Part shown: in pieces, positions 1 through 40,711 of the stretch
How positions within the stretch are numbered: the first letter of the stretch is position 1
Layout: every line of letters begins with the position of its first letter
Program-made: the position numbers and the translations under genes
From: Geobacter sp.
Lineage (GTDB): Bacteria > Myxococcota_A > UBA9160 > JADFDR01
Direction: 5' to 3'
Length of the DNA stretch: 40,711 nt
Assembly: GCA_018262735.1 (NCBI GenBank)
Contig: JADFDR010000002.1
Span: 1-40,711 of the forward strand
Notes under the pieces: generated by a model
What the model was told of the DNA's origin: nothing
The model's input: the letters and a program-made list of their open reading frames with translations, nothing else
Database searches by the model: none

Positions 1-279
1 GTCGCGCGTGCGCACGCGCGGCGAGCGCCCAAGCGGCGCGGGGCCGGGATGCACGTCGGAGTTGTAGGCATCGGCATGCATCATCGCGCGGCCGTCGTTT
101 GCAAGGAAAGGATGCGGCGACACAAAACCATCTACAGCGTTTGGTGTCGCTGGCTCACCGAGAAATTCCGGCGCGTCAGTCTTGGCGCCCGCAATCGAAC
201 GTGGCACGCGCGGCTCACCGCACGAAATCAGAAACGCGAAGCAACACAAAAATAGGACGATTGTTTTTGAGTGACGCAT
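1..279 (-). CDS. putative lipoprotein, N-terminal fragment (gene runs off the left edge)
   Basis: Not in the ORF track because no stop lies in the window. Hand translation of the minus strand from ATG 279-277 stays open to base 1: MRHSKTIVLFLCCFAFLISCGEPRVPRSIAGAK... This is a hydrophobic signal peptide ending in lipobox L-I-S-C. Purine-rich GGGGAAG lies just upstream of the ATG. Confidence 0.5.
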   Translation of the reverse strand, partial: MRHSKTIVLFLCCFAFLISCGEPRVPRSIAGAKTDAPEFLGEPATPNAVDGFVSPHPFLANDGRAMMHADAYNSDVHPGPAPLGRSPRVRTRD

Positions 280-488
280 CACTTCCCCTTTTTGACCTGA
301 TAACTGGCAACTCGCTAACGGCATCTGCCCGGCGGGCGTGGCATCCACGGCGAGGTCACAGCGGCAAGCCTGGGCGCACTTGCGTGCTGCACGCAGATCA
401 CCCTTCGCTTGCCCGCGCGCCATTTGTCATTTGCGCCAATCGTGAATGCACGGTTTCGTTCACGTCGCCGCGCCGGTGCGGCGGGCTT

Positions 489-2075
489 TTACTGTACCGC
501 TTGCGGCGTGGGGGATTCGAGCGTTTTCTCAGTGGGCGCGGGAGATTTTTGCGCGCAGCCAAAATCGCGCGCATCGGTGGAGCCATCGAAATCGTTGTCG
601 ATTCCGTCGCTGCAGGCTGATCCCGAATCCCACGATTCGGGATCAGGATCTTCCGCGAGATAGCGCTCGGGAATGCTCGCCCAAAGTGCATCGAACCACT
701 CTTGGTAGATCGTCGCTTGGGCGGAACTATCGAGAACGAGCAGATTCTCGTCGTTTTTCGCAAAAGCGGCTTTCGTCCAATTTGCGGAGCCCGCGACGAC
801 GAAGCGGCCATCGATCACAGCGGATTTTGCGTGCATCTTGCCACCCCAGTTTTCGACTTTGAGCGAGATGCCTGCGTCACGGATTCGTGTATGGACGGAA
901 TAGGGATTTTGCGCAGCAGTGGCATCGAGAATCACGCGCACTTTCACACCGCGTCGATGCGCTTCGATCAAATCACGCGCAAGATCTTTGTGCGTAAGAT
1001 AAAAAACCGCGATGTCGATGTTTTGTTTTGCAGCGCGAATCCGGCTCGAAAGTTCTTTCAACGCATCGCCTTTGGGCGGAAAGAAAACTTGCACGCGTAC
1101 GGAATCGGACTGCTTCGCATCGTCATGACTACCGACGGAAACGATGCACGGATCTTGCGTGCGCTTGTTGCGATGAAAGCGACCCTGCTCGTACATCTGC
1201 TCGACTTCCTGCGCGTAGCATGCAGCAATTTCCGGCGAGTCGATCAGCACGGTCAGGTTCGCGCTGTAACCCGTGATATCGATATCGCTCAAATTCGCGG
1301 AACTCGTCCACACCCAGCGCCCATCCACCACGAAAAATTTATTATGCATGATCGCCGCATCGTAAAGCGTGGTCTCTGCTTCTTGCATGGAGGAAAGCTT
1401 GTCTTCGAATTGATTGAATTTCGTGTTGAATTTTTTCTTCTTTGCCGACTTCGCTGTGTTGGATTCCATTTTTTGCTTGGGTGAGACTTTCTCCGACGCT
1501 ATTTCATCGGAGCGCACGCTTTGCAACGCTTCGATGAGATCGTCGGTGTCCGCATACTCGAATTTACCGTCTTGATCACGATCGACGACACCACGGATCG
1601 CAACACCACGTTGTTTCGCGGCGACGAGCGCTGCAAAAATCTGCGGCTGTTTGCGAATGCCGTAAATCGAAAAGTCGATCCGGCGCTCGGCGTGCTCGAT
1701 CAAATCAAGCAAGGATTGACATGATTTTGTGTCGCAGTGTTCGCTTGGGAGCGCGGAGTTCGAATCGAGCGGGCTTAACGGAAGCAAGCGCACGCTGGCA
1801 CTCGAACGAGGATCGCCCGCAACGCCCAGAGCCACACTCGCTCCGGTGCTCGTTGCACTCGACTCCGCGTCTGTTGCGGGGCCGCTCGCGACATCGCTCG
1901 AAGCCTCGCCGGCCCAATGGCTCGACGCTGCGCCGAAGACTTCGCGCAGCGCATCGTGCATTTTTCCGTCGGAAGCTGCGCGCAGGGCAAGATAGACCAG
2001 CGCGACGAGCAAACTCAGAATTTTGACCTGGCGTCTCGTGAGTAGACGTATTCGCAAGCGTCGGGCGCGGTGCAC
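489..2075 (-). CDS. phospholipase D / HKD-family protein with N-terminal membrane anchor and Cys-rich C-terminal motif
   Basis: Track ORF 489..2282. Two HKD motifs: MHNKFFVVDGRWVWTSSANLSD and MHAKSAVIDGRFVVAGSANWT. Hydrophobic segment KILSLLVALVYLAL. C-terminal CSDGIDNDFDGSTDARDFGC. Start moved to GTG 2075 (GAGGAG 8 nt upstream) because the longer ORF would run into the nirC 3' end. Confidence 0.85.
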   Translation of the reverse strand: MHRARRLRIRLLTRRQVKILSLLVALVYLALRAASDGKMHDALREVFGAASSHWAGEASSDVASGPATDAESSATSTGASVALGVAGDPRSSASVRLLPLSPLDSNSALPSEHCDTKSCQSLLDLIEHAERRIDFSIYGIRKQPQIFAALVAAKQRGVAIRGVVDRDQDGKFEYADTDDLIEALQSVRSDEIASEKVSPKQKMESNTAKSAKKKKFNTKFNQFEDKLSSMQEAETTLYDAAIMHNKFFVVDGRWVWTSSANLSDIDITGYSANLTVLIDSPEIAACYAQEVEQMYEQGRFHRNKRTQDPCIVSVGSHDDAKQSDSVRVQVFFPPKGDALKELSSRIRAAKQNIDIAVFYLTHKDLARDLIEAHRRGVKVRVILDATAAQNPYSVHTRIRDAGISLKVENWGGKMHAKSAVIDGRFVVAGSANWTKAAFAKNDENLLVLDSSAQATIYQEWFDALWASIPERYLAEDPDPESWDSGSACSDGIDNDFDGSTDARDFGCAQKSPAPTEKTLESPTPQAVQ

Positions 2076-2131
2076 CAAAGGTTCTCCTCGCGGAAATAAA
2101 AACGAGGATAACCGCGCACGGAGCCTTGCGT

Positions 2132-2962
2132 CTACGACTCGCTCAGCGAAACCTGCGCGCCCGCATCCACACCGGACTCCACTGCCACCGCCACTGGTCC
2201 ACGCGCAACTTGGGGCGTCGCCTTCGCATAACCAAGCGCCATGAAGAGCGCGCCGGCGAGTGTGTTGCCAAGCGTCACCCAAAGGAGATTGTGCGCCATT
2301 CCAGCGAGCGAAACGGCCTCGGGGTGTGGACTAAAAAGCGCGATGCAAAAAAGTGTCATGTTCGCGACGCTGTGCTCATAGCCGCTGGCGATGAAGGCAA
2401 GCAAGCACCAGAAGATCACGACACACTTTGCGGTGTCGCTCGAAACGCGCGCCGCCATCCACAACGCGAGACAAACCAGCCAGTTGCAAAGCACTCCCAG
2501 CGCAAAGAGTTCTCCGGCAGATTTGCCCATCTTCGCCGCTGCGGCGGAGTTGATGAGATCGAGCGTTGCGCCCGACGCACCGCCACCGACGACGAAAATC
2601 CCTGCAAGCAAGGCCGAGCCCGCGAAATTGCCCGCCCAGGCTGCCGGCCAAACGCGCGAGAGATCTTGGAAGCCGATTCGCCGCTTCAGCCAGCCGAGCG
2701 TCATGATCATGGTGTGCCCCGTAAAAAGCTCTGAGCCCGCGATCACCACGAGCGTGAGCGCGATGCCAAACGTCGCACCCATCACAAGTTTGCGTAGCGC
2801 AGGATCGATCAGCGCGCCGAGACTGAAGATGAGAATGATGCCAAGCCCGACGTAGGCGCCCGCCATCATTGCGCCGATCCAAAACGCCGGCGCGTGGTTT
2901 TTTAAAACCGCCGCCTTCTTCTCGGCGACGGCGGCAAAGTGATCAAGCGTGTCCTGATACAT
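2132..2962 (-). CDS. nirC: formate/nitrite transporter (FNT) family protein, probable nitrite channel
   Basis: 276-aa polytopic protein with FNT-type motifs (AGSELFTGHTM, SGYEHSVANM). Lies immediately downstream of nirBD and overlaps the nirD 3' end by 20 nt. ATG 2962 has GAGGA 5 nt upstream. Confidence 0.85.
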   Translation of the reverse strand: MYQDTLDHFAAVAEKKAAVLKNHAPAFWIGAMMAGAYVGLGIILIFSLGALIDPALRKLVMGATFGIALTLVVIAGSELFTGHTMIMTLGWLKRRIGFQDLSRVWPAAWAGNFAGSALLAGIFVVGGGASGATLDLINSAAAAKMGKSAGELFALGVLCNWLVCLALWMAARVSSDTAKCVVIFWCLLAFIASGYEHSVANMTLFCIALFSPHPEAVSLAGMAHNLLWVTLGNTLAGALFMALGYAKATPQVARGPVAVAVESGVDAGAQVSLSES

Positions 2963-3344
2963 GATTTTCCTCTTCGGCGCTCCGGCAAACCTTTTTGGCG
3001 ATCTCCGCGCGCAAGCACAGCGAGATCACGCCGTCTTCGACGCGCACGTCGAAGCGCTTGGTGCAACCTTGATCGGGCGGCACGGCCACACCGTCGAAAA
3101 GTTCGATCTTCCAACCGTGGAGCGCGCAAGTCACCCGCCGGCCATGCACGATGCCTTGCGAAAGCGGTCCACCGCGATGCGGGCAACGATCGCGCAACGC
3201 GAAGATCTCGCCTTCGCCCGTGCGAAACACGGCGATGTCACCGATCGGTGTCGAAACGACTCGCGCGCCACGCAGCGGAATGTTTTCGACGCTCCCGACC
3301 TCAACCCACTCTGGAACACAATGCGTAACACTTTTTTGGATCAT
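2943..3344 (-). CDS. nirD: nitrite reductase [NAD(P)H] small subunit (Rieske-like)
   Basis: 133 aa containing RDRCPHRGGPLSQG and CALHGWK. ATGA start/stop overlap with the nirB stop (3341-3344). Confidence 0.9.
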   Translation of the reverse strand: MIQKSVTHCVPEWVEVGSVENIPLRGARVVSTPIGDIAVFRTGEGEIFALRDRCPHRGGPLSQGIVHGRRVTCALHGWKIELFDGVAVPPDQGCTKRFDVRVEDGVISLCLRAEIAKKVCRSAEEENHVSGHA

Positions 3345-5797
3345 GCTGCTTCTCCTTTCGTCACCACGGTGAGCGCCTTGAACTCATGCGCTTCGACGCC
3401 TTCCCGAGCCCGCTCGGCCCACGGATCTTTCTGCGAGAACTTTTGCGAGTGCAAGAAGCGCTCATACAACACCTTGCGTCCCGTCGCATCGTCGACGATT
3501 CGCTTGCGAATCGCGGCCAAGCCCACGCGCTCGATCCAAGCGGCAGTGCGTTCGAGATAGTGCGCTTCCTCGCGATACATCTGCAAAAACGCGCCGCAGG
3601 TTTCGAGCACCTCGGCTTCGGTCGCGACTTTGCACAAGAAGTCGGTCGCGCGAACTTTCACGCCGCCGTTGCCACCGACGTGAAGCTCCCAGCCGGAGTC
3701 GACCGCGACCACGCCGAAATCTTTGATCGTGGCTTCCGCACAATTTCGTGGGCAACCCGAAACCGCGAGCTTCACTTTGTGCGGCGCCCACGCGCCCCAG
3801 GTCATCTTCTCGATTTCGATTCCCATCGCCGTCGAGTCCTGGGTTCCAAAGCGACACCATTGTTTGCCGACACAAGTTTTTACCGTGCGCACGGCCTTGG
3901 CATACGCGTAGCCGGATACCATTCCGGCATCGTTGAGATCGCGCCAAATTTCCGGCAAGACTTCTTTCTTCACGCCAAGCAGATCGATGCGTTGACCGCC
4001 GGTGATGTGCAACGCCGGCACGCTGTGCTTTTCGGCAACGTCGGCAATCGCGCGCAACTCCGACACGGTCGTCATGCCGCCCCACATCCGCGGGATTACG
4101 GAATAGCTGCCATCCTTTTGGATGTTTGCGTGTGCTCGCTCGTTGATGAAACGCGACTGCGCATCGTGCTCGTATTCTCCGGGCCAAGCGCAGTGCAAAT
4201 AATAGTTGAGCGCTTGGCGGCAAGCGGCGCAGCCATCCGTGGTCTTCCATTCCAGGAAGACCATCGCTTCGCCGATGCTTTTCAGCTCTTCTTCGCGAAT
4301 CGTACTTCGCACTTCGTCGTGGCTGTATTCCGTGCAAGCGCAAAGCGGTTTTTTCGTCGGACCTTCCGAGAAGTCACTTCCAAGTGTATGGGCAAGGATT
4401 TGCTTCACGAGTCCGGTGCAGGAGCCGCAAGAAGAAGATGCCTTGGTGTGCGCGCGCACTTCTTCGAGCGTGAAGAGTTTCTTCTCCGTGATCGCGTCGA
4501 CGATCGTCTTCTTGCACACGCCGTTGCAGCCGCAGATTTCGGTGTCGTCGCTCAGTTCCAAGAACGTGTCTTTTGCGCCGCGCCCGGCATCGCCCGCGAG
4601 CGCTTTGCCGAAGAGCAAGCGATCGCGATTGCCGCTTACGTCAACGCCGTCACACAGAAGTTGGTAATACCAGCTTGCGTCGATCGCATCGCCGTAAAGC
4701 ACCACGCCACGAATCCGGTTGTCGGCGAGCACAAGTTTTTTGTAGATCCCGCGCCCGAGATCGTGAAGCACAATGGTGTCGGCGTTTTCGGCTTCGCGAA
4801 AATCTCCGGCGGAGAAGAGATCGATGTCCGCAACTTTGAGTCGCGCCGAATCTGTCGAGCCGCGATAGGCCGAGTGGCCGAGCAGTGCGAGTTGATTCGC
4901 GCAAACTTTGGCTTGCTCGAAGAGCGGCGCCACCAAGCCGTAAGTGCGGCCACGATGTTGCACGCATTCTCCGACGGCGTAGATGCGCGGATCAAAGGTT
5001 TGCATCGTGTCGTTCGTAACGATGCCGCGCTCGCAGTGCAGCCCCGCTGCTTTGGCGAGTGCCGCATCCGGACGGATGCCAACCGCCATCACCACGAGAT
5101 CCGTCGGAATTTCGGTGCCATCGGCAAGCCGCACTGCGCGCACGCGCTCTTCGCCAAGAATTTGTTCGGTATTCGCCGACAAGAAAATTTTCAAGCCGCG
5201 CGCTTCGAGGGTACGACGCAACATTGCGGCGGCGGCTTCGTCGAGCTGCCGATCCATCAAGGTGTTCATCAAGTGGATCACACTCACGCTCATGCCTTGC
5301 TTCATCAGCCCGGCCGCAGCTTCGAGGCCGAGCAGCCCGCCGCCGATCACGACTGCGTTGCCTTTGGCGCGGGAAGCTTCGAGCATCATTTCGACATCGC
5401 GAATCGTGCGAAAGCCGACGACACCTGGAAGTGTCGCTCCTGGAATTGGCAAGGCGATCGGTTTTGAGCCGGTGGCGATCAGCAAACGATCGTATTGCGC
5501 CTCCGTTCCGTCGGACGCGATCACTTTTCGGTGTCGGCGATCGATCTCGACAACTTCTTTGCCTGCGTACAGCGTGATGCCGTTTTCGCGATACCAAACT
5601 TCGCTGTTGAGCAGGATTTCGCTAAAGCTCGACTCGCCCGCCAGCACCGGCGAGAGCAAGATGCGATTGTAATTGCCGTGTGGCTCGGCACCGAAGACCG
5701 TGATGTCGTAGAGATCCGGCGCGAGTTTGAGCAACTCTTCGACGGTGCGCATGCCGGCCATTCCGTTTCCGATGACAACGAGCTTCAACTTTTTCAC
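3341..5797 (-). CDS. nirB: nitrite reductase [NAD(P)H] large subunit
   Basis: N-terminal FAD/NAD fold (KLVVIGNGMAGM), BFD-like Cys cluster (CGCNGVCK...SSCGSCTG) and a C-terminal siroheme/4Fe-4S domain (TCVGKQWCRFG, VSGCPRNCAEA). The track start at 5842 is a TTG. GTG 5797, preceded by GGAGAA at 7 nt, gives the usual VKKLKLVVIGNG N-terminus. Confidence 0.92.
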   Translation of the reverse strand: MKKLKLVVIGNGMAGMRTVEELLKLAPDLYDITVFGAEPHGNYNRILLSPVLAGESSFSEILLNSEVWYRENGITLYAGKEVVEIDRRHRKVIASDGTEAQYDRLLIATGSKPIALPIPGATLPGVVGFRTIRDVEMMLEASRAKGNAVVIGGGLLGLEAAAGLMKQGMSVSVIHLMNTLMDRQLDEAAAAMLRRTLEARGLKIFLSANTEQILGEERVRAVRLADGTEIPTDLVVMAVGIRPDAALAKAAGLHCERGIVTNDTMQTFDPRIYAVGECVQHRGRTYGLVAPLFEQAKVCANQLALLGHSAYRGSTDSARLKVADIDLFSAGDFREAENADTIVLHDLGRGIYKKLVLADNRIRGVVLYGDAIDASWYYQLLCDGVDVSGNRDRLLFGKALAGDAGRGAKDTFLELSDDTEICGCNGVCKKTIVDAITEKKLFTLEEVRAHTKASSSCGSCTGLVKQILAHTLGSDFSEGPTKKPLCACTEYSHDEVRSTIREEELKSIGEAMVFLEWKTTDGCAACRQALNYYLHCAWPGEYEHDAQSRFINERAHANIQKDGSYSVIPRMWGGMTTVSELRAIADVAEKHSVPALHITGGQRIDLLGVKKEVLPEIWRDLNDAGMVSGYAYAKAVRTVKTCVGKQWCRFGTQDSTAMGIEIEKMTWGAWAPHKVKLAVSGCPRNCAEATIKDFGVVAVDSGWELHVGGNGGVKVRATDFLCKVATEAEVLETCGAFLQMYREEAHYLERTAAWIERVGLAAIRKRIVDDATGRKVLYERFLHSQKFSQKDPWAERAREGVEAHEFKALTVVTKGEAA

Positions 5798-6143
5798 GGC
5801 GCTTCTCCACTTGCTGCGTTCGATCGCTGCGTTCGATCCCAAATCAAAATTCGAGTTCCGCTTGGGCGCCTAGAGCAAAGGATGTGCCGAAAAATTTTTT
5901 GTCGGAGAAAGATCGAAAAAATGGAATTCAACGCGCCGCAAGCGTTGCCCCGCGCAAATCAGGACCAAAACCCATGCGATCTCAACGTGCAAAGAGCACA
6001 CGATTCGACGGATTCGACGGTGCACACGCCGCACTGCACAAAATTTGCGCATTGCCGTGATGCATCCTTGAGCAAAGATGCGAACACGAGCTTCGCGCGA
6101 GCGCTGAAAACTTTGTCTTGGCAACACGGTGGGGCGTGCGGAG

Positions 6144-6815
6144 CTACAGACCAATCACACTGTAGTCGTTGTCGAGAATCAATCGGATCGCGGCGTACAT
6201 TCCGATGAGGCCAAACGCAAACCACGGCATGTTCGTGCCCACGATGTAGGTCATGTTCTCGCGGCGATTCAACAATTTTTGGCGTTCGTTGACGAGGAAA
6301 CTAAACCAGTAAATCACCGTGCCGTAGGTCATCTGGTAGAACATCACGAGCCCGATGATGCCAAGCACGCGCGCCGGCAAGAACTGCCAGGTGAGTCCAA
6401 GATGCAGAATCACCGACGGAATGAGCGTGCTGAATCCGTTTCCCACATCGGCCGCATAACCGAAGGTTCGTTTGTCGGCATACGATTTATCGAAGAGCGA
6501 ATAGGCACTCCACGCCTTCGTCCAATACGAGGGCGTCAGAAACTCGCGCAAGCCGATCTTGCTGCGCATCAGGATTGCCATCGGCTTGGTTTTCTTGTGG
6601 AAGCAATCGCCGTACCAGTGTTCGCTTTCCTTGAAGACTTGCTCTCGGCAATAGAAAAGCACCAGCTCCCAGTAAACGACCAAGAGGTTCAAGGACAAGA
6701 ACATTGCAATCGCGACGTAGACCCAATTGAAGGTGCCATGAACATAATAATGTGTAGCTAGCGTGAGCGTCGTCAGCAACGAAATGAAGGCAAGCATAAA
6801 AAACTGTACGGGCAT
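6144..6815 (-). CDS. polytopic membrane protein, possibly EBP/EXPERA-like (tentative)
   Basis: Track ORF 6144..6890. Start set to ATG 6815 (AAGGA 7 nt upstream). About 5 hydrophobic helices. By-eye resemblance to emopamil-binding-protein motifs: WSAYSLFDKSY versus WKEYAKGDSRY, and FYQMTYGTVIYWF versus GQIYGDVLYF. Confidence 0.6.
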   Translation of the reverse strand: MPVQFFMLAFISLLTTLTLATHYYVHGTFNWVYVAIAMFLSLNLLVVYWELVLFYCREQVFKESEHWYGDCFHKKTKPMAILMRSKIGLREFLTPSYWTKAWSAYSLFDKSYADKRTFGYAADVGNGFSTLIPSVILHLGLTWQFLPARVLGIIGLVMFYQMTYGTVIYWFSFLVNERQKLLNRRENMTYIVGTNMPWFAFGLIGMYAAIRLILDNDYSVIGL

Positions 6816-6899
6816 GGCGTGTTCCTTTCGAGTTTGTTTGCAGCGAAGCTCTTCTCCCAGGAAGGTCGTTTCGGAATCACTCGCGCGCAAGTCCGTCGA

Positions 6900-7727
6900 T
6901 CAATAACCCTTGAACTCGGCTTTGCGCTTCTCGAAGAAAGCCGTGGTGCCTTCTTTGAAGTCGCGCGTCGCCGCCGTCATCGTCGAAGCAACGGCTTCGT
7001 AGTCGAGCATCTCGTCGAGTGTCGAGTTGAGCGACTTGTAAACGAAGCGGCGCGCCATGTCGATCGCCACGCTCGGGCCTGCGGCGAGTTTCGACGCATA
7101 CGCAAACGCGGCCTCGAAGGCCTTGCCTTCCGGCACGAGTTCGTCGATCAGGCCAATTGCCTTGGCTTCTTCGGCGTTAAACATTTTTGCGGTTTCGACC
7201 ATCATCAGCGCGTTCGAAAGACCGACGATGCGCGGCAAGAAGTAGGTCACGCCGCAGTCCGGGCTGATGCCAACTTTGGTAAAGATCGCCGACATCTTGG
7301 CGCTGGAATCGGCAAAGCGTCGATCACACGCAAGTGCGTAAGCGAGGCCCGCGCCCACCGCCGGGCCGTGGATGGCGGCGATCACCGGCTTTTCGACGGC
7401 CACGATTTGGCGCGTCACGTCGACGAAGGGGCCGCCCGGGGTTTTTCGCTGCGAGCGCGGCATGCGGCGCGACGGATCCGACGCACCCGGCAGCGGTCGA
7501 TCGCCTTCGCCGCTCAAAAACTCGACATCTCCGCCCGAGCAAAAGGAACGCCCTGCACCGGTCAACACAATCGTGCGTACATCGTCGTTGTAGTGCAACT
7601 CATGAAAGAGCTTTGCCGTCGCTTCGGCAAGATCCCAGTTCACCGCGTTCAGGCGGTCCGGGCGATTCAAGGTGACGATGCCGACACCGTCGCGAAGCTC
7701 GAAAAGAACAAGATCATTTTCTGCCAT
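6900..7727 (-). CDS. enoyl-CoA hydratase/isomerase (crotonase) family protein
   Basis: Crotonase motifs GIVTLNRPDRLNAV, FCSGGDV and AAIHGPAVGAGLAYALACD. Start set to ATG 7727 with AAGGAG 7 nt upstream; the track start 7772 adds a Lys-rich extension. Confidence 0.88.
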   Translation of the reverse strand: MAENDLVLFELRDGVGIVTLNRPDRLNAVNWDLAEATAKLFHELHYNDDVRTIVLTGAGRSFCSGGDVEFLSGEGDRPLPGASDPSRRMPRSQRKTPGGPFVDVTRQIVAVEKPVIAAIHGPAVGAGLAYALACDRRFADSSAKMSAIFTKVGISPDCGVTYFLPRIVGLSNALMMVETAKMFNAEEAKAIGLIDELVPEGKAFEAAFAYASKLAAGPSVAIDMARRFVYKSLNSTLDEMLDYEAVASTMTAATRDFKEGTTAFFEKRKAEFKGY

Positions 7728-7806
7728 GGGATTGCTCCTTTTTCTTTTTTGTTTCGTGGATTCAGACTTCATGTCGCTATTTGGTGTCGCAGATCAAAGC
7801 AGCGCA

Positions 7807-8868
7807 CTAAGCGTGCAGCGCCTTCACCGTGGCGCGCACCCAGTCTTCTTGGGCGCGCAACCCCGGCGGCAAATCGAGCAGCACCGTCGAAAACAAACCC
7901 GCGCAACGCTGCTTCACCAGCGAAACGAGATCGTCGGCAGTTCCGATGAGCGCCCATTCTTCAAGCATTTCGTCGGTGATCACCTCCGGCATCTCGGTCC
8001 ATTTTCCTTGGCGCGAAAGATCGTGCAGCTTATGCCCGGCTTCTTGCCAACCGTGGAATTCGAGTACCGCGTGATACGTGCGTGTCGAGGCATAGAAGGC
8101 AATGTGCTGCGCGAGTTCGCGCTTGGCGCGCGCAACGTCTTCGGCCCTTTCGCCGATCGCGAGAAACGGCGCACCGATCAAGTCGATGTCGGCGAGCTTG
8201 CGGCCCGCCTTCTTCGCACCTTCCTCGATCGCCGGGAGTACAACATCTTGTGTATAGCGGAAGGTCGCGATCGGATGCAATCGCAAGCCGTCGCAAAGCT
8301 CGCCCGAAAGTTTCGCCATGTAGGGATTGACGGCGGCGATGCAAAGCTCCGGCGGTGCGTAGTCGATCGGCCCGGGATTGAAAAACGGCGGCAGCATCGT
8401 GAACGAATAATGCGTGCCTTCGAAATACGTCGGCTTCTTGGGATTTGCGAACGACGCGAAGATCGCCTTCATGCAGAGCAGATACTCGCGCATTCGCGGG
8501 CCCGGCGGCCCCGACCATGTCGCGACATAGCGCCGCTCAACGTGTCCCTTCACTTGCGTGCCAAGCCCCAAACGAAAGCGGCCCTTCGAGAGTTGCTGCA
8601 AGTCCCAAGCAACTTGCGCGGTGACCATGGGGCTGCGCGGGAAAGCAATCGCGACGTTCGTGCCAAGCTTCACGCGCTCGGTGTGTTCGGCCGCAATCAC
8701 GAGCGGCAAGAACGGATCATGCCCCGCTTCGGGCGACGTCACACCGTCGAAACCAAGCTCTTCGAGCTTGCGCGCAGCGTCGGCAATTTTACCGATCGTC
8801 ATCGAGGCTTGACCTTGGCCAGCGTATTGCTGCGTCTCCGGACCGAGCATCACGGTTTCGATTTTCAC
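7807..8868 (-). CDS. LLM-class (luciferase-like) F420/flavin-dependent oxidoreductase
   Basis: Luciferase-like TIM-barrel look: ELGFDGVTSPEAGHDPF, KLGTNVAIAFPRSP and GRFRLGLGTQVKGH. GAGGAG abuts ATG 8874 (zero spacing) but sits 6 nt from GTG 8868, so 8868 is preferred. 8874 remains possible. Confidence 0.85.
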   Translation of the reverse strand: MKIETVMLGPETQQYAGQGQASMTIGKIADAARKLEELGFDGVTSPEAGHDPFLPLVIAAEHTERVKLGTNVAIAFPRSPMVTAQVAWDLQQLSKGRFRLGLGTQVKGHVERRYVATWSGPPGPRMREYLLCMKAIFASFANPKKPTYFEGTHYSFTMLPPFFNPGPIDYAPPELCIAAVNPYMAKLSGELCDGLRLHPIATFRYTQDVVLPAIEEGAKKAGRKLADIDLIGAPFLAIGERAEDVARAKRELAQHIAFYASTRTYHAVLEFHGWQEAGHKLHDLSRQGKWTEMPEVITDEMLEEWALIGTADDLVSLVKQRCAGLFSTVLLDLPPGLRAQEDWVRATVKALHA

Positions 8869-8893
8869 GGGCATCTCCTCACGATTTTTTGCT

Positions 8894-8905
8894 GCAAAAT
8901 TTTGC
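8894..8905. promoter_or_regulatory. perfect 12-bp AT-core palindrome GCAAAATTTTGC, candidate operator
   Basis: Read directly from the sequence. Lies ~20-30 nt upstream of the LLM gene start, inside the 420-nt divergent intergenic region. Confidence 0.3.
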
Positions 8906-9017
8906 GAATGCCTTGCGCTTGAACGCGGCGTTCACGCTAACAAATCACATGAAATCGGGCCGCAATCGGAAGTGCAAAACTCGAATCGACACCGGCCCAA
9001 GCGCAAAACGCGAAGAT

Positions 9018-9046
9018 TTGACAAGGCATGGCGTGAATTTCATACT
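9018..9046 (+). promoter_or_regulatory. sigma70-like promoter candidate for the first CoA-transferase pair
   Basis: TTGACA (9018-9023), exactly 17 nt spacer, then CATACT (9041-9046). It would give a ~240-nt leader before the first CoA-transferase gene. Confidence 0.3.
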
Positions 9047-9294
9047 CGCTGCCTGCGGTCGAGCGAGGCCTTTCCGCAGGAAACCTCCACCGCATGCGCA
9101 GCGACGAAAGCGGCCCATTCCGCAGCGCTCCGAATCAAGCGAACGAAACCGAACGAAGTGAACGTAAAGGAGCCCTGACCCATTCCGCTTCCTGAATGCA
9201 GGTTGATTGTCCACCGACGGAAAATATCCATCCTGATTTTGGAAAAAACGAAAAAAGCGGAATGCGTTCGAGGCTCCTGAAATCGGCCTTGGAA

Positions 9295-10572
9295 ATGGTC
9301 GAGCCAACTTGGGGGAAGATCTTGAGCAAGCAGAGCAACGAAGCACTCGCGGGCATCCGCGTCATCGAACTCGGGCAAATGATTTCGGCGCCGTATTGCG
9401 CGAAGCTTTTCGCCGACTTTGGTGCGGACGTCATCAAAGTCGAAGCCCCGGCAAGCACGGGGCTTCCCGGCGATCTCTCGCGCCATTGGGGGCCATTTCC
9501 GAGCGACGAGCCACACCTCGAAAAAAGCGGAACCTTTTTCTTTCTTAACACCAATAAGCGTAGTGTCACGCTCGATGTCGCGCAGGAGAAAGGCCGTGCG
9601 ATTTTGAAGAAACTGCTCGCGCAGGCCGATGTCTTGATCGAAAACTGCCATCCCGGGCAGATGCGCGAGTGGGGACTCGACTTTGCAGCGCTACAGAAAA
9701 TCAATCCACGTCTCGTGATGATCTCGATTACGCCCTTTGGTCAGACTGGACCGTACTGCGACTGGAAAGGTTACGACTTAAACGCCTATCACCTCTCCGG
9801 CGCAAGCCATCGCTATTGCGGACGCCCCGGCGAAGCACCGCTCGAACACGGGACCTTTGCTGCAGATTTCTTTGGTGCCATTTCCGCAGCGACCTGGGGA
9901 CTCGCAGCTGTGTATGGTCGAAGTCTCGTCGCGCAAAACGCGGAAGGCGGCGGACAACAGCTCGACGTCTCGTGTGCCGAAGCGATCGCCGCCGCGTTCG
10001 TCGGTGGACAAAACATCGGCGGCTATGCGCAAGACGGAAAATTCGAACATCGCACCGGCGTAGGAATGCCGCTTGGTGCGCCGGCCACGATCGTTCCCTG
10101 CAAGGATGGCTATGTGTGGATGCTCGCGCTCGAACCGGGCCAGTGGAACGGTCTTGCGAAAGTGATGGGCAATCCCGAGTGGATGCAGCTCGATCTCTTC
10201 CAAGACATGTATGCGCGCGCGCAAAACGCCGACGCGATCTATCCGATGTTGCAAGAATGGACGATGGAGCACTCGAAGCAAGAAATCATGGATTTGTGTC
10301 AGGCCAACGGATGCCCTGTGACGGCGGTCTACAACGTCGCCGAGGCGGCAGCCCAAGAACATCTCAAAGTGCGCGAGTATCTGGTCCATCTCGCACACCC
10401 TCATCTCGGCACGATTCCGACTCTCGGCGCGCCGTTCAAACTACCCAAGAGCCCGGGCGGTCCCAAGCGACCCGCACCGCTGCTTGGCGAACATAACCAA
10501 GAAGTGTATGGCGAAATGCTTAGCCAAGATGCCGCTCTTCTGACCACCTGGAAGCGCGACGGAATCATCTAA
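9295..10572 (+). CDS. family III (CaiB/BaiF) CoA-transferase, Asp-containing subunit (A1)
   Basis: LAGIRVIELGQMISAPYCAKLFADFGADVIKVE, and FGQTGPYCDWKGYDLNAY carrying the conserved family III Asp. Start is uncertain: ATG 9295, ATG 9262 or TTG 9322. The track start 9196 looks too long compared with the paralog. Confidence 0.85.
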   Translation: MVEPTWGKILSKQSNEALAGIRVIELGQMISAPYCAKLFADFGADVIKVEAPASTGLPGDLSRHWGPFPSDEPHLEKSGTFFFLNTNKRSVTLDVAQEKGRAILKKLLAQADVLIENCHPGQMREWGLDFAALQKINPRLVMISITPFGQTGPYCDWKGYDLNAYHLSGASHRYCGRPGEAPLEHGTFAADFFGAISAATWGLAAVYGRSLVAQNAEGGGQQLDVSCAEAIAAAFVGGQNIGGYAQDGKFEHRTGVGMPLGAPATIVPCKDGYVWMLALEPGQWNGLAKVMGNPEWMQLDLFQDMYARAQNADAIYPMLQEWTMEHSKQEIMDLCQANGCPVTAVYNVAEAAAQEHLKVREYLVHLAHPHLGTIPTLGAPFKLPKSPGGPKRPAPLLGEHNQEVYGEMLSQDAALLTTWKRDGII

Positions 10573-10599
10573 CGCATTTTTGAGTTATCGGAGATCGAC

Positions 10600-11835
10600 A
10601 TGGCCAACAAGCTGCCGCTACAAAAAATTCGAGTTGCGAACTTTGGTTGGGTTTGGGCCGGGCCCGTCGTCGGACAAACGCTCGGCTTCCTCGGCGCCGA
10701 GGTCTACAAGATCGAGTCGCGCGCGCGCATCGATCTCACCCGCAACTTGCCACCGTTTGCCGAGGGTGTGCGCGACCCGAACCGCAGCCTCTCGAATCAC
10801 GCGTGCTGGGCGGGCAACGGCAGCATCACGCTCAATCTCAAGAAAGACGAAGCCAAACAACTCGCGCTCGACTTCATCGCGAAGTGCGACGTCGTGATCG
10901 AAAACTTCGGCCCGGGTGTGATGAAACAACTTGGTTTCGGCTACGAAGAACTCTGCAAGGTGAAGCCCGACATCGTGATGTTCTCGATGCCGGCGGCGGG
11001 GTTGTACGGTCCGCTCAAAGACATTCGCACGTACGGGCTGAGTCTCACGAGCACGACCGGACTCGACAGTCTCACGGGTTATCTCGACGGTGCACCGATT
11101 CCCGTCGAAAACGCCTACTCGGATCCCTACAACGGAATTCTCGGCGCGTTTGCAATCGTGGCGGCGCTCCACTATCGCGATCGCAGCGGCGAAGGCCAGC
11201 ACATCGATTACTCGCAACAAGAAGCGATCATGCAGATGGTCGGGCCGGCGTACATGGATTATGTGCTCAACGGACGCGTCGCGGGGCCGATCGAAAATCG
11301 CCATCCGCGCGCTATGGCGTCACCGCACGGTGTATTCCCGTGCGCAGGCGACGATCGCTGGATCAGCATCGCCGTGCTCACCGACGAAGAATGGCAAGGC
11401 TTGCAGTGCGCCGTGAAGAAGGCAGCGGGAAGCGACGCAAGCTGGATCGATGCGCCGGAATTTGCGACGCACGAAGCGCGACTTGCGCATATTGCTTCGC
11501 TGCACGAAAAACTCGCCATGTGGACCAAGCAGTTTGGCGACACCGAACTCGCCGCGCGCTTGCAAGCTGCGGGTGTAGCCGCTGCGCCGGTTTTGAACGT
11601 CGCCGACTTGCTCAACAATCCGCACTACAAGGCGCGCAAGACGTTTCTCGAAGTGACACATCCGCTTGGCTTTGAAGAAACGATCTACGGCGCGTACGTG
11701 AAGATGAGCGAAAGCGAACCGGCGGTGCGTCCCGGGCCGTCGATGGGTCAAGACAACGAACACGTGTTCAAAAATCTGCTTGGGCTACCCGAGGCGCGCT
11801 ACGCAAAGCTCGTCGAAGAGCAGATCATTTACTGA
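10600..11835 (+). CDS. family III CoA-transferase-like subunit lacking the canonical Asp (B1)
   Basis: IRVANFGWVWAGPVVGQTLGFLGAEVYKIE. The loop aligned to the catalytic Asp reads GLYGPLKDIRTYGLSL, with Gly in place of Asp. GGAGA lies 5-6 nt upstream of ATG 10600, which is 27 nt after A1. Confidence 0.85.
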   Translation: MANKLPLQKIRVANFGWVWAGPVVGQTLGFLGAEVYKIESRARIDLTRNLPPFAEGVRDPNRSLSNHACWAGNGSITLNLKKDEAKQLALDFIAKCDVVIENFGPGVMKQLGFGYEELCKVKPDIVMFSMPAAGLYGPLKDIRTYGLSLTSTTGLDSLTGYLDGAPIPVENAYSDPYNGILGAFAIVAALHYRDRSGEGQHIDYSQQEAIMQMVGPAYMDYVLNGRVAGPIENRHPRAMASPHGVFPCAGDDRWISIAVLTDEEWQGLQCAVKKAAGSDASWIDAPEFATHEARLAHIASLHEKLAMWTKQFGDTELAARLQAAGVAAAPVLNVADLLNNPHYKARKTFLEVTHPLGFEETIYGAYVKMSESEPAVRPGPSMGQDNEHVFKNLLGLPEARYAKLVEEQIIY

Positions 11836-12026
11836 TCGGTTCTCCGTCGGTGCGTCGATGGGAGCGCCAAAGGTTGAGCGTGCATGCAAGCGCAGCGTAC
11901 GAGTCTCACCTGAAACGATCTACCCTGTGCATCAAGACGCCACATGCAAGCACACTCTTGCGCGGCGCATTCCATTCTTTCGCATGACACTCCGATTCGC
12001 GCTCTGCAAGCCTTTGCAAAATAGTC

Positions 12027-12041
12027 AAGATACTTTATCTT
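12027..12041. promoter_or_regulatory. AT-rich palindrome AAGATA-CTT-TATCTT, candidate MarR operator
   Basis: 6-bp perfect arms with a 3-nt spacer, ~135 nt upstream of the MarR start. It is preceded by GTCAAG, a half-site of the motif at 17276 and 20167. Confidence 0.3.
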
Positions 12042-12173
12042 TTGCTCGGCTGCGGCGAACGTGCGAGCGCCACAGACAGTGCCAACGAGCAAGGAAAATT
12101 CCCCCAAAAAGAGTGCGATGCGAGACGCTGCGCATGCGATCGTTCTTTGTGCGCGACACTTACGAAAGACACC

Positions 12174-12668
12174 ATGAAGAAGAAAGAATCCGGCTCGATC
12201 GACATCGAAACCTTTCGCGCGACGAACATTGGCCAGCCGCTGATGGAAGTCGCGAAAGATTTTCAACGCCGCGCGCTCGCGAAGTTTTACGAGCGTGGCC
12301 ACGACGAGTTGCAACCGTCGCACCAAGCGGTGCTCGCCTACTTGCATGCTTCGGGCACACGGCTCACGGAACTCGCGGAACTCGCCGGAATGAGCAAGCA
12401 GGCCATGGGGCAGCTCGTCGATGAAATCGAGCGCTTGGGTTACGTCGAGCGCGTGCCCGACCCGAGCGACGGACGGGCCAAGATCGTACGCTTTACGGTG
12501 TCGGGCAAGAAGTTGATTCGCGACGGCACCAAGATCGCGAGCGAAATCCAAGAGCAATATACGGCGCTGATCGGGGTGAAACGCTTCGAGCAATTGCGCG
12601 AAATCCTCGACGAGCTGCGCAGCAAAGCCAAAATGCTGCCGATCGGCGATGAGGTTGGAGAGAAATAA
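12174..12668 (+). CDS. MarR-family transcriptional regulator
   Basis: Winged-helix segment LTELAELAGMSKQAMGQLVDEIERLGYVERVPDPSDGRAKIVRFT. Start set to ATG 12174; the track ORF begins at 12042. The stop overlaps the next gene as TAATG. Confidence 0.85.
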   Translation: MKKKESGSIDIETFRATNIGQPLMEVAKDFQRRALAKFYERGHDELQPSHQAVLAYLHASGTRLTELAELAGMSKQAMGQLVDEIERLGYVERVPDPSDGRAKIVRFTVSGKKLIRDGTKIASEIQEQYTALIGVKRFEQLREILDELRSKAKMLPIGDEVGEK

Positions 12669-13828
12669 TGTTTGCACTGCAGGGCTTGCGCATCCTCGAT
12701 CTTTCCCGGCACGCACCCGGGCCGTACTGCAGCATGTTGATGGCGGATCTTGGCGCCGACGTAATCGTGGTCGAGGCGCCTACGACGCATAAAAGCGTTG
12801 GTTCGGCGATGGGCATCAGCGATCGCGACATAGCGTTCAATCCCGTCGGACGCGGCAAGCGTTCGATCGCGCTCAATCTCAAAGATCCGGCCGCGCGCGA
12901 AGTCTGCTTGCAGCTTGCAAAAAACGCCGATGTCGTGCTCGAAGGCTTTCGACCTGGCGTCGCGACACGACTCGGTGTCGACTACGACGCCTTGCGCGCG
13001 ATGAAACCCGATTTGATCTATTGCTCGATCAGCGGCTACGGCCAAACCGGCCCCTACGCGCCGCTCGTCGGACACGATCTCAACTACATCAGCATCGGCG
13101 GTGCGCTCGGCATGATCGGAACGCCCGGCGGTGCGCCGACGATTCCGATGAACGCGATCGCAGATTTTGCGGGCGGCGGTCTCTTCGCAGCCTTCGCGGT
13201 GCTCGCGGCCGTGGTGCATCACAAGAACACCGGCGAAGGTCAATACATCGACATGGCAATGAGCGACGGCGTGCTGTCGCTCATCGGGCTGCTCGCCGGC
13301 GAAACGCTCGCCAAAGGCCGCCCCCCACGACCGGGCCAGCATTACTTGAATGGTGCCTTGCCTTGCTATCACGTCTACGAAACTTCCGACGGAAAATGGC
13401 TCAGCGTCGGCTGCATGGAGCCTTGGTTTTGGGCGCGTCTTTGCAAGCAACTCGGTTGCGAAGAGTTCAGCAACGAACAATTCAACACCGAAAAGTTTCC
13501 CGAGATTTTTGCGTTCTTGCGCGCGCGCTTCCAAGAAAAAACGCGCGACGAATGGTTTGCACAACTCAAGGACGATGAAATCTGCGCGACGCCCGTCTAC
13601 GAACTCGACGAAGCGCTGCGCGACCCGCATCTGATCGCACGCAAGATGGTCGTCGAAGTCGAAGATGCGAAGTACGGAAAAATTCCGCAGGTCGGCATCG
13701 CACCGAAATTCTCGAAGACGCCCGGCAAAGTGCGAGGCACCGCTCCGCGCGTCGGTGAACACAGCGAGGAGATCTTGCGCGAGCTGGGTTACTCGGCCGA
13801 CGCGATCGCAAAACTCACGGGAAAGTAA
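12668..13828 (+). CDS. family III CoA-transferase / alpha-methylacyl-CoA racemase-like protein
   Basis: LRILDLSRHAPGPYCSMLMADLGADVIVVE, and ISGYGQTGPYAPLVGHDLNYISIGG (the GHD-NY motif typical of racemase-type members). 386 aa. Confidence 0.85.
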   Translation: MFALQGLRILDLSRHAPGPYCSMLMADLGADVIVVEAPTTHKSVGSAMGISDRDIAFNPVGRGKRSIALNLKDPAAREVCLQLAKNADVVLEGFRPGVATRLGVDYDALRAMKPDLIYCSISGYGQTGPYAPLVGHDLNYISIGGALGMIGTPGGAPTIPMNAIADFAGGGLFAAFAVLAAVVHHKNTGEGQYIDMAMSDGVLSLIGLLAGETLAKGRPPRPGQHYLNGALPCYHVYETSDGKWLSVGCMEPWFWARLCKQLGCEEFSNEQFNTEKFPEIFAFLRARFQEKTRDEWFAQLKDDEICATPVYELDEALRDPHLIARKMVVEVEDAKYGKIPQVGIAPKFSKTPGKVRGTAPRVGEHSEEILRELGYSADAIAKLTGK

Positions 13829-14035
13829 CGCTACGGCTGCGCGAACGGCATGATCTCCGACGCTGCGCGGCCATGCTCACGCAGACGCGCCTCACGTCTT
13901 TGCATCTCTGCAGACACGCGCCAGGCGCTCCACGTCTTGGCCATCGCACGATGCACCCTACACGCGTGCACTTGCAGCTTCGCAGCGCACGGCGCGAAGC
14001 ACGGCGCACAAAATTTCATTCGTCACTTTTTTGTG

Positions 14036-15883
14036 TTATCCGCGAACCACCGGCAGAATCAAGCAGGATGGATGCGCGGCGTCGTGATGCACGTTTTGCT
14101 TGGCCTTGCGACGATCGCTCGCGCTCGCGCGCGCGATCTCGACTTTTGCATTGGGATTGCAATCGAACTTCGGAAAATTGCTGCTGCTCACTTCCAGACG
14201 CAAACGATGGCCGGGCAAAAAGACATACGCCGTATCGAGAAGCGAAATCGAAAGCGGCACGATCTCGCCCGGCGTGAGCCAAGCTTCGCGATCCATTCCG
14301 TTGCGATAGCGCGCACGCAAAATGCCTTCCGCCACCGGCGCGCAGTAGCCGTTCGCATCCACGTCGACGAGCTTCGCCGTAAAATCCGTGTCCGGTGCAT
14401 CGCTCGAAATCCAAAGCTCAAGCGAAACCGGGCCGGCGATGCGCAGTGCATCCTGCAAAACTTCGCTGCTATACACCAAAACGTCGTCGCGCATTTCGAC
14501 TTCGCTCTGATCGAGCACACCAGGCGAACCGAAGATCGGCGCCAGGCTTCGGCAACCGCGCGTCGGCACCGGGTCGCTCGGATCGTACACATAACGATCC
14601 ACCGTCTCGTCCGTCGGAGCACGGCGCGAAAGCTCGCCATTGCCCAGGCGCGTGTTGGCGCGACCTTGGCTGTGCAAGAAGAAATTTTCTTTGGCGTGCG
14701 ACGGCGGCCAGCTCGAAGTTTCGCGCCATTGATTTTCGCCCATCGAGAAGTAGCGCACGCGCGCCACGGCTTGCTGCACCGGTTGCGAGGCGTTTTCAGA
14801 TTTGAGCGCTTCGCCGCGCAAATACGGCTCGAAAAATTCCAGCACCAATTCACTCACACCCGCCGGCCCCGCCACGGCCTCCGGCCCGAACTCGCGCTCA
14901 CCTGCGGCCGTCGGACGAATGCTCATGTAGGTGATGTGATCCCACGGACCAAACACCAATCGGTGTGTATCGCGCACTTCGGAGCGTGGATGCTTCTTCA
15001 GACTTTCGTTCAAATCCAAGTGGCCTTGCAAAAAGCCGTCGTACCAACCTGCGATTTGCAACACGGGCACTTGGATCTCTGTGCAACGCGCCGCCACATC
15101 CACACTGCGCCAGAACTCATCGTACTTGGGATGATCGAGCCACTCGCGCCAAAACGGCGCGTGCTCAGCGTGCTCCGCGTCAGCACTGCAAGTCGCCGCG
15201 CTACAAAGTGCAGTGTTATCGCGAAGCGGAATCTCTCGCACGGCTTTCCAGGGATCTTTCGCCGCTGCCATCAACTTGCCAAACGCTTGCAATCGCTCGG
15301 CCTCCGGAAGCCGCAACGCACGATCCCAAGCCAAATTGAGCGCCCACCAAAAATTGAAACCGAGTTCGAATGCGCCGCCGCTATACGCCCAGCCCGCGTG
15401 ATAGTTCGCGCCCGTCATGTAGGCAACGCAAGCCTTGAGATGGGGAGGCGCTGCGACGGCAGCTTGCAATGCAGTGACACCGTTGTAGGACGATCCGTAG
15501 ATGCCGACGTTGCCATTGCTCCACGGCTGCCTGGCCGCCCACTCGATGGTGTCGTAACCGTCGTTCCCTTCGCAGGCAAAGGGCTGCCATTCTCCCTCGG
15601 AAGCGAAACGTCCTCGTGTATCCTGCACGAGCACGACGTAACCGCGCTCGGCGGCAAGCAGCGGATTGAGCATCAAGCCGCCGACGACCCAGGCATCACT
15701 TTTGTTGTAGGGAGTGCGGTGCACGAGTACGGGATGCTGCGTTTTCGCCTGCGTGGCACCCCGCGCAGAATCCCATGCTTCCTTCGCGCAAGAATCGGCG
15801 GGTCGGTAGATGTCCGTCGCAAGCTTGACGCCGTCCCGCATCGAGACCATCACATCGCGCTCAACGGTAATCGCTCGGCTCAT
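14036..15883 (-). CDS. CocE/NonD family hydrolase (S15 X-Pro dipeptidyl-peptidase fold)
   Basis: MRDGVKLATDIYRP, LVHRTPYNK and the nucleophile elbow GIYGSSYNG. 615 aa. GGAGG lies 5 nt upstream of ATG 15883. Confidence 0.88.
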   Translation of the reverse strand: MSRAITVERDVMVSMRDGVKLATDIYRPADSCAKEAWDSARGATQAKTQHPVLVHRTPYNKSDAWVVGGLMLNPLLAAERGYVVLVQDTRGRFASEGEWQPFACEGNDGYDTIEWAARQPWSNGNVGIYGSSYNGVTALQAAVAAPPHLKACVAYMTGANYHAGWAYSGGAFELGFNFWWALNLAWDRALRLPEAERLQAFGKLMAAAKDPWKAVREIPLRDNTALCSAATCSADAEHAEHAPFWREWLDHPKYDEFWRSVDVAARCTEIQVPVLQIAGWYDGFLQGHLDLNESLKKHPRSEVRDTHRLVFGPWDHITYMSIRPTAAGEREFGPEAVAGPAGVSELVLEFFEPYLRGEALKSENASQPVQQAVARVRYFSMGENQWRETSSWPPSHAKENFFLHSQGRANTRLGNGELSRRAPTDETVDRYVYDPSDPVPTRGCRSLAPIFGSPGVLDQSEVEMRDDVLVYSSEVLQDALRIAGPVSLELWISSDAPDTDFTAKLVDVDANGYCAPVAEGILRARYRNGMDREAWLTPGEIVPLSISLLDTAYVFLPGHRLRLEVSSSNFPKFDCNPNAKVEIARASASDRRKAKQNVHHDAAHPSCLILPVVRG

Positions 15884-15935
15884 TCAAGCCTCCGCCTTGC
15901 CCGCGGATCGCGTCGGCGCTCTGACTCGCCGATCT

Positions 15936-15952
15936 TCAAGCGACTCGCTTGA
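15936..15952. promoter_or_regulatory. 17-bp palindrome TCAAGCG-ACT-CGCTTGA, candidate operator upstream of the CocE/NonD gene
   Basis: Perfect 7-bp arms, 53-69 nt upstream of ATG 15883. Confidence 0.3.
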
Positions 15953-15968
15953 TCGATTTGCTTGCGAT

Positions 15969-16003
15969 GTAGGCTCTGCGGCAGGACGCGCTGCAGAGCC
16001 TAC
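15969..16003 (-). terminator. GC-rich hairpin just downstream of the nitronate-monooxygenase-family gene
   Basis: GTAGGCTCTGC (15969-15979) pairs perfectly with GCAGAGCCTAC (15993-16003). It starts 10 nt after the stop at 16013. No clear U-tract follows. Confidence 0.4.
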
Positions 16004-16012
16004 ACCAAAGAG

Positions 16013-17113
16013 TTATTCGTCTTCGCCGCAGATCTGATCGAAGACTTCGTAAGCCTCTTCGACCATGTCGAGCACGATCTGACGCGCGGGTTTCATTGAC
16101 GTCACGAAATCCACACCTTGGCCAGCGGCTTCGGTCATGAAATCCGGCATGTTCCAGTCGATCGCCGATTGCTTCACATCTGCGAAGAGCAGCAATTGAT
16201 ACGGAGCCGGAGCCGGTCGCGGCGCATCCGGGCGCTCCCACTCTTCATGCCACTTACACTTTAATGTGCGCATCGTGAAGCCCGAGATGCAGTTCGAATA
16301 CGCCGTGTCGGTGGCCTTCGCCGCAAGCAATTTCTCTTTGATGATCATGTCGACGTCGGACTCGCGCGACGGAAGCCAAACCGTTCCCGTCCACACACCT
16401 TGCGCGCCGAGCGCGATCGCGCCGGCCAAGTGACGCCCGGTGGTGACACCGCCGCCCGCGATCACCGGCGTATCGCCCGCAATCGCCACGACTTGCGGCA
16501 CGATCGAAAACGTACCGATCGGACCGGTGTGACCCGCGGCATCGTTGCCTTGCGCGATCACCGCATCGACGCCCGCTTCAATTTCGCGTTGCGCTTGGCG
16601 CGGTTTTCCGACGAGACCCCAAACCTTCATGCCTCGTGCGTGCGCGGCGTCGAGCACGAACGCCGGATTTCCAAGACCCGAGGCAAGCACGGGAACATTG
16701 TTCTCGAGTACGACTTCGAGTTGGCGGCGCGGCGTTTCTTTGTTTACCCAACCGAGGTCATAGAGTTCGGGAGTTTTCTTCGGCGCGGGAATGTTGTGGC
16801 GCTTCTTCATCTCTTCCACAAATTTGCGTTGGGCTTCGGGAATCTGCGCCTTCAAATCGTCGATCGAACCGACGGCCGGCACCGAGGCCGGAAAAACCAA
16901 GTCGATGCCGAACGGCTTCGAACCCACCTTCTCGCGCAACCACTTGATGTCCGCCTCGATTTCTTCGGGCGAATGTTGCGTTTCACCGAGCACTGCAAAA
17001 CCACCGGCGTTGATCACCGCAGCAGCGACGTCTTTGCAATGCGTAAAAGCAATGATGGGATATTCGATACCGAGCTCTTGCACGAGCCGTGTCTTCAGCG
17101 GGTCTTTGGCCAC
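16013..17113 (-). CDS. nitronate monooxygenase / 2-nitropropane dioxygenase (FabK-like) family flavoenzyme
   Basis: LGIEYPIIAFTHCKD and GVDAVIAQGNDAAGHTGPIGTFSIVPQVV. Start set to GTG 17113 with AAGGAG 6 nt upstream; the track start is 17203. Confidence 0.85.
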   Translation of the reverse strand: MAKDPLKTRLVQELGIEYPIIAFTHCKDVAAAVINAGGFAVLGETQHSPEEIEADIKWLREKVGSKPFGIDLVFPASVPAVGSIDDLKAQIPEAQRKFVEEMKKRHNIPAPKKTPELYDLGWVNKETPRRQLEVVLENNVPVLASGLGNPAFVLDAAHARGMKVWGLVGKPRQAQREIEAGVDAVIAQGNDAAGHTGPIGTFSIVPQVVAIAGDTPVIAGGGVTTGRHLAGAIALGAQGVWTGTVWLPSRESDVDMIIKEKLLAAKATDTAYSNCISGFTMRTLKCKWHEEWERPDAPRPAPAPYQLLLFADVKQSAIDWNMPDFMTEAAGQGVDFVTSMKPARQIVLDMVEEAYEVFDQICGEDE

Positions 17114-17275
17114 GTTCTTCTCCTTCGGAAATTTGCAATTTGCGGATTGGATTGGGTCGCGAAGCGACGCCCCGCGACTCGATGTCCGCGCGAACTTTGC
17201 CATCGGCGCGCCGGGGCGGCAAGCGTTGGCAGGTCAAAACGCGGGCGAGCGAATCATCGCATCGAATCCAAATCG

Positions 17276-17290
17276 GTCAAGGGGCCTGAC
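17276..17290. promoter_or_regulatory. operator-like motif GTCAAG-GGG-CCTGAC
   Basis: Same arms as the two sites at 20167 and 20204. Lies in the divergent region between the NMO-family gene and the second CoA-transferase pair. Confidence 0.35.
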
Positions 17291-17627
17291 TATTTTGCGC
17301 AACTGAGCTATGGACTCGAAACGGCGCGCCACGCAAGCCGCACCGAAGGCAAGTCGCCTGCGTTTTTGCTCACGAAGGGTGAGAATGCGCGGTGGAAATC
17401 ATGGTGAAAAGCATGATGAAAAGGGATGGCAAGTGCGAAGAGCCCTTGTGCGACTTGAAGTGCATGAATCCAAGGCACGAATTTGCGCCACGCAAACAAA
17501 GAGCGAGTCGCCAGCAAACCGGAACGCGCAGGCCCTGGCGCACGAAAACCGAAAGGCTTCCGAGGAAGAGCGTCAAAACGGGGCGGCACAAAACATCCAT
17601 TCGCGCATGTCGCGAACGAGGAGTTTC

Positions 17628-18944
17628 ATGGACGGCGCACTCACCGGAATCCGCGTAATCGAACTTGGCGAAGGCATTTCCGCTGCCTTTGCCGCGAAAC
17701 TTTTTGCGGACTACGACGCGGAAGTCATCAAAGTCGAATTGCCGCGCTCGCCTTGCGCAAGCGATCCGACGGAAACACACGATGCGGGCAACGTCGCGCA
17801 ACCCGCCGACGTTTCGCGACTGGGCGACGTCACGCGAAGCTGGGGACCGTTTCCAGGCGACGTGCCCGATCCCGAAAAAAGCGGCGCCTTCTTTTTCTTG
17901 AACACGAACAAGCGCGGTCTCGCGCTCGACTTCACTTGCGACAAAGGGCGCGAACTTTTGCTTCGCCTCATCGCCGAAGCCGACGTGCTCATTGAAAACT
18001 TTTCGCCACGACAAATGCGCGAATGGAAGCTCGACTGGGCGACGCTCGAAAAAATCAATCCAAAACTCGTGATGATTTCCATTACGCCGTTCGGTCAGAC
18101 CGGCCCGTACGCCGACTGGAAAGGCTACGACCTGAATGCGTTTCATCTTTCGGCGACGGGCACGCGCTACTGCGGTGTGCCCGACCAAGCGCCGCTCGAG
18201 CACGGCACCTTTTCCGCCGAATTTTTCGGGGCCTACTGTGCCGTAACCTGGGGACTGGCGGCGGTGATCGGCCGCGACTTGGTGGCGCAAGATGACGCAG
18301 AGAATGAAAAAAGTGGGGGTGGCCAACACATCGACGTGTCATGCGCCGAAACCGTGGCCGCACTCTTCGTCGGAGCGCAAAACATCGGGGGCTATGCCCA
18401 GGACGGAAAATCAGGAACACGAACGGGTGTCGGAATGCCGCTCGCCGCGCCTGCCACGATCATTCCCTGCCAAGACGGCTACGTGTGGATGATGGCGCTT
18501 GAAACCGGGCAGTGGCACGGGCTCGTGCGCGCGATGGGCAATCCCGATTGGGCGCAGCTCGATCTCTTCGACGATATGTTCGAACGCGCTCAAAACTCCG
18601 ACATGATTTATGCCTTCCTCTACGAGTGGGCCGCGGCGCACACCAAGCAGGAGATCATGGATTTGTGTCAGGCGAACGGTTGCCCAACCACGGCGGTGTT
18701 TACGGTCGCCGAGGCCGGCGAACACCCGCACCTGCGCGAGCGCAACTACCTCCGCGAGATCGCCCACGCCGCACTCGGCACCGTGCGCACCTTCGGCGCG
18801 CCAGTGCATCTCACGGCGTGCCCCGGCGGAGCGACGGCACCGGCGCCGCTCTTCGGCGAACACAACGCTGAAATTTTGGGTGTGCGGCTCGGCTTGTCGG
18901 TTGCAGAACAGTCTACACTTCGAAGCGTAGGAGTGATCGCATGA
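17628..18944 (+). CDS. family III CoA-transferase, Asp-containing subunit (A2, paralog of A1)
   Basis: LTGIRVIELGEGISAAFAAKLFADYDAEVIKVE and FGQTGPYADWKGYDLNAF. Start set to ATG 17628 (GAGGAG 4 nt upstream); the track ORF from 17310 adds a non-coding-looking extension. By eye roughly two-thirds identical to A1. Confidence 0.87.
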   Translation: MDGALTGIRVIELGEGISAAFAAKLFADYDAEVIKVELPRSPCASDPTETHDAGNVAQPADVSRLGDVTRSWGPFPGDVPDPEKSGAFFFLNTNKRGLALDFTCDKGRELLLRLIAEADVLIENFSPRQMREWKLDWATLEKINPKLVMISITPFGQTGPYADWKGYDLNAFHLSATGTRYCGVPDQAPLEHGTFSAEFFGAYCAVTWGLAAVIGRDLVAQDDAENEKSGGGQHIDVSCAETVAALFVGAQNIGGYAQDGKSGTRTGVGMPLAAPATIIPCQDGYVWMMALETGQWHGLVRAMGNPDWAQLDLFDDMFERAQNSDMIYAFLYEWAAAHTKQEIMDLCQANGCPTTAVFTVAEAGEHPHLRERNYLREIAHAALGTVRTFGAPVHLTACPGGATAPAPLFGEHNAEILGVRLGLSVAEQSTLRSVGVIA

Positions 18945-20161
18945 GCAAAGCTCTTCCCTTGCAAGGCCTGCGCGTGGCGAATTTCGGTTGGGGCTGGCTC
19001 GGACCGGTCGCCGGACAAACGCTCGGCTTTCTCGGCGCCGAGGTCTACAAGATCGAGTCGCACGCGCGCGTCGACATCAATCGCACCTTGCCGCCGTTTG
19101 CCGAAGGCAAGCGTGACTTCGATCGAAGTTTGCAAAACCACGCCGGCTGGGCCGGCAACGGCAGCGTGACGATCAATCTCAAAAAAACGGCCGGCCAAGC
19201 ACTCGCACGCGAACTCGTCGCGAAGTGCGACGTGGTGCTCGAAAACTTCGGCCCCGGCGTGATGGACAAGCTCGGCCTTGGCTACTCGGAATTGTGTAAG
19301 GTGCGGCCGGATGTGATCTTGGTTTCGATGCCCGCTGCAGGACTCACGGGGCCACTGCGCCACGTGCGCACCTACGGCATGAGTCTGAGCAGCATCACGG
19401 GGCTCGATAGTCTCACCGGCTATGTCGATGGCCCACCGATACCGATGGAAAACGCATACGCCGATCCGCTCGGTGGCATCATCGGTGCGTTCGCGGCGCT
19501 GCTCGCATTGCGCTTTCGCAAGCGAACCGGCAAAGGTCAACTCGTCGATCTCTCGCAACAAGAAGGCATCTTGCAAATGGTCGGCCCGGCCTGGATGGAT
19601 TACGCCTTCAACGGTCGCGTAGCCAAGCCGATCGGCAATCGCCATCCGCTCTCCGTCGGTGCGCCACACGGCGTGTTCCCGTGCGTGGGCGACGATCGCT
19701 GGATCAGCATCGCAGTGCTCTGCGAAGCGGAATGGCATGGTTTGGTGGCGGCAATGAAGTCGCCCGCGTGGGCCACGGCGGTGGAATTTTCGTCGTCACA
19801 AAAACGTGTCGCAAACATCGAAGCGCTTCATCAAAAAATCGCAGAGTGGACGCGCGGGTTCGACAACCAAGAATTGGCAGCGTTACTCCAGACGCACGGT
19901 GTCGCCGCCGCGCCGGTGCTTGCAGTGGCCGACTTGCTCTCCAATCCGCAACTCCAAGCGCGCAACACGTTCATGGAAGTCACACATCCACTCGGCTTTC
20001 GCGAAACGATCTACGGCGCTTATGTGAAGACGAGCCGCACCGAGCCGCGCATCACGCCCGGCCCGGCGATGGGCTGCGACAACGAGCACGTCTTTCGTTC
20101 GCTTCTGGGCCGTTCGGAAGTGGATTACCAACAGCTCGTGCACGACGAAGTGATCTTTTGA
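18941..20161 (+). CDS. family III CoA-transferase-like subunit lacking the canonical Asp (B2, paralog of B1)
   Basis: LRVANFGWGWLGPVAGQTLGFLGAEVYKIE. The loop reads GLTGPLRHVRTYGMSL, with no Asp. ATGA overlap with A2, and AGGAG 7 nt upstream. Confidence 0.87.
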   Translation: MSKALPLQGLRVANFGWGWLGPVAGQTLGFLGAEVYKIESHARVDINRTLPPFAEGKRDFDRSLQNHAGWAGNGSVTINLKKTAGQALARELVAKCDVVLENFGPGVMDKLGLGYSELCKVRPDVILVSMPAAGLTGPLRHVRTYGMSLSSITGLDSLTGYVDGPPIPMENAYADPLGGIIGAFAALLALRFRKRTGKGQLVDLSQQEGILQMVGPAWMDYAFNGRVAKPIGNRHPLSVGAPHGVFPCVGDDRWISIAVLCEAEWHGLVAAMKSPAWATAVEFSSSQKRVANIEALHQKIAEWTRGFDNQELAALLQTHGVAAAPVLAVADLLSNPQLQARNTFMEVTHPLGFRETIYGAYVKTSRTEPRITPGPAMGCDNEHVFRSLLGRSEVDYQQLVHDEVIF

Positions 20162-20164
20162 AGA

Positions 20165-20220
20165 TTGTCAGGTTTCTTGACGAACATGGAACCCCTCGGT
20201 AAGGTCAAGTTTCCTGACAA
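20165..20220 (+). promoter_or_regulatory. paired palindromic sites (or interrupted hairpin) overlapping a promoter-like TTGACG-17-TAAGGT
   Basis: GTCAGGTTTCTTGAC (20167-20181) and GTCAAGTTTCCTGAC (20204-20218) lie in inverted orientation. TTGACG (20177-20182), a 17-nt spacer and TAAGGT (20200-20205) sit between and over them. The element starts 4 nt after the B2 stop. Confidence 0.4.
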
Positions 20221-20345
20221 AACGGCTCTGCCGCAGCAAGCGACACCAAAAAGAGACACTTGAAGAACTTGTGCAGGCAAGCTGGCAACCTTGCTTTGTG
20301 CGACGCACAGAGAACAAACGCGCGCGCCGGCGACACGACTCGCGC

Positions 20346-20389
20346 GGGCTGCGAAAGCGCGGGTTGCAAAGAAAGGGCTGCGAAAGCGC
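20346..20389 (+). repeat. two perfect 15-bp direct repeats GGGCTGCGAAAGCGC, 29-nt period
   Basis: 20346-20360 and 20375-20389, read directly. They lie 50-95 nt upstream of the thiolase-like gene start. Confidence 0.8.
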
Positions 20390-20439
20390 ACGGCTTTTCT
20401 ACAGCAACCAAGGCACGCAAGCAGACGGAGGAGATGGAA

Positions 20440-21609
20440 ATGGGTTCTTTCAAAAATCAAGCCTGTATCGTCGGTATCGGGCAGACGAAATACTCGCGCG
20501 GTCCCGGGACCGGCAAAACGGATTTGAGCCTGCAGCTCGAAGCCTCGATCGCGGCGCTCGACGATGCGGGCCTCCAACGAAGCGACATCGACGGTGTGCT
20601 GCCCTTCGTTTGTCTCGGCATCGCCGAAGAATTTGCGGTGCATCTCGGCATCGAAGATCTCCGTTACCAATCCACTTCCCATCTGGGCGGCGCAGCGCCC
20701 GGAGCTTCGCTCGCCAACGCCGCAATGGCCGTGACGGCGGGACTCGCAGACACCATTCTGATTCCGGGTGGTTGGTACGGCTTTTCGGGACGACGCGTGC
20801 GCGAAGTCGTCGTGGCCGACACCACCGTCATGTCGGGCGGCCCGACGGCGCGCGATTTTTATTTTCCATTCGGTCTGACCGCACCGCCGCAATGGTTTTC
20901 GTTTATCGCTCGCCGACACATGCATGAGTATGGTACGAAATCGGAACAACTCGGCGCGATCGCGGTCGCGCAGCGCAAGCACGCGCAACTCAACCCTCAC
21001 GCACTGACGCGCGGCAAGGAACTCACACTCGAGAAGTATCTCTCATCGGCGGTGATCTCCGATCCGTATCGCCTTTTCGATTGCTCACTCGAAGCCGACG
21101 GTGCAGCAGCCTTCATCGTGACCACCGCCGAGCGCGCGCGCGATCTCAAGCAAAAGCCGATCTATGTGATGAGCGTGACGCAAGGTCAACCCTATCCCGC
21201 AGACGATCTCGTAACCCGCGACGATGTGTTCCAACTCGGACTCACCTCGGCGGCGCCGCGCGCGTTTGCGATGGCCGGCGTCACGCACGACGACATCGAC
21301 TTCGCGCAAATCTACGATCCGTTCACGTTCCAAGTTTTGCAGCAGATCGAAGAGCTGGGTTTCTGCAAACGCGGCGAAGGTGGCGCATTCGTCGAGGGTG
21401 GCCGCATCGAACTCGGTGGCAAACTGCCCGTGAACACGCACGGCGGACTTCTCTCCGAAGCGCATGTGCTCGGCATGAACCACTTCGTGGAAGCCGTGCG
21501 GCAACTTCGCGGCGAGGCCGGTGAGCGCCAAGTGCAAGACGCCGAGATCGGGCTCGTGACCGGCTTTGGCGATTTCGGAGATGGCAGCATCGCCATCTTG
21601 CGTCGTTAA
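20440..21609 (+). CDS. thiolase-superfamily (SCP2-type) protein lacking the nucleophilic Cys (T1)
   Basis: ACIVGIGQTKYSRG, LFDCSLEADGAAA and NTHGGLLSEAHVLGMNH. The position of the thiolase xxACxSG nucleophile reads HLGGAAPGASL. Start set to ATG 20440 (GGAGGAG 6 nt upstream). Confidence 0.85.
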   Translation: MGSFKNQACIVGIGQTKYSRGPGTGKTDLSLQLEASIAALDDAGLQRSDIDGVLPFVCLGIAEEFAVHLGIEDLRYQSTSHLGGAAPGASLANAAMAVTAGLADTILIPGGWYGFSGRRVREVVVADTTVMSGGPTARDFYFPFGLTAPPQWFSFIARRHMHEYGTKSEQLGAIAVAQRKHAQLNPHALTRGKELTLEKYLSSAVISDPYRLFDCSLEADGAAAFIVTTAERARDLKQKPIYVMSVTQGQPYPADDLVTRDDVFQLGLTSAAPRAFAMAGVTHDDIDFAQIYDPFTFQVLQQIEELGFCKRGEGGAFVEGGRIELGGKLPVNTHGGLLSEAHVLGMNHFVEAVRQLRGEAGERQVQDAEIGLVTGFGDFGDGSIAILRR

Positions 21610-21636
21610 CACTTTTTTGAGTAGAACGAGGGAATC

Positions 21637-22059
21637 ATGAGCGAACAATCCTATGCGAAACCATTGCCGCTGATGCGCGGCTCCACGAAAGAATTTTACG
21701 ATCACTGCAAAAACGGAGAGCTGCGCTTTCAGCGCTGCACGGATTGCGGCAAATGGCGGCACGTGCCGCGCGAGATGTGTGCGAAGTGCGGTTCGTGGAA
21801 CTGGGAATGGGCGCGCTCGTCGGGGCGCGGCGAAGTGTTCACCTGGACCGTCGTGCAGCGCGCGATGCATCCTGCATTCCCGGGTGACGTGCCCTATGCG
21901 CCGGCCATCATCCAAATGCAGGAAGGTGTGCGACTCGTGAGCTGGGTCGCCGATTGTCCGCCGGAAGAACTCAAAATGGGCATGCCGGTGGAAGTGATCT
22001 TCGAGCGTGTTACCGACGAAGTCACGCTGCCGAAGTTCAAGCGCGCGGCAAAACGCTGA
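21637..22059 (+). CDS. DUF35 Zn-ribbon / OB-fold protein (D1)
   Basis: 140 aa with a four-Cys ribbon (RCTDCGKWRHVPREMCAKCGS) followed by an OB-like tail. Lies 27 nt after T1. Confidence 0.88.
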   Translation: MSEQSYAKPLPLMRGSTKEFYDHCKNGELRFQRCTDCGKWRHVPREMCAKCGSWNWEWARSSGRGEVFTWTVVQRAMHPAFPGDVPYAPAIIQMQEGVRLVSWVADCPPEELKMGMPVEVIFERVTDEVTLPKFKRAAKR

Positions 22060-22149
22060 GCGCGGTCGCACGCAACTTGCGGCTCAAATCGATTCGCAAG
22101 TTTTTGTGACGCAAATTTGTTTCGATGATTTCATCTCGGGGAGTAGTGC

Positions 22150-22908
22150 ATGGCCATTCAAGAATTTTTGTACGAAAAGCGCGATCACATCGCGATCATG
22201 ACTTTCAATCGCCCGGAGCAAAGCAATTGTTTCACGGCAGAGATGATCGACGAACTCTATGCTTGCTTCGATGACTTCAACGCCGATCCCGATCTTTGGG
22301 TGGCGATCCTCGCCGGCAACGGCAAGAACTGGTGTGCGGGCGGCGACCTCGAATCACTGATTCCGGCGATCAACTCCGGCCGCTACAAAATCAACGAAGA
22401 TCCGACGAAGCGCGTCTACAGCGATATTTTCAAACCAATCATCACCGCCGTGAATGGCTTTGCGACGCTCGAACTGGTGCTCGGCGCCGATCTCTGCGTC
22501 GCCGGCGAAGGTGCGCGCTTTGCACTCGGCGAAGTGCGCTGGGGCATGATTCCGGCGGGCGGTTCGCACATTCGCCTGCCGCGCGCCGTGCCGTGGGCAA
22601 TCGCAATGGAACTCTTGCTCACCGGCGGTTCGATCGACGCCAAGCGCGCCTACGACGTCGGCCTCATAAACCGATTGGTGTCACCCGATCAGGTGTTCCC
22701 GGAAGCGCTGAAGATCGCCGAGGCGATTTGCAAGAATGGGCCGCTCGCGGTGCAAACCGCCAAAGAAATCGCAGTGCGCGCCTGGGAACACGAGCGTGGC
22801 TTCGTGCTCGAAAACGCGCTCTTTCAACGCGTGAGCCGCTCCGAAGACGCCGCCGAAGGGCCACGCGCCTACCAAGAAAAACGTAAGCCTGTGTTCAAAG
22901 GACGCTAA
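22150..22908 (+). CDS. enoyl-CoA hydratase/isomerase family protein (E1), divergent active-site loop
   Basis: HIAIMTFNRPEQSNCF, WCAGGDL and GEVRWGMIPAGGSHIRLPR. GGGGAG lies 6 nt upstream of ATG 22150. The GG oxyanion loop is shortened (NGFATLEL). Confidence 0.87.
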   Translation: MAIQEFLYEKRDHIAIMTFNRPEQSNCFTAEMIDELYACFDDFNADPDLWVAILAGNGKNWCAGGDLESLIPAINSGRYKINEDPTKRVYSDIFKPIITAVNGFATLELVLGADLCVAGEGARFALGEVRWGMIPAGGSHIRLPRAVPWAIAMELLLTGGSIDAKRAYDVGLINRLVSPDQVFPEALKIAEAICKNGPLAVQTAKEIAVRAWEHERGFVLENALFQRVSRSEDAAEGPRAYQEKRKPVFKGR

Positions 22909-22911
22909 GCG

Positions 22912-23376
22912 ATGCCCCATCATCCCGAGCTGCAGCGCTTGATGGATCTCGAAGCGATTCGCGATCTGGTGCACCGCTACGCGCATTACGTTTGGCAAAA
23001 AGACATGCCGCGCATGATCGATCTCTTCCGCGACGATGGCCGCATGGCCGTCGACACGCAGCCAGCGCTTTGTGGCCGCGCCGCTTTGCTCGAATTCTAC
23101 GGCCAGATGCGCAACGACTCGGAGTTCTTGCCCTTCGTACACAATCATGTGATCGATCTCGAAGGCGATCGCGCCACCGGCACTTGCTACATCGATCTGC
23201 GCGCCACGATCGGCGGCCGCAGCATGATCGGCTCGGGATACTACGACGACGTGTACGTGCGCAGCGCGCCCGGCGCCGAAGGCTGGCGGTTTTTATCCCG
23301 CCACCTGCACATGCGGTATTTGGTTCCGATCACCCAAGGCTGGGCCGAAACGCAACGCGATCCCTCGGCGCGCTGA
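22912..23376 (+). CDS. NTF2-like / SnoaL-family protein
   Basis: 154 aa. LEAIRDLVHRYAHYVWQKDMPRMIDLF is typical of SnoaL_4-type proteins. Lies 3 nt after E1. Confidence 0.7.
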   Translation: MPHHPELQRLMDLEAIRDLVHRYAHYVWQKDMPRMIDLFRDDGRMAVDTQPALCGRAALLEFYGQMRNDSEFLPFVHNHVIDLEGDRATGTCYIDLRATIGGRSMIGSGYYDDVYVRSAPGAEGWRFLSRHLHMRYLVPITQGWAETQRDPSAR

Positions 23377-23462
23377 ACGCGTTGCTACGAAAATAGCTGC
23401 TCCACTCGCGGAAAACTCAATGCGAAGGCGCCTCGGATCCATTTCATTTCCCGCAAATCAGG

Positions 23463-23492
23463 GTTGATGTTTTCCGTCGGTGGAATATCAAC
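23463..23492. terminator. hairpin between convergent genes (candidate bidirectional terminator)
   Basis: GTTGAT (23463-23468) pairs with ATCAAC (23487-23492), and the stem extends with A-T and G-T pairs. It sits between the NTF2-like stop (23376) and the FTR1 stop (23573). Confidence 0.3.
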
Positions 23493-23572
23493 TCGTCTTT
23501 CGAAAGTAGGATGAATCGGAGGCTCCCTACGTTTTCGCGCGTGGAGCAGATGCTATTCGCTACACAAAAAAG

Positions 23573-25831
23573 TTATGCTTGTTTTTGCGGTGCAGCCGGC
23601 TTGAACGCAATCACCGCGAAGGCCACGAGCGCCGCCACGATCAAGAGCAACTGCGCCAGCGCAGTTTCGAGATTCGACGCCATGCCAAGCCAAGAAAATC
23701 CGGGCCACCACGACACCGGCGTTGCGTGAATCCATCCGGCTTCTTGCAACTCGACAATACCGCCACCGACGAAACGCAAGGCAAGCACGTAGAGCAACGC
23801 CCCGGTGCACGCAAAGAACGGGCGTAGCGGAATCTTCATGCTAAAGCGCAAGACACCGATCCACACCACGACCAACGCGAGACAACCCAGCACAAGACCC
23901 AAGAGAACTGCGCCCGTCGAACTCGCACCTCCCATCAAGGCACGGTAAAACAAGACGGTTTCGAAACCTTCGCGGTAAACGGCAAGGAAAGCCACGCTAA
24001 CCATCGCGAAGCGTGAACCCGAGCCAAGTGCATGATTGAGCTGCTTTTGGATATACGCTTGCCAGCGTTGCGCACTGATTCGCGAAAGCAGCCAATAGCT
24101 CACAAAGAACAAAATGACGGCCGCAAGCAACATGGTGACACCTTCAAGTGCCTCCTTGGCCATACCTACGTTGCGAAGTGCAAATTCAAAAATTCCGGCT
24201 GTGACGAAGCTCGCAACCACACCGCCAAGCGCACCTTCAAAGAGCCAGCGTCGCGCTGCGAGATGTCCGCCTTTCAAAAGATATGCGGCCAGCGCGCTGA
24301 TCACCAAGATCGCTTCGAGACCTTCGCGCAAAATGATCAAGAGCGACGCAATCAAACTACCGACGAAGCCGGTCTTTCCCGCCAGCAACTCTTCCGCCTT
24401 TTGGAGATCCGTGCGAATCTTTTCAAACTCTGCCGAAGCATCTTGCCGTTTTGACACTTTTGCGCGTAATGCGACGAATTGCGCTTCGAGCGCCTTCCCG
24501 AACGATTGGTCGATCGTGATCAATTTCTTCTCGACGGCCTCGAAGGCCATGTAGGCGCTGAGAACCTTGGAGGCCGCTTGATCCGGCGAAGCCTCGGCTT
24601 GAGACCGTGCTTCCTCGAGAATTTGGATCACGCGTTCGACCGCGCTGCCCTTTTCCTCTTTTTCAATACCGAGATCTGCTTGCAACAATTGGCGTAGTTC
24701 GGCCGCACGCATCTCGACTTCGTTCGGCTCGCGCTTCGCGTAAATCATTTCTCCAACTTCTTTTACGAGATCGGAAATTTCCGCGTTCTGAAGTTTTCCG
24801 ACGGAAAACCCCGCCTCGATGTCTCCCTGAAGTGTGCCCAAAAAGAGTCGTGTTTCGCCGTACTCGATCTTGTTCGCGACTTCCCCGCTTTGAACTGCGT
24901 CTTTGTACTCTTGCAGCAACAAATCGAGCGCCAAAAACATATGATGCGTGTCGAATGCCTGAACCTGATCGTCGCCTTCTCTCTGTGCGACGAAGGCAAT
25001 CTGCCTTGCCAAGCGTGCGGTTTCCGTCGCGTTGGCACGATGCGCTTCGATGGCAGCCAAACGCTGCGTTAGACCGGCATCCGAAAGATCGAAAGCCGCT
25101 GTGGCACGTTCTTGTGTATGGCAACTCGAACAGCGGTTGAACTCGGCAGGATCGGCCGATGCACCCGACGCGAGCGACCAGAGGAAAGCCACCGTGTCCC
25201 AGCGCTCCTGCGCCGTTAACACTTCGTCCCACGGAGGCATGGCCGAACCCGGAACGCCAATCGAGAGCACTTGGAAAAACTCTTCCGGCGTTTCGTTCTG
25301 CATGAATTCAACATCGATAAAATTGGCAGGCTTTGGGTCTTCGATTTCTGCGGCAAGTGGCCCCTGCCCGTCGCCCTGCTCCCCGTGACACGACGTGCAG
25401 TAGCGCGCAAAGAGTTTGCGACCTACTGCAATCGACGGTGTGCGCTCGGGTTTTTCGGAAACGATTCCCGCACCGTGCGCTTCGAGCCATTCCGCAAACA
25501 CTTCTTCGAGTCGTTTTACCTCCGCTCGTTCTGCAACGAGACTGCGAATTTTGGTCAACTCCTCCGAGGGAGCACCTTCTTCGAGTTCGGTGAGGATTGC
25601 TTCCGTGACCGCAAGCTCGCCCGCATCGACAACGACGCCACCTTGCACACTCTCACCATATTCTTGAATGGCGAGTTTCAGCATTTGATATTGGCGCTGC
25701 GGCGAAAGCTCGCTCTCGTGTGTATCCGAATGCGCAAAGCTTGTTTCGGGAAAGGCCCAAAGCAGCAAAGCGCACAACACGAGAATGTGTCGCAAAAAAG
25801 AAATGGCGCGGGCAGAAAACAAACTCAACAT
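23573..25831 (-). CDS. cytochrome c - FTR1/EfeU-family iron permease fusion
   Basis: Signal peptide MLSLFSARAISFLRHILVLCALLLWAFPETSFA. Two CXXCH sites (CTSCH, CSSCH). C-terminal permease with two REGxE motifs (REGLEAIL, REGFETVL). Start set to ATG 25831 (GAGGAG 6 nt upstream). Confidence 0.88.
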   Translation of the reverse strand: MLSLFSARAISFLRHILVLCALLLWAFPETSFAHSDTHESELSPQRQYQMLKLAIQEYGESVQGGVVVDAGELAVTEAILTELEEGAPSEELTKIRSLVAERAEVKRLEEVFAEWLEAHGAGIVSEKPERTPSIAVGRKLFARYCTSCHGEQGDGQGPLAAEIEDPKPANFIDVEFMQNETPEEFFQVLSIGVPGSAMPPWDEVLTAQERWDTVAFLWSLASGASADPAEFNRCSSCHTQERATAAFDLSDAGLTQRLAAIEAHRANATETARLARQIAFVAQREGDDQVQAFDTHHMFLALDLLLQEYKDAVQSGEVANKIEYGETRLFLGTLQGDIEAGFSVGKLQNAEISDLVKEVGEMIYAKREPNEVEMRAAELRQLLQADLGIEKEEKGSAVERVIQILEEARSQAEASPDQAASKVLSAYMAFEAVEKKLITIDQSFGKALEAQFVALRAKVSKRQDASAEFEKIRTDLQKAEELLAGKTGFVGSLIASLLIILREGLEAILVISALAAYLLKGGHLAARRWLFEGALGGVVASFVTAGIFEFALRNVGMAKEALEGVTMLLAAVILFFVSYWLLSRISAQRWQAYIQKQLNHALGSGSRFAMVSVAFLAVYREGFETVLFYRALMGGASSTGAVLLGLVLGCLALVVVWIGVLRFSMKIPLRPFFACTGALLYVLALRFVGGGIVELQEAGWIHATPVSWWPGFSWLGMASNLETALAQLLLIVAALVAFAVIAFKPAAPQKQA

Positions 25832-25966
25832 GAAACTCTCCTCAAAAATCTCGAATTCTTCGCCATCGCAAACGACACGACCCTTGGCGCAGCCGCCGCG
25901 CAGCCCACAGCAAAATCCCCTTCTTCCGTGAGTTCGCGGCACAGCGGTTCGAAAGTGCGTGCGCAT

Positions 25967-25987
25967 TATTGAATATGAATTTCAATA
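25967..25987. promoter_or_regulatory. Fur-box-like AT-rich palindrome TATTGAA-TATGAAT-TTCAATA
   Basis: 7-bp perfect arms, built of NATWAT-like hexamers (GAATAT, GAATTT, CAATAT). Lies ~135-155 nt upstream of the iron permease start. Confidence 0.35.
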
Positions 25988-26211
25988 TCGCAAGGGCCGC
26001 AAAGGATTTTATTCGTGAAAAGAAGAGAACGCAAATACGGCTTGGCGAGAACTCTCTTGCGCATATGCGTCGCACCCTCGAACAAGGCGTGCAGCGCAAG
26101 CACAAGTCCGGCTTGGCGAAGACCGCTTGCGAGATCCAAGCTCGAAACTCTCCAAACGCTACTCCTCAACTCCGGAAACAAGCCTCTTGTGAATTCTCCG
26201 GGATTGAAAAA

Positions 26212-26389
26212 AGATGCATTGCCGCCAAACGAGAAAAAGTGAACCGAAGCCAACAGAAAATGCAGAGCAGATCGCAAGCCAGATTGATTGCCGCCAAACG
26301 AGAAAAAGTGAACCGAAGCCAACAGAAAATGCAGAGCAGATCGCAAGCCAGATTGATTGCCGTCAAATGAGAAAAATTGAACCGAAGCC
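26212..26389 (+). repeat. 69-bp tandem repeat, two perfect copies plus a degenerate 31-nt third copy
   Basis: Units at 26221-26289 and 26290-26358 are identical. 26359-26389 matches the first 31 nt with 3 mismatches and runs straight into the RBS (GAGG) of the LLM gene. Confidence 0.9.
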
Positions 26390-26399
26390 GAGGTGTCCG

Positions 26400-27263
26400 A
26401 TGAAATTTGGAATTTTTCTACCCTATGGAATGGCTCCGATCGAAGATCCCGAGTATGCGACCGCCTTCGCAAAGCTCGCCGAAGAATTTGACTTCGAATC
26501 CATTTGGGTGGTCGAGCATGTGGTGATGCTCGTCGAGTACGCGTCGATCTACCCGTACGACCCGAGCGGCCGTTCGCCGTTTGCGAGCGATGTCGCGCAA
26601 CCCGATCCGCTGATTTGGCTCAGTTTTATCGCCGCCGCGACCAAGCGCATTCGCCTCGCAACGGGCGTGCTCGTGCTCCCCCAACGCAACCCGCTGATCC
26701 TCGCCAAGGAACTGGCGAGCCTCGATCGGCTCTCGGGCGGGCGGCTCGAAATCGGCATCGGGATGGGCTGGGTCAAAGAAGAAGCCGAGGCGCTCGGCAC
26801 TTGTTTTGAAAACCGCGGGCGGCGCGCCGACGAATACATCGACGTAATGCGCGCACTTTGGCGCGAGCCCGTGACCACGTTCAACGGCGAATTCGTGCGC
26901 TTCCACGGCGCGGTCTCGCGACCCAAACCCGTGCAAAAGAATGGCGTACCGATCGTGATCGGCGGCCACAGCCGCGCGGCTGCAAAACGTGCCGGTCGCA
27001 TCGGCGACGGATTTTTTCCGCTCGGTGCAGCCCCCAATGAGCTCGCCGCTCTTTGCGAAACAATGCGCGAATCGGCACGCAAACATGGCCGCGACCCCGC
27101 GCAAATCGAAGTCACTTGCGTGGGCTTGCCGGATCTCGCCTCGGCGGAGTTTTACGCGGAACGTGGCGTGCAGCGCGTGGTAGTCTCGCCCAAGCTGCGA
27201 GAGCTTTCCGAACTGCAAAAATTTTTGGAGGGATTCAAAAAAAATGTCATGGAAAAATTCTAA
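26400..27263 (+). CDS. LLM-class F420/flavin-dependent oxidoreductase
   Basis: MKFGIFLPYG, FESIWVVEHV, LATGVLVLPQRNPL and GRLEIGIGMGW. Start set to ATG 26400 (GAGG 6 nt upstream); the track ORF starts at 26214 inside the repeat. Confidence 0.88.
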   Translation: MKFGIFLPYGMAPIEDPEYATAFAKLAEEFDFESIWVVEHVVMLVEYASIYPYDPSGRSPFASDVAQPDPLIWLSFIAAATKRIRLATGVLVLPQRNPLILAKELASLDRLSGGRLEIGIGMGWVKEEAEALGTCFENRGRRADEYIDVMRALWREPVTTFNGEFVRFHGAVSRPKPVQKNGVPIVIGGHSRAAAKRAGRIGDGFFPLGAAPNELAALCETMRESARKHGRDPAQIEVTCVGLPDLASAEFYAERGVQRVVVSPKLRELSELQKFLEGFKKNVMEKF

Positions 27264-27786
27264 CTCGCTGCGCGCGCTACTCGGCGCACTGGTACTGAGC
27301 GTGGGATTTGGCAGCGGCTGCGCGACACATCATTGTGACAAAGCCTCCGATCGCGGATCGCTCGAAAGCCGCAACAAGCAACTCGCGATCGAATTCATCG
27401 CCGCAATCAGCCGCGGCGACGGTCACGCGGTGCGCGATTTCTACACCCCCGACGGAAAAGTGATCAGCCTCGGCAACTTGCCCTTCTCTGGCACCTACAC
27501 TCGCGATGAATTGGTACCCGTGATGGAAGGAATCTTCCAAGTGTTCCCGCAAGGCCTCGAACTGCGCATCACCGACATGACAGCTGAGGGAAATCGCGTG
27601 GCGATCGAAGCCGAGTCGTACGGCAAATCCGTAACGGGAGCGATCTACAACAATCGCTATCACTTTCTGCTGATCGCCGAAAACGGCAAGGTGAAACTCT
27701 TCAAGGAATACATGGATACGAAGCACGCGTACGACGTGTTGATCGCGCCGTTCGAAAAGACCGCGCCCGAAACACCGAAGCCATAA
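27244..27786 (+). CDS. secreted (possibly lipoprotein) SnoaL/NTF2-like protein
   Basis: Signal peptide LRALLGALVLSVGFGSGC followed by an NTF2-like body (NKQLAIEFIAAISRGDGHAVRDFYTPDG). Overlaps the LLM gene 3' end by 20 nt. Confidence 0.7.
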   Translation: MSWKNSNSLRALLGALVLSVGFGSGCATHHCDKASDRGSLESRNKQLAIEFIAAISRGDGHAVRDFYTPDGKVISLGNLPFSGTYTRDELVPVMEGIFQVFPQGLELRITDMTAEGNRVAIEAESYGKSVTGAIYNNRYHFLLIAENGKVKLFKEYMDTKHAYDVLIAPFEKTAPETPKP

Positions 27787-27824
27787 CCGCGTCGGCGAAA
27801 TATCCATATCCGACACAAAAATGC

Positions 27825-27860
27825 GAACGTCGTAGCGTGACATTGCGCGCTACGACGTTC
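27825..27860. terminator. strong hairpin between convergent genes (bidirectional terminator candidate)
   Basis: GAACGTCGTAGCG (27825-27837) pairs perfectly with CGCTACGACGTTC (27848-27860), with a 10-nt loop. It is followed by the T-rich CCGTTTCCATTCCTGTTTCC. Confidence 0.55.
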
Positions 27861-27883
27861 CCGTTTCCATTCCTGTTTCCGGA

Positions 27884-29857
27884 CTACGCGTTGGGCAACT
27901 TCTCTGCGATGAGTTCGGCGATGTCGAAGACCTTGCGCTCGTCGGTGCTCTTCTTCACACCGTCAGTGAGCATGAGCAAGCAGAACGGACAGGCCGTCGC
28001 GATCTTGTCGGCGCCGGTCTGCAGCGCTTCTTTCGCGCGCACATCGTTGATGCGCTCGCCGCCCGCGCCGCCCCAGTAGTTGCCTCCGCCCGCGCCGCAG
28101 CAGAAGCTGTCTTTCTTGTTGCGCGGCATTTCGACGAGTTCTCCGACGGAAGAGACCACTTGGCGCGGCCCATCGATCACATCGTTGTGTCGGGCGAGAT
28201 AGCAAGGATCGTGGAAGGTGATCTTTTCACTTCCTGCAATTTTCGGAATCTTCCCCGCAGCGATCAATTGATCGAGCAGCACAGCATGCGGCACGATTTC
28301 GTAATTGCCGCCGAGTTCCGGGTAGTAACGATCGAAGCTGTTGAAGCAATGCGCGCACATGGTGATCATCTTGGTCACGCCGATTTCGGAAAATTCCTCG
28401 ACGTTGGTCGATGCCATTTCCTGGAACAGAATCTCGTTGCCCATCTGCTTCGCCGGATCGCCGGTGCAGCGCGCTTGTTCGAGAATCCCGAATGAAACTT
28501 TTGCGTGTTGGAGGAGCTTCACCATCGCCCGCGCAACGGATTGCGCGCGCTCTTCGTACGTGATCGCACAGCCGATCCAAAGCAAGTATTCCGTCACACC
28601 TTTTTCGAAGAACGGCACATCGAGACCCTGACGCCACGCATCGGGGCTTGCGCTGGTGCCGACGAACGGATGCTCGCGGGTTTCGAGATTCTTGTTCGCG
28701 TGGCTCATGATCTCCGGAAGTTCCGAGCGCTCCATGACGAAGTGGCGGCGCATTTCGACAATGGCTTCGGGATGGCGAATGCTCACCGGGCAGGCTTCCA
28801 TGCAAGCGCCGCAGGTGACACAGTTAAATGTCGCTTCGAAACCCACGGCATCGAGAAACGACTCGTCCTCAAACTTGCCTTCGCGCAAATACTCGGCTGC
28901 CGTCACGATGATGCTCTTGGGTTTGAGCGGCTTGCCGGTTTGCGTCGCCGGACAGACTTCATTGCAGCGTCCGCACCACACGCATGCCAGAAAATCGAAA
29001 CGCGCCTTCGGCGTAAAATCGGCAAGCTTCGCTACACCAAGCGGTGGCGGATTTTCGCTTTCAAGCGCGTCAAAGTCGATCGGGCGCAGTTGCACACCGG
29101 GCTTGCGCCGCGCGAGTGCCGCGTTGATCGGAGCAAGCAACATATGCGCAAGCGGCGAATGCGCGATCGTCGAAATAAGCACGAGCCCAGCCAATCCGTG
29201 CATCCACCAAAACAAACGAAAACTACGCAATGCTGTGTCGGCAGTTACTTCGCCGAACTGATTCGACAAAAAATTGCCGACGAACATCCCCGCATGCGCT
29301 CCTTCGTAGGCAATGCGAAACCCTTCCGTCGTAAAACCCAAGCCGATGACGACGAGAAAGAACGCCTCGAGCGCCACAAATCCACGGCGCGCTTTGCCTT
29401 CGAGAAGACGCACCGGCGGAAACACCAAACGTCGCACCATGAAGAAGAGCAAACCCAACAAGACCAAAACGCCTGCAAGGTTGCGACCAAGCGCCATGAA
29501 CCAATAACCGAAGGCGCCCCCGAACACGTCGACACCGACGAACGAGAGCGGATACACCGCATGACCGAGGATCAAGACGATCGAACCGAAGAACACCATC
29601 GCGTGTGCGATCCCCGATGCGGGGCGTTTGAAAAGCCGCGACGTAAGCACGCCACGCTGAAAAAATGCGGCAAGGTTCAGGGCATCCTTTTGCATGAGTA
29701 ACGCAAGCATCGACTTCACGACATCGAGCGAAAAAGACTTGCCCGGATTGGTGAGTTTCCAGCTTCGCACGAGCCCATACACCAAAATGCCAAGCGCAAG
29801 ATGAATCAAAAGTGTCAAGATGACGTAGTTCGATATCGGGATGGAATGATCCGCCAC
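27884..29857 (-). CDS. membrane-anchored Fe-S oxidoreductase: N-terminal multi-helix (NarI/DsrM-like) domain fused to an HdrD-like 2x[4Fe-4S] + CCG domain
   Basis: About 6 N-terminal TM helices with conserved-looking His. Ferredoxin motifs CVWCGRCNEVCP and CVTCGACMEACP. Cys-rich CCG-type segments (ARCTGDP, FCCGAGGG). GTG start at 29857. Confidence 0.85.
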   Translation of the reverse strand: MADHSIPISNYVILTLLIHLALGILVYGLVRSWKLTNPGKSFSLDVVKSMLALLMQKDALNLAAFFQRGVLTSRLFKRPASGIAHAMVFFGSIVLILGHAVYPLSFVGVDVFGGAFGYWFMALGRNLAGVLVLLGLLFFMVRRLVFPPVRLLEGKARRGFVALEAFFLVVIGLGFTTEGFRIAYEGAHAGMFVGNFLSNQFGEVTADTALRSFRLFWWMHGLAGLVLISTIAHSPLAHMLLAPINAALARRKPGVQLRPIDFDALESENPPPLGVAKLADFTPKARFDFLACVWCGRCNEVCPATQTGKPLKPKSIIVTAAEYLREGKFEDESFLDAVGFEATFNCVTCGACMEACPVSIRHPEAIVEMRRHFVMERSELPEIMSHANKNLETREHPFVGTSASPDAWRQGLDVPFFEKGVTEYLLWIGCAITYEERAQSVARAMVKLLQHAKVSFGILEQARCTGDPAKQMGNEILFQEMASTNVEEFSEIGVTKMITMCAHCFNSFDRYYPELGGNYEIVPHAVLLDQLIAAGKIPKIAGSEKITFHDPCYLARHNDVIDGPRQVVSSVGELVEMPRNKKDSFCCGAGGGNYWGGAGGERINDVRAKEALQTGADKIATACPFCLLMLTDGVKKSTDERKVFDIAELIAEKLPNA

Positions 29858-30215
29858 TGCTGTTCTCTCTTTTGAAGTCGTGAAAAATTTGAAAACGCCC
29901 CGGGTCGCGATCCCGCCCGGGTTTGCAAAGCTGCGCGCGCGAAACCAACTGCACCCAGTCCAAAACTAAAACTCAAAACCACCCAAAGCCAAACTTCTCT
30001 GCGGCAAGCGAGCCTTGATTTTGCGCTCCGCTACTTTATCGAAACCGAACTCGAAACGCGCTGAAAATGGCATCGGAAGTGGCGCTCGAATCCTGCGATG
30101 AAAGGCTCGAAATTGCTGCATCGTGCGAGACATGACCGCGTGATGAAACTGCAATGAACCGTTCCAGGGCCGCGCGATTGACAGGCCCCCGTGAAGCCGC
30201 CATATACCCGGAATC

Positions 30216-31340
30216 ATGAAAGAAATTCTCTCGGAAATCGATCGCTGGCAAGGCCAAGGCGAAACCGTCGCACTCGCAACGCTCGTGCGCGTGCGCGGCT
30301 CCGCACCACGCCGCTCGGGGGCGCGTCTCGCGCTTACACCGACGGGAAAGATGAAGGGATCGGTCAGCGGCGGCTGCGTCGAAAACGATGTCTTCGAGCG
30401 CGCACTCGGCGTGATCAAAACCGGCAAGCCCGCGCTCGCGCGCTATCAAGTCACGAACGAAGCGGGCTTCGAGATCGGTCTTAGTTGCGGCGGTTCGATC
30501 GACGTTTTGATCGAACCGTTTGTCCGAGACGAAGTGCTGCGCCGTTTGCACCAAGCCCTCGAAACCCAAAAACCCGCAGCCCTTTGCATTGCGCTCAGCC
30601 CCGACGCGCTGCTCGGAAGACGAATGCTGGTCCTCGACGGAGAAACCGTCGGTGCGATCGATCCCGCCATCGACGCGGAGCTCGCCCGTGCCGCACGCGA
30701 GCACTTCGAAATCGTCGGCACGTATCACACCACACTTCCTTCCCTTGCAGAAAACAAGGTCTCCGACGGTCAAGTTTTCGAGGACAAAGCCAACAGCGAA
30801 GCGACTTTCTTCATCGAAAGCTTTGCGCCGCCGCTTTCGCTCTGGATCGTCGGTGGCACACACACCGCAATCCCGCTTTGTCGGATGGCGCGCGAGGTCG
30901 GCTTCGAAGTCACGATCGTCGATCCGCGCCCAAGCTACGCCTCGAAGGAGCGCTTTCCGGATGCGACCGCCATCGTCGAAGCCTGGCCCGAGGAAGCACT
31001 CGCGCGCGCGCCGCTCGATGATTACACCTACGTGGTCACACTCACGCACGACGCAAAATTCGATCTTCCGACGCTGCGCCAAGTGCTGCGCTCGAACGTG
31101 CGTTACATCGGCGCGCTCGGCAGCCGCAAAACACACGCGGCACGCAAAGAAAAACTTCTCGCCGAAGGATTCAACGAAACAGAAATCGCACGAATCCATG
31201 CGCCGATCGGCCTCGATCTCGGTGCCCGCACGGCGGAAGAAATTGCGCTTTCGATCCTCGCGGAACTGGTGGCTGTGCGGCACGGTCGCGACGGCGGCGC
31301 GCTTTGCCAACGCGGAACGGCGATTTATGGAGACCGCTAA
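30216..31340 (+). CDS. XdhC/CoxI-family molybdenum-hydroxylase maturation protein
   Basis: ALATLVRVRGSAPRRSGA...GSVSGGCVE (XdhC_CoxI N-domain) plus a Rossmann-like LWIVGGTHTAIPLCRMAREVGFEVTIVDPR. Confidence 0.88.
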   Translation: MKEILSEIDRWQGQGETVALATLVRVRGSAPRRSGARLALTPTGKMKGSVSGGCVENDVFERALGVIKTGKPALARYQVTNEAGFEIGLSCGGSIDVLIEPFVRDEVLRRLHQALETQKPAALCIALSPDALLGRRMLVLDGETVGAIDPAIDAELARAAREHFEIVGTYHTTLPSLAENKVSDGQVFEDKANSEATFFIESFAPPLSLWIVGGTHTAIPLCRMAREVGFEVTIVDPRPSYASKERFPDATAIVEAWPEEALARAPLDDYTYVVTLTHDAKFDLPTLRQVLRSNVRYIGALGSRKTHAARKEKLLAEGFNETEIARIHAPIGLDLGARTAEEIALSILAELVAVRHGRDGGALCQRGTAIYGDR

Positions 31341-32334
31341 CGCGCACTCACCGCGGAACCTTTGCAAGCGACCGTTTCTCTCCGGCCTTCTTCTGGCCGC
31401 CGGTGTTTCGCGCCGTCTCCAACCCCCTTCTACTCAAAATTTCAATCGCGAAAAAGAACATGGCGCAACGATCTCGTGTGACACAAAAAAGGGTTACGCA
31501 CTTCCACCCTCTACGACTCTCCTCAAACAGCTTCTCGATTTCCAGGGTCGGCCGCTTTTGCAATACGTAATCGAAACGATCGTGCGTGCGGAACTCGACG
31601 AACTCGTGATCGTTCTTGGCCATGAAGCAGAGCGGATTCAACTCGCAATTGCTCTCCCCGAAACAAACCGCACTGCTCGCCTCGCTCCAACGCCAAGAAA
31701 CTCTTCGCAACAAGTTCACCATGAGCTTCATGTGCGCGCCACCTCAAGCGTGAAGACAAGTGACACTTTCGAGAGTCGATCTCGCGATCCATGCCACACC
31801 GATGCGTGTCTGGTGCGTTTCGTCGTCAACCCCGATTTTGCGCTCGGTCAAAGCAGCTCTCTGCGTGCGGGGTTGCGCGCTCTCGATCCGCGCGCACAAG
31901 CCGTAGCGATTTTTCTCGGAGATCAACCCAGCATCGAGGTGTCCGTCGTCCATGCACTTCTCGCGAAGTTCTTCGAACTTGGAGAACGCGAGATCGCGTC
32001 TGCCAAAACAGAAACATCCAACATCTTCGCACCTCGAATCGTCCGACCTATTTACGTGGAGAAGCCCACCTCGCCGTCGGACGCTCCGACGCACGCCCAT
32101 TCGCGCACGCCGGGTCACCCCGTACTCTTCTCGCGCGCCGTATGGGAAGAGTGGGAGGCATTGCGCACGCTTGAAGGAGACCAAGGTGCACGAGCGATTT
32201 TTGCCGCGCGGCCTGAGTGGGTGCATGAAATGGAAATCGAGGCTCAAGCCCCTTTCGATATCGACACCTGGGAGGACTACGAACGCGCCGTTGACTCAGC
32301 TTCGAGTCAGGAGATAATCACGAGCAATGACTGA
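31327..32334 (+). CDS. MobA/MocA-like nucleotidyltransferase (Moco cytidylyltransferase-like) with large insertions
   Basis: Only the 3' part of track ORF 30520..32334 looks coding. Motifs: LSGLLLAAGVSRRL, KQLLDFQGRPLLQYVIE, VIVLGHEAE, NPDFALGQSSSLRAGL, FLGDQP, GHPVLF and GDQGAR. ATG 31327 overlaps the XdhC 3' end by 14 nt. Confidence 0.75.
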   Translation: METANAHSPRNLCKRPFLSGLLLAAGVSRRLQPPSTQNFNREKEHGATISCDTKKGYALPPSTTLLKQLLDFQGRPLLQYVIETIVRAELDELVIVLGHEAERIQLAIALPETNRTARLAPTPRNSSQQVHHELHVRATSSVKTSDTFESRSRDPCHTDACLVRFVVNPDFALGQSSSLRAGLRALDPRAQAVAIFLGDQPSIEVSVVHALLAKFFELGEREIASAKTETSNIFAPRIVRPIYVEKPTSPSDAPTHAHSRTPGHPVLFSRAVWEEWEALRTLEGDQGARAIFAARPEWVHEMEIEAQAPFDIDTWEDYERAVDSASSQEIITSND

Positions 32335-34291
32335 GCCGTCGCCGTCCTCTCCCAAATCTTCCGAGCCATTTCCCGTGGACGCGGATCGCGCTTTGCCCGA
32401 AACGACGCAGCGCGAAAACGAACGACACCTGCTCACCTCGAGCATCTTGCTCTTGCTCGCAGGAATCTTTGTACTCGATCTCTTGCTGCCGCTCGGCATC
32501 GCAGCCGGCGTGCTCTACGTTGCCGTCGTTCTACTTTCTCTGCGCTCCGGAAGCCCGCGTTACACCTGGATCGTCACCATCGGTGCGAGTGTTCTCACGG
32601 TGCTCGATTATTTCCTCTCCCCGGCGGCTCCAATCGCACTTTGGATCGTGCTGCTCAACCGCGGTCTTTCCTTGAGTGCAATCTGGGCGGCGGCCTACCT
32701 CACGCTCGGAACGCAGCGCATGGCGGAGGTCTCGCATCAGCAAAACAAAGCTCTCGAGCAATCCTCCGACGGAATTGCGATTTTTCATGCAAACGAACGC
32801 ATCGAGTTTGCAAACGCGGCATTCGCAAAAATGCACGGCTACGCCGAGCAAGAAATCCTGCGTCTGACGCTTGCCGATCTCCACACCGCAGAACAGCTCG
32901 AAAAAGAAGTACGGCCGTTTCTGCAGCAAATGGAAAGCGTCGGTTACAACTTGGGCGAGCTCTGCCGAGTGACACAAAAAAATGTTATTTTCGAAACGCG
33001 CACGTCTGCAAGTACTCTTCGCAATGCGCAAGGCATTCCCATTGGCTTCATCATGATCGCCAAAGATATCTCTGCAGAACGCGCACTCGAAGCACAACTA
33101 CGTCAGGCCCAAAAAATGGAATCCATTGGGCGCCTCGCCGGTGGCGTGGCACACGACTTCAATACGATTCTCGGCACGATTCTCGGCAACTGCGAACTCG
33201 TCAAAGAACAATTGCCCGACTGCCGCTTGCGCGAACCCATCCATCAAATTCAAAAAGCCGCCGCACGCGGCGCAGGTCTCACGCGGCAACTTCTCGCCTT
33301 TAGCCGACACCAAACTGCACAAACGCAAGTCGTCGATTTGAATGTGCTCGTGCGCGATCTCGAACCGATGCTACGTCGATTGCTCACCGAAGACATTCAG
33401 ATTGCGCTCGATCTCCATCCGACACTCGAAAGAGTCAAGATCGATCCCAGCATGATCGAGCAAGTCGTCATGAATCTCGTCGTCAATTCGAGCGATGCCA
33501 TGCCACGTGGCGGAAAGATCACGATCCACACTTCGAATGTCCACTTTCACGAAAAACCTCAGCAAAGTTTGATCGAGATTGCACCGGGTGCGTACGCCGC
33601 TCTTTGCATCCGCGACACCGGAATGGGCATGGACGAAGCGACACAAAACCGTATCTTCGAACCTTTTTTCACGACCAAAGAGGCGCACCGTGGCACCGGC
33701 CTTGGACTTTCCATGGTCTATGGCATCGTGCATCAAAACCAGGGCGGACTCGTGCTCGAAAGTGCGCCCGAAAAAGGCACGCGAATTTGCATCTACCTGC
33801 CACGCACCGAGGAGGCGCTTGCCGAAACGGCTCTTTCTCCAAGCAGTCCACAAAGCGCCACATCGAAATTGATTACGATCTCGGGCGGAGAGACGCTACT
33901 CCTCGTGGAAGACGATCCTTCGTTCCGTGAGCTTTTGGCAGAATTTTTGCGAAATTGTGGCTACCGCGTATTGAGCGCAAGCAACCCCTCCGAGGCGCTC
34001 AAACAAGCTTCGCAGCATCCGAGTGAGATCCAACTGTTGATTACCGACGTCGTCATGCCTGAAATGAACGGGCTCGAACTCGCAGAAAAACTCACAGAAA
34101 CTCATCGTGACTTACGAACGCTCTACATCTCGGGCTACACCGACGATGTCTTGATCGATCGCGCGGGCGTGATCGCCGAGCACAACTTCCTGCACAAGCC
34201 ATTCGGGCTGCGCACCTTGCAACAGAAGATCATCGCGCTCTTGGAACGGACCAAAACATTACGTTCGACAAACGCAACGCAAACCGAGTGA
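32327..34291 (+). CDS. hybrid sensor histidine kinase / response regulator (TM-PAS-HisKA-HATPase-REC)
   Basis: N-terminal TM helices. PAS-like segment (SSDGIAIFHANERIEFANAAFAKMHGY). H-box VAHDFNTILGTILG. G-boxes DTGMGMD and GTGLGLS. C-terminal REC (LLLVEDDPSF...ITDVVMPEMNG). The ATG overlaps the MocA-like stop (ATGACTGA). Confidence 0.9.
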   Translation: MTEPSPSSPKSSEPFPVDADRALPETTQRENERHLLTSSILLLLAGIFVLDLLLPLGIAAGVLYVAVVLLSLRSGSPRYTWIVTIGASVLTVLDYFLSPAAPIALWIVLLNRGLSLSAIWAAAYLTLGTQRMAEVSHQQNKALEQSSDGIAIFHANERIEFANAAFAKMHGYAEQEILRLTLADLHTAEQLEKEVRPFLQQMESVGYNLGELCRVTQKNVIFETRTSASTLRNAQGIPIGFIMIAKDISAERALEAQLRQAQKMESIGRLAGGVAHDFNTILGTILGNCELVKEQLPDCRLREPIHQIQKAAARGAGLTRQLLAFSRHQTAQTQVVDLNVLVRDLEPMLRRLLTEDIQIALDLHPTLERVKIDPSMIEQVVMNLVVNSSDAMPRGGKITIHTSNVHFHEKPQQSLIEIAPGAYAALCIRDTGMGMDEATQNRIFEPFFTTKEAHRGTGLGLSMVYGIVHQNQGGLVLESAPEKGTRICIYLPRTEEALAETALSPSSPQSATSKLITISGGETLLLVEDDPSFRELLAEFLRNCGYRVLSASNPSEALKQASQHPSEIQLLITDVVMPEMNGLELAEKLTETHRDLRTLYISGYTDDVLIDRAGVIAEHNFLHKPFGLRTLQQKIIALLERTKTLRSTNATQTE

Positions 34292-34295
34292 CACT

Positions 34296-35192
34296 TTATC
34301 GTTTCGTTTCTTTGGAGTTCGCTTTCTCGAATTCTTCGAGCAACGTGCGACGCATTTCGCGCTCGCGGTTCCGAATCTCCCAGAAACGCGGCGGACGTTT
34401 TTCCATGAATGCCATTCCGCCTTCCTTGCCCTCCGGCATATCGAACCAATCCGGATAAAACTGACTCGAGATCGTTCCCATCTCCTGGTAGCCATCCATT
34501 TCTTGATCGAAACTCGCTTTGAGAATTTCAAGGCAACCCGGACTCACGCGCAAAAGTTCTTCGCACCACTGATCCACTTCAGTGTCGAGTCGATCGAGTG
34601 GAACCACGCGATTCACGAGTCCCATCTGTTCGGCTTCCTGAGCAGTGTACCGTCGGCAAAGCATCCACATTTCGCGCGCTTTCTTGGCGCCGACGACCTT
34701 GGTGAGATAGGGCACGAAAAAACCATCGGCCGGACTCGACACGCGCGGCCCGGCTTGGCCGAAGATTGCGTTGTCGGCGGCGATCGTAAAATCGCAGCAA
34801 TAAGCCATGTGATTGTGTCCCGCCAAACAATATCCCTGCACGACTGCCATCACCGGTTTGCGCGAAAGACGAATCAATCGATTGTGCGGGTAGCGGTTGT
34901 AAAACGCTTCGCGCAAACCCCAGCGCTCCCACTCGACATCCCCCCCTGCACCGAAATGTTTTCCCACACCTGCAACCAAGATGACACCGATCGATGTATC
35001 ATGGTTTGCGTCATAGAACGCGCGAAACATTTCCTCCACCGTCGAAAGTGTCATCGTATTGAACTTGTTTGGCTTGTTGATCGAAACGCGCGCAATGCCG
35101 CCTTCGAGTTCCGAATGATATTTTTTTTCGTACAGGATTTGCTCGAAAACGAGACCGTCCCCTTGAACTTGTGCCCATTCTGACCAACCCAT
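34296..35192 (-). CDS. MenB/BadI-like crotonase (naphthoate-synthase / 2-ketocyclohexanecarboxyl-CoA-hydrolase subfamily)
   Basis: GQAGPRVSSPADGFFVPYLTKVVGAKKAREMWMLCRRYTAQEAEQMGLVNRVVP closely follows the MenB-type signature. Also FGAGGDV. Start set to ATG 35192 (AGGAGG 9 nt upstream). Confidence 0.8.
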   Translation of the reverse strand: MGWSEWAQVQGDGLVFEQILYEKKYHSELEGGIARVSINKPNKFNTMTLSTVEEMFRAFYDANHDTSIGVILVAGVGKHFGAGGDVEWERWGLREAFYNRYPHNRLIRLSRKPVMAVVQGYCLAGHNHMAYCCDFTIAADNAIFGQAGPRVSSPADGFFVPYLTKVVGAKKAREMWMLCRRYTAQEAEQMGLVNRVVPLDRLDTEVDQWCEELLRVSPGCLEILKASFDQEMDGYQEMGTISSQFYPDWFDMPEGKEGGMAFMEKRPPRFWEIRNREREMRRTLLEEFEKANSKETKR

Positions 35193-35367
35193 GCTGTCGA
35201 TCCTCCTGACGACTTGGCGCGACCAAGTCACGCCAACCTCAAAGCCTCTCGTTCTGTCCGTTTCTTGATCTTTCCAAATTCGCAAACCATTGGAACGCTT
35301 TTGCGCGACCGCAAATTTTTCTTGCTGCGGCGCAATACAACACAACTTTGTCTACACTTATTTGCGT

Positions 35368-36141
35368 TTAGCGACCTTTGAAAGCAGGCGGGCGGCGCTC
35401 TGCGAACGCCGCCGGACCTTCCTTCGCATCCTCCGACGAAAACACGCGTGCGGCAAGTGCTTTTTCAAGCACGAAGCCCGGCTCGTTCAACATCGAGCGC
35501 ACTGCAATCTCTTTGGCCGTGCGCACCGCGAGCGGGCCATTCTTGCAAATTTTCTCGGCCATCTGCATGGCTTCGTTGAATACCTGATCCGCCGGCACCA
35601 CCTTGTTCACGAGTCCGACGTCATAAGCGCGCTGCGCGCTAATCGGTTCACCGGTGAGCAAAAGCTCCATCGCCACGGCCCACGGAATTTGCCGCGGTAC
35701 ACGAATATGTGACCCCCCTGCCGGAATCAACCCCCAGCGCACTTCGCCAAGACTAAACATCACGTGCTCGCCTGCGATGCGAATATCCGTGCCTGCAAGC
35801 ATCTCCATGCCACCCGCAATGCAGGCTCCGTTGACGGCAGCGATGATCGGCTTGAACACGTCCGAGAACTGGCGTTTCGTGTGATCGGGATAGCCGAGAT
35901 CGTCACCGGCGGTGAGCAGCGGAATCGCTTCTTTGAGATCCATGCCCGCCGAAAACGCTTTGTCGCCGGTGCCGGTCAAAATCGCCACCCAGAGATCGGG
36001 ATCCGCGTTGAAATCGGCAAACGCCGCATCGAGGCCAAGCAACATCGCTTTGGTAAGCGAATTCATCGCCTTCGGACGATCAATGCGCATCACGGCGATA
36101 TGACCTTTTTTCTCGTAAACGATCTCGGACGGAATCTCCAC
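35368..36141 (-). CDS. enoyl-CoA hydratase/isomerase family protein (E2, paralog of E1)
   Basis: HIAVMRIDRPKAMNSL, FSAGMDL, AAVNGACIAGGMEMLAGTDIRIAG and GEVRWGLIPAGGSHIRVPR. The track start 36186 is a TTG. GTG 36141 with GGAGA 6 nt upstream is preferred. Confidence 0.85.
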   Translation of the reverse strand: MEIPSEIVYEKKGHIAVMRIDRPKAMNSLTKAMLLGLDAAFADFNADPDLWVAILTGTGDKAFSAGMDLKEAIPLLTAGDDLGYPDHTKRQFSDVFKPIIAAVNGACIAGGMEMLAGTDIRIAGEHVMFSLGEVRWGLIPAGGSHIRVPRQIPWAVAMELLLTGEPISAQRAYDVGLVNKVVPADQVFNEAMQMAEKICKNGPLAVRTAKEIAVRSMLNEPGFVLEKALAARVFSSEDAKEGPAAFAERRPPAFKGR

Positions 36142-36196
36142 GATACATCTCCACTTTTTGGTGTAATTGATCTTGCGTTCGTTCAACCCACCGCGT

Positions 36197-36622
36197 TCAG
36201 CGAACGCAGCGTCGAAATTTCGGCAAGCTGATTTCCGGCGTCACTTCGTCGAAAACCACTTCCACCGGCATCCCAATTTTCAATTCTTCGGGAGTGCAAC
36301 CTTGCACTTCGCTGAGCAAACGCACGCCTTCTTCGAGTTCGACGATCACGGGTGCAAGCGGTACGGAATCGCGAAACGCGGGATGCAGCGCGCGGTTCAC
36401 GACGGTCCATGTGAATACTTCGCCGCGCCCGCTCGACTTCGCCCATTCCCATTCCCAGGAACCACACTCGGCACACATTTCACGCGGCATATGCCGCCAC
36501 GCGCCACAGGATTTACAACGCTGAAAACGCAATTCACCTTGTTTGCAGAACGCGTAGAAATCTTTGCTGAAGCCTTCGAGTACCGGAAGCGGCTTCGTGT
36601 ATCCGGTTGCAGATTCGCTCAT
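36197..36622 (-). CDS. DUF35 Zn-ribbon / OB-fold protein (D2, paralog of D1)
   Basis: RCKSCGAWRHMPREMCAECGS, then GRGEVFTWTVVNRALHPAF. 141 aa. Confidence 0.88.
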   Translation of the reverse strand: MSESATGYTKPLPVLEGFSKDFYAFCKQGELRFQRCKSCGAWRHMPREMCAECGSWEWEWAKSSGRGEVFTWTVVNRALHPAFRDSVPLAPVIVELEEGVRLLSEVQGCTPEELKIGMPVEVVFDEVTPEISLPKFRRCVR

Positions 36623-36702
36623 TTCGTTCTCGCTTTCTTCAATCGTTCATTCTCGATTGGGGGATTGCACTCGATCTTTTGCTTGCGTTGGAAAAGGTTT
36701 CT

Positions 36703-37863
36703 TCAGCGACGCAAAATGGCGATGCTGCCGTCGCCAAAATCGCCCCAGCCCGTCACAACACCGATCTCGGCGTCCTTCACTTGACGCTCGCCCGCAACAC
36801 CGCGGAGTTGTCGAACGGCTTCGACGATGTGATTCATGCCGAGCACATGCGCTTCGGAAAGAAGTCCACCGTGCGTGTTCACCGGGAGTTCGCCGCCGAG
36901 TTCGATGCGTCCGCCTTCAACGAATGCACCGCCTTCGCCGCGTTTGCAAAAACCGACTTCTTCGATTTGCTGCAAGACCTCGAAGGTGAAGCAATCGTAG
37001 ATCTGCGCGAAGTCGACATCTTTCGGTGTCACTCCGGCCCTCGCAAAGGCTTCCGGCGCCGCGATCGTGAGACCGGTGCGAAAGATGTCTTTGCGATTCG
37101 TGAACTCGTCGGCGGGATACGGCTGCCCTGCGGCCACGCTCATGATGTAGGCCGGCTTTTTCTTGAGATCACGGGCGCGCTCGACGCTGGTCACCACCAA
37201 CGCCGCAGCACCGTCGGTTTCGAGACAGCAATCGAACAAGCGATACGGATCCGCGAGCATCGGCGAGGCGAGATAGTCGTCCATAGTCATGGCGCGGCCG
37301 CGCATCACCGCGTTCGGATTGAGCTGCGCGTGCTTGCGCATCGCGAGCGCGATCGCACCGAGTTGCTCGGCCTTCGTGCCATACTCATGCATGTGTCGGC
37401 GAGCCATCAGCGAATACCACTGCGGCGGCGCGGTAAGTCCATACGGCAAGTAGTAGTCGCGCGCGATCGTACCGCCGGGCAGCGACGAAACGTCTTGCGA
37501 AACCGTCTGGCGCGCCCGCGCACTCGAATAGCCATTCCAGCCCGCCGGGATCAAGACATAATCCGCAGCACCCGAAGTCACCGCGAGCGCTGCACTTTCA
37601 AGCGACGCCACCGGCGAAGCGCCTCCCATATGGATCGTCACCGCAAAGCGAAGATTGACGCAGCCAAGATTGGCTGCGAAAGCTTCGGCGGTACCGAGTG
37701 TGGGAAACGGCATGATACCGTCAATCTGCGAATTTTTGAGTCCTGCATCGGCGATCGCTCGGGTTGCGGCTTGCAATTGCAAACCGAGCAACGTCATCCC
37801 CGAACCTTCGCCGCGCAAATACTTCGTCTCGCCAATACCAACGATGCAAGCTTGATCCTTCAC
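36703..37863 (-). CDS. thiolase-superfamily (SCP2-type) protein lacking the nucleophilic Cys (T2, paralog of T1)
   Basis: ACIVGIGETKYLRG. HMGGASPVASL sits at the nucleophile position. The C-terminal ~90 aa are almost identical in protein sequence to T1. Start set to GTG 37863 (GGGGAG 5 nt upstream); the track start is 37947. Confidence 0.85.
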   Translation of the reverse strand: MKDQACIVGIGETKYLRGEGSGMTLLGLQLQAATRAIADAGLKNSQIDGIMPFPTLGTAEAFAANLGCVNLRFAVTIHMGGASPVASLESAALAVTSGAADYVLIPAGWNGYSSARARQTVSQDVSSLPGGTIARDYYLPYGLTAPPQWYSLMARRHMHEYGTKAEQLGAIALAMRKHAQLNPNAVMRGRAMTMDDYLASPMLADPYRLFDCCLETDGAAALVVTSVERARDLKKKPAYIMSVAAGQPYPADEFTNRKDIFRTGLTIAAPEAFARAGVTPKDVDFAQIYDCFTFEVLQQIEEVGFCKRGEGGAFVEGGRIELGGELPVNTHGGLLSEAHVLGMNHIVEAVRQLRGVAGERQVKDAEIGVVTGWGDFGDGSIAILRR

Positions 37864-38024
37864 CGCGTCTCCCCGTTTTGGAACCTCTGATCCGTTCCCG
37901 TTTTTGAGTTCTTTTGCAAATTCAATTCGCTTCTTTCCATCGCGCAATTTGTCTTGGCGCGGAAAGTACCCACGAAATGGAATCCATCAGAGGTTCCTTT
38001 TTTGAATGCGCACGGCGTTGCGAA

Positions 38025-39017
38025 TTACTTGCAACGCTTTTTAGTGTCGATTTTCGCAAGCTTCGCAAGGTTGAGACCGAGCAATCCAGCGCGAACCTCG
38101 TCGGTGATCTCCGCATAGCCCCACTTTTCTTGAAGTTCCTCGGGCATTTGCAGATTGCGTACCCAATCGACCACGCGCGGCATGTCGTCGAACGGCAAGT
38201 CGAGACCCATCACGATGCGATGCGAGTCGACCCACTGCAGCGCGGTACCGATCGCGTGATAACCACGGTACGGCGAGCGCTCGTACCAACCGATGATGCC
38301 CGAAAGACTCAAGTAGAGATTCATGTGCTTGCCGGCGAGTCCAATCAACTCTTCGGTATTCGGCCAACCCATGTGATAGGCGATGATCTTGAGTTCCGGG
38401 AAATCGAGAAGAACACGATCGAGTGTCATCGGCATCGAGTGTGCGCTCGGTTGCGGTACGACGTAGGACTGCCCCGTGTGCACCGTGAGTGCGATGTCGA
38501 GTTCGCAGGCCTTCTCGTAGAACGGCCACAGCGCGCGATCGTCGAGCGCGCCAAGATCTTCCGGCGCATACATCTTACAAAGTTTTGCGTTGCGCTCTTT
38601 GACGAGATACTCGAGCTCCCAGAGCGCATGTTCCATGCCACGGCGCAAAATCGGCCCGACGTTGCACTCAAGATAGATGCGATCCGGATACGGCTCGATC
38701 TCTTTCAGAATAAAACCGTTCGTCGAAAGACAGGTCGAATTGCCCGTAACGTCCATCATCGGTTCGCGAAGCGCGAAGGTCACGTCGACGCCGGACTTGT
38801 CCATATACGCAATCAACTCTTTTGCAATCGGATGGGGCCACGACGCATCAGGATCCGTGAGATTGCGTCCTGCCCACGCCTTCATCACGCCGTTCACGCT
38901 GCCCCACCAACGCTGGACATTCGGAAAGTACGCGATCTCTGCAAGTGTATCCGGGTTCATCAAATGGCATTCCGATAACGCGACGAAGTAATCTTTTCCG
39001 GCTTTCTTGGCTGTCAT
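38025..39017 (-). CDS. amidohydrolase-2 family protein (metal-dependent hydrolase / decarboxylase / hydratase fold)
   Basis: TVHTG, IIAYHMGWP and MGLDLPF match the later metal-ligand motifs of PF04909-type enzymes. The N-terminal motif reads LSECHLM rather than a clear HxH. Start set to ATG 39017 (AAGGAG 6 nt upstream). Confidence 0.75.
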   Translation of the reverse strand: MTAKKAGKDYFVALSECHLMNPDTLAEIAYFPNVQRWWGSVNGVMKAWAGRNLTDPDASWPHPIAKELIAYMDKSGVDVTFALREPMMDVTGNSTCLSTNGFILKEIEPYPDRIYLECNVGPILRRGMEHALWELEYLVKERNAKLCKMYAPEDLGALDDRALWPFYEKACELDIALTVHTGQSYVVPQPSAHSMPMTLDRVLLDFPELKIIAYHMGWPNTEELIGLAGKHMNLYLSLSGIIGWYERSPYRGYHAIGTALQWVDSHRIVMGLDLPFDDMPRVVDWVRNLQMPEELQEKWGYAEITDEVRAGLLGLNLAKLAKIDTKKRCK

Positions 39018-39038
39018 GACTTTCTCCTTGGTTGAATC

Positions 39039-39062
39039 TTGCGTTGCAGTTTGCGTTGCAAA
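39039..39062 (-). repeat. tandem 12-mer TTGCGTTGCA(GT/AA) x2, directly upstream of the amidohydrolase RBS
   Basis: 39039-39050 and 39051-39062 share the 10-mer TTGCGTTGCA. They are followed by two perfect 10-bp palindromes, CGAGGCCTCG (39065-39074) and GACTCGAGTC (39076-39085). Confidence 0.7.
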
Positions 39063-39108
39063 TTCGAGGCCTCGCGACTCGAGTCGAGCAAGCGACACGA
39101 TGCGAGCA

Positions 39109-40711
39109 TCAGGCGTTCGCGCGCTCCGCCTTGGCCTTTTGAATCCACTTCCAGACACGATTCGGTGTCGCAGGAGTTTCGTTTGCAATGACACCAATAG
39201 GTGTCAGCGCATCTGTAATGGCATTCATGATTGCAGCCGGCGTGGTGTGCATCGCGCCTTCACCGCAGCCCTTGGCGCCAAGCGGCGCCACCGGCGAAGG
39301 CGTGCAAAGCGCAGCCTTCTCCGTCATCGGCACCTCGTTGATCGTCGGAATCAAATAATCCATAAACGTCGACACGAGTGGCTGTGCTTCCGCGTCATAG
39401 ACATACTCCTCGTACAACGCCGCACCCACGCCCTGGGCGACACCGCCTTGGATCATGCCTTCGACGTTCGATGGATTGAGCCGCACGCCGCAGTCGTCGG
39501 CGATGTAATACTTCAAGATCTCGACCTTGCCCGTCTCGGGATCGACTTCAACTTGCACAATATGACAGGCATTGGCGGCAGTGAGATAACTCCGACCACG
39601 CCCTTGCTCGTCGACCGGATTGCGACCGGCCGCAGTCCAGACGTACGTCGCTTCGGTGTTCGGCTCGATGCCCGGCGGCAAAAGATCGCTGCGCGCAAGC
39701 ATCACGCCGGCCACTTGCACAAGCGGCATCTCGGCGCCTGGTACTCCTTTGATCCGGAACATTCCATCGTGTAGTTCGATGTGATCCGCTTCGGTTTGCA
39801 TGAGATGCGCCACCACTTTCGCCATGCGCTGCGCGAGCGTTTGCGACGCACCCAACAACGCACCCGTGAGCGCAACGCCAAGCCGGCTGCCACCCGGACC
39901 AAAGTGCGGCGGCGCCGAAAGCGTGTCGAGTTGCACGACTTGCACGGCCTTCATGTCGACGCCGAAATAATCTGCGAGCACTTGCGCCGCGAGCGTGTAC
40001 TGACCTTGGCCTTCGAGCGCAAACCCGACGCGCGCCGTGATGTTGCCGAGGATGTCGATGTGTACGGTGACCCCTTCCGGCACACCGATGCTATGCACAC
40101 CCACCGTCGCATACGCGTTCCAATCAAAGACACCGGGCTCGATCGCGTTCACGACGGAAATCCCAAGATAGCGGCCTTGCTTGCGCGCCTCGGCTTGCTC
40201 CTTACGCAACTTCGTGTATTCCGACATTTCGAGCACTTTGTCGAGCGCAGCCTCGTAGTTGCCGCTGTCGTACTCGTTGCCACTCGGAATCGTGTAGGGG
40301 AACTGCTCGGGCTGGATGTAGTTCTTGCGGCGAATCTCCGCCGGATCGAGGCCGAGACTGCGCGCCGCGATATCGACCATTTGCTCGAGGACAAAGTAAT
40401 GTGGCGGAGGTCCCATTCCGCGATAAGGACTGGCCGGAAGTTTGTTCGTCATCACCAAGGTGAGGTCGTACTGCGCGGCTTGAATCGTGTAGCAACCCGT
40501 GAACGCCGCAAGCGGTTTGCCCGCCGACACGGCGCCAAAGCCTTCGGCCGTCGCACCGAGATCATCGACGAGCTTCACTTTGAGTCCTGTGAGTTTGCCG
40601 TCACGCGTGACGGCAAGTGACGCTTTATAGTGTCGGTCCCAGGCTTGACTCGAACCCGAGCCAAGATATTCCATGCGATCTTCGATCCACTTCACGGGGC
40701 GCCCGCCAGTC
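39109..40711 (-). CDS. molybdenum hydroxylase (xanthine dehydrogenase / CoxL-like) large subunit, C-terminal ~530 aa; the 5' end lies beyond the right edge
   Basis: The frame is open to the window edge (...TGGRPVKWIEDRMEY...). Typical family segments: PYRGMGPP, GGSRLG and PLGAKGCGEGA. The M at 40695 in the track is an internal GTG. Confidence 0.88.
   Translation of the reverse strand, partial: TGGRPVKWIEDRMEYLGSGSSQAWDRHYKASLAVTRDGKLTGLKVKLVDDLGATAEGFGAVSAGKPLAAFTGCYTIQAAQYDLTLVMTNKLPASPYRGMGPPPHYFVLEQMVDIAARSLGLDPAEIRRKNYIQPEQFPYTIPSGNEYDSGNYEAALDKVLEMSEYTKLRKEQAEARKQGRYLGISVVNAIEPGVFDWNAYATVGVHSIGVPEGVTVHIDILGNITARVGFALEGQGQYTLAAQVLADYFGVDMKAVQVVQLDTLSAPPHFGPGGSRLGVALTGALLGASQTLAQRMAKVVAHLMQTEADHIELHDGMFRIKGVPGAEMPLVQVAGVMLARSDLLPPGIEPNTEATYVWTAAGRNPVDEQGRGRSYLTAANACHIVQVEVDPETGKVEILKYYIADDCGVRLNPSNVEGMIQGGVAQGVGAALYEEYVYDAEAQPLVSTFMDYLIPTINEVPMTEKAALCTPSPVAPLGAKGCGEGAMHTTPAAIMNAITDALTPIGVIANETPATPNRVWKWIQKAKAERANA

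Follow-up and report, generated by a model that had tools for sequence, protein, structure and literature searches.

The neighbouring genes A1 and B1, found in a stretch of DNA of 40,711 nucleotides that was analysed as a whole (the window), belong to a subfamily of BbsEF-type two-subunit CoA-transferases that is very abundant and highly conserved, and biochemically uncharacterised. Sequence comparison suggests that they are probably the BbsE-like and BbsF-like subunits of a single BbsEF-type family III enzyme, most likely an interlocked heteromer, for which ATP-independent activation of a seco-acid would be the most likely role. A-B pairs of this subfamily lie within the ring-A degradation operons of cultured denitrifiers that degrade steroids anaerobically. 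Because the CoA-activation step of that pathway is listed as unassigned in PMC11780191, the pair is a concrete and testable candidate for it.

The gene pair, its family and its distribution

An earlier annotation made from the letters of the DNA, here called the sequence-only reading, described A1 and B1 as a tandem family III CoA-transferase pair with a spacing of 27 nt. Both points were confirmed. The two ORFs are intact, lie on the + strand and match PF02515 over its full length (model 1-366 of 366), A1 with E = 1.6e-101 and 340.5 bits and B1 with E = 5.5e-87 and 292.7 bits, the cut-off being 23.3. The family III genes of the window and the A1-B1 spacer are as follows.

9295..10572, + strand: A1, BbsE-type subunit of a family III CoA-transferase (PF02515; groups with chain A of PDB 9fn0)
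10573..10599, + strand: A1-B1 spacer, 27 nt, with GGAG 8 nt ahead of the B1 ATG
10600..11835, + strand: B1, BbsF-type subunit of a family III CoA-transferase, 411 aa (PF02515; groups with 9fn0 chain B)
12668..13828, + strand: C1, a third protein of family III, alpha-methylacyl-CoA-racemase type, with H136/D137 and D166
17628..18944, + strand: A2, 65.5% identical to its paralogue A1; E198 (codon 18219-18221) occupies the nucleophile position
18941..20161, + strand: B2, 65.5% identical to its paralogue B1, carrying G146 and D175; 4-nt overlap with the A2 stop

The equal identity of A1 to A2 and of B1 to B2 indicates that the pair was duplicated as one unit. Counted from the ATG at 9295, A1 is 425 aa long. 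Its relatives, whose N-termini were compared with that of A1, are approximately 403-416 aa long, and the more likely start is the TTG at 9322, which is preceded by GGGGGAAG and yields a protein of 416 aa. The best PDB matches of C1 are Far (E = 1e-65) and MCR (E = 4e-64).

B1 finds its best PDB match in 9fn0 chain B (E = 2.6e-52), and its relatives carry the name 'BbsF subunit' at JGI. Word-based searches at E <= 1e-20 returned 2,071 relatives of B1 and 6,742 of A1. The closest relatives, from Logan assemblies, are 92% (B) and 87% (A) identical. A1 and B1 are 27% identical to each other. An IQ-TREE tree (LG+G4), which took in few reference (outgroup) families, joined the A-types to 9fn0 chain A with UFBoot 100 and the B-types to chain B with UFBoot 99. 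An AlphaFold2 model of the B1 monomer, built from a 20-sequence alignment, had a mean pLDDT of 59, with values below 50 in the active-site loop (residues 132-177).

In 75/80 species genomes, an A-type gene is located immediately upstream of a B-type gene and on the same strand; each of the remaining five loci is truncated at a contig end or contains a fragmented A. In roughly 65 of the 75 A-B loci the two genes are within about 50 nt of each other or overlap. This order spans Myxococcota, Binatia, Chloroflexota, Actinomycetota and Beta-/Gammaproteobacteria, and the stop codon of A often overlaps the start codon of B. Together with the grouping of each subunit with one chain of 9fn0, it bears out the proposal of the sequence-only reading that the pair is a BbsEF-like two-subunit enzyme. 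Constraint on the two subunits is equal, the mean identity among relatives being 68% for A and 71% for B. A and B distances are correlated (r = 0.64), the highest value in 1000 shuffles being 0.13. Since A is always directly upstream of B where this is testable, and since the two evolve equally slowly and with correlated distances, A1 and B1 likely form a heteromer with no dead subunit, as judged from their sequences.

The nucleophile position in A1 and B1

Residues were mapped by MAFFT alignment with Frc, CaiB and YfdE of E. coli, and HMMER pairwise alignments agree with the result. The sequence-only reading had compared the loop GQTGPYCDWKGYDLN of A1 with the loop GLYGPLKDIRTYGLSL of B1. Both strings are present, beginning at A1 residue 149 and B1 residue 134, respectively, and B1 does have a Gly opposite the loop Asp of A1, as G146 and D161 share one column in multiple alignments. 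However, this loop Asp had been taken for the one used by family III enzymes, while the true nucleophile column lies 30 residues downstream of the loop. That column holds D169 of Frc, D169 of CaiB, D173 of YfdE, D191 of A1, E198 of A2 and D175 of both B1 and B2; Asp169 is named as the nucleophile in the literature (PMC9196870). The four residues at issue are listed below.

9775..9777, + strand: A1 D161, Asp in the GYD motif; column shared with Frc E140, CaiB N141 and YfdE D144
9865..9867, + strand: A1 D191, at the canonical nucleophile position, motif FAADFFG; in the column of Frc D169, CaiB D169 and YfdE D173
11035..11037, + strand: B1 G146, in the column of A1 D161, where 9fn0 chain B also has Gly (G149)
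11122..11124, + strand: B1 D175, nucleophile position kept, motif AYSDPYNG; in the same column as 9fn0 chain B D178

B1 had been described as lacking the catalytic Asp and as possibly non-catalytic. Alignment with Frc and CaiB places D175 of B1 at the nucleophile position, an outcome that the sequence-only reading had itself named as one that would refute it. Conservation was examined in 122 metagenomic and 80 genomic B-types (202 in all) and in two sets of A-types, one of 122 sequences and one of 75 genomic sequences. The equivalent of B1 D175 is invariant (122/122 and 80/80), and the equivalent of G146 is Gly without exception in the same two sets. Among A-types the equivalent of D161 is invariant. 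Their nucleophile position is occupied by D/E/A in 118/3/1 of the set of 122 and by D/E in 66/9 of the 75 genomic sequences, and those with Glu occur at several unconnected points of the tree. The surrounding A-type motif, HGTF(A/S)A(D/E)F(F/Y)G, is highly conserved. If either subunit is variable at the nucleophile position, these sequences indicate that it would be the A/BbsE type and not B.

The Gly that had suggested loss of catalysis lies one residue past the conserved Tyr/His of the G-Y/H-D loop. Its column holds E140 in Frc, N141 in CaiB and D127 in MCR (multiple alignments), and the main-chain NH of MCR D127 contacts the thioester oxygen (PMC12682127). Chain B of 9fn0, the BbsF-type partner in the solved two-subunit enzyme, has the same Gly (G149) together with nucleophile D178. 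In chain A the two residues are D142 and Y171, spaced identically relative to the GP and GxGQ motifs on either side. By alignment, it is chain A (BbsE), not chain B, that is without the canonical Asp. The Gly at B1 G146 marks the F-type lineage and does not signify that catalysis was lost, since the position provides a backbone-NH contact in MCR, is Asn in active CaiB and is Gly in the solved BbsF-type chain. A pseudo-enzyme partner would have been a case of subunit specialisation, an idea that rests on the mis-assigned residue. The contrast between D/E/Y variation in E-type subunits and the invariant Asp of F-type subunits poses a question for mutagenesis about half-site function in heteromeric family III enzymes.

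At the nucleophile position each subunit has a carboxylate (A1 D191, B1 D175), which argues that neither is a dead partner. By analogy, A1-B1 would use the mechanism established for Frc and CaiB. Attack of the Asp on a donor acyl-CoA would yield first a mixed anhydride and next an aspartyl-CoA thioester. This would be displaced by the carboxylate of the acceptor, and CoA-S- would form the product thioester last. Candidate CoA donors are succinyl-CoA, as for BbsEF, and acetyl-CoA, a product of the pathway. Because the B-type Asp never varies while the A-type position is Asp or Glu (Tyr in BbsE), the alignments suggest that the B-centred site is probably the indispensable one.

Alternative readings of the pair

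The alternative that fares best is an asymmetric heteromer in which only the B site (D175) turns over, A serving mainly as a scaffold or specificity subunit with an auxiliary or vestigial site of its own, as the alignment suggests for BbsE. Tyr171 in the nucleophile column of 9fn0 chain A is consistent with this arrangement, as is the variability of the A position, including the Glu of A2, beside a B position that never varies. Against it, approximately 99% of A-types hold Asp or Glu at this position within a highly conserved motif, which argues for a working A site, and Glu could itself serve as nucleophile. We consider B-only turnover possible though doubtful.

It is unlikely that A1 and B1 are two separate homodimeric CoA-transferases that act on different substrates and are merely co-transcribed. 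Most characterised family III enzymes (Frc, YfdE, CaiB, MCR) are indeed homodimeric, and A1 and B1 each have a full set of catalytic-looking residues. Separate enzymes are nevertheless hard to reconcile with the near-universal A-then-B adjacency across phyla with its common overlap of stop and start codons, with the duplication of the pair as a unit inside the window, and with the grouping of each subunit with the matching chain of a solved two-subunit enzyme.

A racemase, or an Mct-like enzyme that shifts CoA within a CoA-ester of the pathway instead of between molecules, is very improbable. The family III fold does host racemases and an intramolecular mesaconyl-CoA transferase, and the window already contains the racemase-type paralogue C1. 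However, the residue ahead of the D/G column is Tyr instead of the His of racemases (GYD and TYG, compared with GHD in C1), and the mesaconyl-CoA isomerase model and PDB 8apq were the weakest matches of all; on these grounds both the racemase and the intramolecular-transferase readings were rejected. Moreover, neither the window nor the 21-kb orthologous loci contain another CoA-activating enzyme.

The remaining proposal, that B1 does no catalysis and partners a catalytic A1 in a structural or substrate-binding capacity, has next to no probability: it draws on the Gly found in B1 and B2 where A1 and A2 have the G-Y-D Asp, and it is already ruled out by the alignment, in which that Asp falls with Frc E140 and CaiB N141 while D175 occupies the nucleophile column in B1 and is invariant in 202 relatives, by the evolution of B as slowly as A or more slowly, and by the characterised BbsF-type chain, which pairs the same Gly with a nucleophile Asp.

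Steroid-type gene context and comparison with known systems

The neighbours of A1-B1 include a Mo hydroxylase, an amidohydrolase_2 protein, Cys-less thiolase-fold (aldolase)/DUF35 proteins, hydratases, a racemase, and LLM and NMO proteins. Three such genes are listed here, of which the last two bear on the pathway as context only.

6900..7772, - strand: enoyl-CoA hydratase; in Rhodocyclales steroid-degradation loci an orthologue with 61-68% identity comes after the A-B pair
38025..39197, - strand: Amidohydrolase_2 protein (Pfam), a candidate steroid ring-A hydrolase (SRAH-like) that co-occurs with A-B pairs
39109..40695, - strand: Mo-binding subunit of the xanthine-oxidase family (Pfam), AtcA/1-TDH-like, cut by the end of the window

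The SRAH family is described in PMC11780191. The Mo-binding subunit of the window is 65-67% identical to one located approximately 2 kb downstream of A-B in the Azoarcus Aa7 and Aromatoleum loci. A-B pairs 68-70% identical to A1-B1 are present in Azoarcus sp. Aa7, Aromatoleum evansii KB740, Sterolibacterium MAGs and Pseudohalioglobus lutimaris, within operons that also contain ACADs, hydratases, DUF35/thiolase-like genes and a three-subunit enzyme of the xanthine-oxidase family. These organisms are counted as 2,3-seco steroid degraders in PMC11780191. The A1-B1 cluster therefore points to the type used for oxygen-independent, 2,3-seco breakdown of steroid rings.

The sequence-only reading was correct that the window has no acyl-CoA ligase: none of the scanned ORFs carries an AMP-binding domain, and its six frames contain no AMP-binding signature. 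Nor was an AMP-binding gene found in 21 kb of the orthologous A-B loci. In PMC11780191 (2025), which deals with the ring-A hydrolase, the 'CoA ligase/CoA transferase' step is given as unassigned, and a search of the available literature found no assignment of a family III pair to anaerobic steroid degradation. Most likely, A1-B1 would provide ATP-independent CoA activation of a seco-acid in an oxygen-independent route (2,3-seco type) that breaks down steroid rings or related alicyclic ones, the substrate being inferred from context. The acyl-CoA hydratases and Cys-less aldolases encoded nearby would receive the CoA-activated product.

The association extends beyond the cultured strains. An SRAH-like or AtcA-like gene is located within 7 kb of A-B in 25/80 loci, and at least one cluster partner is near the pair in 55/80. 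In MAGs labelled Myxococcota, Actinomycetes/Acidimicrobiales and delta proteobacteria, A-B has both SRAH-like and AtcA-like genes as neighbours; in those Binatia and Dehalococcoidia MAGs that were examined, only the SRAH-like one of the two is beside it. This distribution suggests that ring cleavage of the 2,3-seco type extends well beyond the Proteobacteria. The pair is also present in loci with no recognisable steroid-pathway neighbours, suggesting that its substrate range may be broader.

A more specific reading that joins these observations is offered tentatively. A1-B1 would activate the ring-A seco-acid DSAO and A2-B2 a later acid, for example a ring-B product. The heteromer would be asymmetric, with the invariant B-type Asp as essential nucleophile and a second or regulatory role for the A-type Asp/Glu site. 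The pathway would reach far beyond its present assignment to beta- and gammaproteobacteria, as suggested by the A-B pairs beside SRAH-like and AtcA-like genes in MAGs of other groups. In Sterolibacterium extracts DSA-CoA was formed with ATP and CoA, and the step had been described as ligase-dependent in earlier work (PMC11780191), so DSAO activation may not be the job of the A-B pair.

Among known enzymes, MCR and Far have the same fold as A1 and B1, and C1 is of their type. The racemase pair His126/Asp156 distinguishes them: the His column is occupied by Tyr160 in A1 and Tyr145 in B1, and only C1 has both residues (H136 and D166). A1 and B1 match MCR with much lower scores, at E values of about 1e-20 to 1e-23. 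Frc/YfdW, YfdE and CaiB resemble A1 and B1 in being full-length PF02515 proteins with a nucleophile Asp (D169/D173) at the same spacing to the GP loop and the following helix. They are one-gene homodimers acting on small acids (formate/oxalate, acetate/oxalate and carnitine, respectively), whereas A and B are two diverged subunits that are always co-encoded.

The closest parallel is benzylsuccinate CoA-transferase (9fn0), which like A1-B1 is made up of paralogous family III subunits of two kinds, their genes standing in tandem with the E-type ahead of the F-type. Its chain B shares with B1 and B2 the F-type signature, a Gly in the Frc E140 column combined with a nucleophile Asp. Identity to A1-B1 is only about 30%, and chain A, with Tyr171, is an E-type subunit without the canonical Asp, in contrast to the Asp of A1 and the Glu of A2. 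Domain scans of the window found no glycyl-radical enzyme or bbsCD-type genes among the neighbours of A1-B1. BbsEF belongs to a bss/bbs context; A1-B1 belongs instead to a steroid/alicyclic cluster of the 2,3-seco type, and its substrate is almost certainly not benzylsuccinate.

Gene arrangement and the catalytic aspartate

A1/B1 is a BbsEF-type family III CoA-transferase of two subunit types, probably a heteromer, in which both nucleophile positions are occupied. The sequence-only reading had correctly recognized the tandem pair, as both ORFs are intact, lie on the + strand and span the full PF02515 model. The strings it quoted start at residue 149 in A1 and residue 134 in B1, and the spacer is exactly 27 nt. 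A GGAG Shine-Dalgarno sequence lies ahead of the B1 ATG. The true start of A1 is probably TTG 9322, giving a 416-aa product, and the annotated ATG 9295 too far upstream, because the relatives are 403–416 aa long, their N-termini begin ~10 residues later than ATG 9295, matching the TTG start, and GGGGGAAG stands ahead of TTG 9322.

Features of the window
9295–10572, + strand: A1, intact ORF; PF02515 (CoA-transferase family III), complete model, E = 1.6e-101
10600–11835, + strand: B1, intact ORF; PF02515, complete model, E = 5.5e-87
12668–13828, + strand: C1, alpha-methylacyl-CoA-racemase-type family III protein; His/Asp pair H136, D166; best PDB matches M. tuberculosis Far and MCR
16013–17203, − strand: NMO-family (PF03060) protein
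17628–20161: A2/B2, second, paralogous pair
within 34296–40695, − strand: amidohydrolase_2 gene adjoining a xanthine-oxidase-family Mo subunit, right end of the window

The window also encodes four to five hydratases of the crotonase fold, two thiolase-fold proteins accompanied by DUF35 partners, and two luciferase-like oxidoreductases. The end of a MarR-family regulator gene overlaps the start of C1 (TAATG; region 12177–13828). No AMP-binding domain was found in the ORFs of the window and the AMP-binding signature is absent in all six frames, in agreement with the earlier statement that the window holds no acyl-CoA ligase.

The nucleophiles of family III enzymes are Frc D169, CaiB D169 and YfdE D173. 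E. coli frc (yfdW), yfdE and caiB were aligned with the window's five family III proteins, and the set was later enlarged. The three nucleophiles share one column with A1 D191 (FAADFFG), B1 D175 (AYSDPYNG) and their paralogs, and this column was unchanged once more sequences joined the alignment. Independent HMMER pairwise alignments concur, matching A1 17–191 with Frc 4–169 and pairing B1 D175 with YfdE D173 (residue 193 of the chain). CaiB uses Asp169 as its nucleophile, and this residue is shared by Frc, YfdW, FCOCT and Rv3272 (PMC9196870).

Residues at the A1 D161 column and at the nucleophile column
A1: D161; D191
A2: D168; E198
B1 and B2: G146; D175
C1: nucleophile column D166
Frc: E140; D169
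YfdE: D144; D173
CaiB: Asn141; D169
9fn0 chain A: D142; Tyr171
9fn0 chain B: G149; D178

The sequence-only reading had taken A1 D161 for the Asp used by family III enzymes and, from the Gly at that column, B1 as lacking it. D161 is the wrong residue, lying 30 residues upstream of the nucleophile position. By alignment, the Asp side chain at the D161 column is not universally required, as catalytically competent CaiB has Asn there. The residue of the family III racemase MCR at this column is D127, counted from the alignment; in 2025 structures the thioester oxygen is contacted by the backbone nitrogen of D127 and not by its side chain (PMC12682127). A Gly at this column preserves the backbone NH. 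The suggestion that B1 is possibly a non-catalytic partner is refuted on that reading's own terms, because alignment places an Asp of B1 at the nucleophile position and the Asp assignment, its key biochemical premise, was wrong.

Conservation and probable partnership of the subunits

Word-based searches of a 5.8-billion-protein collection (E ≤ 1e-20) returned 2,071 relatives of B1 and 6,742 of A1, the best 120 of each being 67–92% identical. B-type proteins carry the JGI label 'benzylsuccinate CoA-transferase BbsF subunit'. Residues were counted in the top metagenomic matches (n = 122, including both window paralogues) and in species-representative genomes.

Residue conservation in metagenomic matches and in genomes
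B G146: Gly 122/122; Gly 80/80
B D175: Asp 122/122; Asp 80/80
A D161: Asp 122/122; Asp 75/75
A nucleophile position: D 118, E 3, A 1 (n = 122); D 66, E 9 (n = 75)

The A-type Glu variants, including A2 E198 (codon GAA, 18219–18221), are spread over several separate places of the tree, and the Asp of the partner B-type never varies.

At 75/80 genome loci B is preceded on the same strand by an A-type gene (at least 45% identical), and ~65 of these 75 genes overlap B or lie within ~50 nt of it. Of the five exceptions, four have B no more than ~1.1 kb from a contig end, and in the fifth a fragmented A is directly upstream. At L036 (6884–8725), in a Gammaproteobacteria MAG, the sequence directly upstream of B shows just the C-terminal half of an A-type gene (73% identical), and read-through extends the B ORF at its N-terminus; this is probably a frameshift or assembly error. 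The loci are labelled Myxococcota, Binatia, Thermodesulfobacteriota, Dehalococcoidia, Actinomycetes/Acidimicrobiales, Spirochaetales, and Beta- and Gammaproteobacteria.

Mean pairwise identity is 68% for A and 71% for B, indicating equal constraint. The A and B distance matrices correlate with r = 0.64, against a maximum of 0.13 among 1000 label shuffles. A1–A2 and B1–B2 are each 65.5% identical, so duplication acted on the pair as a whole. Pairing, constraint and covariation are indirect evidence, consistent with an obligate heteromer and not with a degenerate partner. A degenerate B1 was rejected, given its nucleophile Asp and a constraint equal to that on A. The predicted monomer model was poor in quality.

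Related loci and a possible pathway step

A-B pairs 68–70% identical are carried by the cultured Azoarcus sp. Aa7, Aromatoleum evansii KB740, A. toluclasticum, A. anaerobium, A. toluolicum and Pseudohalioglobus lutimaris, and by Sterolibacterium MAGs. The + strand order in Aa7 and KB740 is ACAD, racemase-like protein, MaoC halves, ACAD, DUF2889, A, B, LLM, ECH, SnoaL, Mo-enzyme FAD, FeS and Mo subunits, and a further family III protein. An OYE-like gene follows on the opposite strand, and a divergent ETF/DUF35/thiolase-fold set adjoins. No AMP-binding gene occurs across 21 kb of these loci. In Sterolibacterium the genes after A-B are LLM, ECH, a family I CoA-transferase gene (PF01144, to which IpdAB belongs), DUF35, a thiolase-fold gene and NMO; the NMO beside the PF01144 gene recalls IpdC of steroid C/D-ring degradation. 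NMO-family (PF03060) genes are close or divergent to the pair in 30/80 loci (e.g. L001, L026, L078, L088). DUF2889 lies immediately upstream of A-B in Azoarcus Aa7, Aromatoleum evansii and Sterolibacterium (L087, L088, L089; ~7940–8740), and no equivalent was noticed beside A1 or A2 in the window.

Among the 80 loci, an SRAH-like (amidohydrolase_2) or AtcA-like (xanthine-oxidase-family Mo subunit) gene lies no more than 7 kb away in 25, and 55 contain one or more cluster partners. MAGs labelled Actinomycetes, Acidimicrobiales, Binatia and Myxococcota combine SRAH-like, AtcA-like, aldolase/DUF35/hydratase and A-B genes (loci considered: window 34296–40695, − strand, L026, L059, L078, L063, L054). 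The Dehalococcoidia locus L078 has the SRAH-like gene and no AtcA-like gene within 7 kb.

SRAH clusters with 1-TDH (AtcABC), a Mo enzyme; testosterone supports anaerobic growth of A. evansii KB740, and P. lutimaris is a predicted degrader (PMC11780191, 2025). By the conclusion of that study, the 2,3-seco pathway is confined to beta- and gammaproteobacteria. Its steps without an assigned gene are 'CoA ligase/CoA transferase', acyl-CoA dehydrogenase, acetate-releasing hydrolase, enoyl-CoA hydratase and acetyl-CoA-releasing aldolase, with candidate genes in the same clusters (PMC11780191). For the unassigned CoA activation the evident transferase candidate is the A-B pair, acting on a substrate that we infer. 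Because DSA-CoA was made in extracts with ATP and CoA, and earlier work describes a ligase-dependent step (PMC11780191), the pair may act on a later acid, e.g. a ring-B product. A1/B1 belongs to a large, biochemically uncharacterised subfamily linked to 2,3-seco-type degradation of steroid or alicyclic rings. It offers a concrete candidate for a step without an assigned gene, and a test case for the question of which site is active in a heteromeric family III enzyme.

Comparison with benzylsuccinate CoA-transferase

The closest solved relative of B1 is benzylsuccinate CoA-transferase, PDB 9fn0 (chain B, E = 2.6e-52 versus 2e-14 for chain A). In a maximum likelihood tree (LG+G4, 1000 ultrafast bootstraps) chain A falls with all A-types (support 100) and chain B with all B-types (support 99), the other lineages being only Frc, YfdE, CaiB and racemase-type sequences. 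The proposed likeness to BbsEF therefore stands as two-subunit kinship, and the dead partner does not, both nucleophile positions being occupied.

Chains A and B were rebuilt from printed HMMER alignments and then aligned. Chain B has the same Gly and nucleophile Asp pattern as B1 and B2. In contrast, chain A has Tyr171 at the nucleophile column, where A1 has Asp and A2 Glu. Tyr171 is 37 residues from the upstream GP motif and 24 from the downstream GxGQ, the same spacing as in B1, so its placement is no alignment artefact. By alignment, then, it is the E-type subunit of the known enzyme that is without the canonical Asp, the opposite of what had been proposed here.

Follow-up and report, generated by a model that had tools for sequence, protein, structure and literature searches.

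The oxygen-free "2,3-seco" opening of steroid ring A is confined, in published work, to denitrifying beta- and gammaproteobacteria. Its hallmark enzymes are the Mo enzyme 1-TDH/AtcABC and SRAH, the characterised steroid ring A beta-diketone hydrolase. Using mass spectrometry, Jacoby et al. 2025 showed which enzyme types the degradation of ring A requires: a CoA ligase or transferase, an acyl-CoA dehydrogenase (ACAD), a hydrolase that releases acetate, an enoyl-CoA hydratase and an aldolase that releases acetyl-CoA. The same authors point out that genes of these types occur in SRAH/1-TDH clusters. The island described here, from an uncultured lineage labelled Geobacter, looks like a version of this route.

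The window is the whole contig of 40,711 bp, and flanking sequence is readable only through related loci, whose taxon labels are those of the MAG records. Gene families were called by Pfam scans of all long ORFs, and every family listed in the first-pass annotation was recovered at its position: five CoA_transf_3, four ECH_1 (crotonase), two Thiolase_C_1, two DUF35 (zf-ChsH2 and OB_ChsH2_C), two SnoaL and two Bac_luciferase proteins, one NMO protein, a Peptidase_S15/PepX_C (CocE/NonD) hydrolase and an Amidohydro_2 protein, together with MoCoBD_1/2, XdhC, a MobA-like NTP transferase, a NarI-like, Fer4 and CCG protein, a MarR regulator and a PAS-HisKA-HATPase-REC kinase. These data support the view of a CoA-thioester catabolic island containing aldolase-like (Cys-less thiolase/DUF35) and MenB/BadI-like enzymes.

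A minus-strand operon running from 40711 to 34296 encodes AtcA-like, SRAH-like, Ltp2-like aldolase, DUF35, EchA19-like and MenB/BadI-like proteins. The first of its genes visible in the window (39109-40711, minus strand; MoCoBD_1/2) encodes a large Mo-binding subunit of the xanthine-oxidase family resembling AtcA/1-TDH alpha, which is incomplete because the contig ends within the gene; the 533 residues present are the C-terminal two thirds of the protein. The FAD and FeS subunit genes would lie just beyond the contig end. The published atcA-specific reverse primer matches positions 40261-40287, which encode the motif PSGNEYDSG, with 1 mismatch (chance expectation 0). The atcA-specific primers also match a full-length ortholog with 3 mismatches, and the predicted amplicon of 1173 bp agrees with the published size of about 1100-1200 bp. 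The subunit and its full-length ortholog from the related locus L008 share 89% identity. In a comparison set made up of a 130-aa Thauera-type atcA fragment and CoxL, the N-terminus of this ortholog was 61.5% identical to the fragment over 130 aa, and the first 115 residues of this stretch scored 156 bits (63.5% identity) vs 94-98 bits for CoxL by the same method. Mo-cofactor maturation may be served by an XdhC-type insertion chaperone (30216-31340, plus strand; XdhC_CoxI and XdhC_C) and a MobA/MocA-like nucleotidyltransferase (31327-32334, plus strand; NTP_transf_3).

The adjoining Amidohydrolase_2 protein of 330 aa (38025-39017, minus strand) is related to SRAH at the level of orthologs. Over 324 aa it is 66% identical (81% positives) to the Sterolibacterium sp. 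protein P0121, and the two ends of P0121 (MAKTAK...GHGH) match the cloning primers of the characterised SRAH gene SDENv1_10585. Members of the island protein's family are abundant, at 70-80% conservation, among MAGs with the labels Deltaproteobacteria, Myxococcota, Dadabacteria and Dehalococcoidia, and the SRAH-like gene adjoins AtcA-like genes in 7 of the 14 metagenome loci that span 6 kb or more. The first-pass annotation could name no characterised pathway and proposed a synteny search; that search ties the pair of Mo enzyme and amidohydrolase to 1-TDH/AtcABC and SRAH, and links the island to the partly characterised 2,3-seco pathway of anaerobic steroid degradation.

The next genes of the operon encode a candidate acetyl-CoA-releasing aldolase (36703-37863, minus strand), whose top PDB match is Ltp2 (6OK1, E 6e-77), and its presumed partner, a stand-alone DUF35 protein with a zinc ribbon and an OB fold (36197-36622, minus strand), whose gene always comes after the thiolase-fold gene in related loci. 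A second set comprises another Ltp2-like protein (20434-21609, plus strand; Pfam, alignment and synteny) and another DUF35 protein (21637-22059, plus strand). Alignment showed that both thiolase-fold proteins lack both catalytic cysteines, as had been claimed. Against Ltp2, a steroid aldolase, they reach 262 bits, and against BbsB 116 bits; on the BbsB profile of NCBIfam, whose cutoff is 750 bits, they score 107-115 bits. The operon protein is 73-76% identical to orthologs in Sterolibacterium/Rhodocyclaceae MAGs and retains Tyr294 of Ltp2, but has His at the position of the second catalytic Tyr (Tyr344), which counts against the 2,3-seco reading.

Two crotonases complete the operon. The candidate enoyl-CoA hydratase (35368-36141, minus strand), which would convert SDA-CoA to 5-OH-SDA-CoA, has EchA19 as its top NCBIfam match (282 bits, under the 400-bit cutoff) and is kept in the operon across related loci. 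The MenB/BadI-like candidate for an acetate-releasing, retro-Claisen hydrolase (34296-35192, minus strand) scores 232 bits on MenB and 214 bits on BadI, both under the NCBIfam cutoffs, and matches the MenB structure 2IEX (E 3e-60); its 73-82% identical orthologs adjoin the atc-like operon in other loci. For EchA19, MenB and BadI alike, the scores under the cutoffs count against the 2,3-seco reading. A second EchA19-like crotonase (22150-22908, plus strand; Pfam and NCBIfam) has 68-75% identical orthologs in Binatia, Myxococcales and delta MAGs, and a generic one lies at the left edge of the island (6900-7772, minus strand).

The count of five family III CoA-transferase-fold proteins is correct as regards the fold, but not as five transferases: there are two alpha/beta pairs and one racemase-like protein. 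In the first pair, a candidate for activation of the seco-acid, the alpha-type subunit (9295-10572, plus strand) shares 64-68% identity with its counterparts in SRAH clusters, and the beta-type subunit (10600-11835, plus strand) 69-72% with the CoA-transferase pair of the SRAH-containing clusters L038, L043 and L047. The second pair, assigned by Pfam and paralog grouping, consists of an alpha-type subunit with Glu at the catalytic Asp position (17607-18944, plus strand, its ORF open from 17310) and a beta-type subunit (18941-20161, plus strand), which are fused as proteins of about 800 aa in other MAGs. The fifth protein (12668-13828, plus strand) has Far and MCR as best PDB matches (E 1e-65) and keeps MCR His126 and Asp156, the His being Tyr in the other four paralogs; this signature of alpha-methylacyl-CoA racemases makes an epimerase more probable than a transferase. 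Such a racemase signature, together with EchA19-like hydratases, would fit methyl-branched, steroid-type acyl-CoAs.

Around these genes lie a MarR-family regulator (12042-12668, plus strand), a CocE/NonD-family alpha/beta hydrolase (14036-15883, minus strand; NCBIfam TIGR00976, 452 bits) with 49-58% identical orthologs in related loci, and an NMO-family FMN enzyme (16013-17203, minus strand), a candidate enoyl- or acyl-CoA oxidoreductase whose top PDB matches are FabK enoyl reductases (E 5e-39) and whose 66-77% identical orthologs adjoin CoA-transferase/aldolase genes elsewhere. A SnoaL_4 (NTF2-fold) protein (22912-23376, plus strand) is 59% identical to the SnoaL_4 protein whose gene comes immediately after the SRAH-like one in a gammaproteobacterial MAG. 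A SnoaL_2 (NTF2-fold) protein (27244-27786, plus strand) and the adjacent LLM oxidoreductase (26400-27263, plus strand; F420-dependent TIGR03619 subfamily, 271 bits, cutoff 167) are kept in L001 and L031. The LLM oxidoreductase at the left edge (7807-8874, minus strand; F420-dependent TIGR03617, 385 bits, cutoff 278) has a 51% ortholog adjoining the module in L005. The hybrid histidine kinase with PAS and receiver domains (32327-34291, plus strand), possibly a regulator, is also kept in two close relatives, L008 and L031. The island is split by an FTR1 permease-cytochrome c fusion of 797 aa (23573-25966) and an ORF of unknown type, both missing from the earlier inventory.

No tblastn match in the window was obtained with ACAD, SDR, AMP-ligase, MaoC, KstD-like and OYE queries from related clusters, and the intergenic gaps are too short to hide a gene between island genes; the claimed lack of ACAD, SDR and AMP-ligase thus holds for the contig. 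At the level of the pathway, the claim that classical dehydrogenases are missing is weakened. Indeed, the membrane protein at 27884-29857 (minus strand), with a NarI-like transmembrane domain, two [4Fe-4S] clusters and two CCG domains, has M. smegmatis EMO as its sole PDB match (9OJN, E 1e-92), and its former label "HdrD-like" is replaced by EMO/EtfD-type ETF:menaquinone oxidoreductase homolog. EMO/EtfD is the membrane electron outlet of ETF-linked ACADs, and its presence therefore implies that such dehydrogenases are encoded elsewhere. A 53% ortholog heads a CoAT-CoAT-ECH-thiolase-DUF35-ECH operon in Sterolibacterium MAGs. In close relatives, no ACAD, SDR or AMP-ligase gene follows the operon end, where SUI1 and a histidine kinase come after the FAD/FeS subunits; in its more distant versions, the operon does include ACADs and an AMP-ligase.

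Homology, gene adjacency and its conservation are evident across relatives. The order M-S-L, SRAH-like, thiolase-like, DUF35 and ECH, with a divergent BadI-like ECH, recurs in L031/L032 and L033/L034 and in 6-7 of the 14 metagenome loci, and the operon is also found in MAGs that carry Deltaproteobacteria, Binatia and Myxococcota labels. Where the SRAH-like gene occurs in beta- and gammaproteobacterial MAGs, it is accompanied by orthologs of the CoA-transferase pair (66-70%), of the thiolase/DUF35/ECH/ECH set (57-77%) and of SnoaL_4 (59%).

Taken together, the gene content makes it likely that the island serves the oxygen-independent opening and trimming of the A ring in a 3-keto steroid or a closely related polycyclic alicyclic ketone, as a homolog of the 2,3-seco route. 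The AtcA-like enzyme, matured by XdhC and MocA, would hydrate a 1-en-3-one and oxidise it to a cyclic 1,3-diketone, which the SRAH-like amidohydrolase would hydrolyse to a seco-acid. For all steps after this hydrolysis we infer the gene assignments, as we do the substrate, a steroid or close polycyclic alicyclic ketone. The CoA thioester would be made by a heteromeric family III CoA-transferase (9295-11835 or 17607-20161) and a 4-ene introduced by an ACAD encoded off the contig, with electrons passing through ETF and the EMO/EtfD homolog to menaquinone. The MenB/BadI-like crotonase might then release acetate by vinylogous retro-Claisen hydrolysis, the EchA19-like crotonase hydrate the enoyl-CoA to a tertiary alcohol, and the Ltp2-like protein with DUF35 (36197-37863) yield acetyl-CoA and a ketone by a retro-aldol reaction. 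The second aldolase/DUF35/hydratase set and the NMO, CocE, racemase-like, SnoaL and LLM proteins probably act on later ring B or methyl-branched intermediates.

The absence from the contig of KstD/AcmB, delta-4 reductase (OYE), HIP, side-chain and ACAD genes counts against a steroid, and the same chemistry might instead serve ketones of the cyclohexanol/cyclohexanone type, cyclic terpenoids, hopanoid or resin-acid fragments or naphthenic acids. The pathway of MhyADH (a cyclohexenone hydratase/dehydrogenase, used as an outgroup in the atcA literature) and cyclohexane-1,3-dione hydrolase, whose gene is still unknown, shares this logic, and the SRAH-like family is common in MAG lineages without known steroid degraders. 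We nevertheless regard a non-steroid substrate as unlikely, though worth bearing in mind, given the 66% identity to an ortholog of SRAH, which does not convert monocyclic diketones, the retention of both atcA primer sites, and a KstD-like gene beside the SRAH-like gene in one gammaproteobacterial MAG. Moreover, a retro-aldolase closest to Ltp2 is required only if hydration yields a tertiary alcohol, which is the case at C5 of steroids.

If paralogs from expanded families (CaiB-type, crotonase, LLM) had merely come to lie side by side, as a patchwork without a single pathway, this would explain transcription in several directions, the insertion of unrelated genes (for FTR1-cytochrome c and a histidine kinase) and the separation of modules g12-g19 and g29-g34 in some genomes. 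This reading is improbable, however, since the CoA-transferase/aldolase module, the core operon and the Mo enzyme meet again in the unrelated lineages L002 (Binatia), L006 (delta) and L047, and the core operon keeps its gene order and direction across loci at 60-90% identity. Synteny and homology also largely refute the novel bbs-like route of the first-pass annotation, in which an aromatic or alkylsuccinate-type acid would be activated by transferases only and degraded without classical beta-oxidation dehydrogenases. The transferase pairs do resemble BbsEF (104-119 bits to PDB 9FN0), thiolase-fold protein plus DUF35 resembles BbsAB, and the window lacks ACAD, SDR and ligase genes. Yet BbsB has the catalytic Cys that the island proteins lack, and these fall far below its cutoff and closer to Ltp2; glycyl-radical and succinate-adduct genes are absent; the Mo enzyme and amidohydrolase, which match AtcA and SRAH, are left unexplained; the EMO homolog implies use of ACAD/ETF; and ACADs and a ligase are encoded in related operons. 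We give this route very little credence.

With regard to the 2,3-seco route, Jacoby et al. reported two Geobacter-related isolates with SRAH-like genes and without 1-TDH alpha above 35%, which counts against this reading here. The genes of our operon nonetheless appear to match, by their families, the steps that Jacoby et al. 2025 proposed without gene assignment, and would thus place the route in a Geobacter-labelled uncultured lineage of ecological interest.

On present sequence comparisons, the island is best filed as a 2,3-seco-type cluster for anaerobic degradation of steroid ring A, lying outside the lineages in which the literature places this pathway. The steroid ring A hydrolase (SRAH) of anaerobic steroid degradation is an Amidohydrolase_2 protein (Jacoby et al. 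2025, PMC11780191), and in several denitrifiers its gene clusters with those of the XO-family 1-testosterone hydratase/dehydrogenase (1-TDH, AtcABC) (PMC11780191). The first-pass annotation could name no characterised pathway with the composition of the island; a precedent can now be given, as its Mo enzyme/Amidohydro_2 pair matches AtcA and SRAH by primer sites, by comparison with the Sterolibacterium sp. protein P0121 and by synteny.

Degenerate primers specific for atcA matched the window with one mismatch at 40261-40287 and an orthologous locus (L008, 6332-6354) with three, where 0 matches were expected by chance. The predicted product of 1173 bp has the published size, and the motifs encoded at the primer sites, GRVEFIDN and PSGNEYDSG, are present. 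A Thauera-type atcA fragment, taken from Table S2 of the atcA primer paper, shares 61.5% identity over 130 residues with the large subunit of L008, a comparison that covers 130 aa of atcA and goes via an ortholog, the window being without the N-terminal third of the Mo subunit; with the large subunits of the related loci L002, L006 and L033 the identity is 54-58%. Over the first 115 residues of this stretch, atcA scored 156 bits (63.5% identity) versus 94-98 bits for two CoxL proteins by the same method. In relatives at 87-89% identity, the genes of the FAD (M) and FeS (S) subunits directly precede that of the large subunit (L), inside which the window contig ends. Primers called atcA-specific match, with the expected product size, a gene of a lineage labelled neither beta- nor gammaproteobacterial. 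Because they match, environmental atcA surveys may already include or misattribute such lineages, and the primers used in them would probably amplify window-type genes too.

The protein P0121 starts with MAKTAK and ends with GHGH, the termini encoded by the SRAH cloning primers. The Amidohydro_2 protein of the window (38025-39017, minus strand) is 66% identical to it (81% positives) over 324 residues and can be regarded as an SRAH ortholog; the best 120 matches to it were MAG or metagenome sequences only. In the window (39017/39109) the SRAH-like gene lies next to the AtcA-like one, as it does in the related loci L031, L033, L047, L054, L055, L062, L064 and L069. An ortholog of the window Amidohydro_2 gene is carried by 14 metagenome loci with a length of 6 kb or more; XO-family subunits adjoin it in seven of them, and in six of these seven the order M-S-L-SRAH is complete, in most cases with aldolase-like (thiolase-fold), DUF35 and crotonase genes coming next and a BadI-like crotonase gene divergent upstream. 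In beta-/gammaproteobacterial MAGs, the SRAH-like gene is accompanied by orthologs of the family III CoA-transferase pair of the window (66-70%), of the aldolase/DUF35/crotonase/crotonase set and of the SnoaL_4 protein (59%), and these loci also hold acyl-CoA dehydrogenase (ACAD), MaoC hydratase, SDR or KstD-like genes. The Sterolibacterium SRAH ortholog has SDR, OYE and crotonase genes as neighbours, and no atcABC genes within 10 kb. In a gammaproteobacterial MAG (L041, 5600-12692) the gene set is compact and differently arranged: its SRAH-like gene lies behind a TonB-dependent receptor gene, with a KstD-like FAD enzyme and SnoaL_4 gene divergent upstream; after it come genes for a second SnoaL_4 protein, for a CoA-transferase and for an MFS transporter, and NMO and CocE-like genes are nearby.

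The window makes up an entire contig of 40,711 bp. Genes were called from an ORF list and codon-position GC, and the proteins were scanned against Pfam. All the gene families listed in the first-pass annotation were found in place: five CoA_transf_3 proteins, four crotonases, two Thiolase_C_1 proteins each followed by DUF35, SnoaL_4 and SnoaL_2 proteins, two luciferase-like (LLM) oxidoreductases, one NMO, one CocE/NonD hydrolase, one Amidohydro_2, the MoCoBD large subunit cut at the sequence end, XdhC, a MobA-like transferase, a NarI-like/Fer4/CCG membrane protein, a MarR and a hybrid kinase. The reported lack of ACAD, SDR and AMP-ligase genes was also borne out by tblastn of the window with queries from related clusters. 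Since ACAD, SDR, AMP-ligase, MaoC, KstD-like, OYE and DMSO-reductase-family queries matched nothing beyond the two thiolase-fold genes, these absences are valid for the contig. NCBIfam gave an equivalog-level name to none of the CoA-transferases, crotonases or thiolase-fold proteins of the window. The earlier annotation had missed a region at 23573-26472 (minus strand) that splits the island and encodes a 797-aa cytochrome c domain/FTR1 iron permease fusion followed by a 168-aa ORF that overlaps, at its start, the probable beginning of the divergent LLM gene; the fusion is 68% conserved in a close relative (L001). At 6144-6890 (minus strand), a 248-aa ORF that looks well coding (GC3 of 0.71, a low GC2 of 0.37) and has no Pfam match even at E=1 adjoins the first crotonase gene; it may belong to the island and encode a membrane or transport protein. 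Under relaxed Pfam settings, 6147-6890, 25969-26472 and 1-426 gave no match. The left 6 kb hold ordinary genes, among them (489-5842) a PLD-type cardiolipin synthase and a NirC-NirD-NirB cluster (formate/nitrite transporter, NADH nitrite reductase), which shows that the organism can reduce or assimilate nitrite.

The count of five CoA-transferases held for the fold and not for the function. By alignment, four of the proteins form two alpha/beta pairs (9295-10572 with 10600-11835, and 17607-18944 with 18941-20161), which are fused in other MAGs as proteins of about 800 aa. The fifth (12668-13828) is nearest to mycobacterial alpha-methylacyl-CoA racemases (E 1e-65) and alone keeps the His126/Asp156 pair of the racemase MCR, the His being Tyr in the other four paralogs. 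The alpha-type member of the second pair (17607-18944) has Glu at the catalytic Asp position of the family and carries some 20 inserted residues close to its N-terminus; upstream of the gene, the reading frame stays open for about 100 codons. Both thiolase-fold proteins (20434-21609, plus strand; 36703-37863, minus strand) match best the steroid side-chain aldolase Ltp2 (6OK1), with 262 bits versus 116 bits for BbsB; their NCBIfam BbsB scores are 107-115 bits against a cutoff of 750 bits. In the alignment, both lack either thiolase Cys, Tyr294 of Ltp2 is kept and Tyr344 is His, and a DUF35 gene is adjacent. The crotonase at 34296-35192 scores 232 bits for MenB (cutoff 380) and 214 bits for BadI (cutoff 468) in NCBIfam, and belongs to the MenB/BadI subfamily while being neither enzyme itself. 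These results agree with the aldolase-like and BadI-like logic proposed earlier for the island. The crotonases at 22150-22908 and 35368-36141 are EchA19-like, with scores below the equivalog cutoffs. The sole PDB match of the protein first described as HdrD-like was 9OJN, the EMO/EtfD (ETF:menaquinone oxidoreductase) of M. smegmatis (E 1e-92), and its Pfam domains (Nitrate_red_gam, Fer4 and two CCG) have the EMO architecture in one polypeptide.

A scan of genomes with one thiolase-fold query found a syntenic contig in a MAG labelled uncultured Geobacter sp., with 76-94% protein identity from MarR to the Mo subunit. It had been considered that the missing ligase and dehydrogenase genes might lie immediately outside the window; however, in this contig and in L031 the FeS and FAD subunit genes precede the Mo large subunit and SUI1 and histidine kinase genes lie beyond, and therefore no ligase or dehydrogenase is expected just past the contig end. 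Two modules are conserved. One (racemase-like, CocE, NMO, CoA-transferase pair, aldolase-like, DUF35, crotonase) occurs in Binatia, Myxococcales and delta MAGs. The other (two crotonases, DUF35, aldolase-like) is 65-76% identical in Sterolibacterium/Rhodocyclaceae MAGs, where two CoA-transferases and an EMO homolog with 53% identity come before it; in Sterolibacterium its flanks hold housekeeping genes and an FbiC-like gene, not atcABC. L002, L006 and L047 likewise show linkage between the two modules and the Mo enzyme, and L033, from a Deltaproteobacteria MAG, has the same operon (M-S-L, Amidohydro_2, aldolase-like, DUF35, crotonase). In L033 (12423-21161) the operon continues with the gene of a 974-aa Mo enzyme of the DMSO reductase family, and then with ACAD, nitroreductase, true thiolase, AMP-ligase and alpha/beta hydrolase genes. 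The LLM genes at 7807-8874 and 26400-27263 exceed the cutoffs of F420-dependent subfamilies (TIGR03617, TIGR03619), and F420 genes (FbiC-like CofG/H fusion, CofE-type ligase, F420H2-dependent quinone reductase, Fno-like protein) flank related betaproteobacterial MAG clusters (L012, 13676-16186; L038, 1-2972 and 9243-9920). F420 may be a cofactor of the pathway, which would be unusual for Betaproteobacteria.

The nearest genome record bears the label uncultured Geobacter sp.; records of other operon carriers are assigned to Deltaproteobacteria and Binatia, and the genes recur in Myxococcota-labelled MAGs. The 2,3-seco pathway is described for Sterolibacterium denitrificans, Steroidobacter denitrificans, Thauera sp. 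GDN1 and Azoarcus/Aromatoleum (Yang et al. 2016, as cited in later work; PMC11780191). The only published SRAH/1-TDH survey restricts the 2,3-seco pathway to denitrifying beta-/gammaproteobacteria and suggests that strict anaerobes may need another route (PMC11780191); in the literature searched, we found no later report of SRAH/1-TDH outside these two classes. The window falls outside this host range, which is a statement on distribution and not on mechanism. In the same survey, Geobacter sp. AOG1 and Geomobilimonas luticola have SRAH-like genes, yet no 1-TDH alpha subunit above 35% (PMC11780191). Either the window lineage differs from these isolates or MAG labels are loose.

In the mechanism that we propose, the Mo enzyme would convert the 1-en-3-one to the 1,3-dione, the SRAH-like hydrolase would open the ring and a CoA-transferase pair would form the thioester. 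An ACAD encoded off the contig would then add the 4-ene, its electrons being passed via ETF to menaquinone by the EMO homolog, and the BadI/MenB-like crotonase would split off acetate. Crotonase-type beta-diketone hydrolases stabilise a thioester (di)enolate, and the acetate-releasing step would fit these enzymes. An EchA19-like crotonase would hydrate the enoyl-CoA and, because hydration at C5 gives a tertiary alcohol, retro-aldol cleavage would be needed, presumably by the Cys-less Ltp2-like/DUF35 pair. The second aldolase/DUF35/crotonase set, together with the NMO, CocE, racemase-like, SnoaL and F420-type LLM proteins, may act on later ring B or methyl-branched intermediates; IpdC, an NMO-family enzyme, is an acyl-CoA reductase in steroid C/D-ring degradation. 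The first two steps draw on orthology-level similarity and conserved adjacency, and the others on matching conserved neighbours to the published reaction list (PMC11780191). In that list, the steps after SRAH call for a ligase or transferase that attaches CoA, an ACAD, a hydrolase that releases acetate, an enoyl-CoA hydratase and an aldolase that yields acetyl-CoA, with genes assigned to none of them (PMC11780191).

Other readings of the island or of its members were considered. Hydroxylation of a CoA ester of the hmf/furoyl-CoA or HCR type was rejected, the large subunit being nearer to atcA than to HCR (264 bits). Arylsuccinate pathways of the bbs/bns type were set aside as well: the island had been called bbs-like, but its thiolase-fold proteins are Cys-less and nearer to Ltp2 than to BbsB, and ACAD and SDR are missing. 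For single proteins, the MenB of menaquinone synthesis does not suit the crotonase at 34296-35192, given a score below the cutoff and the wrong context, and the EMO match rules out a heterodisulfide reductase role for the CCG protein. Since the AtcA comparison covers 130 aa, the substrate might also be a non-steroid alicyclic compound; we regard this as rather improbable.

Returning to steroid ring A, a more ambitious reading would be that uncultured bacteria of the Desulfobacterota, Myxococcota and Binatia types have a complete water-dependent 2,3-seco-type pathway, wired to menaquinone by an EMO/EtfD-type oxidoreductase, with transferase-only activation in the window lineage, where a conserved flavoenzyme, of the NMO/FabK type or the F420-type LLM, may replace the ACAD; we put this forward tentatively, with more doubt than confidence. 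If true, it would supply the missing route of steroid mineralisation under iron-reducing, sulfate-reducing or methanogenic conditions that was flagged by Jacoby et al. 2025 (PMC11780191). With AtcA-like and SRAH-like genes side by side on MAG and metagenome contigs of other lineages, the question of distribution becomes testable with named genes. Moreover, the conserved operon supplies candidates for activation (the CoA-transferase pair), for acetate release (the MenB/BadI-like crotonase), for hydration (the EchA19-like crotonase) and for the aldolase (the Ltp2-like protein with a free DUF35).

As in known 2,3-seco systems, an AtcA-like XO-family Mo enzyme adjoins an SRAH-like Amidohydro_2 gene, the window has candidates for the proposed CoA transferase, hydratase, aldolase and extra hydrolase steps, and orthologs of the CoA-transferase pair and of the thiolase/DUF35/crotonase/crotonase set are found in Sterolibacterium and betaproteobacterial MAG clusters. 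In contrast to these systems, the atc-like, SRAH-like and aldolase genes form one operon in the window type, the host is labelled Geobacter, Deltaproteobacteria, Binatia or Myxococcota, and the contig is without ACAD, SDR, MaoC and ligase genes while having an EMO/EtfD homolog, NMO, CocE and F420-type LLM genes. Compared by description, MhyADH (Mo-dependent cyclohexenone hydratase/3-hydroxycyclohexanone dehydrogenase) and the cyclohexane-1,3-dione hydrolase of Alicycliphilus denitrificans likewise work in two steps, in which an XO-family enzyme uses water to oxidise an enone to a cyclic 1,3-dione and the ring is then opened by hydrolysis, but their substrate is monocyclic and no aldolase/DUF35 module is needed. 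The bbs operon shares a heteromeric family III CoA-transferase, a thiolase-fold protein with DUF35 and a crotonase; however, BbsB is a true thiolase with catalytic Cys, bbs has no Mo enzyme or amidohydrolase, and BbsG (ACAD) and BbsCD (SDR) are missing from the window (Pfam, tblastn). The EMO/EtfD proteins of Syntrophus aciditrophicus and M. smegmatis (9OJN) have the same NarI-like heme b membrane domain, two cubane [4Fe-4S] clusters and HdrD-like CCG domains, whereas the window homolog has 657 aa versus 706 and 1042 aa and is adjoined by neither etfAB nor an ACAD gene. Finally, the Ltp2-ChsH2(DUF35)/ChsH1-ChsH2 system of actinobacterial steroid side-chain degradation (6OK1) and Sal/Shy of Proteobacteria share the Cys-less thiolase fold with a DUF35 partner, and with Ltp2 the window proteins have in common the conserved Tyr294 and the retro-aldol logic after hydration. 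They differ from it in having a free-standing DUF35, a crotonase and not a MaoC-type enzyme as hydratase, His in place of Tyr344, and, as presumed target, the remnant of ring A and not the C17 side chain.

Follow-up and report, generated by a model that had tools for sequence, protein, structure and literature searches.

Two paralogous pairs of genes for family III CoA-transferases lie in the 40,711-nt stretch of DNA analysed here (hereafter the window), which comes from a wetland metagenome and whose nearest MAG is labelled Geobacter. They raise the questions of which subunit of the second pair, A2B2, carries the catalytic residue, whether an insert in A2 matters for its function, and which acid the pair activates. 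We hold with moderate confidence that A2B2 is a BbsEF-type CoA-transferase of two unlike subunits in which B2 bears the nucleophile, that it likely activates an acid of the seco-steroid type, and that the expanded loop of A2 is non-catalytic. The genes concerned are as follows:

17628..18944, + strand: A2, partner subunit of a family III CoA-transferase (438 aa; PF02515, E 1.1e-85; 62% identity to A1)
18941..20161, + strand: B2, probable catalytic subunit (406 aa; PF02515, E 8.6e-89; 65% identity to B1)
9295..11835, + strand: A1 and B1, the paralogous pair (PF02515)

All four proteins matched PF02515 (E 1e-85 to 1e-101), and the matches of A2 and B2 were full-length, scoring 288 and 299 bits against a gathering cut-off of 23.3. 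An earlier note, made from the DNA letters, had judged the two pairs to be roughly two-thirds identical, which agrees with the values measured here (A2 to A1, 62%, with gaps of 20 and 5 residues; B2 to B1, 65%), and A2 and B2 share just 26% identity. The ATGA overlap described there between the stop of A2 and the start of B2 is likewise present, at the 18941-18944 boundary of the gene calls. An RBS-like GAGGAG lies 6 nt 5' of the A2 ATG; the extra 106 upstream codons of the open reading frame at 17310 were rejected as part of A2, because homologues begin at MDGAL-type N-termini and the RBS precedes 17628. The best PDB sequence match of B2 was chain B of BbsEF (E 2.4e-55), and the best PDB fold match of the A2 AlphaFold2 model (pTM 0.82) was also a BbsEF chain, 9fn0_D (E 8e-29, TM 0.76-0.82). 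The top 50 PDB fold matches of this model were all family III chains (TM 0.63-0.83), and both of its inter-domain linkers were of low confidence, as expected of a monomer model. No NCBIfam equivalog scored above its cut-off for A2, B2, A1, B1 or C3 (a third family III protein of the window), the best being succinate-glutarate CoA-transferase with 202-245 bits against 750.

The same fold is shared by alpha-methylacyl-CoA racemase (MCR), whose catalytic His is His126. The G-Y-D-L-N motif of the A subunits aligns with the racemase G-H-D-x-N-Y, but the catalytic His is Tyr in A and Tyr-Gly in B (G-Y-D in A2, T-Y-G in B2), and among the neighbours only C3 has G-H-D-L-N-Y. The PDB matches of A2 and B2 to MCR are far weaker (1e-19 to 1e-28).

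As to catalysis, A2 had been called the Asp-bearing subunit, and B2 was said to lack the Asp, on the basis of a residue in the G-Y-D-L-N motif. The family III nucleophile sits about 30 residues beyond that Asp, at the following codons:

18219..18221, + strand: codon for Glu198 of A2, at the family III nucleophile column (aligned to YfdW Asp169 and to Asp178 of BbsEF chain B)
19463..19465, + strand: B2 codon of the predicted nucleophile, Asp175 (same alignment column as the catalytic Asp of YfdW and as D178 in chain B of 9fn0)

At this nucleophile column (Asp169 of YfdW/Frc), Asp was found in 71/71 B homologues, being Asp175 in both B2 and B1. The A family contained 64 Asp and 9 Glu there, with Asp in A1 and Glu198 in A2, and chain A of BbsEF has Tyr. 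Changes between Asp and Glu occurred about five times independently on the A-family tree and never in B. At the G-Y-D-L-N column, all 73 A-family members have Asp (Asp168 in A2), as against Gly in 70/70 B members (Gly146 in B2). The nucleophile Asp typical of family III is therefore found in B2 (Asp175) and not in A2 (Glu198). Since the Asp of G-Y-D is not the family III nucleophile, the two labels are reversed where catalysis is concerned: A2, with Glu198 at the decisive column, is not Asp-bearing in the catalytic sense. B2 does have Gly at the G-Y-D column, as described, but it carries an Asp at the actual nucleophile column.

This arrangement resembles that of BbsEF, a succinyl-CoA:(R)-benzylsuccinate CoA-transferase (PDB 9fn0, 9fol and 9fun), which also belongs to family III and consists of unlike subunits encoded by adjacent genes. 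The title of PDB entry 9fol names a 'D178-CoA adduct'. In a multiple alignment that included both chains (A and B) of 9fn0, A2B2 showed the same split as BbsEF, with Gly and the nucleophile Asp (D178 in BbsEF) on the B-like chain and the Asp of G-x-D, without Asp at the nucleophile column, on the A-like chain. This shared division of the motifs makes B2 the homologue of the adduct-bearing subunit. The A family departs from BbsEF at the nucleophile column, which is occupied by Asp (in most homologues) or Glu instead of the Tyr of BbsEF chain A. The homodimeric enzymes Frc/YfdW, YfdE, CaiB and SUGCT share the fold, the interlocked dimer and an aligned nucleophile column, and their aspartyl anhydride/aspartyl-CoA thioester mechanism is documented by PDB 2vjm and 2vjo; they differ in having identical active sites, whereas in A2B2 the motifs are split over two diverged subunits.

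If A2 were nevertheless the catalytic, Asp-bearing half, B2 would be a non-catalytic or scaffolding partner that had lost its catalytic Asp, as might be read from its Gly at a column where A2 and most homodimeric relatives are acidic (G-Y-D in 4ed9 and 10uh, Y-E-N in YfdW). We consider this highly improbable, given that the nucleophile column is invariant Asp in B but Asp or Glu in A and Glu in A2, that the CoA adduct of BbsEF is on D178 of the very chain with Gly in the G-Y-D column, and that the canonical G-P and GN-x-HP motifs are better kept in B than in A. Catalysis by both halves is another reading, in which B2 Asp175 and A2 Glu198 would form two different sites, perhaps for two acids or donors per complex. 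A carboxylate occupies the nucleophile column in 73/73 A-family members, and in 113/114 of a larger set, the GD-x-(T/A)R motif of the CoA loop is near-invariant in A, and purifying selection is strong overall. Since most A homologues combine Asp at the nucleophile column with this near-invariant motif, catalysis at the A site may occur in the family, and Glu198 of A2 might still work as a nucleophile. Against this reading, which we think unlikely, stand the roughly five swaps between Asp and Glu in A with none in B, the Tyr of the A-type chain of BbsEF, and the 24-residue expansion that the CoA loop of A2 has tolerated. The Asp169-to-Glu variant of Frc, moreover, is reportedly nearly inactive; the PDB has an entry for a mutant of this kind (1vgr). 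With the nucleophile Asp on B2 and Glu198 on A2, the heterodimer would probably have one canonical active site, as BbsEF does. The corrected motif assignment bears on both mutagenesis and annotation, as the subunit seemingly without 'the Asp' is the one that carries the predicted nucleophile.

The two subunits are tightly linked in genomes. Among 63 evaluable loci, 57 have B directly 3' of A and 3 more have the two fused (60/63 in all), and in the window, too, two unlike subunits are encoded by adjacent, co-directional genes, as in the BbsEF type. The natural fusions, found in MAGs of Binatia and in Gemmatimonadales-labelled and Spirochaetaceae-labelled MAGs, keep the A domain in front of the B domain, with a linker of 15-35 residues between them, unlike the separate genes of the window. 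An AlphaFold2 model of one fusion (L006, 816 aa, from a 5-sequence alignment; mean pLDDT 57.9, pTM 0.62) was too poor to be read for domain arrangement. The linkage in 60/63 loci, the heteromeric nature of the nearest solved relative and the BbsEF-like motif split lend strong support to the earlier suggestion of an obligate heteromer, which A2 and B2 would accordingly be predicted to form.

Around the pair, the window contains two thiolase-like/DUF35/hydratase triads and several other genes that recur at homologous loci:

20440..21609, + strand: T1, thiolase-fold protein (Ltp-type), first triad gene after B2 (Thiolase_C_1, E 3.6e-48; 69.5% identity to T2; syntenic with B2-type pairs)
21637..22059, + strand: D1, DUF35 protein with zinc ribbon and OB fold (OB_ChsH2_C and zf-ChsH2 matches)
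22150..22908, + strand: E1, crotonase-type enoyl-CoA hydratase (ECH_1, E 3.1e-50; 59.7% identity to ECHc)
35368..37863, - strand: the paralogous triad, with ECHc at 35368-36186, D2 at 36197-36622 and T2 at 36703-37863 (identities as given for T1 and E1)
16013..17203, - strand: NMO/FabK-like FMN oxidoreductase, divergent from A2 (PF03060; adjoins the A gene in many loci)
14036..15883, - strand: CocE/NonD (S15) alpha/beta hydrolase (TIGR00976, E 3e-135; recurs by B2-type modules in L001-L005 and L059)
12174..13828, + strand: MarR regulator and C3 (syntenic in L001-L004 and other loci)

C3 is racemase-like, combining its G-H-D-L-N-Y motif with an Asp at the nucleophile column. The statement that B2 leads directly into the triad was loose, as the homology-supported start of T1 at 20440 leaves a gap of 278 nt. 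Within it there is a modest hairpin (z = -1.8) that lacks a U-tail, and a terminator/promoter scan of 17150-20500 gave counts not above those of shuffled sequences, with no terminator-like site on the + strand after B2.

Phylogeny separates the two pairs. The B2-type clade (SH-aLRT 99) and the A2-type clade (SH-aLRT 91) together hold nearly all loci with the T1/D1/E1 triad, and pairs of the A1B1 type sit in other contexts. At least 8 genomes, a Sterolibacterium MAG among them, contain both pair types, and homologous modules were also found in MAGs of Binatia, Myxococcota, Acidimicrobiia and Dehalococcoidia. Judged by these trees and gene orders, A2B2 and A1B1 are two old and widespread orthogroups, each with its own thiolase-like/DUF35/hydratase set. 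The separate clades and contexts, and the genomes with both types, make the two substrate specificities proposed before plausible, if only indirectly. In the tree, A grouped with BbsEF chain A (SH-aLRT 96), and the join of B with chain B was not resolved. With about 28% identity, and with BbsEF on long branches outside both clades, the pairs are not orthologues of BbsE and BbsF; no bbs or bss genes occur in the window, the A2B2 operon lacks bss and bbsCDG genes, and scores against the NCBIfam BbsA/BbsB models were far below the cut-offs. BbsEF nonetheless resembles A2B2 in occurring with a thiolase-fold/DUF35 pair and a crotonase, and on sequence grounds A2B2 is a further member of the known BbsEF-type heteromeric kind, within a widespread orthogroup. 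The earlier note had named, as the outcome that would count against its proposal, clustering inside a characterised orthologous group of like operon content. Half of this applies: the pairs do belong to a large orthologous group whose operon content is the same, but we found no biochemical characterisation of this A/B group in the literature or NCBIfam, and a literature search for a family III CoA-transferase assigned to anaerobic steroid degradation returned nothing usable.

The insert of about 20 residues reported after the strand VIKVE of A2 was confirmed as a 20-residue gap against A1. It belongs to the first of two expanded loops, and part of it is repetitive:

17739..17822, + strand: expanded loop of A2, residues 38-65 (LPRSPCASDPTETHDAGNVAQPADVSRL), between the strand VIKVE and the GD-x-TR motif
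18276..18320, + strand: second expanded loop of A2, residues 217-231 (DLVAQDDAENEKSGG), recognised by loop-length comparison among homologues
17787..17840, + strand: three degenerate 18-nt units encoding GNVAQP / ADVSRL / GDVTRS, recognised by unit comparison

The loop between E37 and G66 has 28 residues in A2, 16 in the closest A2 orthologue, 8 in A1 and 3-4 in 110/114 homologues. The second loop has 15 residues in A2, 10 in A1 and two orthologues, and 4-5 in 110/114 homologues, and a 'VAQ' insert within it is common to both paralogues of this lineage only. An assembly artefact was ruled out, as contigs from two wetland metagenome runs, with depths of about 17x and 11x, contain the insert without indels. 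The 18-nt units are pairwise identical at 11-13 of 18 nt, and their summed identity of 36, against a gene-wide mean of 15.4, was reached at 2 of 421 in-frame positions; Tandem Repeats Finder reported no repeat in 17700-17900. Units 1 and 2 make up the 12 residues absent from the closest A2 orthologue. By this unit comparison, half of the insert comes from degenerate triplication of an 18-nt unit encoding GDVTRS.

Residues 44-62 of A2 were modelled by AlphaFold2 with pLDDT below 50 and without secondary structure, and the insert lies at the nucleotide end of the CoA pocket of A2 itself, adjoining the GD-x-TR motif. This position, together with the enlargement of loops at the same two sites in both A paralogues of this lineage, could point to a functional loop, for instance one with a docking or regulatory role in coupling A2B2 to T1-D1-E1 or in gating the CoA pocket. 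Such a role seems quite improbable, however, for an insert missing from 110/114 homologues, rich in Pro, Ser, Thr, Asp and Ala, predicted with such low confidence and made up to one half of a degenerate slippage repeat. Even against the 87%-identical A2 orthologue the loop is poorly kept, with about 10/16 residues identical and a 12-residue indel. The 20-25 residues are probably a lineage-specific, fast-evolving, disordered and recently expanded surface loop, probably without a catalytic role, and the insert itself is of little consequence.

What A2B2 acts on is suggested by the far end of the window, which also contains XdhC and MocA-like genes:

38025-39017, - strand: Amidohydro_2 gene, putatively of the SRAH family, adjoining the atcA-like gene
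39109 to window end (40711), - strand: atcA-like molybdoenzyme large-subunit gene (MoCoBD), with the atcA reverse-primer site at 40261 (1 mismatch)

An atcABC-type molybdoenzyme of the xanthine-oxidase family, as found in 2,3-seco clusters beside the gene for the Amidohydro_2 ring A hydrolase SRAH (characterised form WP_154715975.1), is thus represented by the gene at 39109-40711, assigned by domain, gene order and primer site. The Amidohydro_2 family is highly conserved, with identities of 69-94%, and no NCBIfam model matched the protein of the window. In a close relative (L084), genes for the FAD, Fer2 and MoCoBD subunits, Amidohydro_2, thiolase-like and DUF35 proteins stand in a row, and both atcA primer sites are present, 1172 bp apart and beside the genes for the FAD and Fer2 subunits. 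Sites that fit the published atcA primers with 0 mismatches, again at a spacing of 1172 bp, occur in Thauera terpenica 58Eu and Azoarcus sp. Aa7, in both of which A1B1-type orthologues lie upstream of atcA; in T. terpenica 58Eu, a co-directional atcCBA string containing the A1B1-type pair could be mapped. Given the atcA-like and SRAH-type genes of the window and the A1B1-type pair in this string, the two pairs are candidates for the CoA activation of ring-opened steroid acids. Another locus (L085) has a different family III pair beside its atc/SRAH-type cluster, which was ruled out as a member of the A/B family by its identity of just 24-30%, so that adjacency alone does not single out the enzyme for DSAO.

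According to Jacoby et al. 2025 (PMC11780191), neither the CoA ligase or transferase that acts, after ring A opening, on the seco-acid DSAO nor the hydratase and the aldolase have been found so far, and candidates lie in the SRAH/1-TDH clusters. [quoted passage not shown] The window contains exactly such sets, in two paralogous copies, with the difference that the atcCBA-linked pair in T. terpenica is of the A1B1 type. [quoted passage not shown] AOG1 or Geomobilimonas luticola, both of which have SRAH-like genes (Jacoby et al. 2025, PMC11780191). This doubt favours a non-steroid substrate, some other alicyclic or terpenoid enone degraded via atc-like hydration, beta-diketone hydrolysis, CoA transfer and retro-aldol cleavage, as do the wetland source with its Geobacter-labelled nearest MAG, the lack of visible side-chain or KstD genes in the window, and the modules in MAGs of Binatia, Myxococcota, Acidimicrobiia and Dehalococcoidia, none of them known steroid degraders. 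The same gene families in the same order are nevertheless found in the proven anaerobic steroid degraders T. terpenica 58Eu and Azoarcus Aa7 and in the genus Sterolibacterium, and both the site and the spacing of the atcA primers are conserved, which leaves a non-steroid substrate with a rather low probability.

Following the chemistry of the family, Asp175 of B2 would attack the acyl-CoA that serves as donor, giving first a mixed anhydride and next an Asp-CoA thioester, from which the acceptor carboxylate would take the CoA. A2 would serve as the interlocked partner, with the invariant Asp168 that B2 is missing and Glu198 at the nucleophile position. Most likely, A2B2 would turn a ring-opened (seco) steroid or similar alicyclic acid, without ATP, into the corresponding CoA thioester. 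This would be hydrated by E1, after which retro-aldol cleavage by T1-D1 would release acetyl-CoA. A1B1 with T2-D2-ECHc could perform the same sequence on a different intermediate.

About ring B opening in oxygen-free steroid degradation nothing is known (Jacoby et al. 2025, PMC11780191; 2021 and 2026 reviews). Our results raise the tentative and, as we judge, still doubtful possibility that the two five-gene modules (A1B1 with T2-D2-ECHc, and A2B2-T1-D1-E1) act consecutively on the steroid nucleus, one on the ring A seco-acid DSAO and the other on the ring B-opened acid between the tricyclic diketone STA and HIP. If true, this would name the missing enzymes of ring B degradation without oxygen, and the route would reach beyond beta- and gammaproteobacteria to a Geobacter-labelled MAG and to Myxococcota, Acidimicrobiia and Binatia MAGs. 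A2B2 and A1B1, as conserved orthogroups travelling with atcABC and SRAH-type genes, are concrete and clonable candidates for such functions.

The overlapping genes A2 and B2 and their paralogous pair in the window, A1 and B1, all encode family III CoA-transferases with a full-length PF02515 match (E 1e-85 to 1e-101).

Genes of the two family III CoA-transferase pairs
9295-10572, + strand: A1, full-length family III CoA-transferase (PF02515)
10600-11835, + strand: B1, full-length family III CoA-transferase (PF02515)
17628-18944, + strand: A2, 438 aa
18941-20161, + strand: B2, 406 aa

A2 is 62% identical to A1, with one gap of 20 and one of 5 residues, and B2 is 65% identical to B1, while A2 and B2 share only 26% identity. 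The earlier note's measurements of the A2/A1 and B2/B1 identities, of the 20-residue gap and of the ATGA common to the A2 stop and the B2 start thus hold. The A2 frame is open for 106 codons upstream of 17628 (ORF 17310-18944), yet 17628 is the likely start, because homologues have MDGAL-type N-termini and a GAGGAG lies 6 nt ahead of this ATG. The upstream stretch (17310-17627, + strand), open in the A2 frame, is basic, of low complexity and absent from homologues.

The Asp of the G-Y-D-L-N motif (Asp168 in A2, replaced by Gly146 in B2) had been taken as catalytic in the earlier note; the observation itself is real, but the central label of A2 as the Asp-bearing subunit was mistaken, as alignments to the homodimeric family III enzyme YfdW and to BbsEF, the succinyl-CoA:(R)-benzylsuccinate CoA-transferase, place the nucleophile elsewhere, and Asp175 of B2 is the predicted nucleophile. 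The catalytic Asp169 of YfdW lies in A-L-G-D-S, with which A-Y-A-D-P of B2 aligns at Asp175, and the G-Y-D column aligns with Y-E-N of YfdW. Chain B of BbsEF (PDB 9fn0/9fol) has G-Y-G at the G-Y-D column and T-N-Y-T-D178 at the nucleophile column, and the title of entry 9fol names a 'D178-CoA adduct'; chain A has G-S-D and Tyr at these two columns.

Residues at the two columns, in sequences from 83 loci
G-Y-D column: A family, Asp in 73/73; B family, Gly in 70/70
Nucleophile column: A family, Asp in 64 and Glu in 9; B family, Asp in 71/71

By these column alignments, then, B2 corresponds by homology to the BbsEF subunit on which the covalent CoA intermediate forms, with A2 as its partner. The nucleophile column of the A family changed between Asp and Glu about five times independently on the tree, and a larger set of 114 A-type proteins had Asp in 99, Glu in 14 and Ala in one. 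A2 and its close orthologues carry Glu (Glu198 in A2) at this column, and in the A2 lineage the A site may work poorly or not at all. For the A family, a second working site is possible, since most A homologues keep the Asp, and their GD-x-(T/A)R motif hardly varies.

The reading of the pair as a heteromer is well supported by gene arrangement. Among 72 recovered A genes, the B gene began between -4 and 160 nt past the A stop in 57, and in three A and B formed a single fused reading frame; nine of the remaining 12 lay at a contig edge, and three had B farther off or missing. The fusions are in the order A-then-B, with a linker of 15-35 residues, and keep both motif patterns. These natural fusions of 806-816 aa (L006 7995-10445, L026 7992-10412 and L010 939-3359, in MAGs labelled Binatia, Spirochaetaceae and Gemmatimonadales) have the linker in place of the last ~20 residues of A. 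A tree built from every A and B sequence plus both BbsEF chains had the A clade adjoining chain A (SH-aLRT 96) and the B clade beside chain B, but the latter join was poorly supported and the branches were long.

The 20 extra residues noted in A2 after the VIKVE strand are a real DNA feature, given the contigs of two wetland metagenome runs that span the region (~17x and ~11x, no indels).

Length of the first loop, from Glu37 (end of the VIKVE strand) to Gly66 (start of GD-x-TR), across 114 homologues
110 of 114 homologues: 3-4 residues
A1 and its orthologue: 8 residues
Closest A2 orthologue (83-87% overall identity): 16 residues
A2: 28 residues

The 12 A2 residues missing from the closest orthologue, together with the motif that follows, read GNVAQP / ADVSRL / GDVTRS, and the three 18-nt units behind them match pairwise at 11-13 of 18 nt. 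Their summed identity of 36, against a gene-wide mean of 15.4, was reached at only 2 of 421 in-frame positions, although Tandem Repeats Finder called no array for this triplication in the A2 loop region; we take the units to be a triplication that arose long ago by replication slippage. In the AlphaFold2 model of A2 (114 sequences, pTM 0.82), residues 44-62 had a pLDDT below 50 and no secondary structure. Going by Frc structures, we take the loop to lie at the junction between the Rossmann-type domain and the nucleotide end of CoA, far from the nucleophile. The expansion is confined to one lineage, changes fast and is predicted to be disordered, which together with its composition indicates a tolerated surface expansion, a minor and probably neutral feature. 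A second loop (A2 residues 217-231) has 15 residues in A2, 10 in A1 and two orthologues, and 5 as a rule. Here a five-residue 'VAQxx' insert after GR(D/S)L (18276-18320 in A2, and the matching place in A1) was found in A1, A2 and sister-MAG orthologues and in no other homologue; A1 and A2 otherwise fall into different clades, and the common insert suggests local gene conversion between the paralogues.

T1, D1 and E1 are the thiolase-fold, DUF35 and crotonase genes after B2. Almost every locus where close homologues of these three follow or face the pair falls in the A2-type clade (18 sequences, SH-aLRT 91) and the B2-type clade (22 sequences, SH-aLRT 99). The window holds a paralogous triad on the other strand.

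Genes of the second triad
35368-36186, - strand: ECHc, crotonase, 59.7% identical to E1
36197-36622, - strand: D2, DUF35 gene
36703-37863, - strand: T2, thiolase-fold gene, 69.5% identical to T1

Thus, a five-gene module is duplicated in the window, the compared A, B, T and E pairs being 60-70% identical, with one copy contiguous (17628-22908) and the other split between 9-12 kb (9295-11835) and 35-38 kb (35368-37863). Among the 80 best loci, no fewer than eight genomes hold both B1-type and B2-type pairs, one of them a Sterolibacterium MAG. The duplication is ancient, with both copies retained, which fits different substrates, so that the two specificities proposed in the earlier note are plausible on the basis of two old clades and the retention of both pairs. 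Several genes recur beside the B2-type module: those for an NMO/FabK-like flavoenzyme, for a CocE/NonD hydrolase, and for a MarR regulator together with a racemase-like third family III protein, C3. In the window, the MarR gene abuts that of C3 (12174-13828, + strand), which has a racemase-type G-H-D-L-N-Y and an Asp at the nucleophile column, and this gene pair accompanies the B2-type module in many loci.

The far end of the window resembles clusters for anaerobic steroid degradation.

Putative steroid-type genes at the window end
38025-39017, - strand: Amidohydro_2 gene, putative member of the ring A hydrolase (SRAH) family
39109 to window end (40711), - strand: large subunit of a xanthine-oxidase-family molybdoenzyme, atcA-like

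XdhC and MocA-like maturation genes lie at ~30-32 kb, and the closest relative, L084 (5913-12688), has the complete row of FAD subunit, 2Fe-2S subunit, 808-aa Mo subunit, Amidohydro_2, thiolase-like and DUF35 genes. Degenerate primers specific for atcA have been published for anaerobic androgen degraders (PMC5554518). They match the loci of Thauera terpenica 58Eu and Azoarcus sp. Aa7, known 2,3-seco-pathway organisms, with 0 mismatches and 1172-bp spacing; L084 has both sites 1172 bp apart, and the window has the reverse-primer site at 40261 with one mismatch. In T. terpenica 58Eu (L044 3712-17012), one strand carries a family III protein, a MaoC-like pair, an acyl-CoA dehydrogenase, DUF2889, A and B, followed by luciferase-like, crotonase, SnoaL (SnoaL_4), AtcC-like, AtcB-like and AtcA-like genes. 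In loci of Thauera, Azoarcus, Myxococcota and Acidimicrobiia, the pair linked to atcCBA and an SRAH-like gene is of the A1B1 type. Rows of atcA-like and Amidohydro_2 genes like that of the window were seen in Myxococcota, Acidimicrobiia, Binatia and Dehalococcoidia MAGs, the nearest MAG being labelled Geobacter; the literature suggests that the 2,3-seco pathway is confined to beta- and gammaproteobacteria. Carriers of the A/B pair include many lineages without known steroid degradation. A Deltaproteobacteria MAG (L085 2490-4918) has another family III pair beside atc-like and SRAH-like genes, with only 24-30% identity to A, B or C3, so that CoA-transferase pairs of more than one kind are linked to such clusters. 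A crotonase at 34296-35345 (- strand) is of the BadI/MenB type and looks like 2-ketocyclohexanecarboxyl-CoA hydrolase, not like an ordinary hydratase; copies at 77-80% identity lie in L035, L055 and L085. It could open a ring by hydrolysing a cyclic beta-keto-acyl-CoA.

In the ring A route, the seco-acid DSAO, which can be prepared with SRAH from androsta-1,3,17-trione, is converted to DSA-CoA; dehydrogenation, hydrolytic loss of acetate and hydration follow, and an aldol cleavage then yields acetyl-CoA and a tricyclic diketone (Jacoby et al. 2025, PMC11780191). The same study left the CoA ligase/transferase, dehydrogenase, hydrolase, hydratase and aldolase unassigned, with candidates in SRAH/1-TDH clusters, and stated that ring B degradation is unknown; a 2026 review added no enzyme assignment to these gaps. 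Judged from sequence, the A/B pairs and triads fit the vacant roles as candidates. As the link to atcCBA and an SRAH-like gene is that of the A1B1 type, the role of A2B2 is less certain; its substrate could be a ring-opened acid further along the route or belong to a second substrate class. By its predicted features, A2B2 is an uncharacterised two-subunit CoA-transferase of the BbsEF kind, situated in a gene cluster of the 2,3-seco type.

Follow-up and report, generated by a model that had tools for sequence, protein, structure and literature searches.

Three adjacent genes, T1, D1 and E1, probably form a module for hydration of CoA thioesters followed by retro-aldol cleavage of a C-C bond. 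T1 has the fold of thiolases and has lost both of their catalytic cysteines, its Tyr292 and His342 are conserved, and the order T-D-E is kept from genome to genome. Judged from the sequences, it is most likely that the catalytic residues of the T1 clade differ from those of both aldolases studied so far, in a kind of system already known from steroid side-chain cleavage. The three ORFs lie where the original prediction had placed them on the stretch of 40,711 nucleotides analysed here (the window), and Pfam bears out its reading of them as a thiolase-fold protein (Thiolase_C_1, 2.5e-48), a DUF35 protein (zf-ChsH2, 4.5e-11, and OB_ChsH2_C, 2.1e-21) and a crotonase (ECH_1, 3.1e-50). These genes and their neighbours are collected in Table 1.

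Table 1. Genes of the T1 and T2 modules and their surroundings, in window coordinates
Feature	Positions	Strand	Length	Assignment
MarR-family regulator	12042-12668	+		Pfam MarR_2; upstream of racemase-like gene
Racemase-like protein	12668-13828	+		alpha-methylacyl-CoA racemase-like, CoA-transferase III fold; PDB 2G04, 1X74
S15 hydrolase	14036-15883	-		CocE/NonD-type alpha/beta hydrolase; Pfam Peptidase_S15 7.7e-62, PepX_C
FMN oxidoreductase	16013-17203	-		NMO/FabK-like; Pfam NMO; divergently transcribed
CoA-transferase, first of pair	17631-18944	+		family III; Pfam CoA_transf_3 1.1e-85
CoA-transferase, second of pair	18941-20161	+		family III, BbsEF-like; PDB 9FN0_B
T1	20440-21609	+	389 aa	Cys-less thiolase-fold protein, predicted retro-aldolase catalytic subunit
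D1	21637-22059	+	140 aa	stand-alone DUF35 protein, zinc ribbon and OB fold
E1	22150-22908	+	252 aa	crotonase-fold predicted enoyl-CoA hydratase
SnoaL_4 protein	22912-23376	+		NTF2-like; Pfam SnoaL_4 7.8e-21
BadI/MenB-like crotonase	34296-35345	-		C-C hydrolase type, T2 module; NCBIfam
E2	35368-36186	-		crotonase partner of T2; start codon uncertain
D2	36197-36622	-		stand-alone DUF35, partner of T2
T2	36703-37863	-		T1 paralogue, 70% identical
Amidohydrolase_2 protein	38025-39017	-		Pfam Amidohydro_2; directly upstream of T2
Molybdopterin-binding subunit	39109-40695	-		xanthine-oxidase family; Pfam MoCoBD_1, MoCoBD_2

How far has T1 departed from a thiolase? The loss of one cysteine had been read from the peptide HLGGAAPGASL and that of another from TGFGDFGDG near the C-terminus, and both peptides are found in T1. 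In the archaeal thiolase 7YVY the nucleophile is the Cys of AACASG; alignment to solved structures sets Gly84 of T1 opposite to it, and this Gly also aligns with the Cys of Cys-containing homologues; it is Gly in 120 of 120 close homologues, and the claimed loss of the nucleophile is borne out. As to the second cysteine, in the SCP2/archaeal thiolase branch it is the Cys of the HDCF motif, and not the C-terminal CxG Cys, that takes part in catalysis (PMC12329534). T1 belongs with relatives of this branch and carries Tyr292-Asp293-Pro294-Phe295 (YDPF) in place of HDCF, with His changed to Tyr and Cys to Pro. Thus, the second Cys is indeed gone, but the position from which its loss had been argued is not the relevant one. 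A correctly placed catalytic Cys, named beforehand as the finding that would speak against the prediction, was searched for at both positions and none was found, and both cysteines are missing from all the 120 homologues. Of the thiolase residues T1 retains the active-site His. In the alignment the GHP His of 7YVY corresponds to His342, which does not vary among the homologues but sits in a shorter, Ltp2-like loop (LSEAH, equal in length to LGEAY of Ltp2 and different from GHPxGATG of thiolases).

Tyr292, Asp293, Phe295 and His342 do not vary among the 120 homologues, which have the same length of 389 aa as T1. At identities of 66-76%, as many as 84 positions, including Tyr292, Asp293, His342 and Asn332, are invariant, a pattern typical of an enzyme and here including the predicted active site. 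Residue 294 switches between Pro and Cys within the T1 subclade (locus L011), and this suggests that it is dispensable there. In the AF2 model of T1, residues 206-217 and 334-342, two loops of the active site, are of low confidence (pLDDT below 50). Metagenomes are rich in proteins of this clade: 7992 of the 8000 candidates scored matched at E <= 1e-20.

Among proteins of known structure, T1 is closest to the steroid side-chain aldolase Ltp2 of Thermomonospora curvata, whose structure was solved together with the DUF35 domain of ChsH2 (6OK1_A, 1.6e-74, about 40% identity). Foldseek also ranks 6OK1 at the top for the AF2 model (TM 0.87) and the bile-acid side-chain aldolase Sal of Comamonas testosteroni (9MYR) fourth. 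In contrast, the thiolase BbsB gives only a partial match (3.7e-30), ranks 30th or lower in Foldseek at 22-24% identity, and its NCBIfam model scores 107 bits on T1 against a cutoff of 750. D1 tells the same: its best PDB matches are the aldolase-associated DUF35 domains 6OK1_B (2.4e-23) and 9MYR_B (6.7e-22), whereas BbsA reaches only 6e-3. The likeness to Ltp2-ChsH2 rather than to BbsAB, the two systems named beforehand as relevant, is therefore upheld. T1 is nonetheless not an Ltp2 orthologue, since its score against the best-matching NCBIfam lipid-transfer-protein model, PRK07855 (NF005892), is 355.5 bits, under the cutoff of 469. A neighbour-joining tree of 83 sequences, a motif table and the Foldseek ranking all group T1 with the characterised aldolases, apart from Cys-containing thiolases. 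In the wider sample, true thiolases show ACAS, HDCF and GHP, and the Cys-less superclade, which takes in Ltp2, Sal and T1, shows GG and YDxF. By sequence, T1 is a separate clade of this superclade and an orthologue of neither aldolase, and its operon is not of the igr type.

Ltp2 acts after a hydratase and cleaves a 3-hydroxyacyl-CoA that is a tertiary alcohol, and the roles of residues in Ltp2 and Sal have been described (PMC12329534). T1 shares with Ltp2 the Gly at the nucleophile position, the base Tyr of YDxF (Tyr294 of Ltp2, in YDHF), the length of the 342/344 loop, the segments PFGLxxPxQW and ARRxMHEYG, and a DUF35 partner. It differs in that the acid Tyr344 of Ltp2 is His342, and the oxyanion-hole His296 is Pro294. 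Sal, with its partner Shy(DUF35), is likewise a Cys-less thiolase fold joined by DUF35, only about 30% identical to T1; the Tyr of its Tyr302/Cys304 dyad (YDCY) corresponds to the base Tyr of T1, but Cys304 is Pro in T1, and the position of His342 is occupied by Gln in Sal. Of the tyrosine catalysts that the alignment was expected to reveal, the base is invariant in the T1 clade and the second Tyr of Ltp2 is replaced by an invariant His. Two further Cys-less proteins, the 'thiolase' 4U4E of Sphaerobacter thermophilus and TbSLP (5AB4-7), also have YDxF; 4U4E even has His at the 342 position (YDSF, THPG), but in both the loop there is of another length, and the neighbour-joining tree places them in other clades. 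These two members of the superclade have no assigned function, which we count against reading T1 as an aldolase.

D1 has a zinc ribbon of the four-ligand, rubredoxin-like kind (CxxC...CxxC, at C34, C37, C48 and C51), and in related loci the D gene always follows T immediately; D1 is predicted to be the structural partner of T1 in a complex. In the Ltp2 system a MaoC-type hydratase subunit ends in the DUF35 domain; the DUF35 of Sal is likewise fused to a MaoC hydratase and itself has a Cys3His zinc site. D1, in contrast, is a Cys4 protein encoded by its own gene, and the accompanying hydratase is a crotonase. This crotonase, E1, has EchA19 as its top family among the best 25 of the 70 NCBIfam families that match it (247 bits, under the cutoff of 400), and 3TRR and EchA19 (4F47/6WYI) among its PDB matches. 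Both catalytic hydratase Glu residues (in LELV and GEVRWG), which we take to be Glu144 and Glu164 of rat ECH, are kept in E1 and in all orthologues of E1 and of its paralogue E2. E1 is at the same time an unusual crotonase: its Gly-rich oxyanion turn is three residues short (AVNGFAT---LELV, without the A/G-G-G that normally precedes the first Glu). The deletion is shared by 12 of 12 E1 orthologues; of the 150 cluster representatives nearest to E1, 148 keep the turn and only 2 have lost it. Hydratase activity of E1 is, from its sequence, not assured because the turn that normally gives one amide of the oxyanion hole is gone.

Synteny of T-D-E recurs in more than 20 MAG loci of different lineages, at 60-75% amino-acid identity, and the arrangement is therefore not a matter of chance. 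In many MAGs the trio is accompanied by a BbsEF-like CoA-transferase pair, a racemase-like gene and a FabK-like flavoprotein. Other loci, too, have the CoA-transferase pair in synteny upstream of T1, and in L081 and L083 the two genes are fused into a single ORF (812-815 aa). Here its first gene, whose start codon is uncertain, overlaps the second by 4 nt; the second is best matched by a benzylsuccinate CoA-transferase subunit (9FN0_B, 2.4e-55), and orthologues of 67-72% identity stand immediately upstream of T1 in 10 loci. The racemase-like protein matches the racemases 2G04 and 1X74 best (about 1e-65) and keeps the equivalents of MCR His126 (GHDLNY) and Asp156 (ADFAGG), the GHD.NY motif being missing from the other four CoA-transferases of the window; its orthologues at 60% identity or above are found only in T1-type loci. 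The sole redox enzyme of the module is the NMO/FabK-like protein (NCBIfam FabK 1e-48, under cutoff; FabK structure 5GVJ, 5e-39), which has orthologues of 71-92% identity in seven T1-type loci. The MarR gene is syntenic in L001, L008 and L010. The S15 hydrolase, possibly an esterase, recurs in L083 and is conserved at the same position in L001, L005, L007-L009 and L016; an ORF on the plus strand at 13850-15952 overlaps it and was discarded as spurious. The SnoaL_4 gene starts 3 nt downstream of E1 and is near T1-type genes also in L024, L081, L082 and L083. HADH, SDR and ACAD domains were absent from the window's plausible ORFs of 200 aa or more, in agreement with the earlier remark that no 3-hydroxyacyl-CoA dehydrogenase is visible. 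The genes of the window do not explain the source of enoyl-CoA, as they include no acyl-CoA dehydrogenase.

From these comparisons we infer the following course for the reaction, with the residue roles, the complex and the substrate class that it implies. E1, with its two Glu residues, would hydrate a 2-enoyl-CoA to a 3-hydroxyacyl-CoA. T1, complexed with the zinc-ribbon/OB protein D1, would then split the bond between C-alpha and C-beta without a covalent intermediate: Tyr292 may deprotonate the beta-hydroxyl as do Tyr294 of Ltp2 and Tyr302 of Sal, and the thioester enolate would be stabilised and then protonated, most probably by His342, which stands at the place of both the acid Tyr344 of Ltp2 and the ancestral oxyanion-hole His of thiolases. 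The cleavage would yield a short acyl-CoA together with a ketone or aldehyde. A probable substrate is an acyl-CoA in which hydration leaves a tertiary alcohol at the beta-carbon, so that oxidation to the 3-oxo form is blocked, a description that alicyclic or isoprenoid acids would fit. It is likely to be alpha-methyl-branched, and propionyl-CoA would therefore be released, as it is by Ltp2. The CoA-transferase pair and the racemase-like protein of the conserved cluster may supply it. Sequence, fold, DUF35 partner and residue comparisons agree in favouring hydration and retro-aldol cleavage, as originally predicted. Several points count against it: neither of the catalytic acids established for the aldolases is present in T1, Tyr344 of Ltp2 being an invariant His and Cys304 of Sal a Pro; His296 of Ltp2 is Pro in T1; the loops of low pLDDT lie in the active site; E1 has lost its turn; and there is no ACAD. 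In Sal, the substitution Cys304His is inactive (PMC12329534).

That T1 and D1 are instead a true thiolase of the BbsAB type, serving a bbs-like beta-oxidation through CoA-dependent thiolysis of a 3-oxoacyl-CoA, is hardly credible. The cluster does have a superficial look of bbs genes, in that BbsAB (benzoylsuccinyl-CoA thiolase, 7PXP) and BbsEF also combine thiolase-fold and DUF35 subunits, a two-subunit family III CoA-transferase and a crotonase, and His342 preserves the His of the GHP position. But BbsB is a true thiolase with its catalytic cysteines, both of which are missing from the 120 homologues of T1, BbsA and BbsB are distant from D1 and T1 by every score given above, and neither a BbsCD-type dehydrogenase nor a BbsG-type ACAD is found in the window; the sequence brings this reading close to refutation. 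Rather improbable, too, is that the module works in the synthetic direction, T1-D1 joining the enolate of an acyl-CoA with an aldehyde or ketone in an aldol addition, E1 dehydrating the product and the FabK-like protein reducing it, so that chains are extended without a ketoreductase. Aldol reactions are reversible, the one conserved redox enzyme is closest to enoyl reductases that normally reduce C=C bonds and do not form them, aldolase, dehydratase and enoyl reductase would complete an extension cycle, and the absence of ACAD and HADH from the window suits it. The context looks catabolic, however, with MarR, the esterase-type hydrolase, several CoA-transferases and the racemase-like gene, and genes for carrier proteins, tailoring enzymes or export are lacking. 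Both characterised relatives are also catabolic, and the paralogue T2 lies in a cluster of the degradation type (PMC11780191).

A further reading takes T1 for no aldolase, and we regard it as unlikely. T1 would then be a scaffold or lipid-binding subunit, or would carry out another reaction of a CoA-ester enolate (decarboxylation, isomerisation or hydrolysis), the main chemistry being left to E1. Some crotonases can manage alone, HCHL being one that performs both hydration and retro-aldol cleavage by itself, and T1 is without either catalytic acid known from the aldolases. TbSLP, of the same superclade, has only a very weak malonyl-CoA decarboxylase activity (PMC12329534). Against this stand the enzyme-like invariance of 84 positions including the active site, the pairing of T with D as in the aldolase complexes, and the kinship of E1, which is best matched by an EchA19-type hydratase, the HCHL family being absent from the best 25 of the 70 matching NCBIfam families.

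Besides the T1 module, the window contains a paralogous set, T2-D2-E2, at 34296-40695 (70% identical). Like T1, T2 carries Gly in place of the nucleophilic Cys and shares His342, and its motif YDCF keeps the Cys of the Sal/SLP type, so that the Tyr/Cys dyad of Sal (YDCY) is found in T2. The oxyanion turn of E2 is normal (IAGG). The BadI/MenB-like crotonase gene (MenB 5.9e-69 and BadI 2.3e-63, both under cutoff) is syntenic with T2 in Sterolibacterium and Rhodocyclaceae MAG loci. On the other side of T2, the amidohydrolase gene, with homologues of 322-330 aa, and the molybdopterin-binding subunit gene, truncated by the end of the window, are both syntenic in L012, L014 and L023. The reaction logic proposed for the T1 module is that of the (1-hydroxycyclohexan-1-yl)acetyl-CoA lyase (EC 4.1.3.35) and of the aldolase predicted for the anaerobic steroid 2,3-seco pathway, in which a cycloalkylidene-acetyl-CoA takes up water to form a tertiary alcohol, whose cleavage yields a cyclic ketone and acetyl-CoA; this link fits T2 more directly than T1. 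We know of no sequence assigned to either activity. The anaerobic pathway for steroid ring A needs a hydratase and an acetyl-CoA-releasing aldolase that acts on the 5-hydroxy intermediate 5-OH-SDA-CoA, and a study of 2025 left the hydrolase, hydratase and aldolase steps of the 2,3-seco pathway unassigned (PMC11780191). The neighbours of T2 (amidohydrolase-2, Mo-enzyme and BadI-like) match the published list of ring-A enzymes, and the T2 module would offer concrete candidate genes for those three steps (PMC11780191).

Taken together, the two modules allow a wider reading, which we put forward tentatively and which in its full extent is doubtful. The T1 clade might represent a third solution to retro-aldol cleavage on the thiolase fold, with a Tyr base and a His in place of the acid Tyr of Ltp2 or Cys of Sal, co-evolved with a turn-deleted crotonase and specialised in those alpha-methyl-branched acyl-CoAs from which hydration makes tertiary alcohols and cleavage yields propionyl-CoA and a cyclic or branched ketone. 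T1 might relate to T2 as Ltp2 does to Sal, the T1/T2 clade might give sequences to orphan '(1-hydroxycycloalkyl)acyl-CoA lyase' activities, among them that of the aldolase missing from the anaerobic degradation of steroid ring A, and the pathway might be widespread in uncultured Binatia, Myxococcota and related lineages.

Beta-oxidation stalls wherever hydration gives a tertiary alcohol, as at C17 of steroids and in alicyclic and isoprenoid acids, and thiolase-fold aldolases are the known bacterial answer to this block. To our knowledge, only Ltp2 and Sal have been dissected among them, and their acid residues differ from each other. Because the abundant T1 clade keeps the base, has neither acid and is accompanied by a hydratase remodelled at the oxyanion hole, it would offer a direct test of how flexible such an active site can be, and it may serve as a candidate marker for degradation of recalcitrant branched and alicyclic organic acids by uncultured bacteria of soil and sediment.

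The open reading frames of the original prediction, encoding a thiolase-like protein (T1), a stand-alone DUF35 protein (D1) and a crotonase (E1), lie at 20440-22908 as claimed, with agreeing coordinates and Pfam domains. T1 and D1 are separated by 27 nt and D1 and E1 by 90 nt, and a SnoaL_4 gene starts 3 nt past E1. Both peptides quoted from T1, HLGGAAPGASL and TGFGDFGDG, are found in it. A promoter and terminator scan over 11800-23700 gave nothing above shuffled expectation. These genes form the core of module 1, and a paralogous set (T2, D2 and E2) belongs to module 2 on the minus strand.

Genes of the two modules and further catabolic genes of the window
Gene	Position (nt)	Strand	Remarks
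Crotonase	6900-7772	-	further window copy
Luciferase-like monooxygenase	7807-8874	-	
Second family III CoA-transferase pair	9196-10572 and 10600-11835		
MarR	12042-12668		module 1
Racemase-like	12668-13828		module 1; a 'CoA-transferase III' ORF
S15 hydrolase (CocE/NonD-type)	14036-15883	-	module 1
FabK-like flavoprotein	16013-17203	-	module 1
CoA-transferase	17631-18944		module 1
CoA-transferase	18941-20161		module 1; 4-nt overlap with 17631-18944
T1	20440-21609	+	389 aa; Pfam Thiolase_C_1
D1	21637-22059	+	140 aa; Pfam zf-ChsH2 and OB_ChsH2_C (former DUF35)
E1	22150-22908	+	252 aa; Pfam ECH_1
BadI/MenB-like crotonase	34296-35345	-	module 2
D2, E2	within 34296-40695	-	module 2; partners of T2
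T2	36703-37863	-	motif YDCF; 70% identical to T1
Amidohydrolase-2	38025-39017	-	module 2
MoCoBD subunit	39109-40695	-	module 2; runs off window end

Among all PDB sequences, the top match of T1 is the Ltp2 aldolase (6OK1_A, 1.6e-74), followed by the uncharacterised 4U4E (2.2e-68), the aldolase Sal (9MYR_A, 1.3e-47) and an archaeal thiolase (7YVY, 8.9e-47), while the BbsB thiolase (7PXP_C) gives only a partial match at 3.7e-30. Pairwise identities to T1 are 40% for Ltp2, 41% for 4U4E, 34% for 7YVY and 30% for Sal. A fold search with the AF2 model of T1 (pLDDT 76.6, pTM 0.84) placed 6OK1 first (TM 0.87), then 4U4E and 9MYR, with BbsB at least as far down as rank 30, so that the fold ranking follows the same order as the sequence search. 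D1 is likewise nearest to the aldolase-bound DUF35 domains (6OK1_B, 2.4e-23; 9MYR_B, 6.7e-22), with BbsA at 6e-3. In a neighbor-joining tree of 83 homologues, all Cys-containing thiolases fall outside one Cys-less superclade, which holds Sal, Ltp2, 4U4E and a well-separated clade of T1 and T2 near the Ltp2 group.

What, then, does T1 retain of the catalytic machinery? In SCP2 thiolases, one Cys is the nucleophile and a second, within an HDCF motif, serves as the acid/base; Ltp2 has Tyr294 (YDHF) as a base, Tyr344 as an acid and an oxyanion hole that includes His296; and Sal has Tyr302 as a base, Cys304 (YDCY) as an acid and Gln at the position of Ltp2 Tyr344 (PMC12329534). Alignment of T1 with Ltp2, Sal and thiolases bears out the predicted loss of the nucleophile: Gly84 replaces the Cys, as Gly does in both aldolases, and Tyr292, at the position of the base Tyr, is kept. 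Because these cysteines are absent, the reading of T1-D1 as a thiolase of the BbsAB type was rejected and is essentially excluded. The motif of T1 is YDPF, and the position of Ltp2 Tyr344 and Sal Gln352 is occupied by His342; T1 therefore retains the base Tyr without either known acid, Tyr344 of Ltp2 or Cys304 of Sal. Nor is T1 an orthologue of Ltp2, since it lacks the acid residue, scores below the NCBIfam cutoff and belongs to a separate clade.

In the alignment, His342 falls on the GHP His of ancestral thiolases, also seen in 7YVY, although the length of its loop is as in Ltp2, unlike thiolases. In thiolases, the GHP His helps to stabilize the thioester enolate. His342 is an obvious candidate for stabilizing and protonating the enolate in T1. 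Gly84, Tyr292, Asp293, Phe295 and His342 are all invariant in 120 close T1 homologues, and position 294 is Pro in 74 of them and Cys in 46. A locus from Binatia (L011) has Cys at 294 inside the T1 subclade, and residue 294 therefore flips within this subclade. That T1 is a non-aldolase or even a non-catalytic protein, as the absence of both known acid residues might suggest, is unlikely in view of the invariance of its active-site residues.

E1 keeps both catalytic Glu residues, and its top NCBIfam match is EchA19, a cholesterol side-chain hydratase (247 bits; cutoff, 400). It was not taken as an HCHL-type hydratase-lyase, HCHL not being among the 25 NCBIfam families listed for it. In canonical crotonases, a Gly-rich turn before the first Glu gives one oxyanion-hole amide, that of Gly141 in rat ECH. 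Three residues of this turn are missing (AVNGFAT---LELV) in E1 and in all 12 orthologues adjoining T1-type genes; recurrence in 12 independent loci rules against an assembly error. E2-type partners of T2-type genes retain IAGG. Of the 150 nearest crotonases among all 1.84 billion cluster representatives scanned, 148 keep the turn, and the two with the deletion are P0241, the representative of E1's own cluster, and P0272, which represents a 41%-identical cluster. The latter, an unrelated cluster representative, shows a similar deletion (AVQGFA---NIELIQA). The three-residue deletion is nearly confined to the E1 clade and varies together with the replacement of Cys294 by Pro in T1.

The order MarR/racemase-like/S15/FabK-like/CoA-transferase/CoA-transferase/T1/D1/E1/SnoaL_4 is conserved, and the set recurs at 60-75% identity in metagenome-assembled genomes (MAGs) labelled Binatia, Myxococcales, Delta- and Gammaproteobacteria; the nearest genome (95% identical) is labelled 'uncultured Geobacter sp.'. 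Judged from its sequence, the racemase-like ORF is really alpha-methylacyl-CoA racemase-like and not a plain CoA-transferase III: it matches Far and MCR of M. tuberculosis (~1e-65), retains equivalents of MCR His126 and Asp156, and has a GHD.NY motif absent from the window's four other CoA-transferases. Among the related loci compared, its orthologues occur only at T1-type ones. The best match of the second CoA-transferase is a benzylsuccinate CoA-transferase subunit, and the two CoA-transferases are fused as one ORF of 812-815 aa in two related loci (L081, 6954-9401; L083, 7359-9797), which argues for the pair forming one heteromeric enzyme. A 700-aa plus-strand ORF at 13850-15952, with no Pfam, NCBIfam or PDB match and no homologues, is spurious, the real gene being the S15 hydrolase on the opposite strand. 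Sulfotransfer_3 genes lie about 10 kb or less from the T1-type clusters on the two unrelated contigs of L081 (19516-20682) and L083 (14578-15777); the window contains no sulfotransferase gene.

As the original prediction also held, a 3-hydroxyacyl-CoA dehydrogenase domain is absent from the plausible ORFs of 200 aa or more across the whole 40.7-kb window, and neither SDR nor acyl-CoA dehydrogenase domains were found among these ORFs. Beyond fold, residues and synteny, we infer the following course for module 1. The CoA-transferase pair would activate an organic acid, the racemase-like enzyme would set the configuration at C2 in an ester with an alpha-methyl branch, and E1 would hydrate the 2-enoyl-CoA. 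T1-D1 would then cleave the 3-hydroxyacyl-CoA in a retro-aldol reaction, with Tyr292 as a base and His342 at the enolate, releasing acetyl- or propionyl-CoA together with a ketone or an aldehyde. Run in the biosynthetic direction, aldolase, dehydratase and FabK-like reductase would make up an aldol-extension cycle, which is chemically coherent but fits poorly with the catabolic context.

With five CoA_transf_3 genes and four crotonases overall, the window is a catabolic region rich in paralogues. A 69-bp tandem repeat (26218-26389; 2.5 copies, 97% identity) immediately precedes what is probably the real start (MKFGIF...) of another luciferase-like monooxygenase gene at 26214-27263. Unrelated neighbours at 489-5842 and 30520-34291 encode a PLD-like protein, a formate/nitrite transporter, a NirB-like nitrite reductase, a MobA-like nucleotidyltransferase and a hybrid PAS histidine kinase-response regulator.

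Anaerobic degradation of steroid ring A involves a Mo enzyme (1-TDH) and the amidohydrolase-2 ring hydrolase SRAH (Jacoby et al., 2025, PMC11780191). The later steps call for a CoA ligase/transferase, an acyl-CoA dehydrogenase, a hydrolase that releases acetate, a hydratase and an aldolase that acts on 5-OH-SDA-CoA and releases acetyl-CoA; genes for all of these steps of the 2,3-seco pathway, those of the hydrolase, hydratase and aldolase included, were left unassigned (PMC11780191). Read from its name, 5-OH-SDA-CoA is a tertiary alcohol. The predicted composition of module 2 matches this list. Orthology of its amidohydrolase-2 to SRAH (WP_154715975.1) is a lead, the best 120 homologues of this protein being unnamed metagenomic proteins only; orthology of its MoCoBD subunit to AtcA is putative. 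Clusters of two CoA-transferases, a BadI-like gene and T2-D2-E2 are found in MAGs of Sterolibacterium (L017, L021, L022) and Rhodocyclaceae. Neither SRAH nor the Mo enzyme lies within about 8 kb of the T2-type genes of L017, which instead contains a luciferase-like monooxygenase, a CCG/Fe-S membrane protein, two CoA-transferases, a BadI-like gene and T2-D2-E2. The window also encodes a membrane Fe-S protein (27884-29857, minus strand) that combines CCG, Fer4 and NarI-like domains, and a homologue adjoins the T2-type cluster of L017 (2396-4372); this protein may provide acyl-CoA oxidation with a link of the ETF:quinone oxidoreductase type.

Ltp2 cleaves an alpha-methyl substrate to propionyl-CoA, whereas Sal yields acetyl-CoA. 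It is plausible, if weakly supported, that T1 and T2 parallel this split, as the racemase accompanies only T1-type genes and the Sal-type Cys is replaced in T1. A literature search for a cluster of thiolase-like, DUF35, crotonase and CoA-transferase genes found only steroid reviews. Retro-aldolases of the thiolase fold that pair with DUF35 and act after a hydratase are a known kind; compared with the literature searched, what appears to be new is the Tyr/His residue set, which lacks both Cys and the second Tyr, the stand-alone DUF35 protein, the crotonase partner with its deleted oxyanion turn, the operon context and the pairing of T1 with T2.
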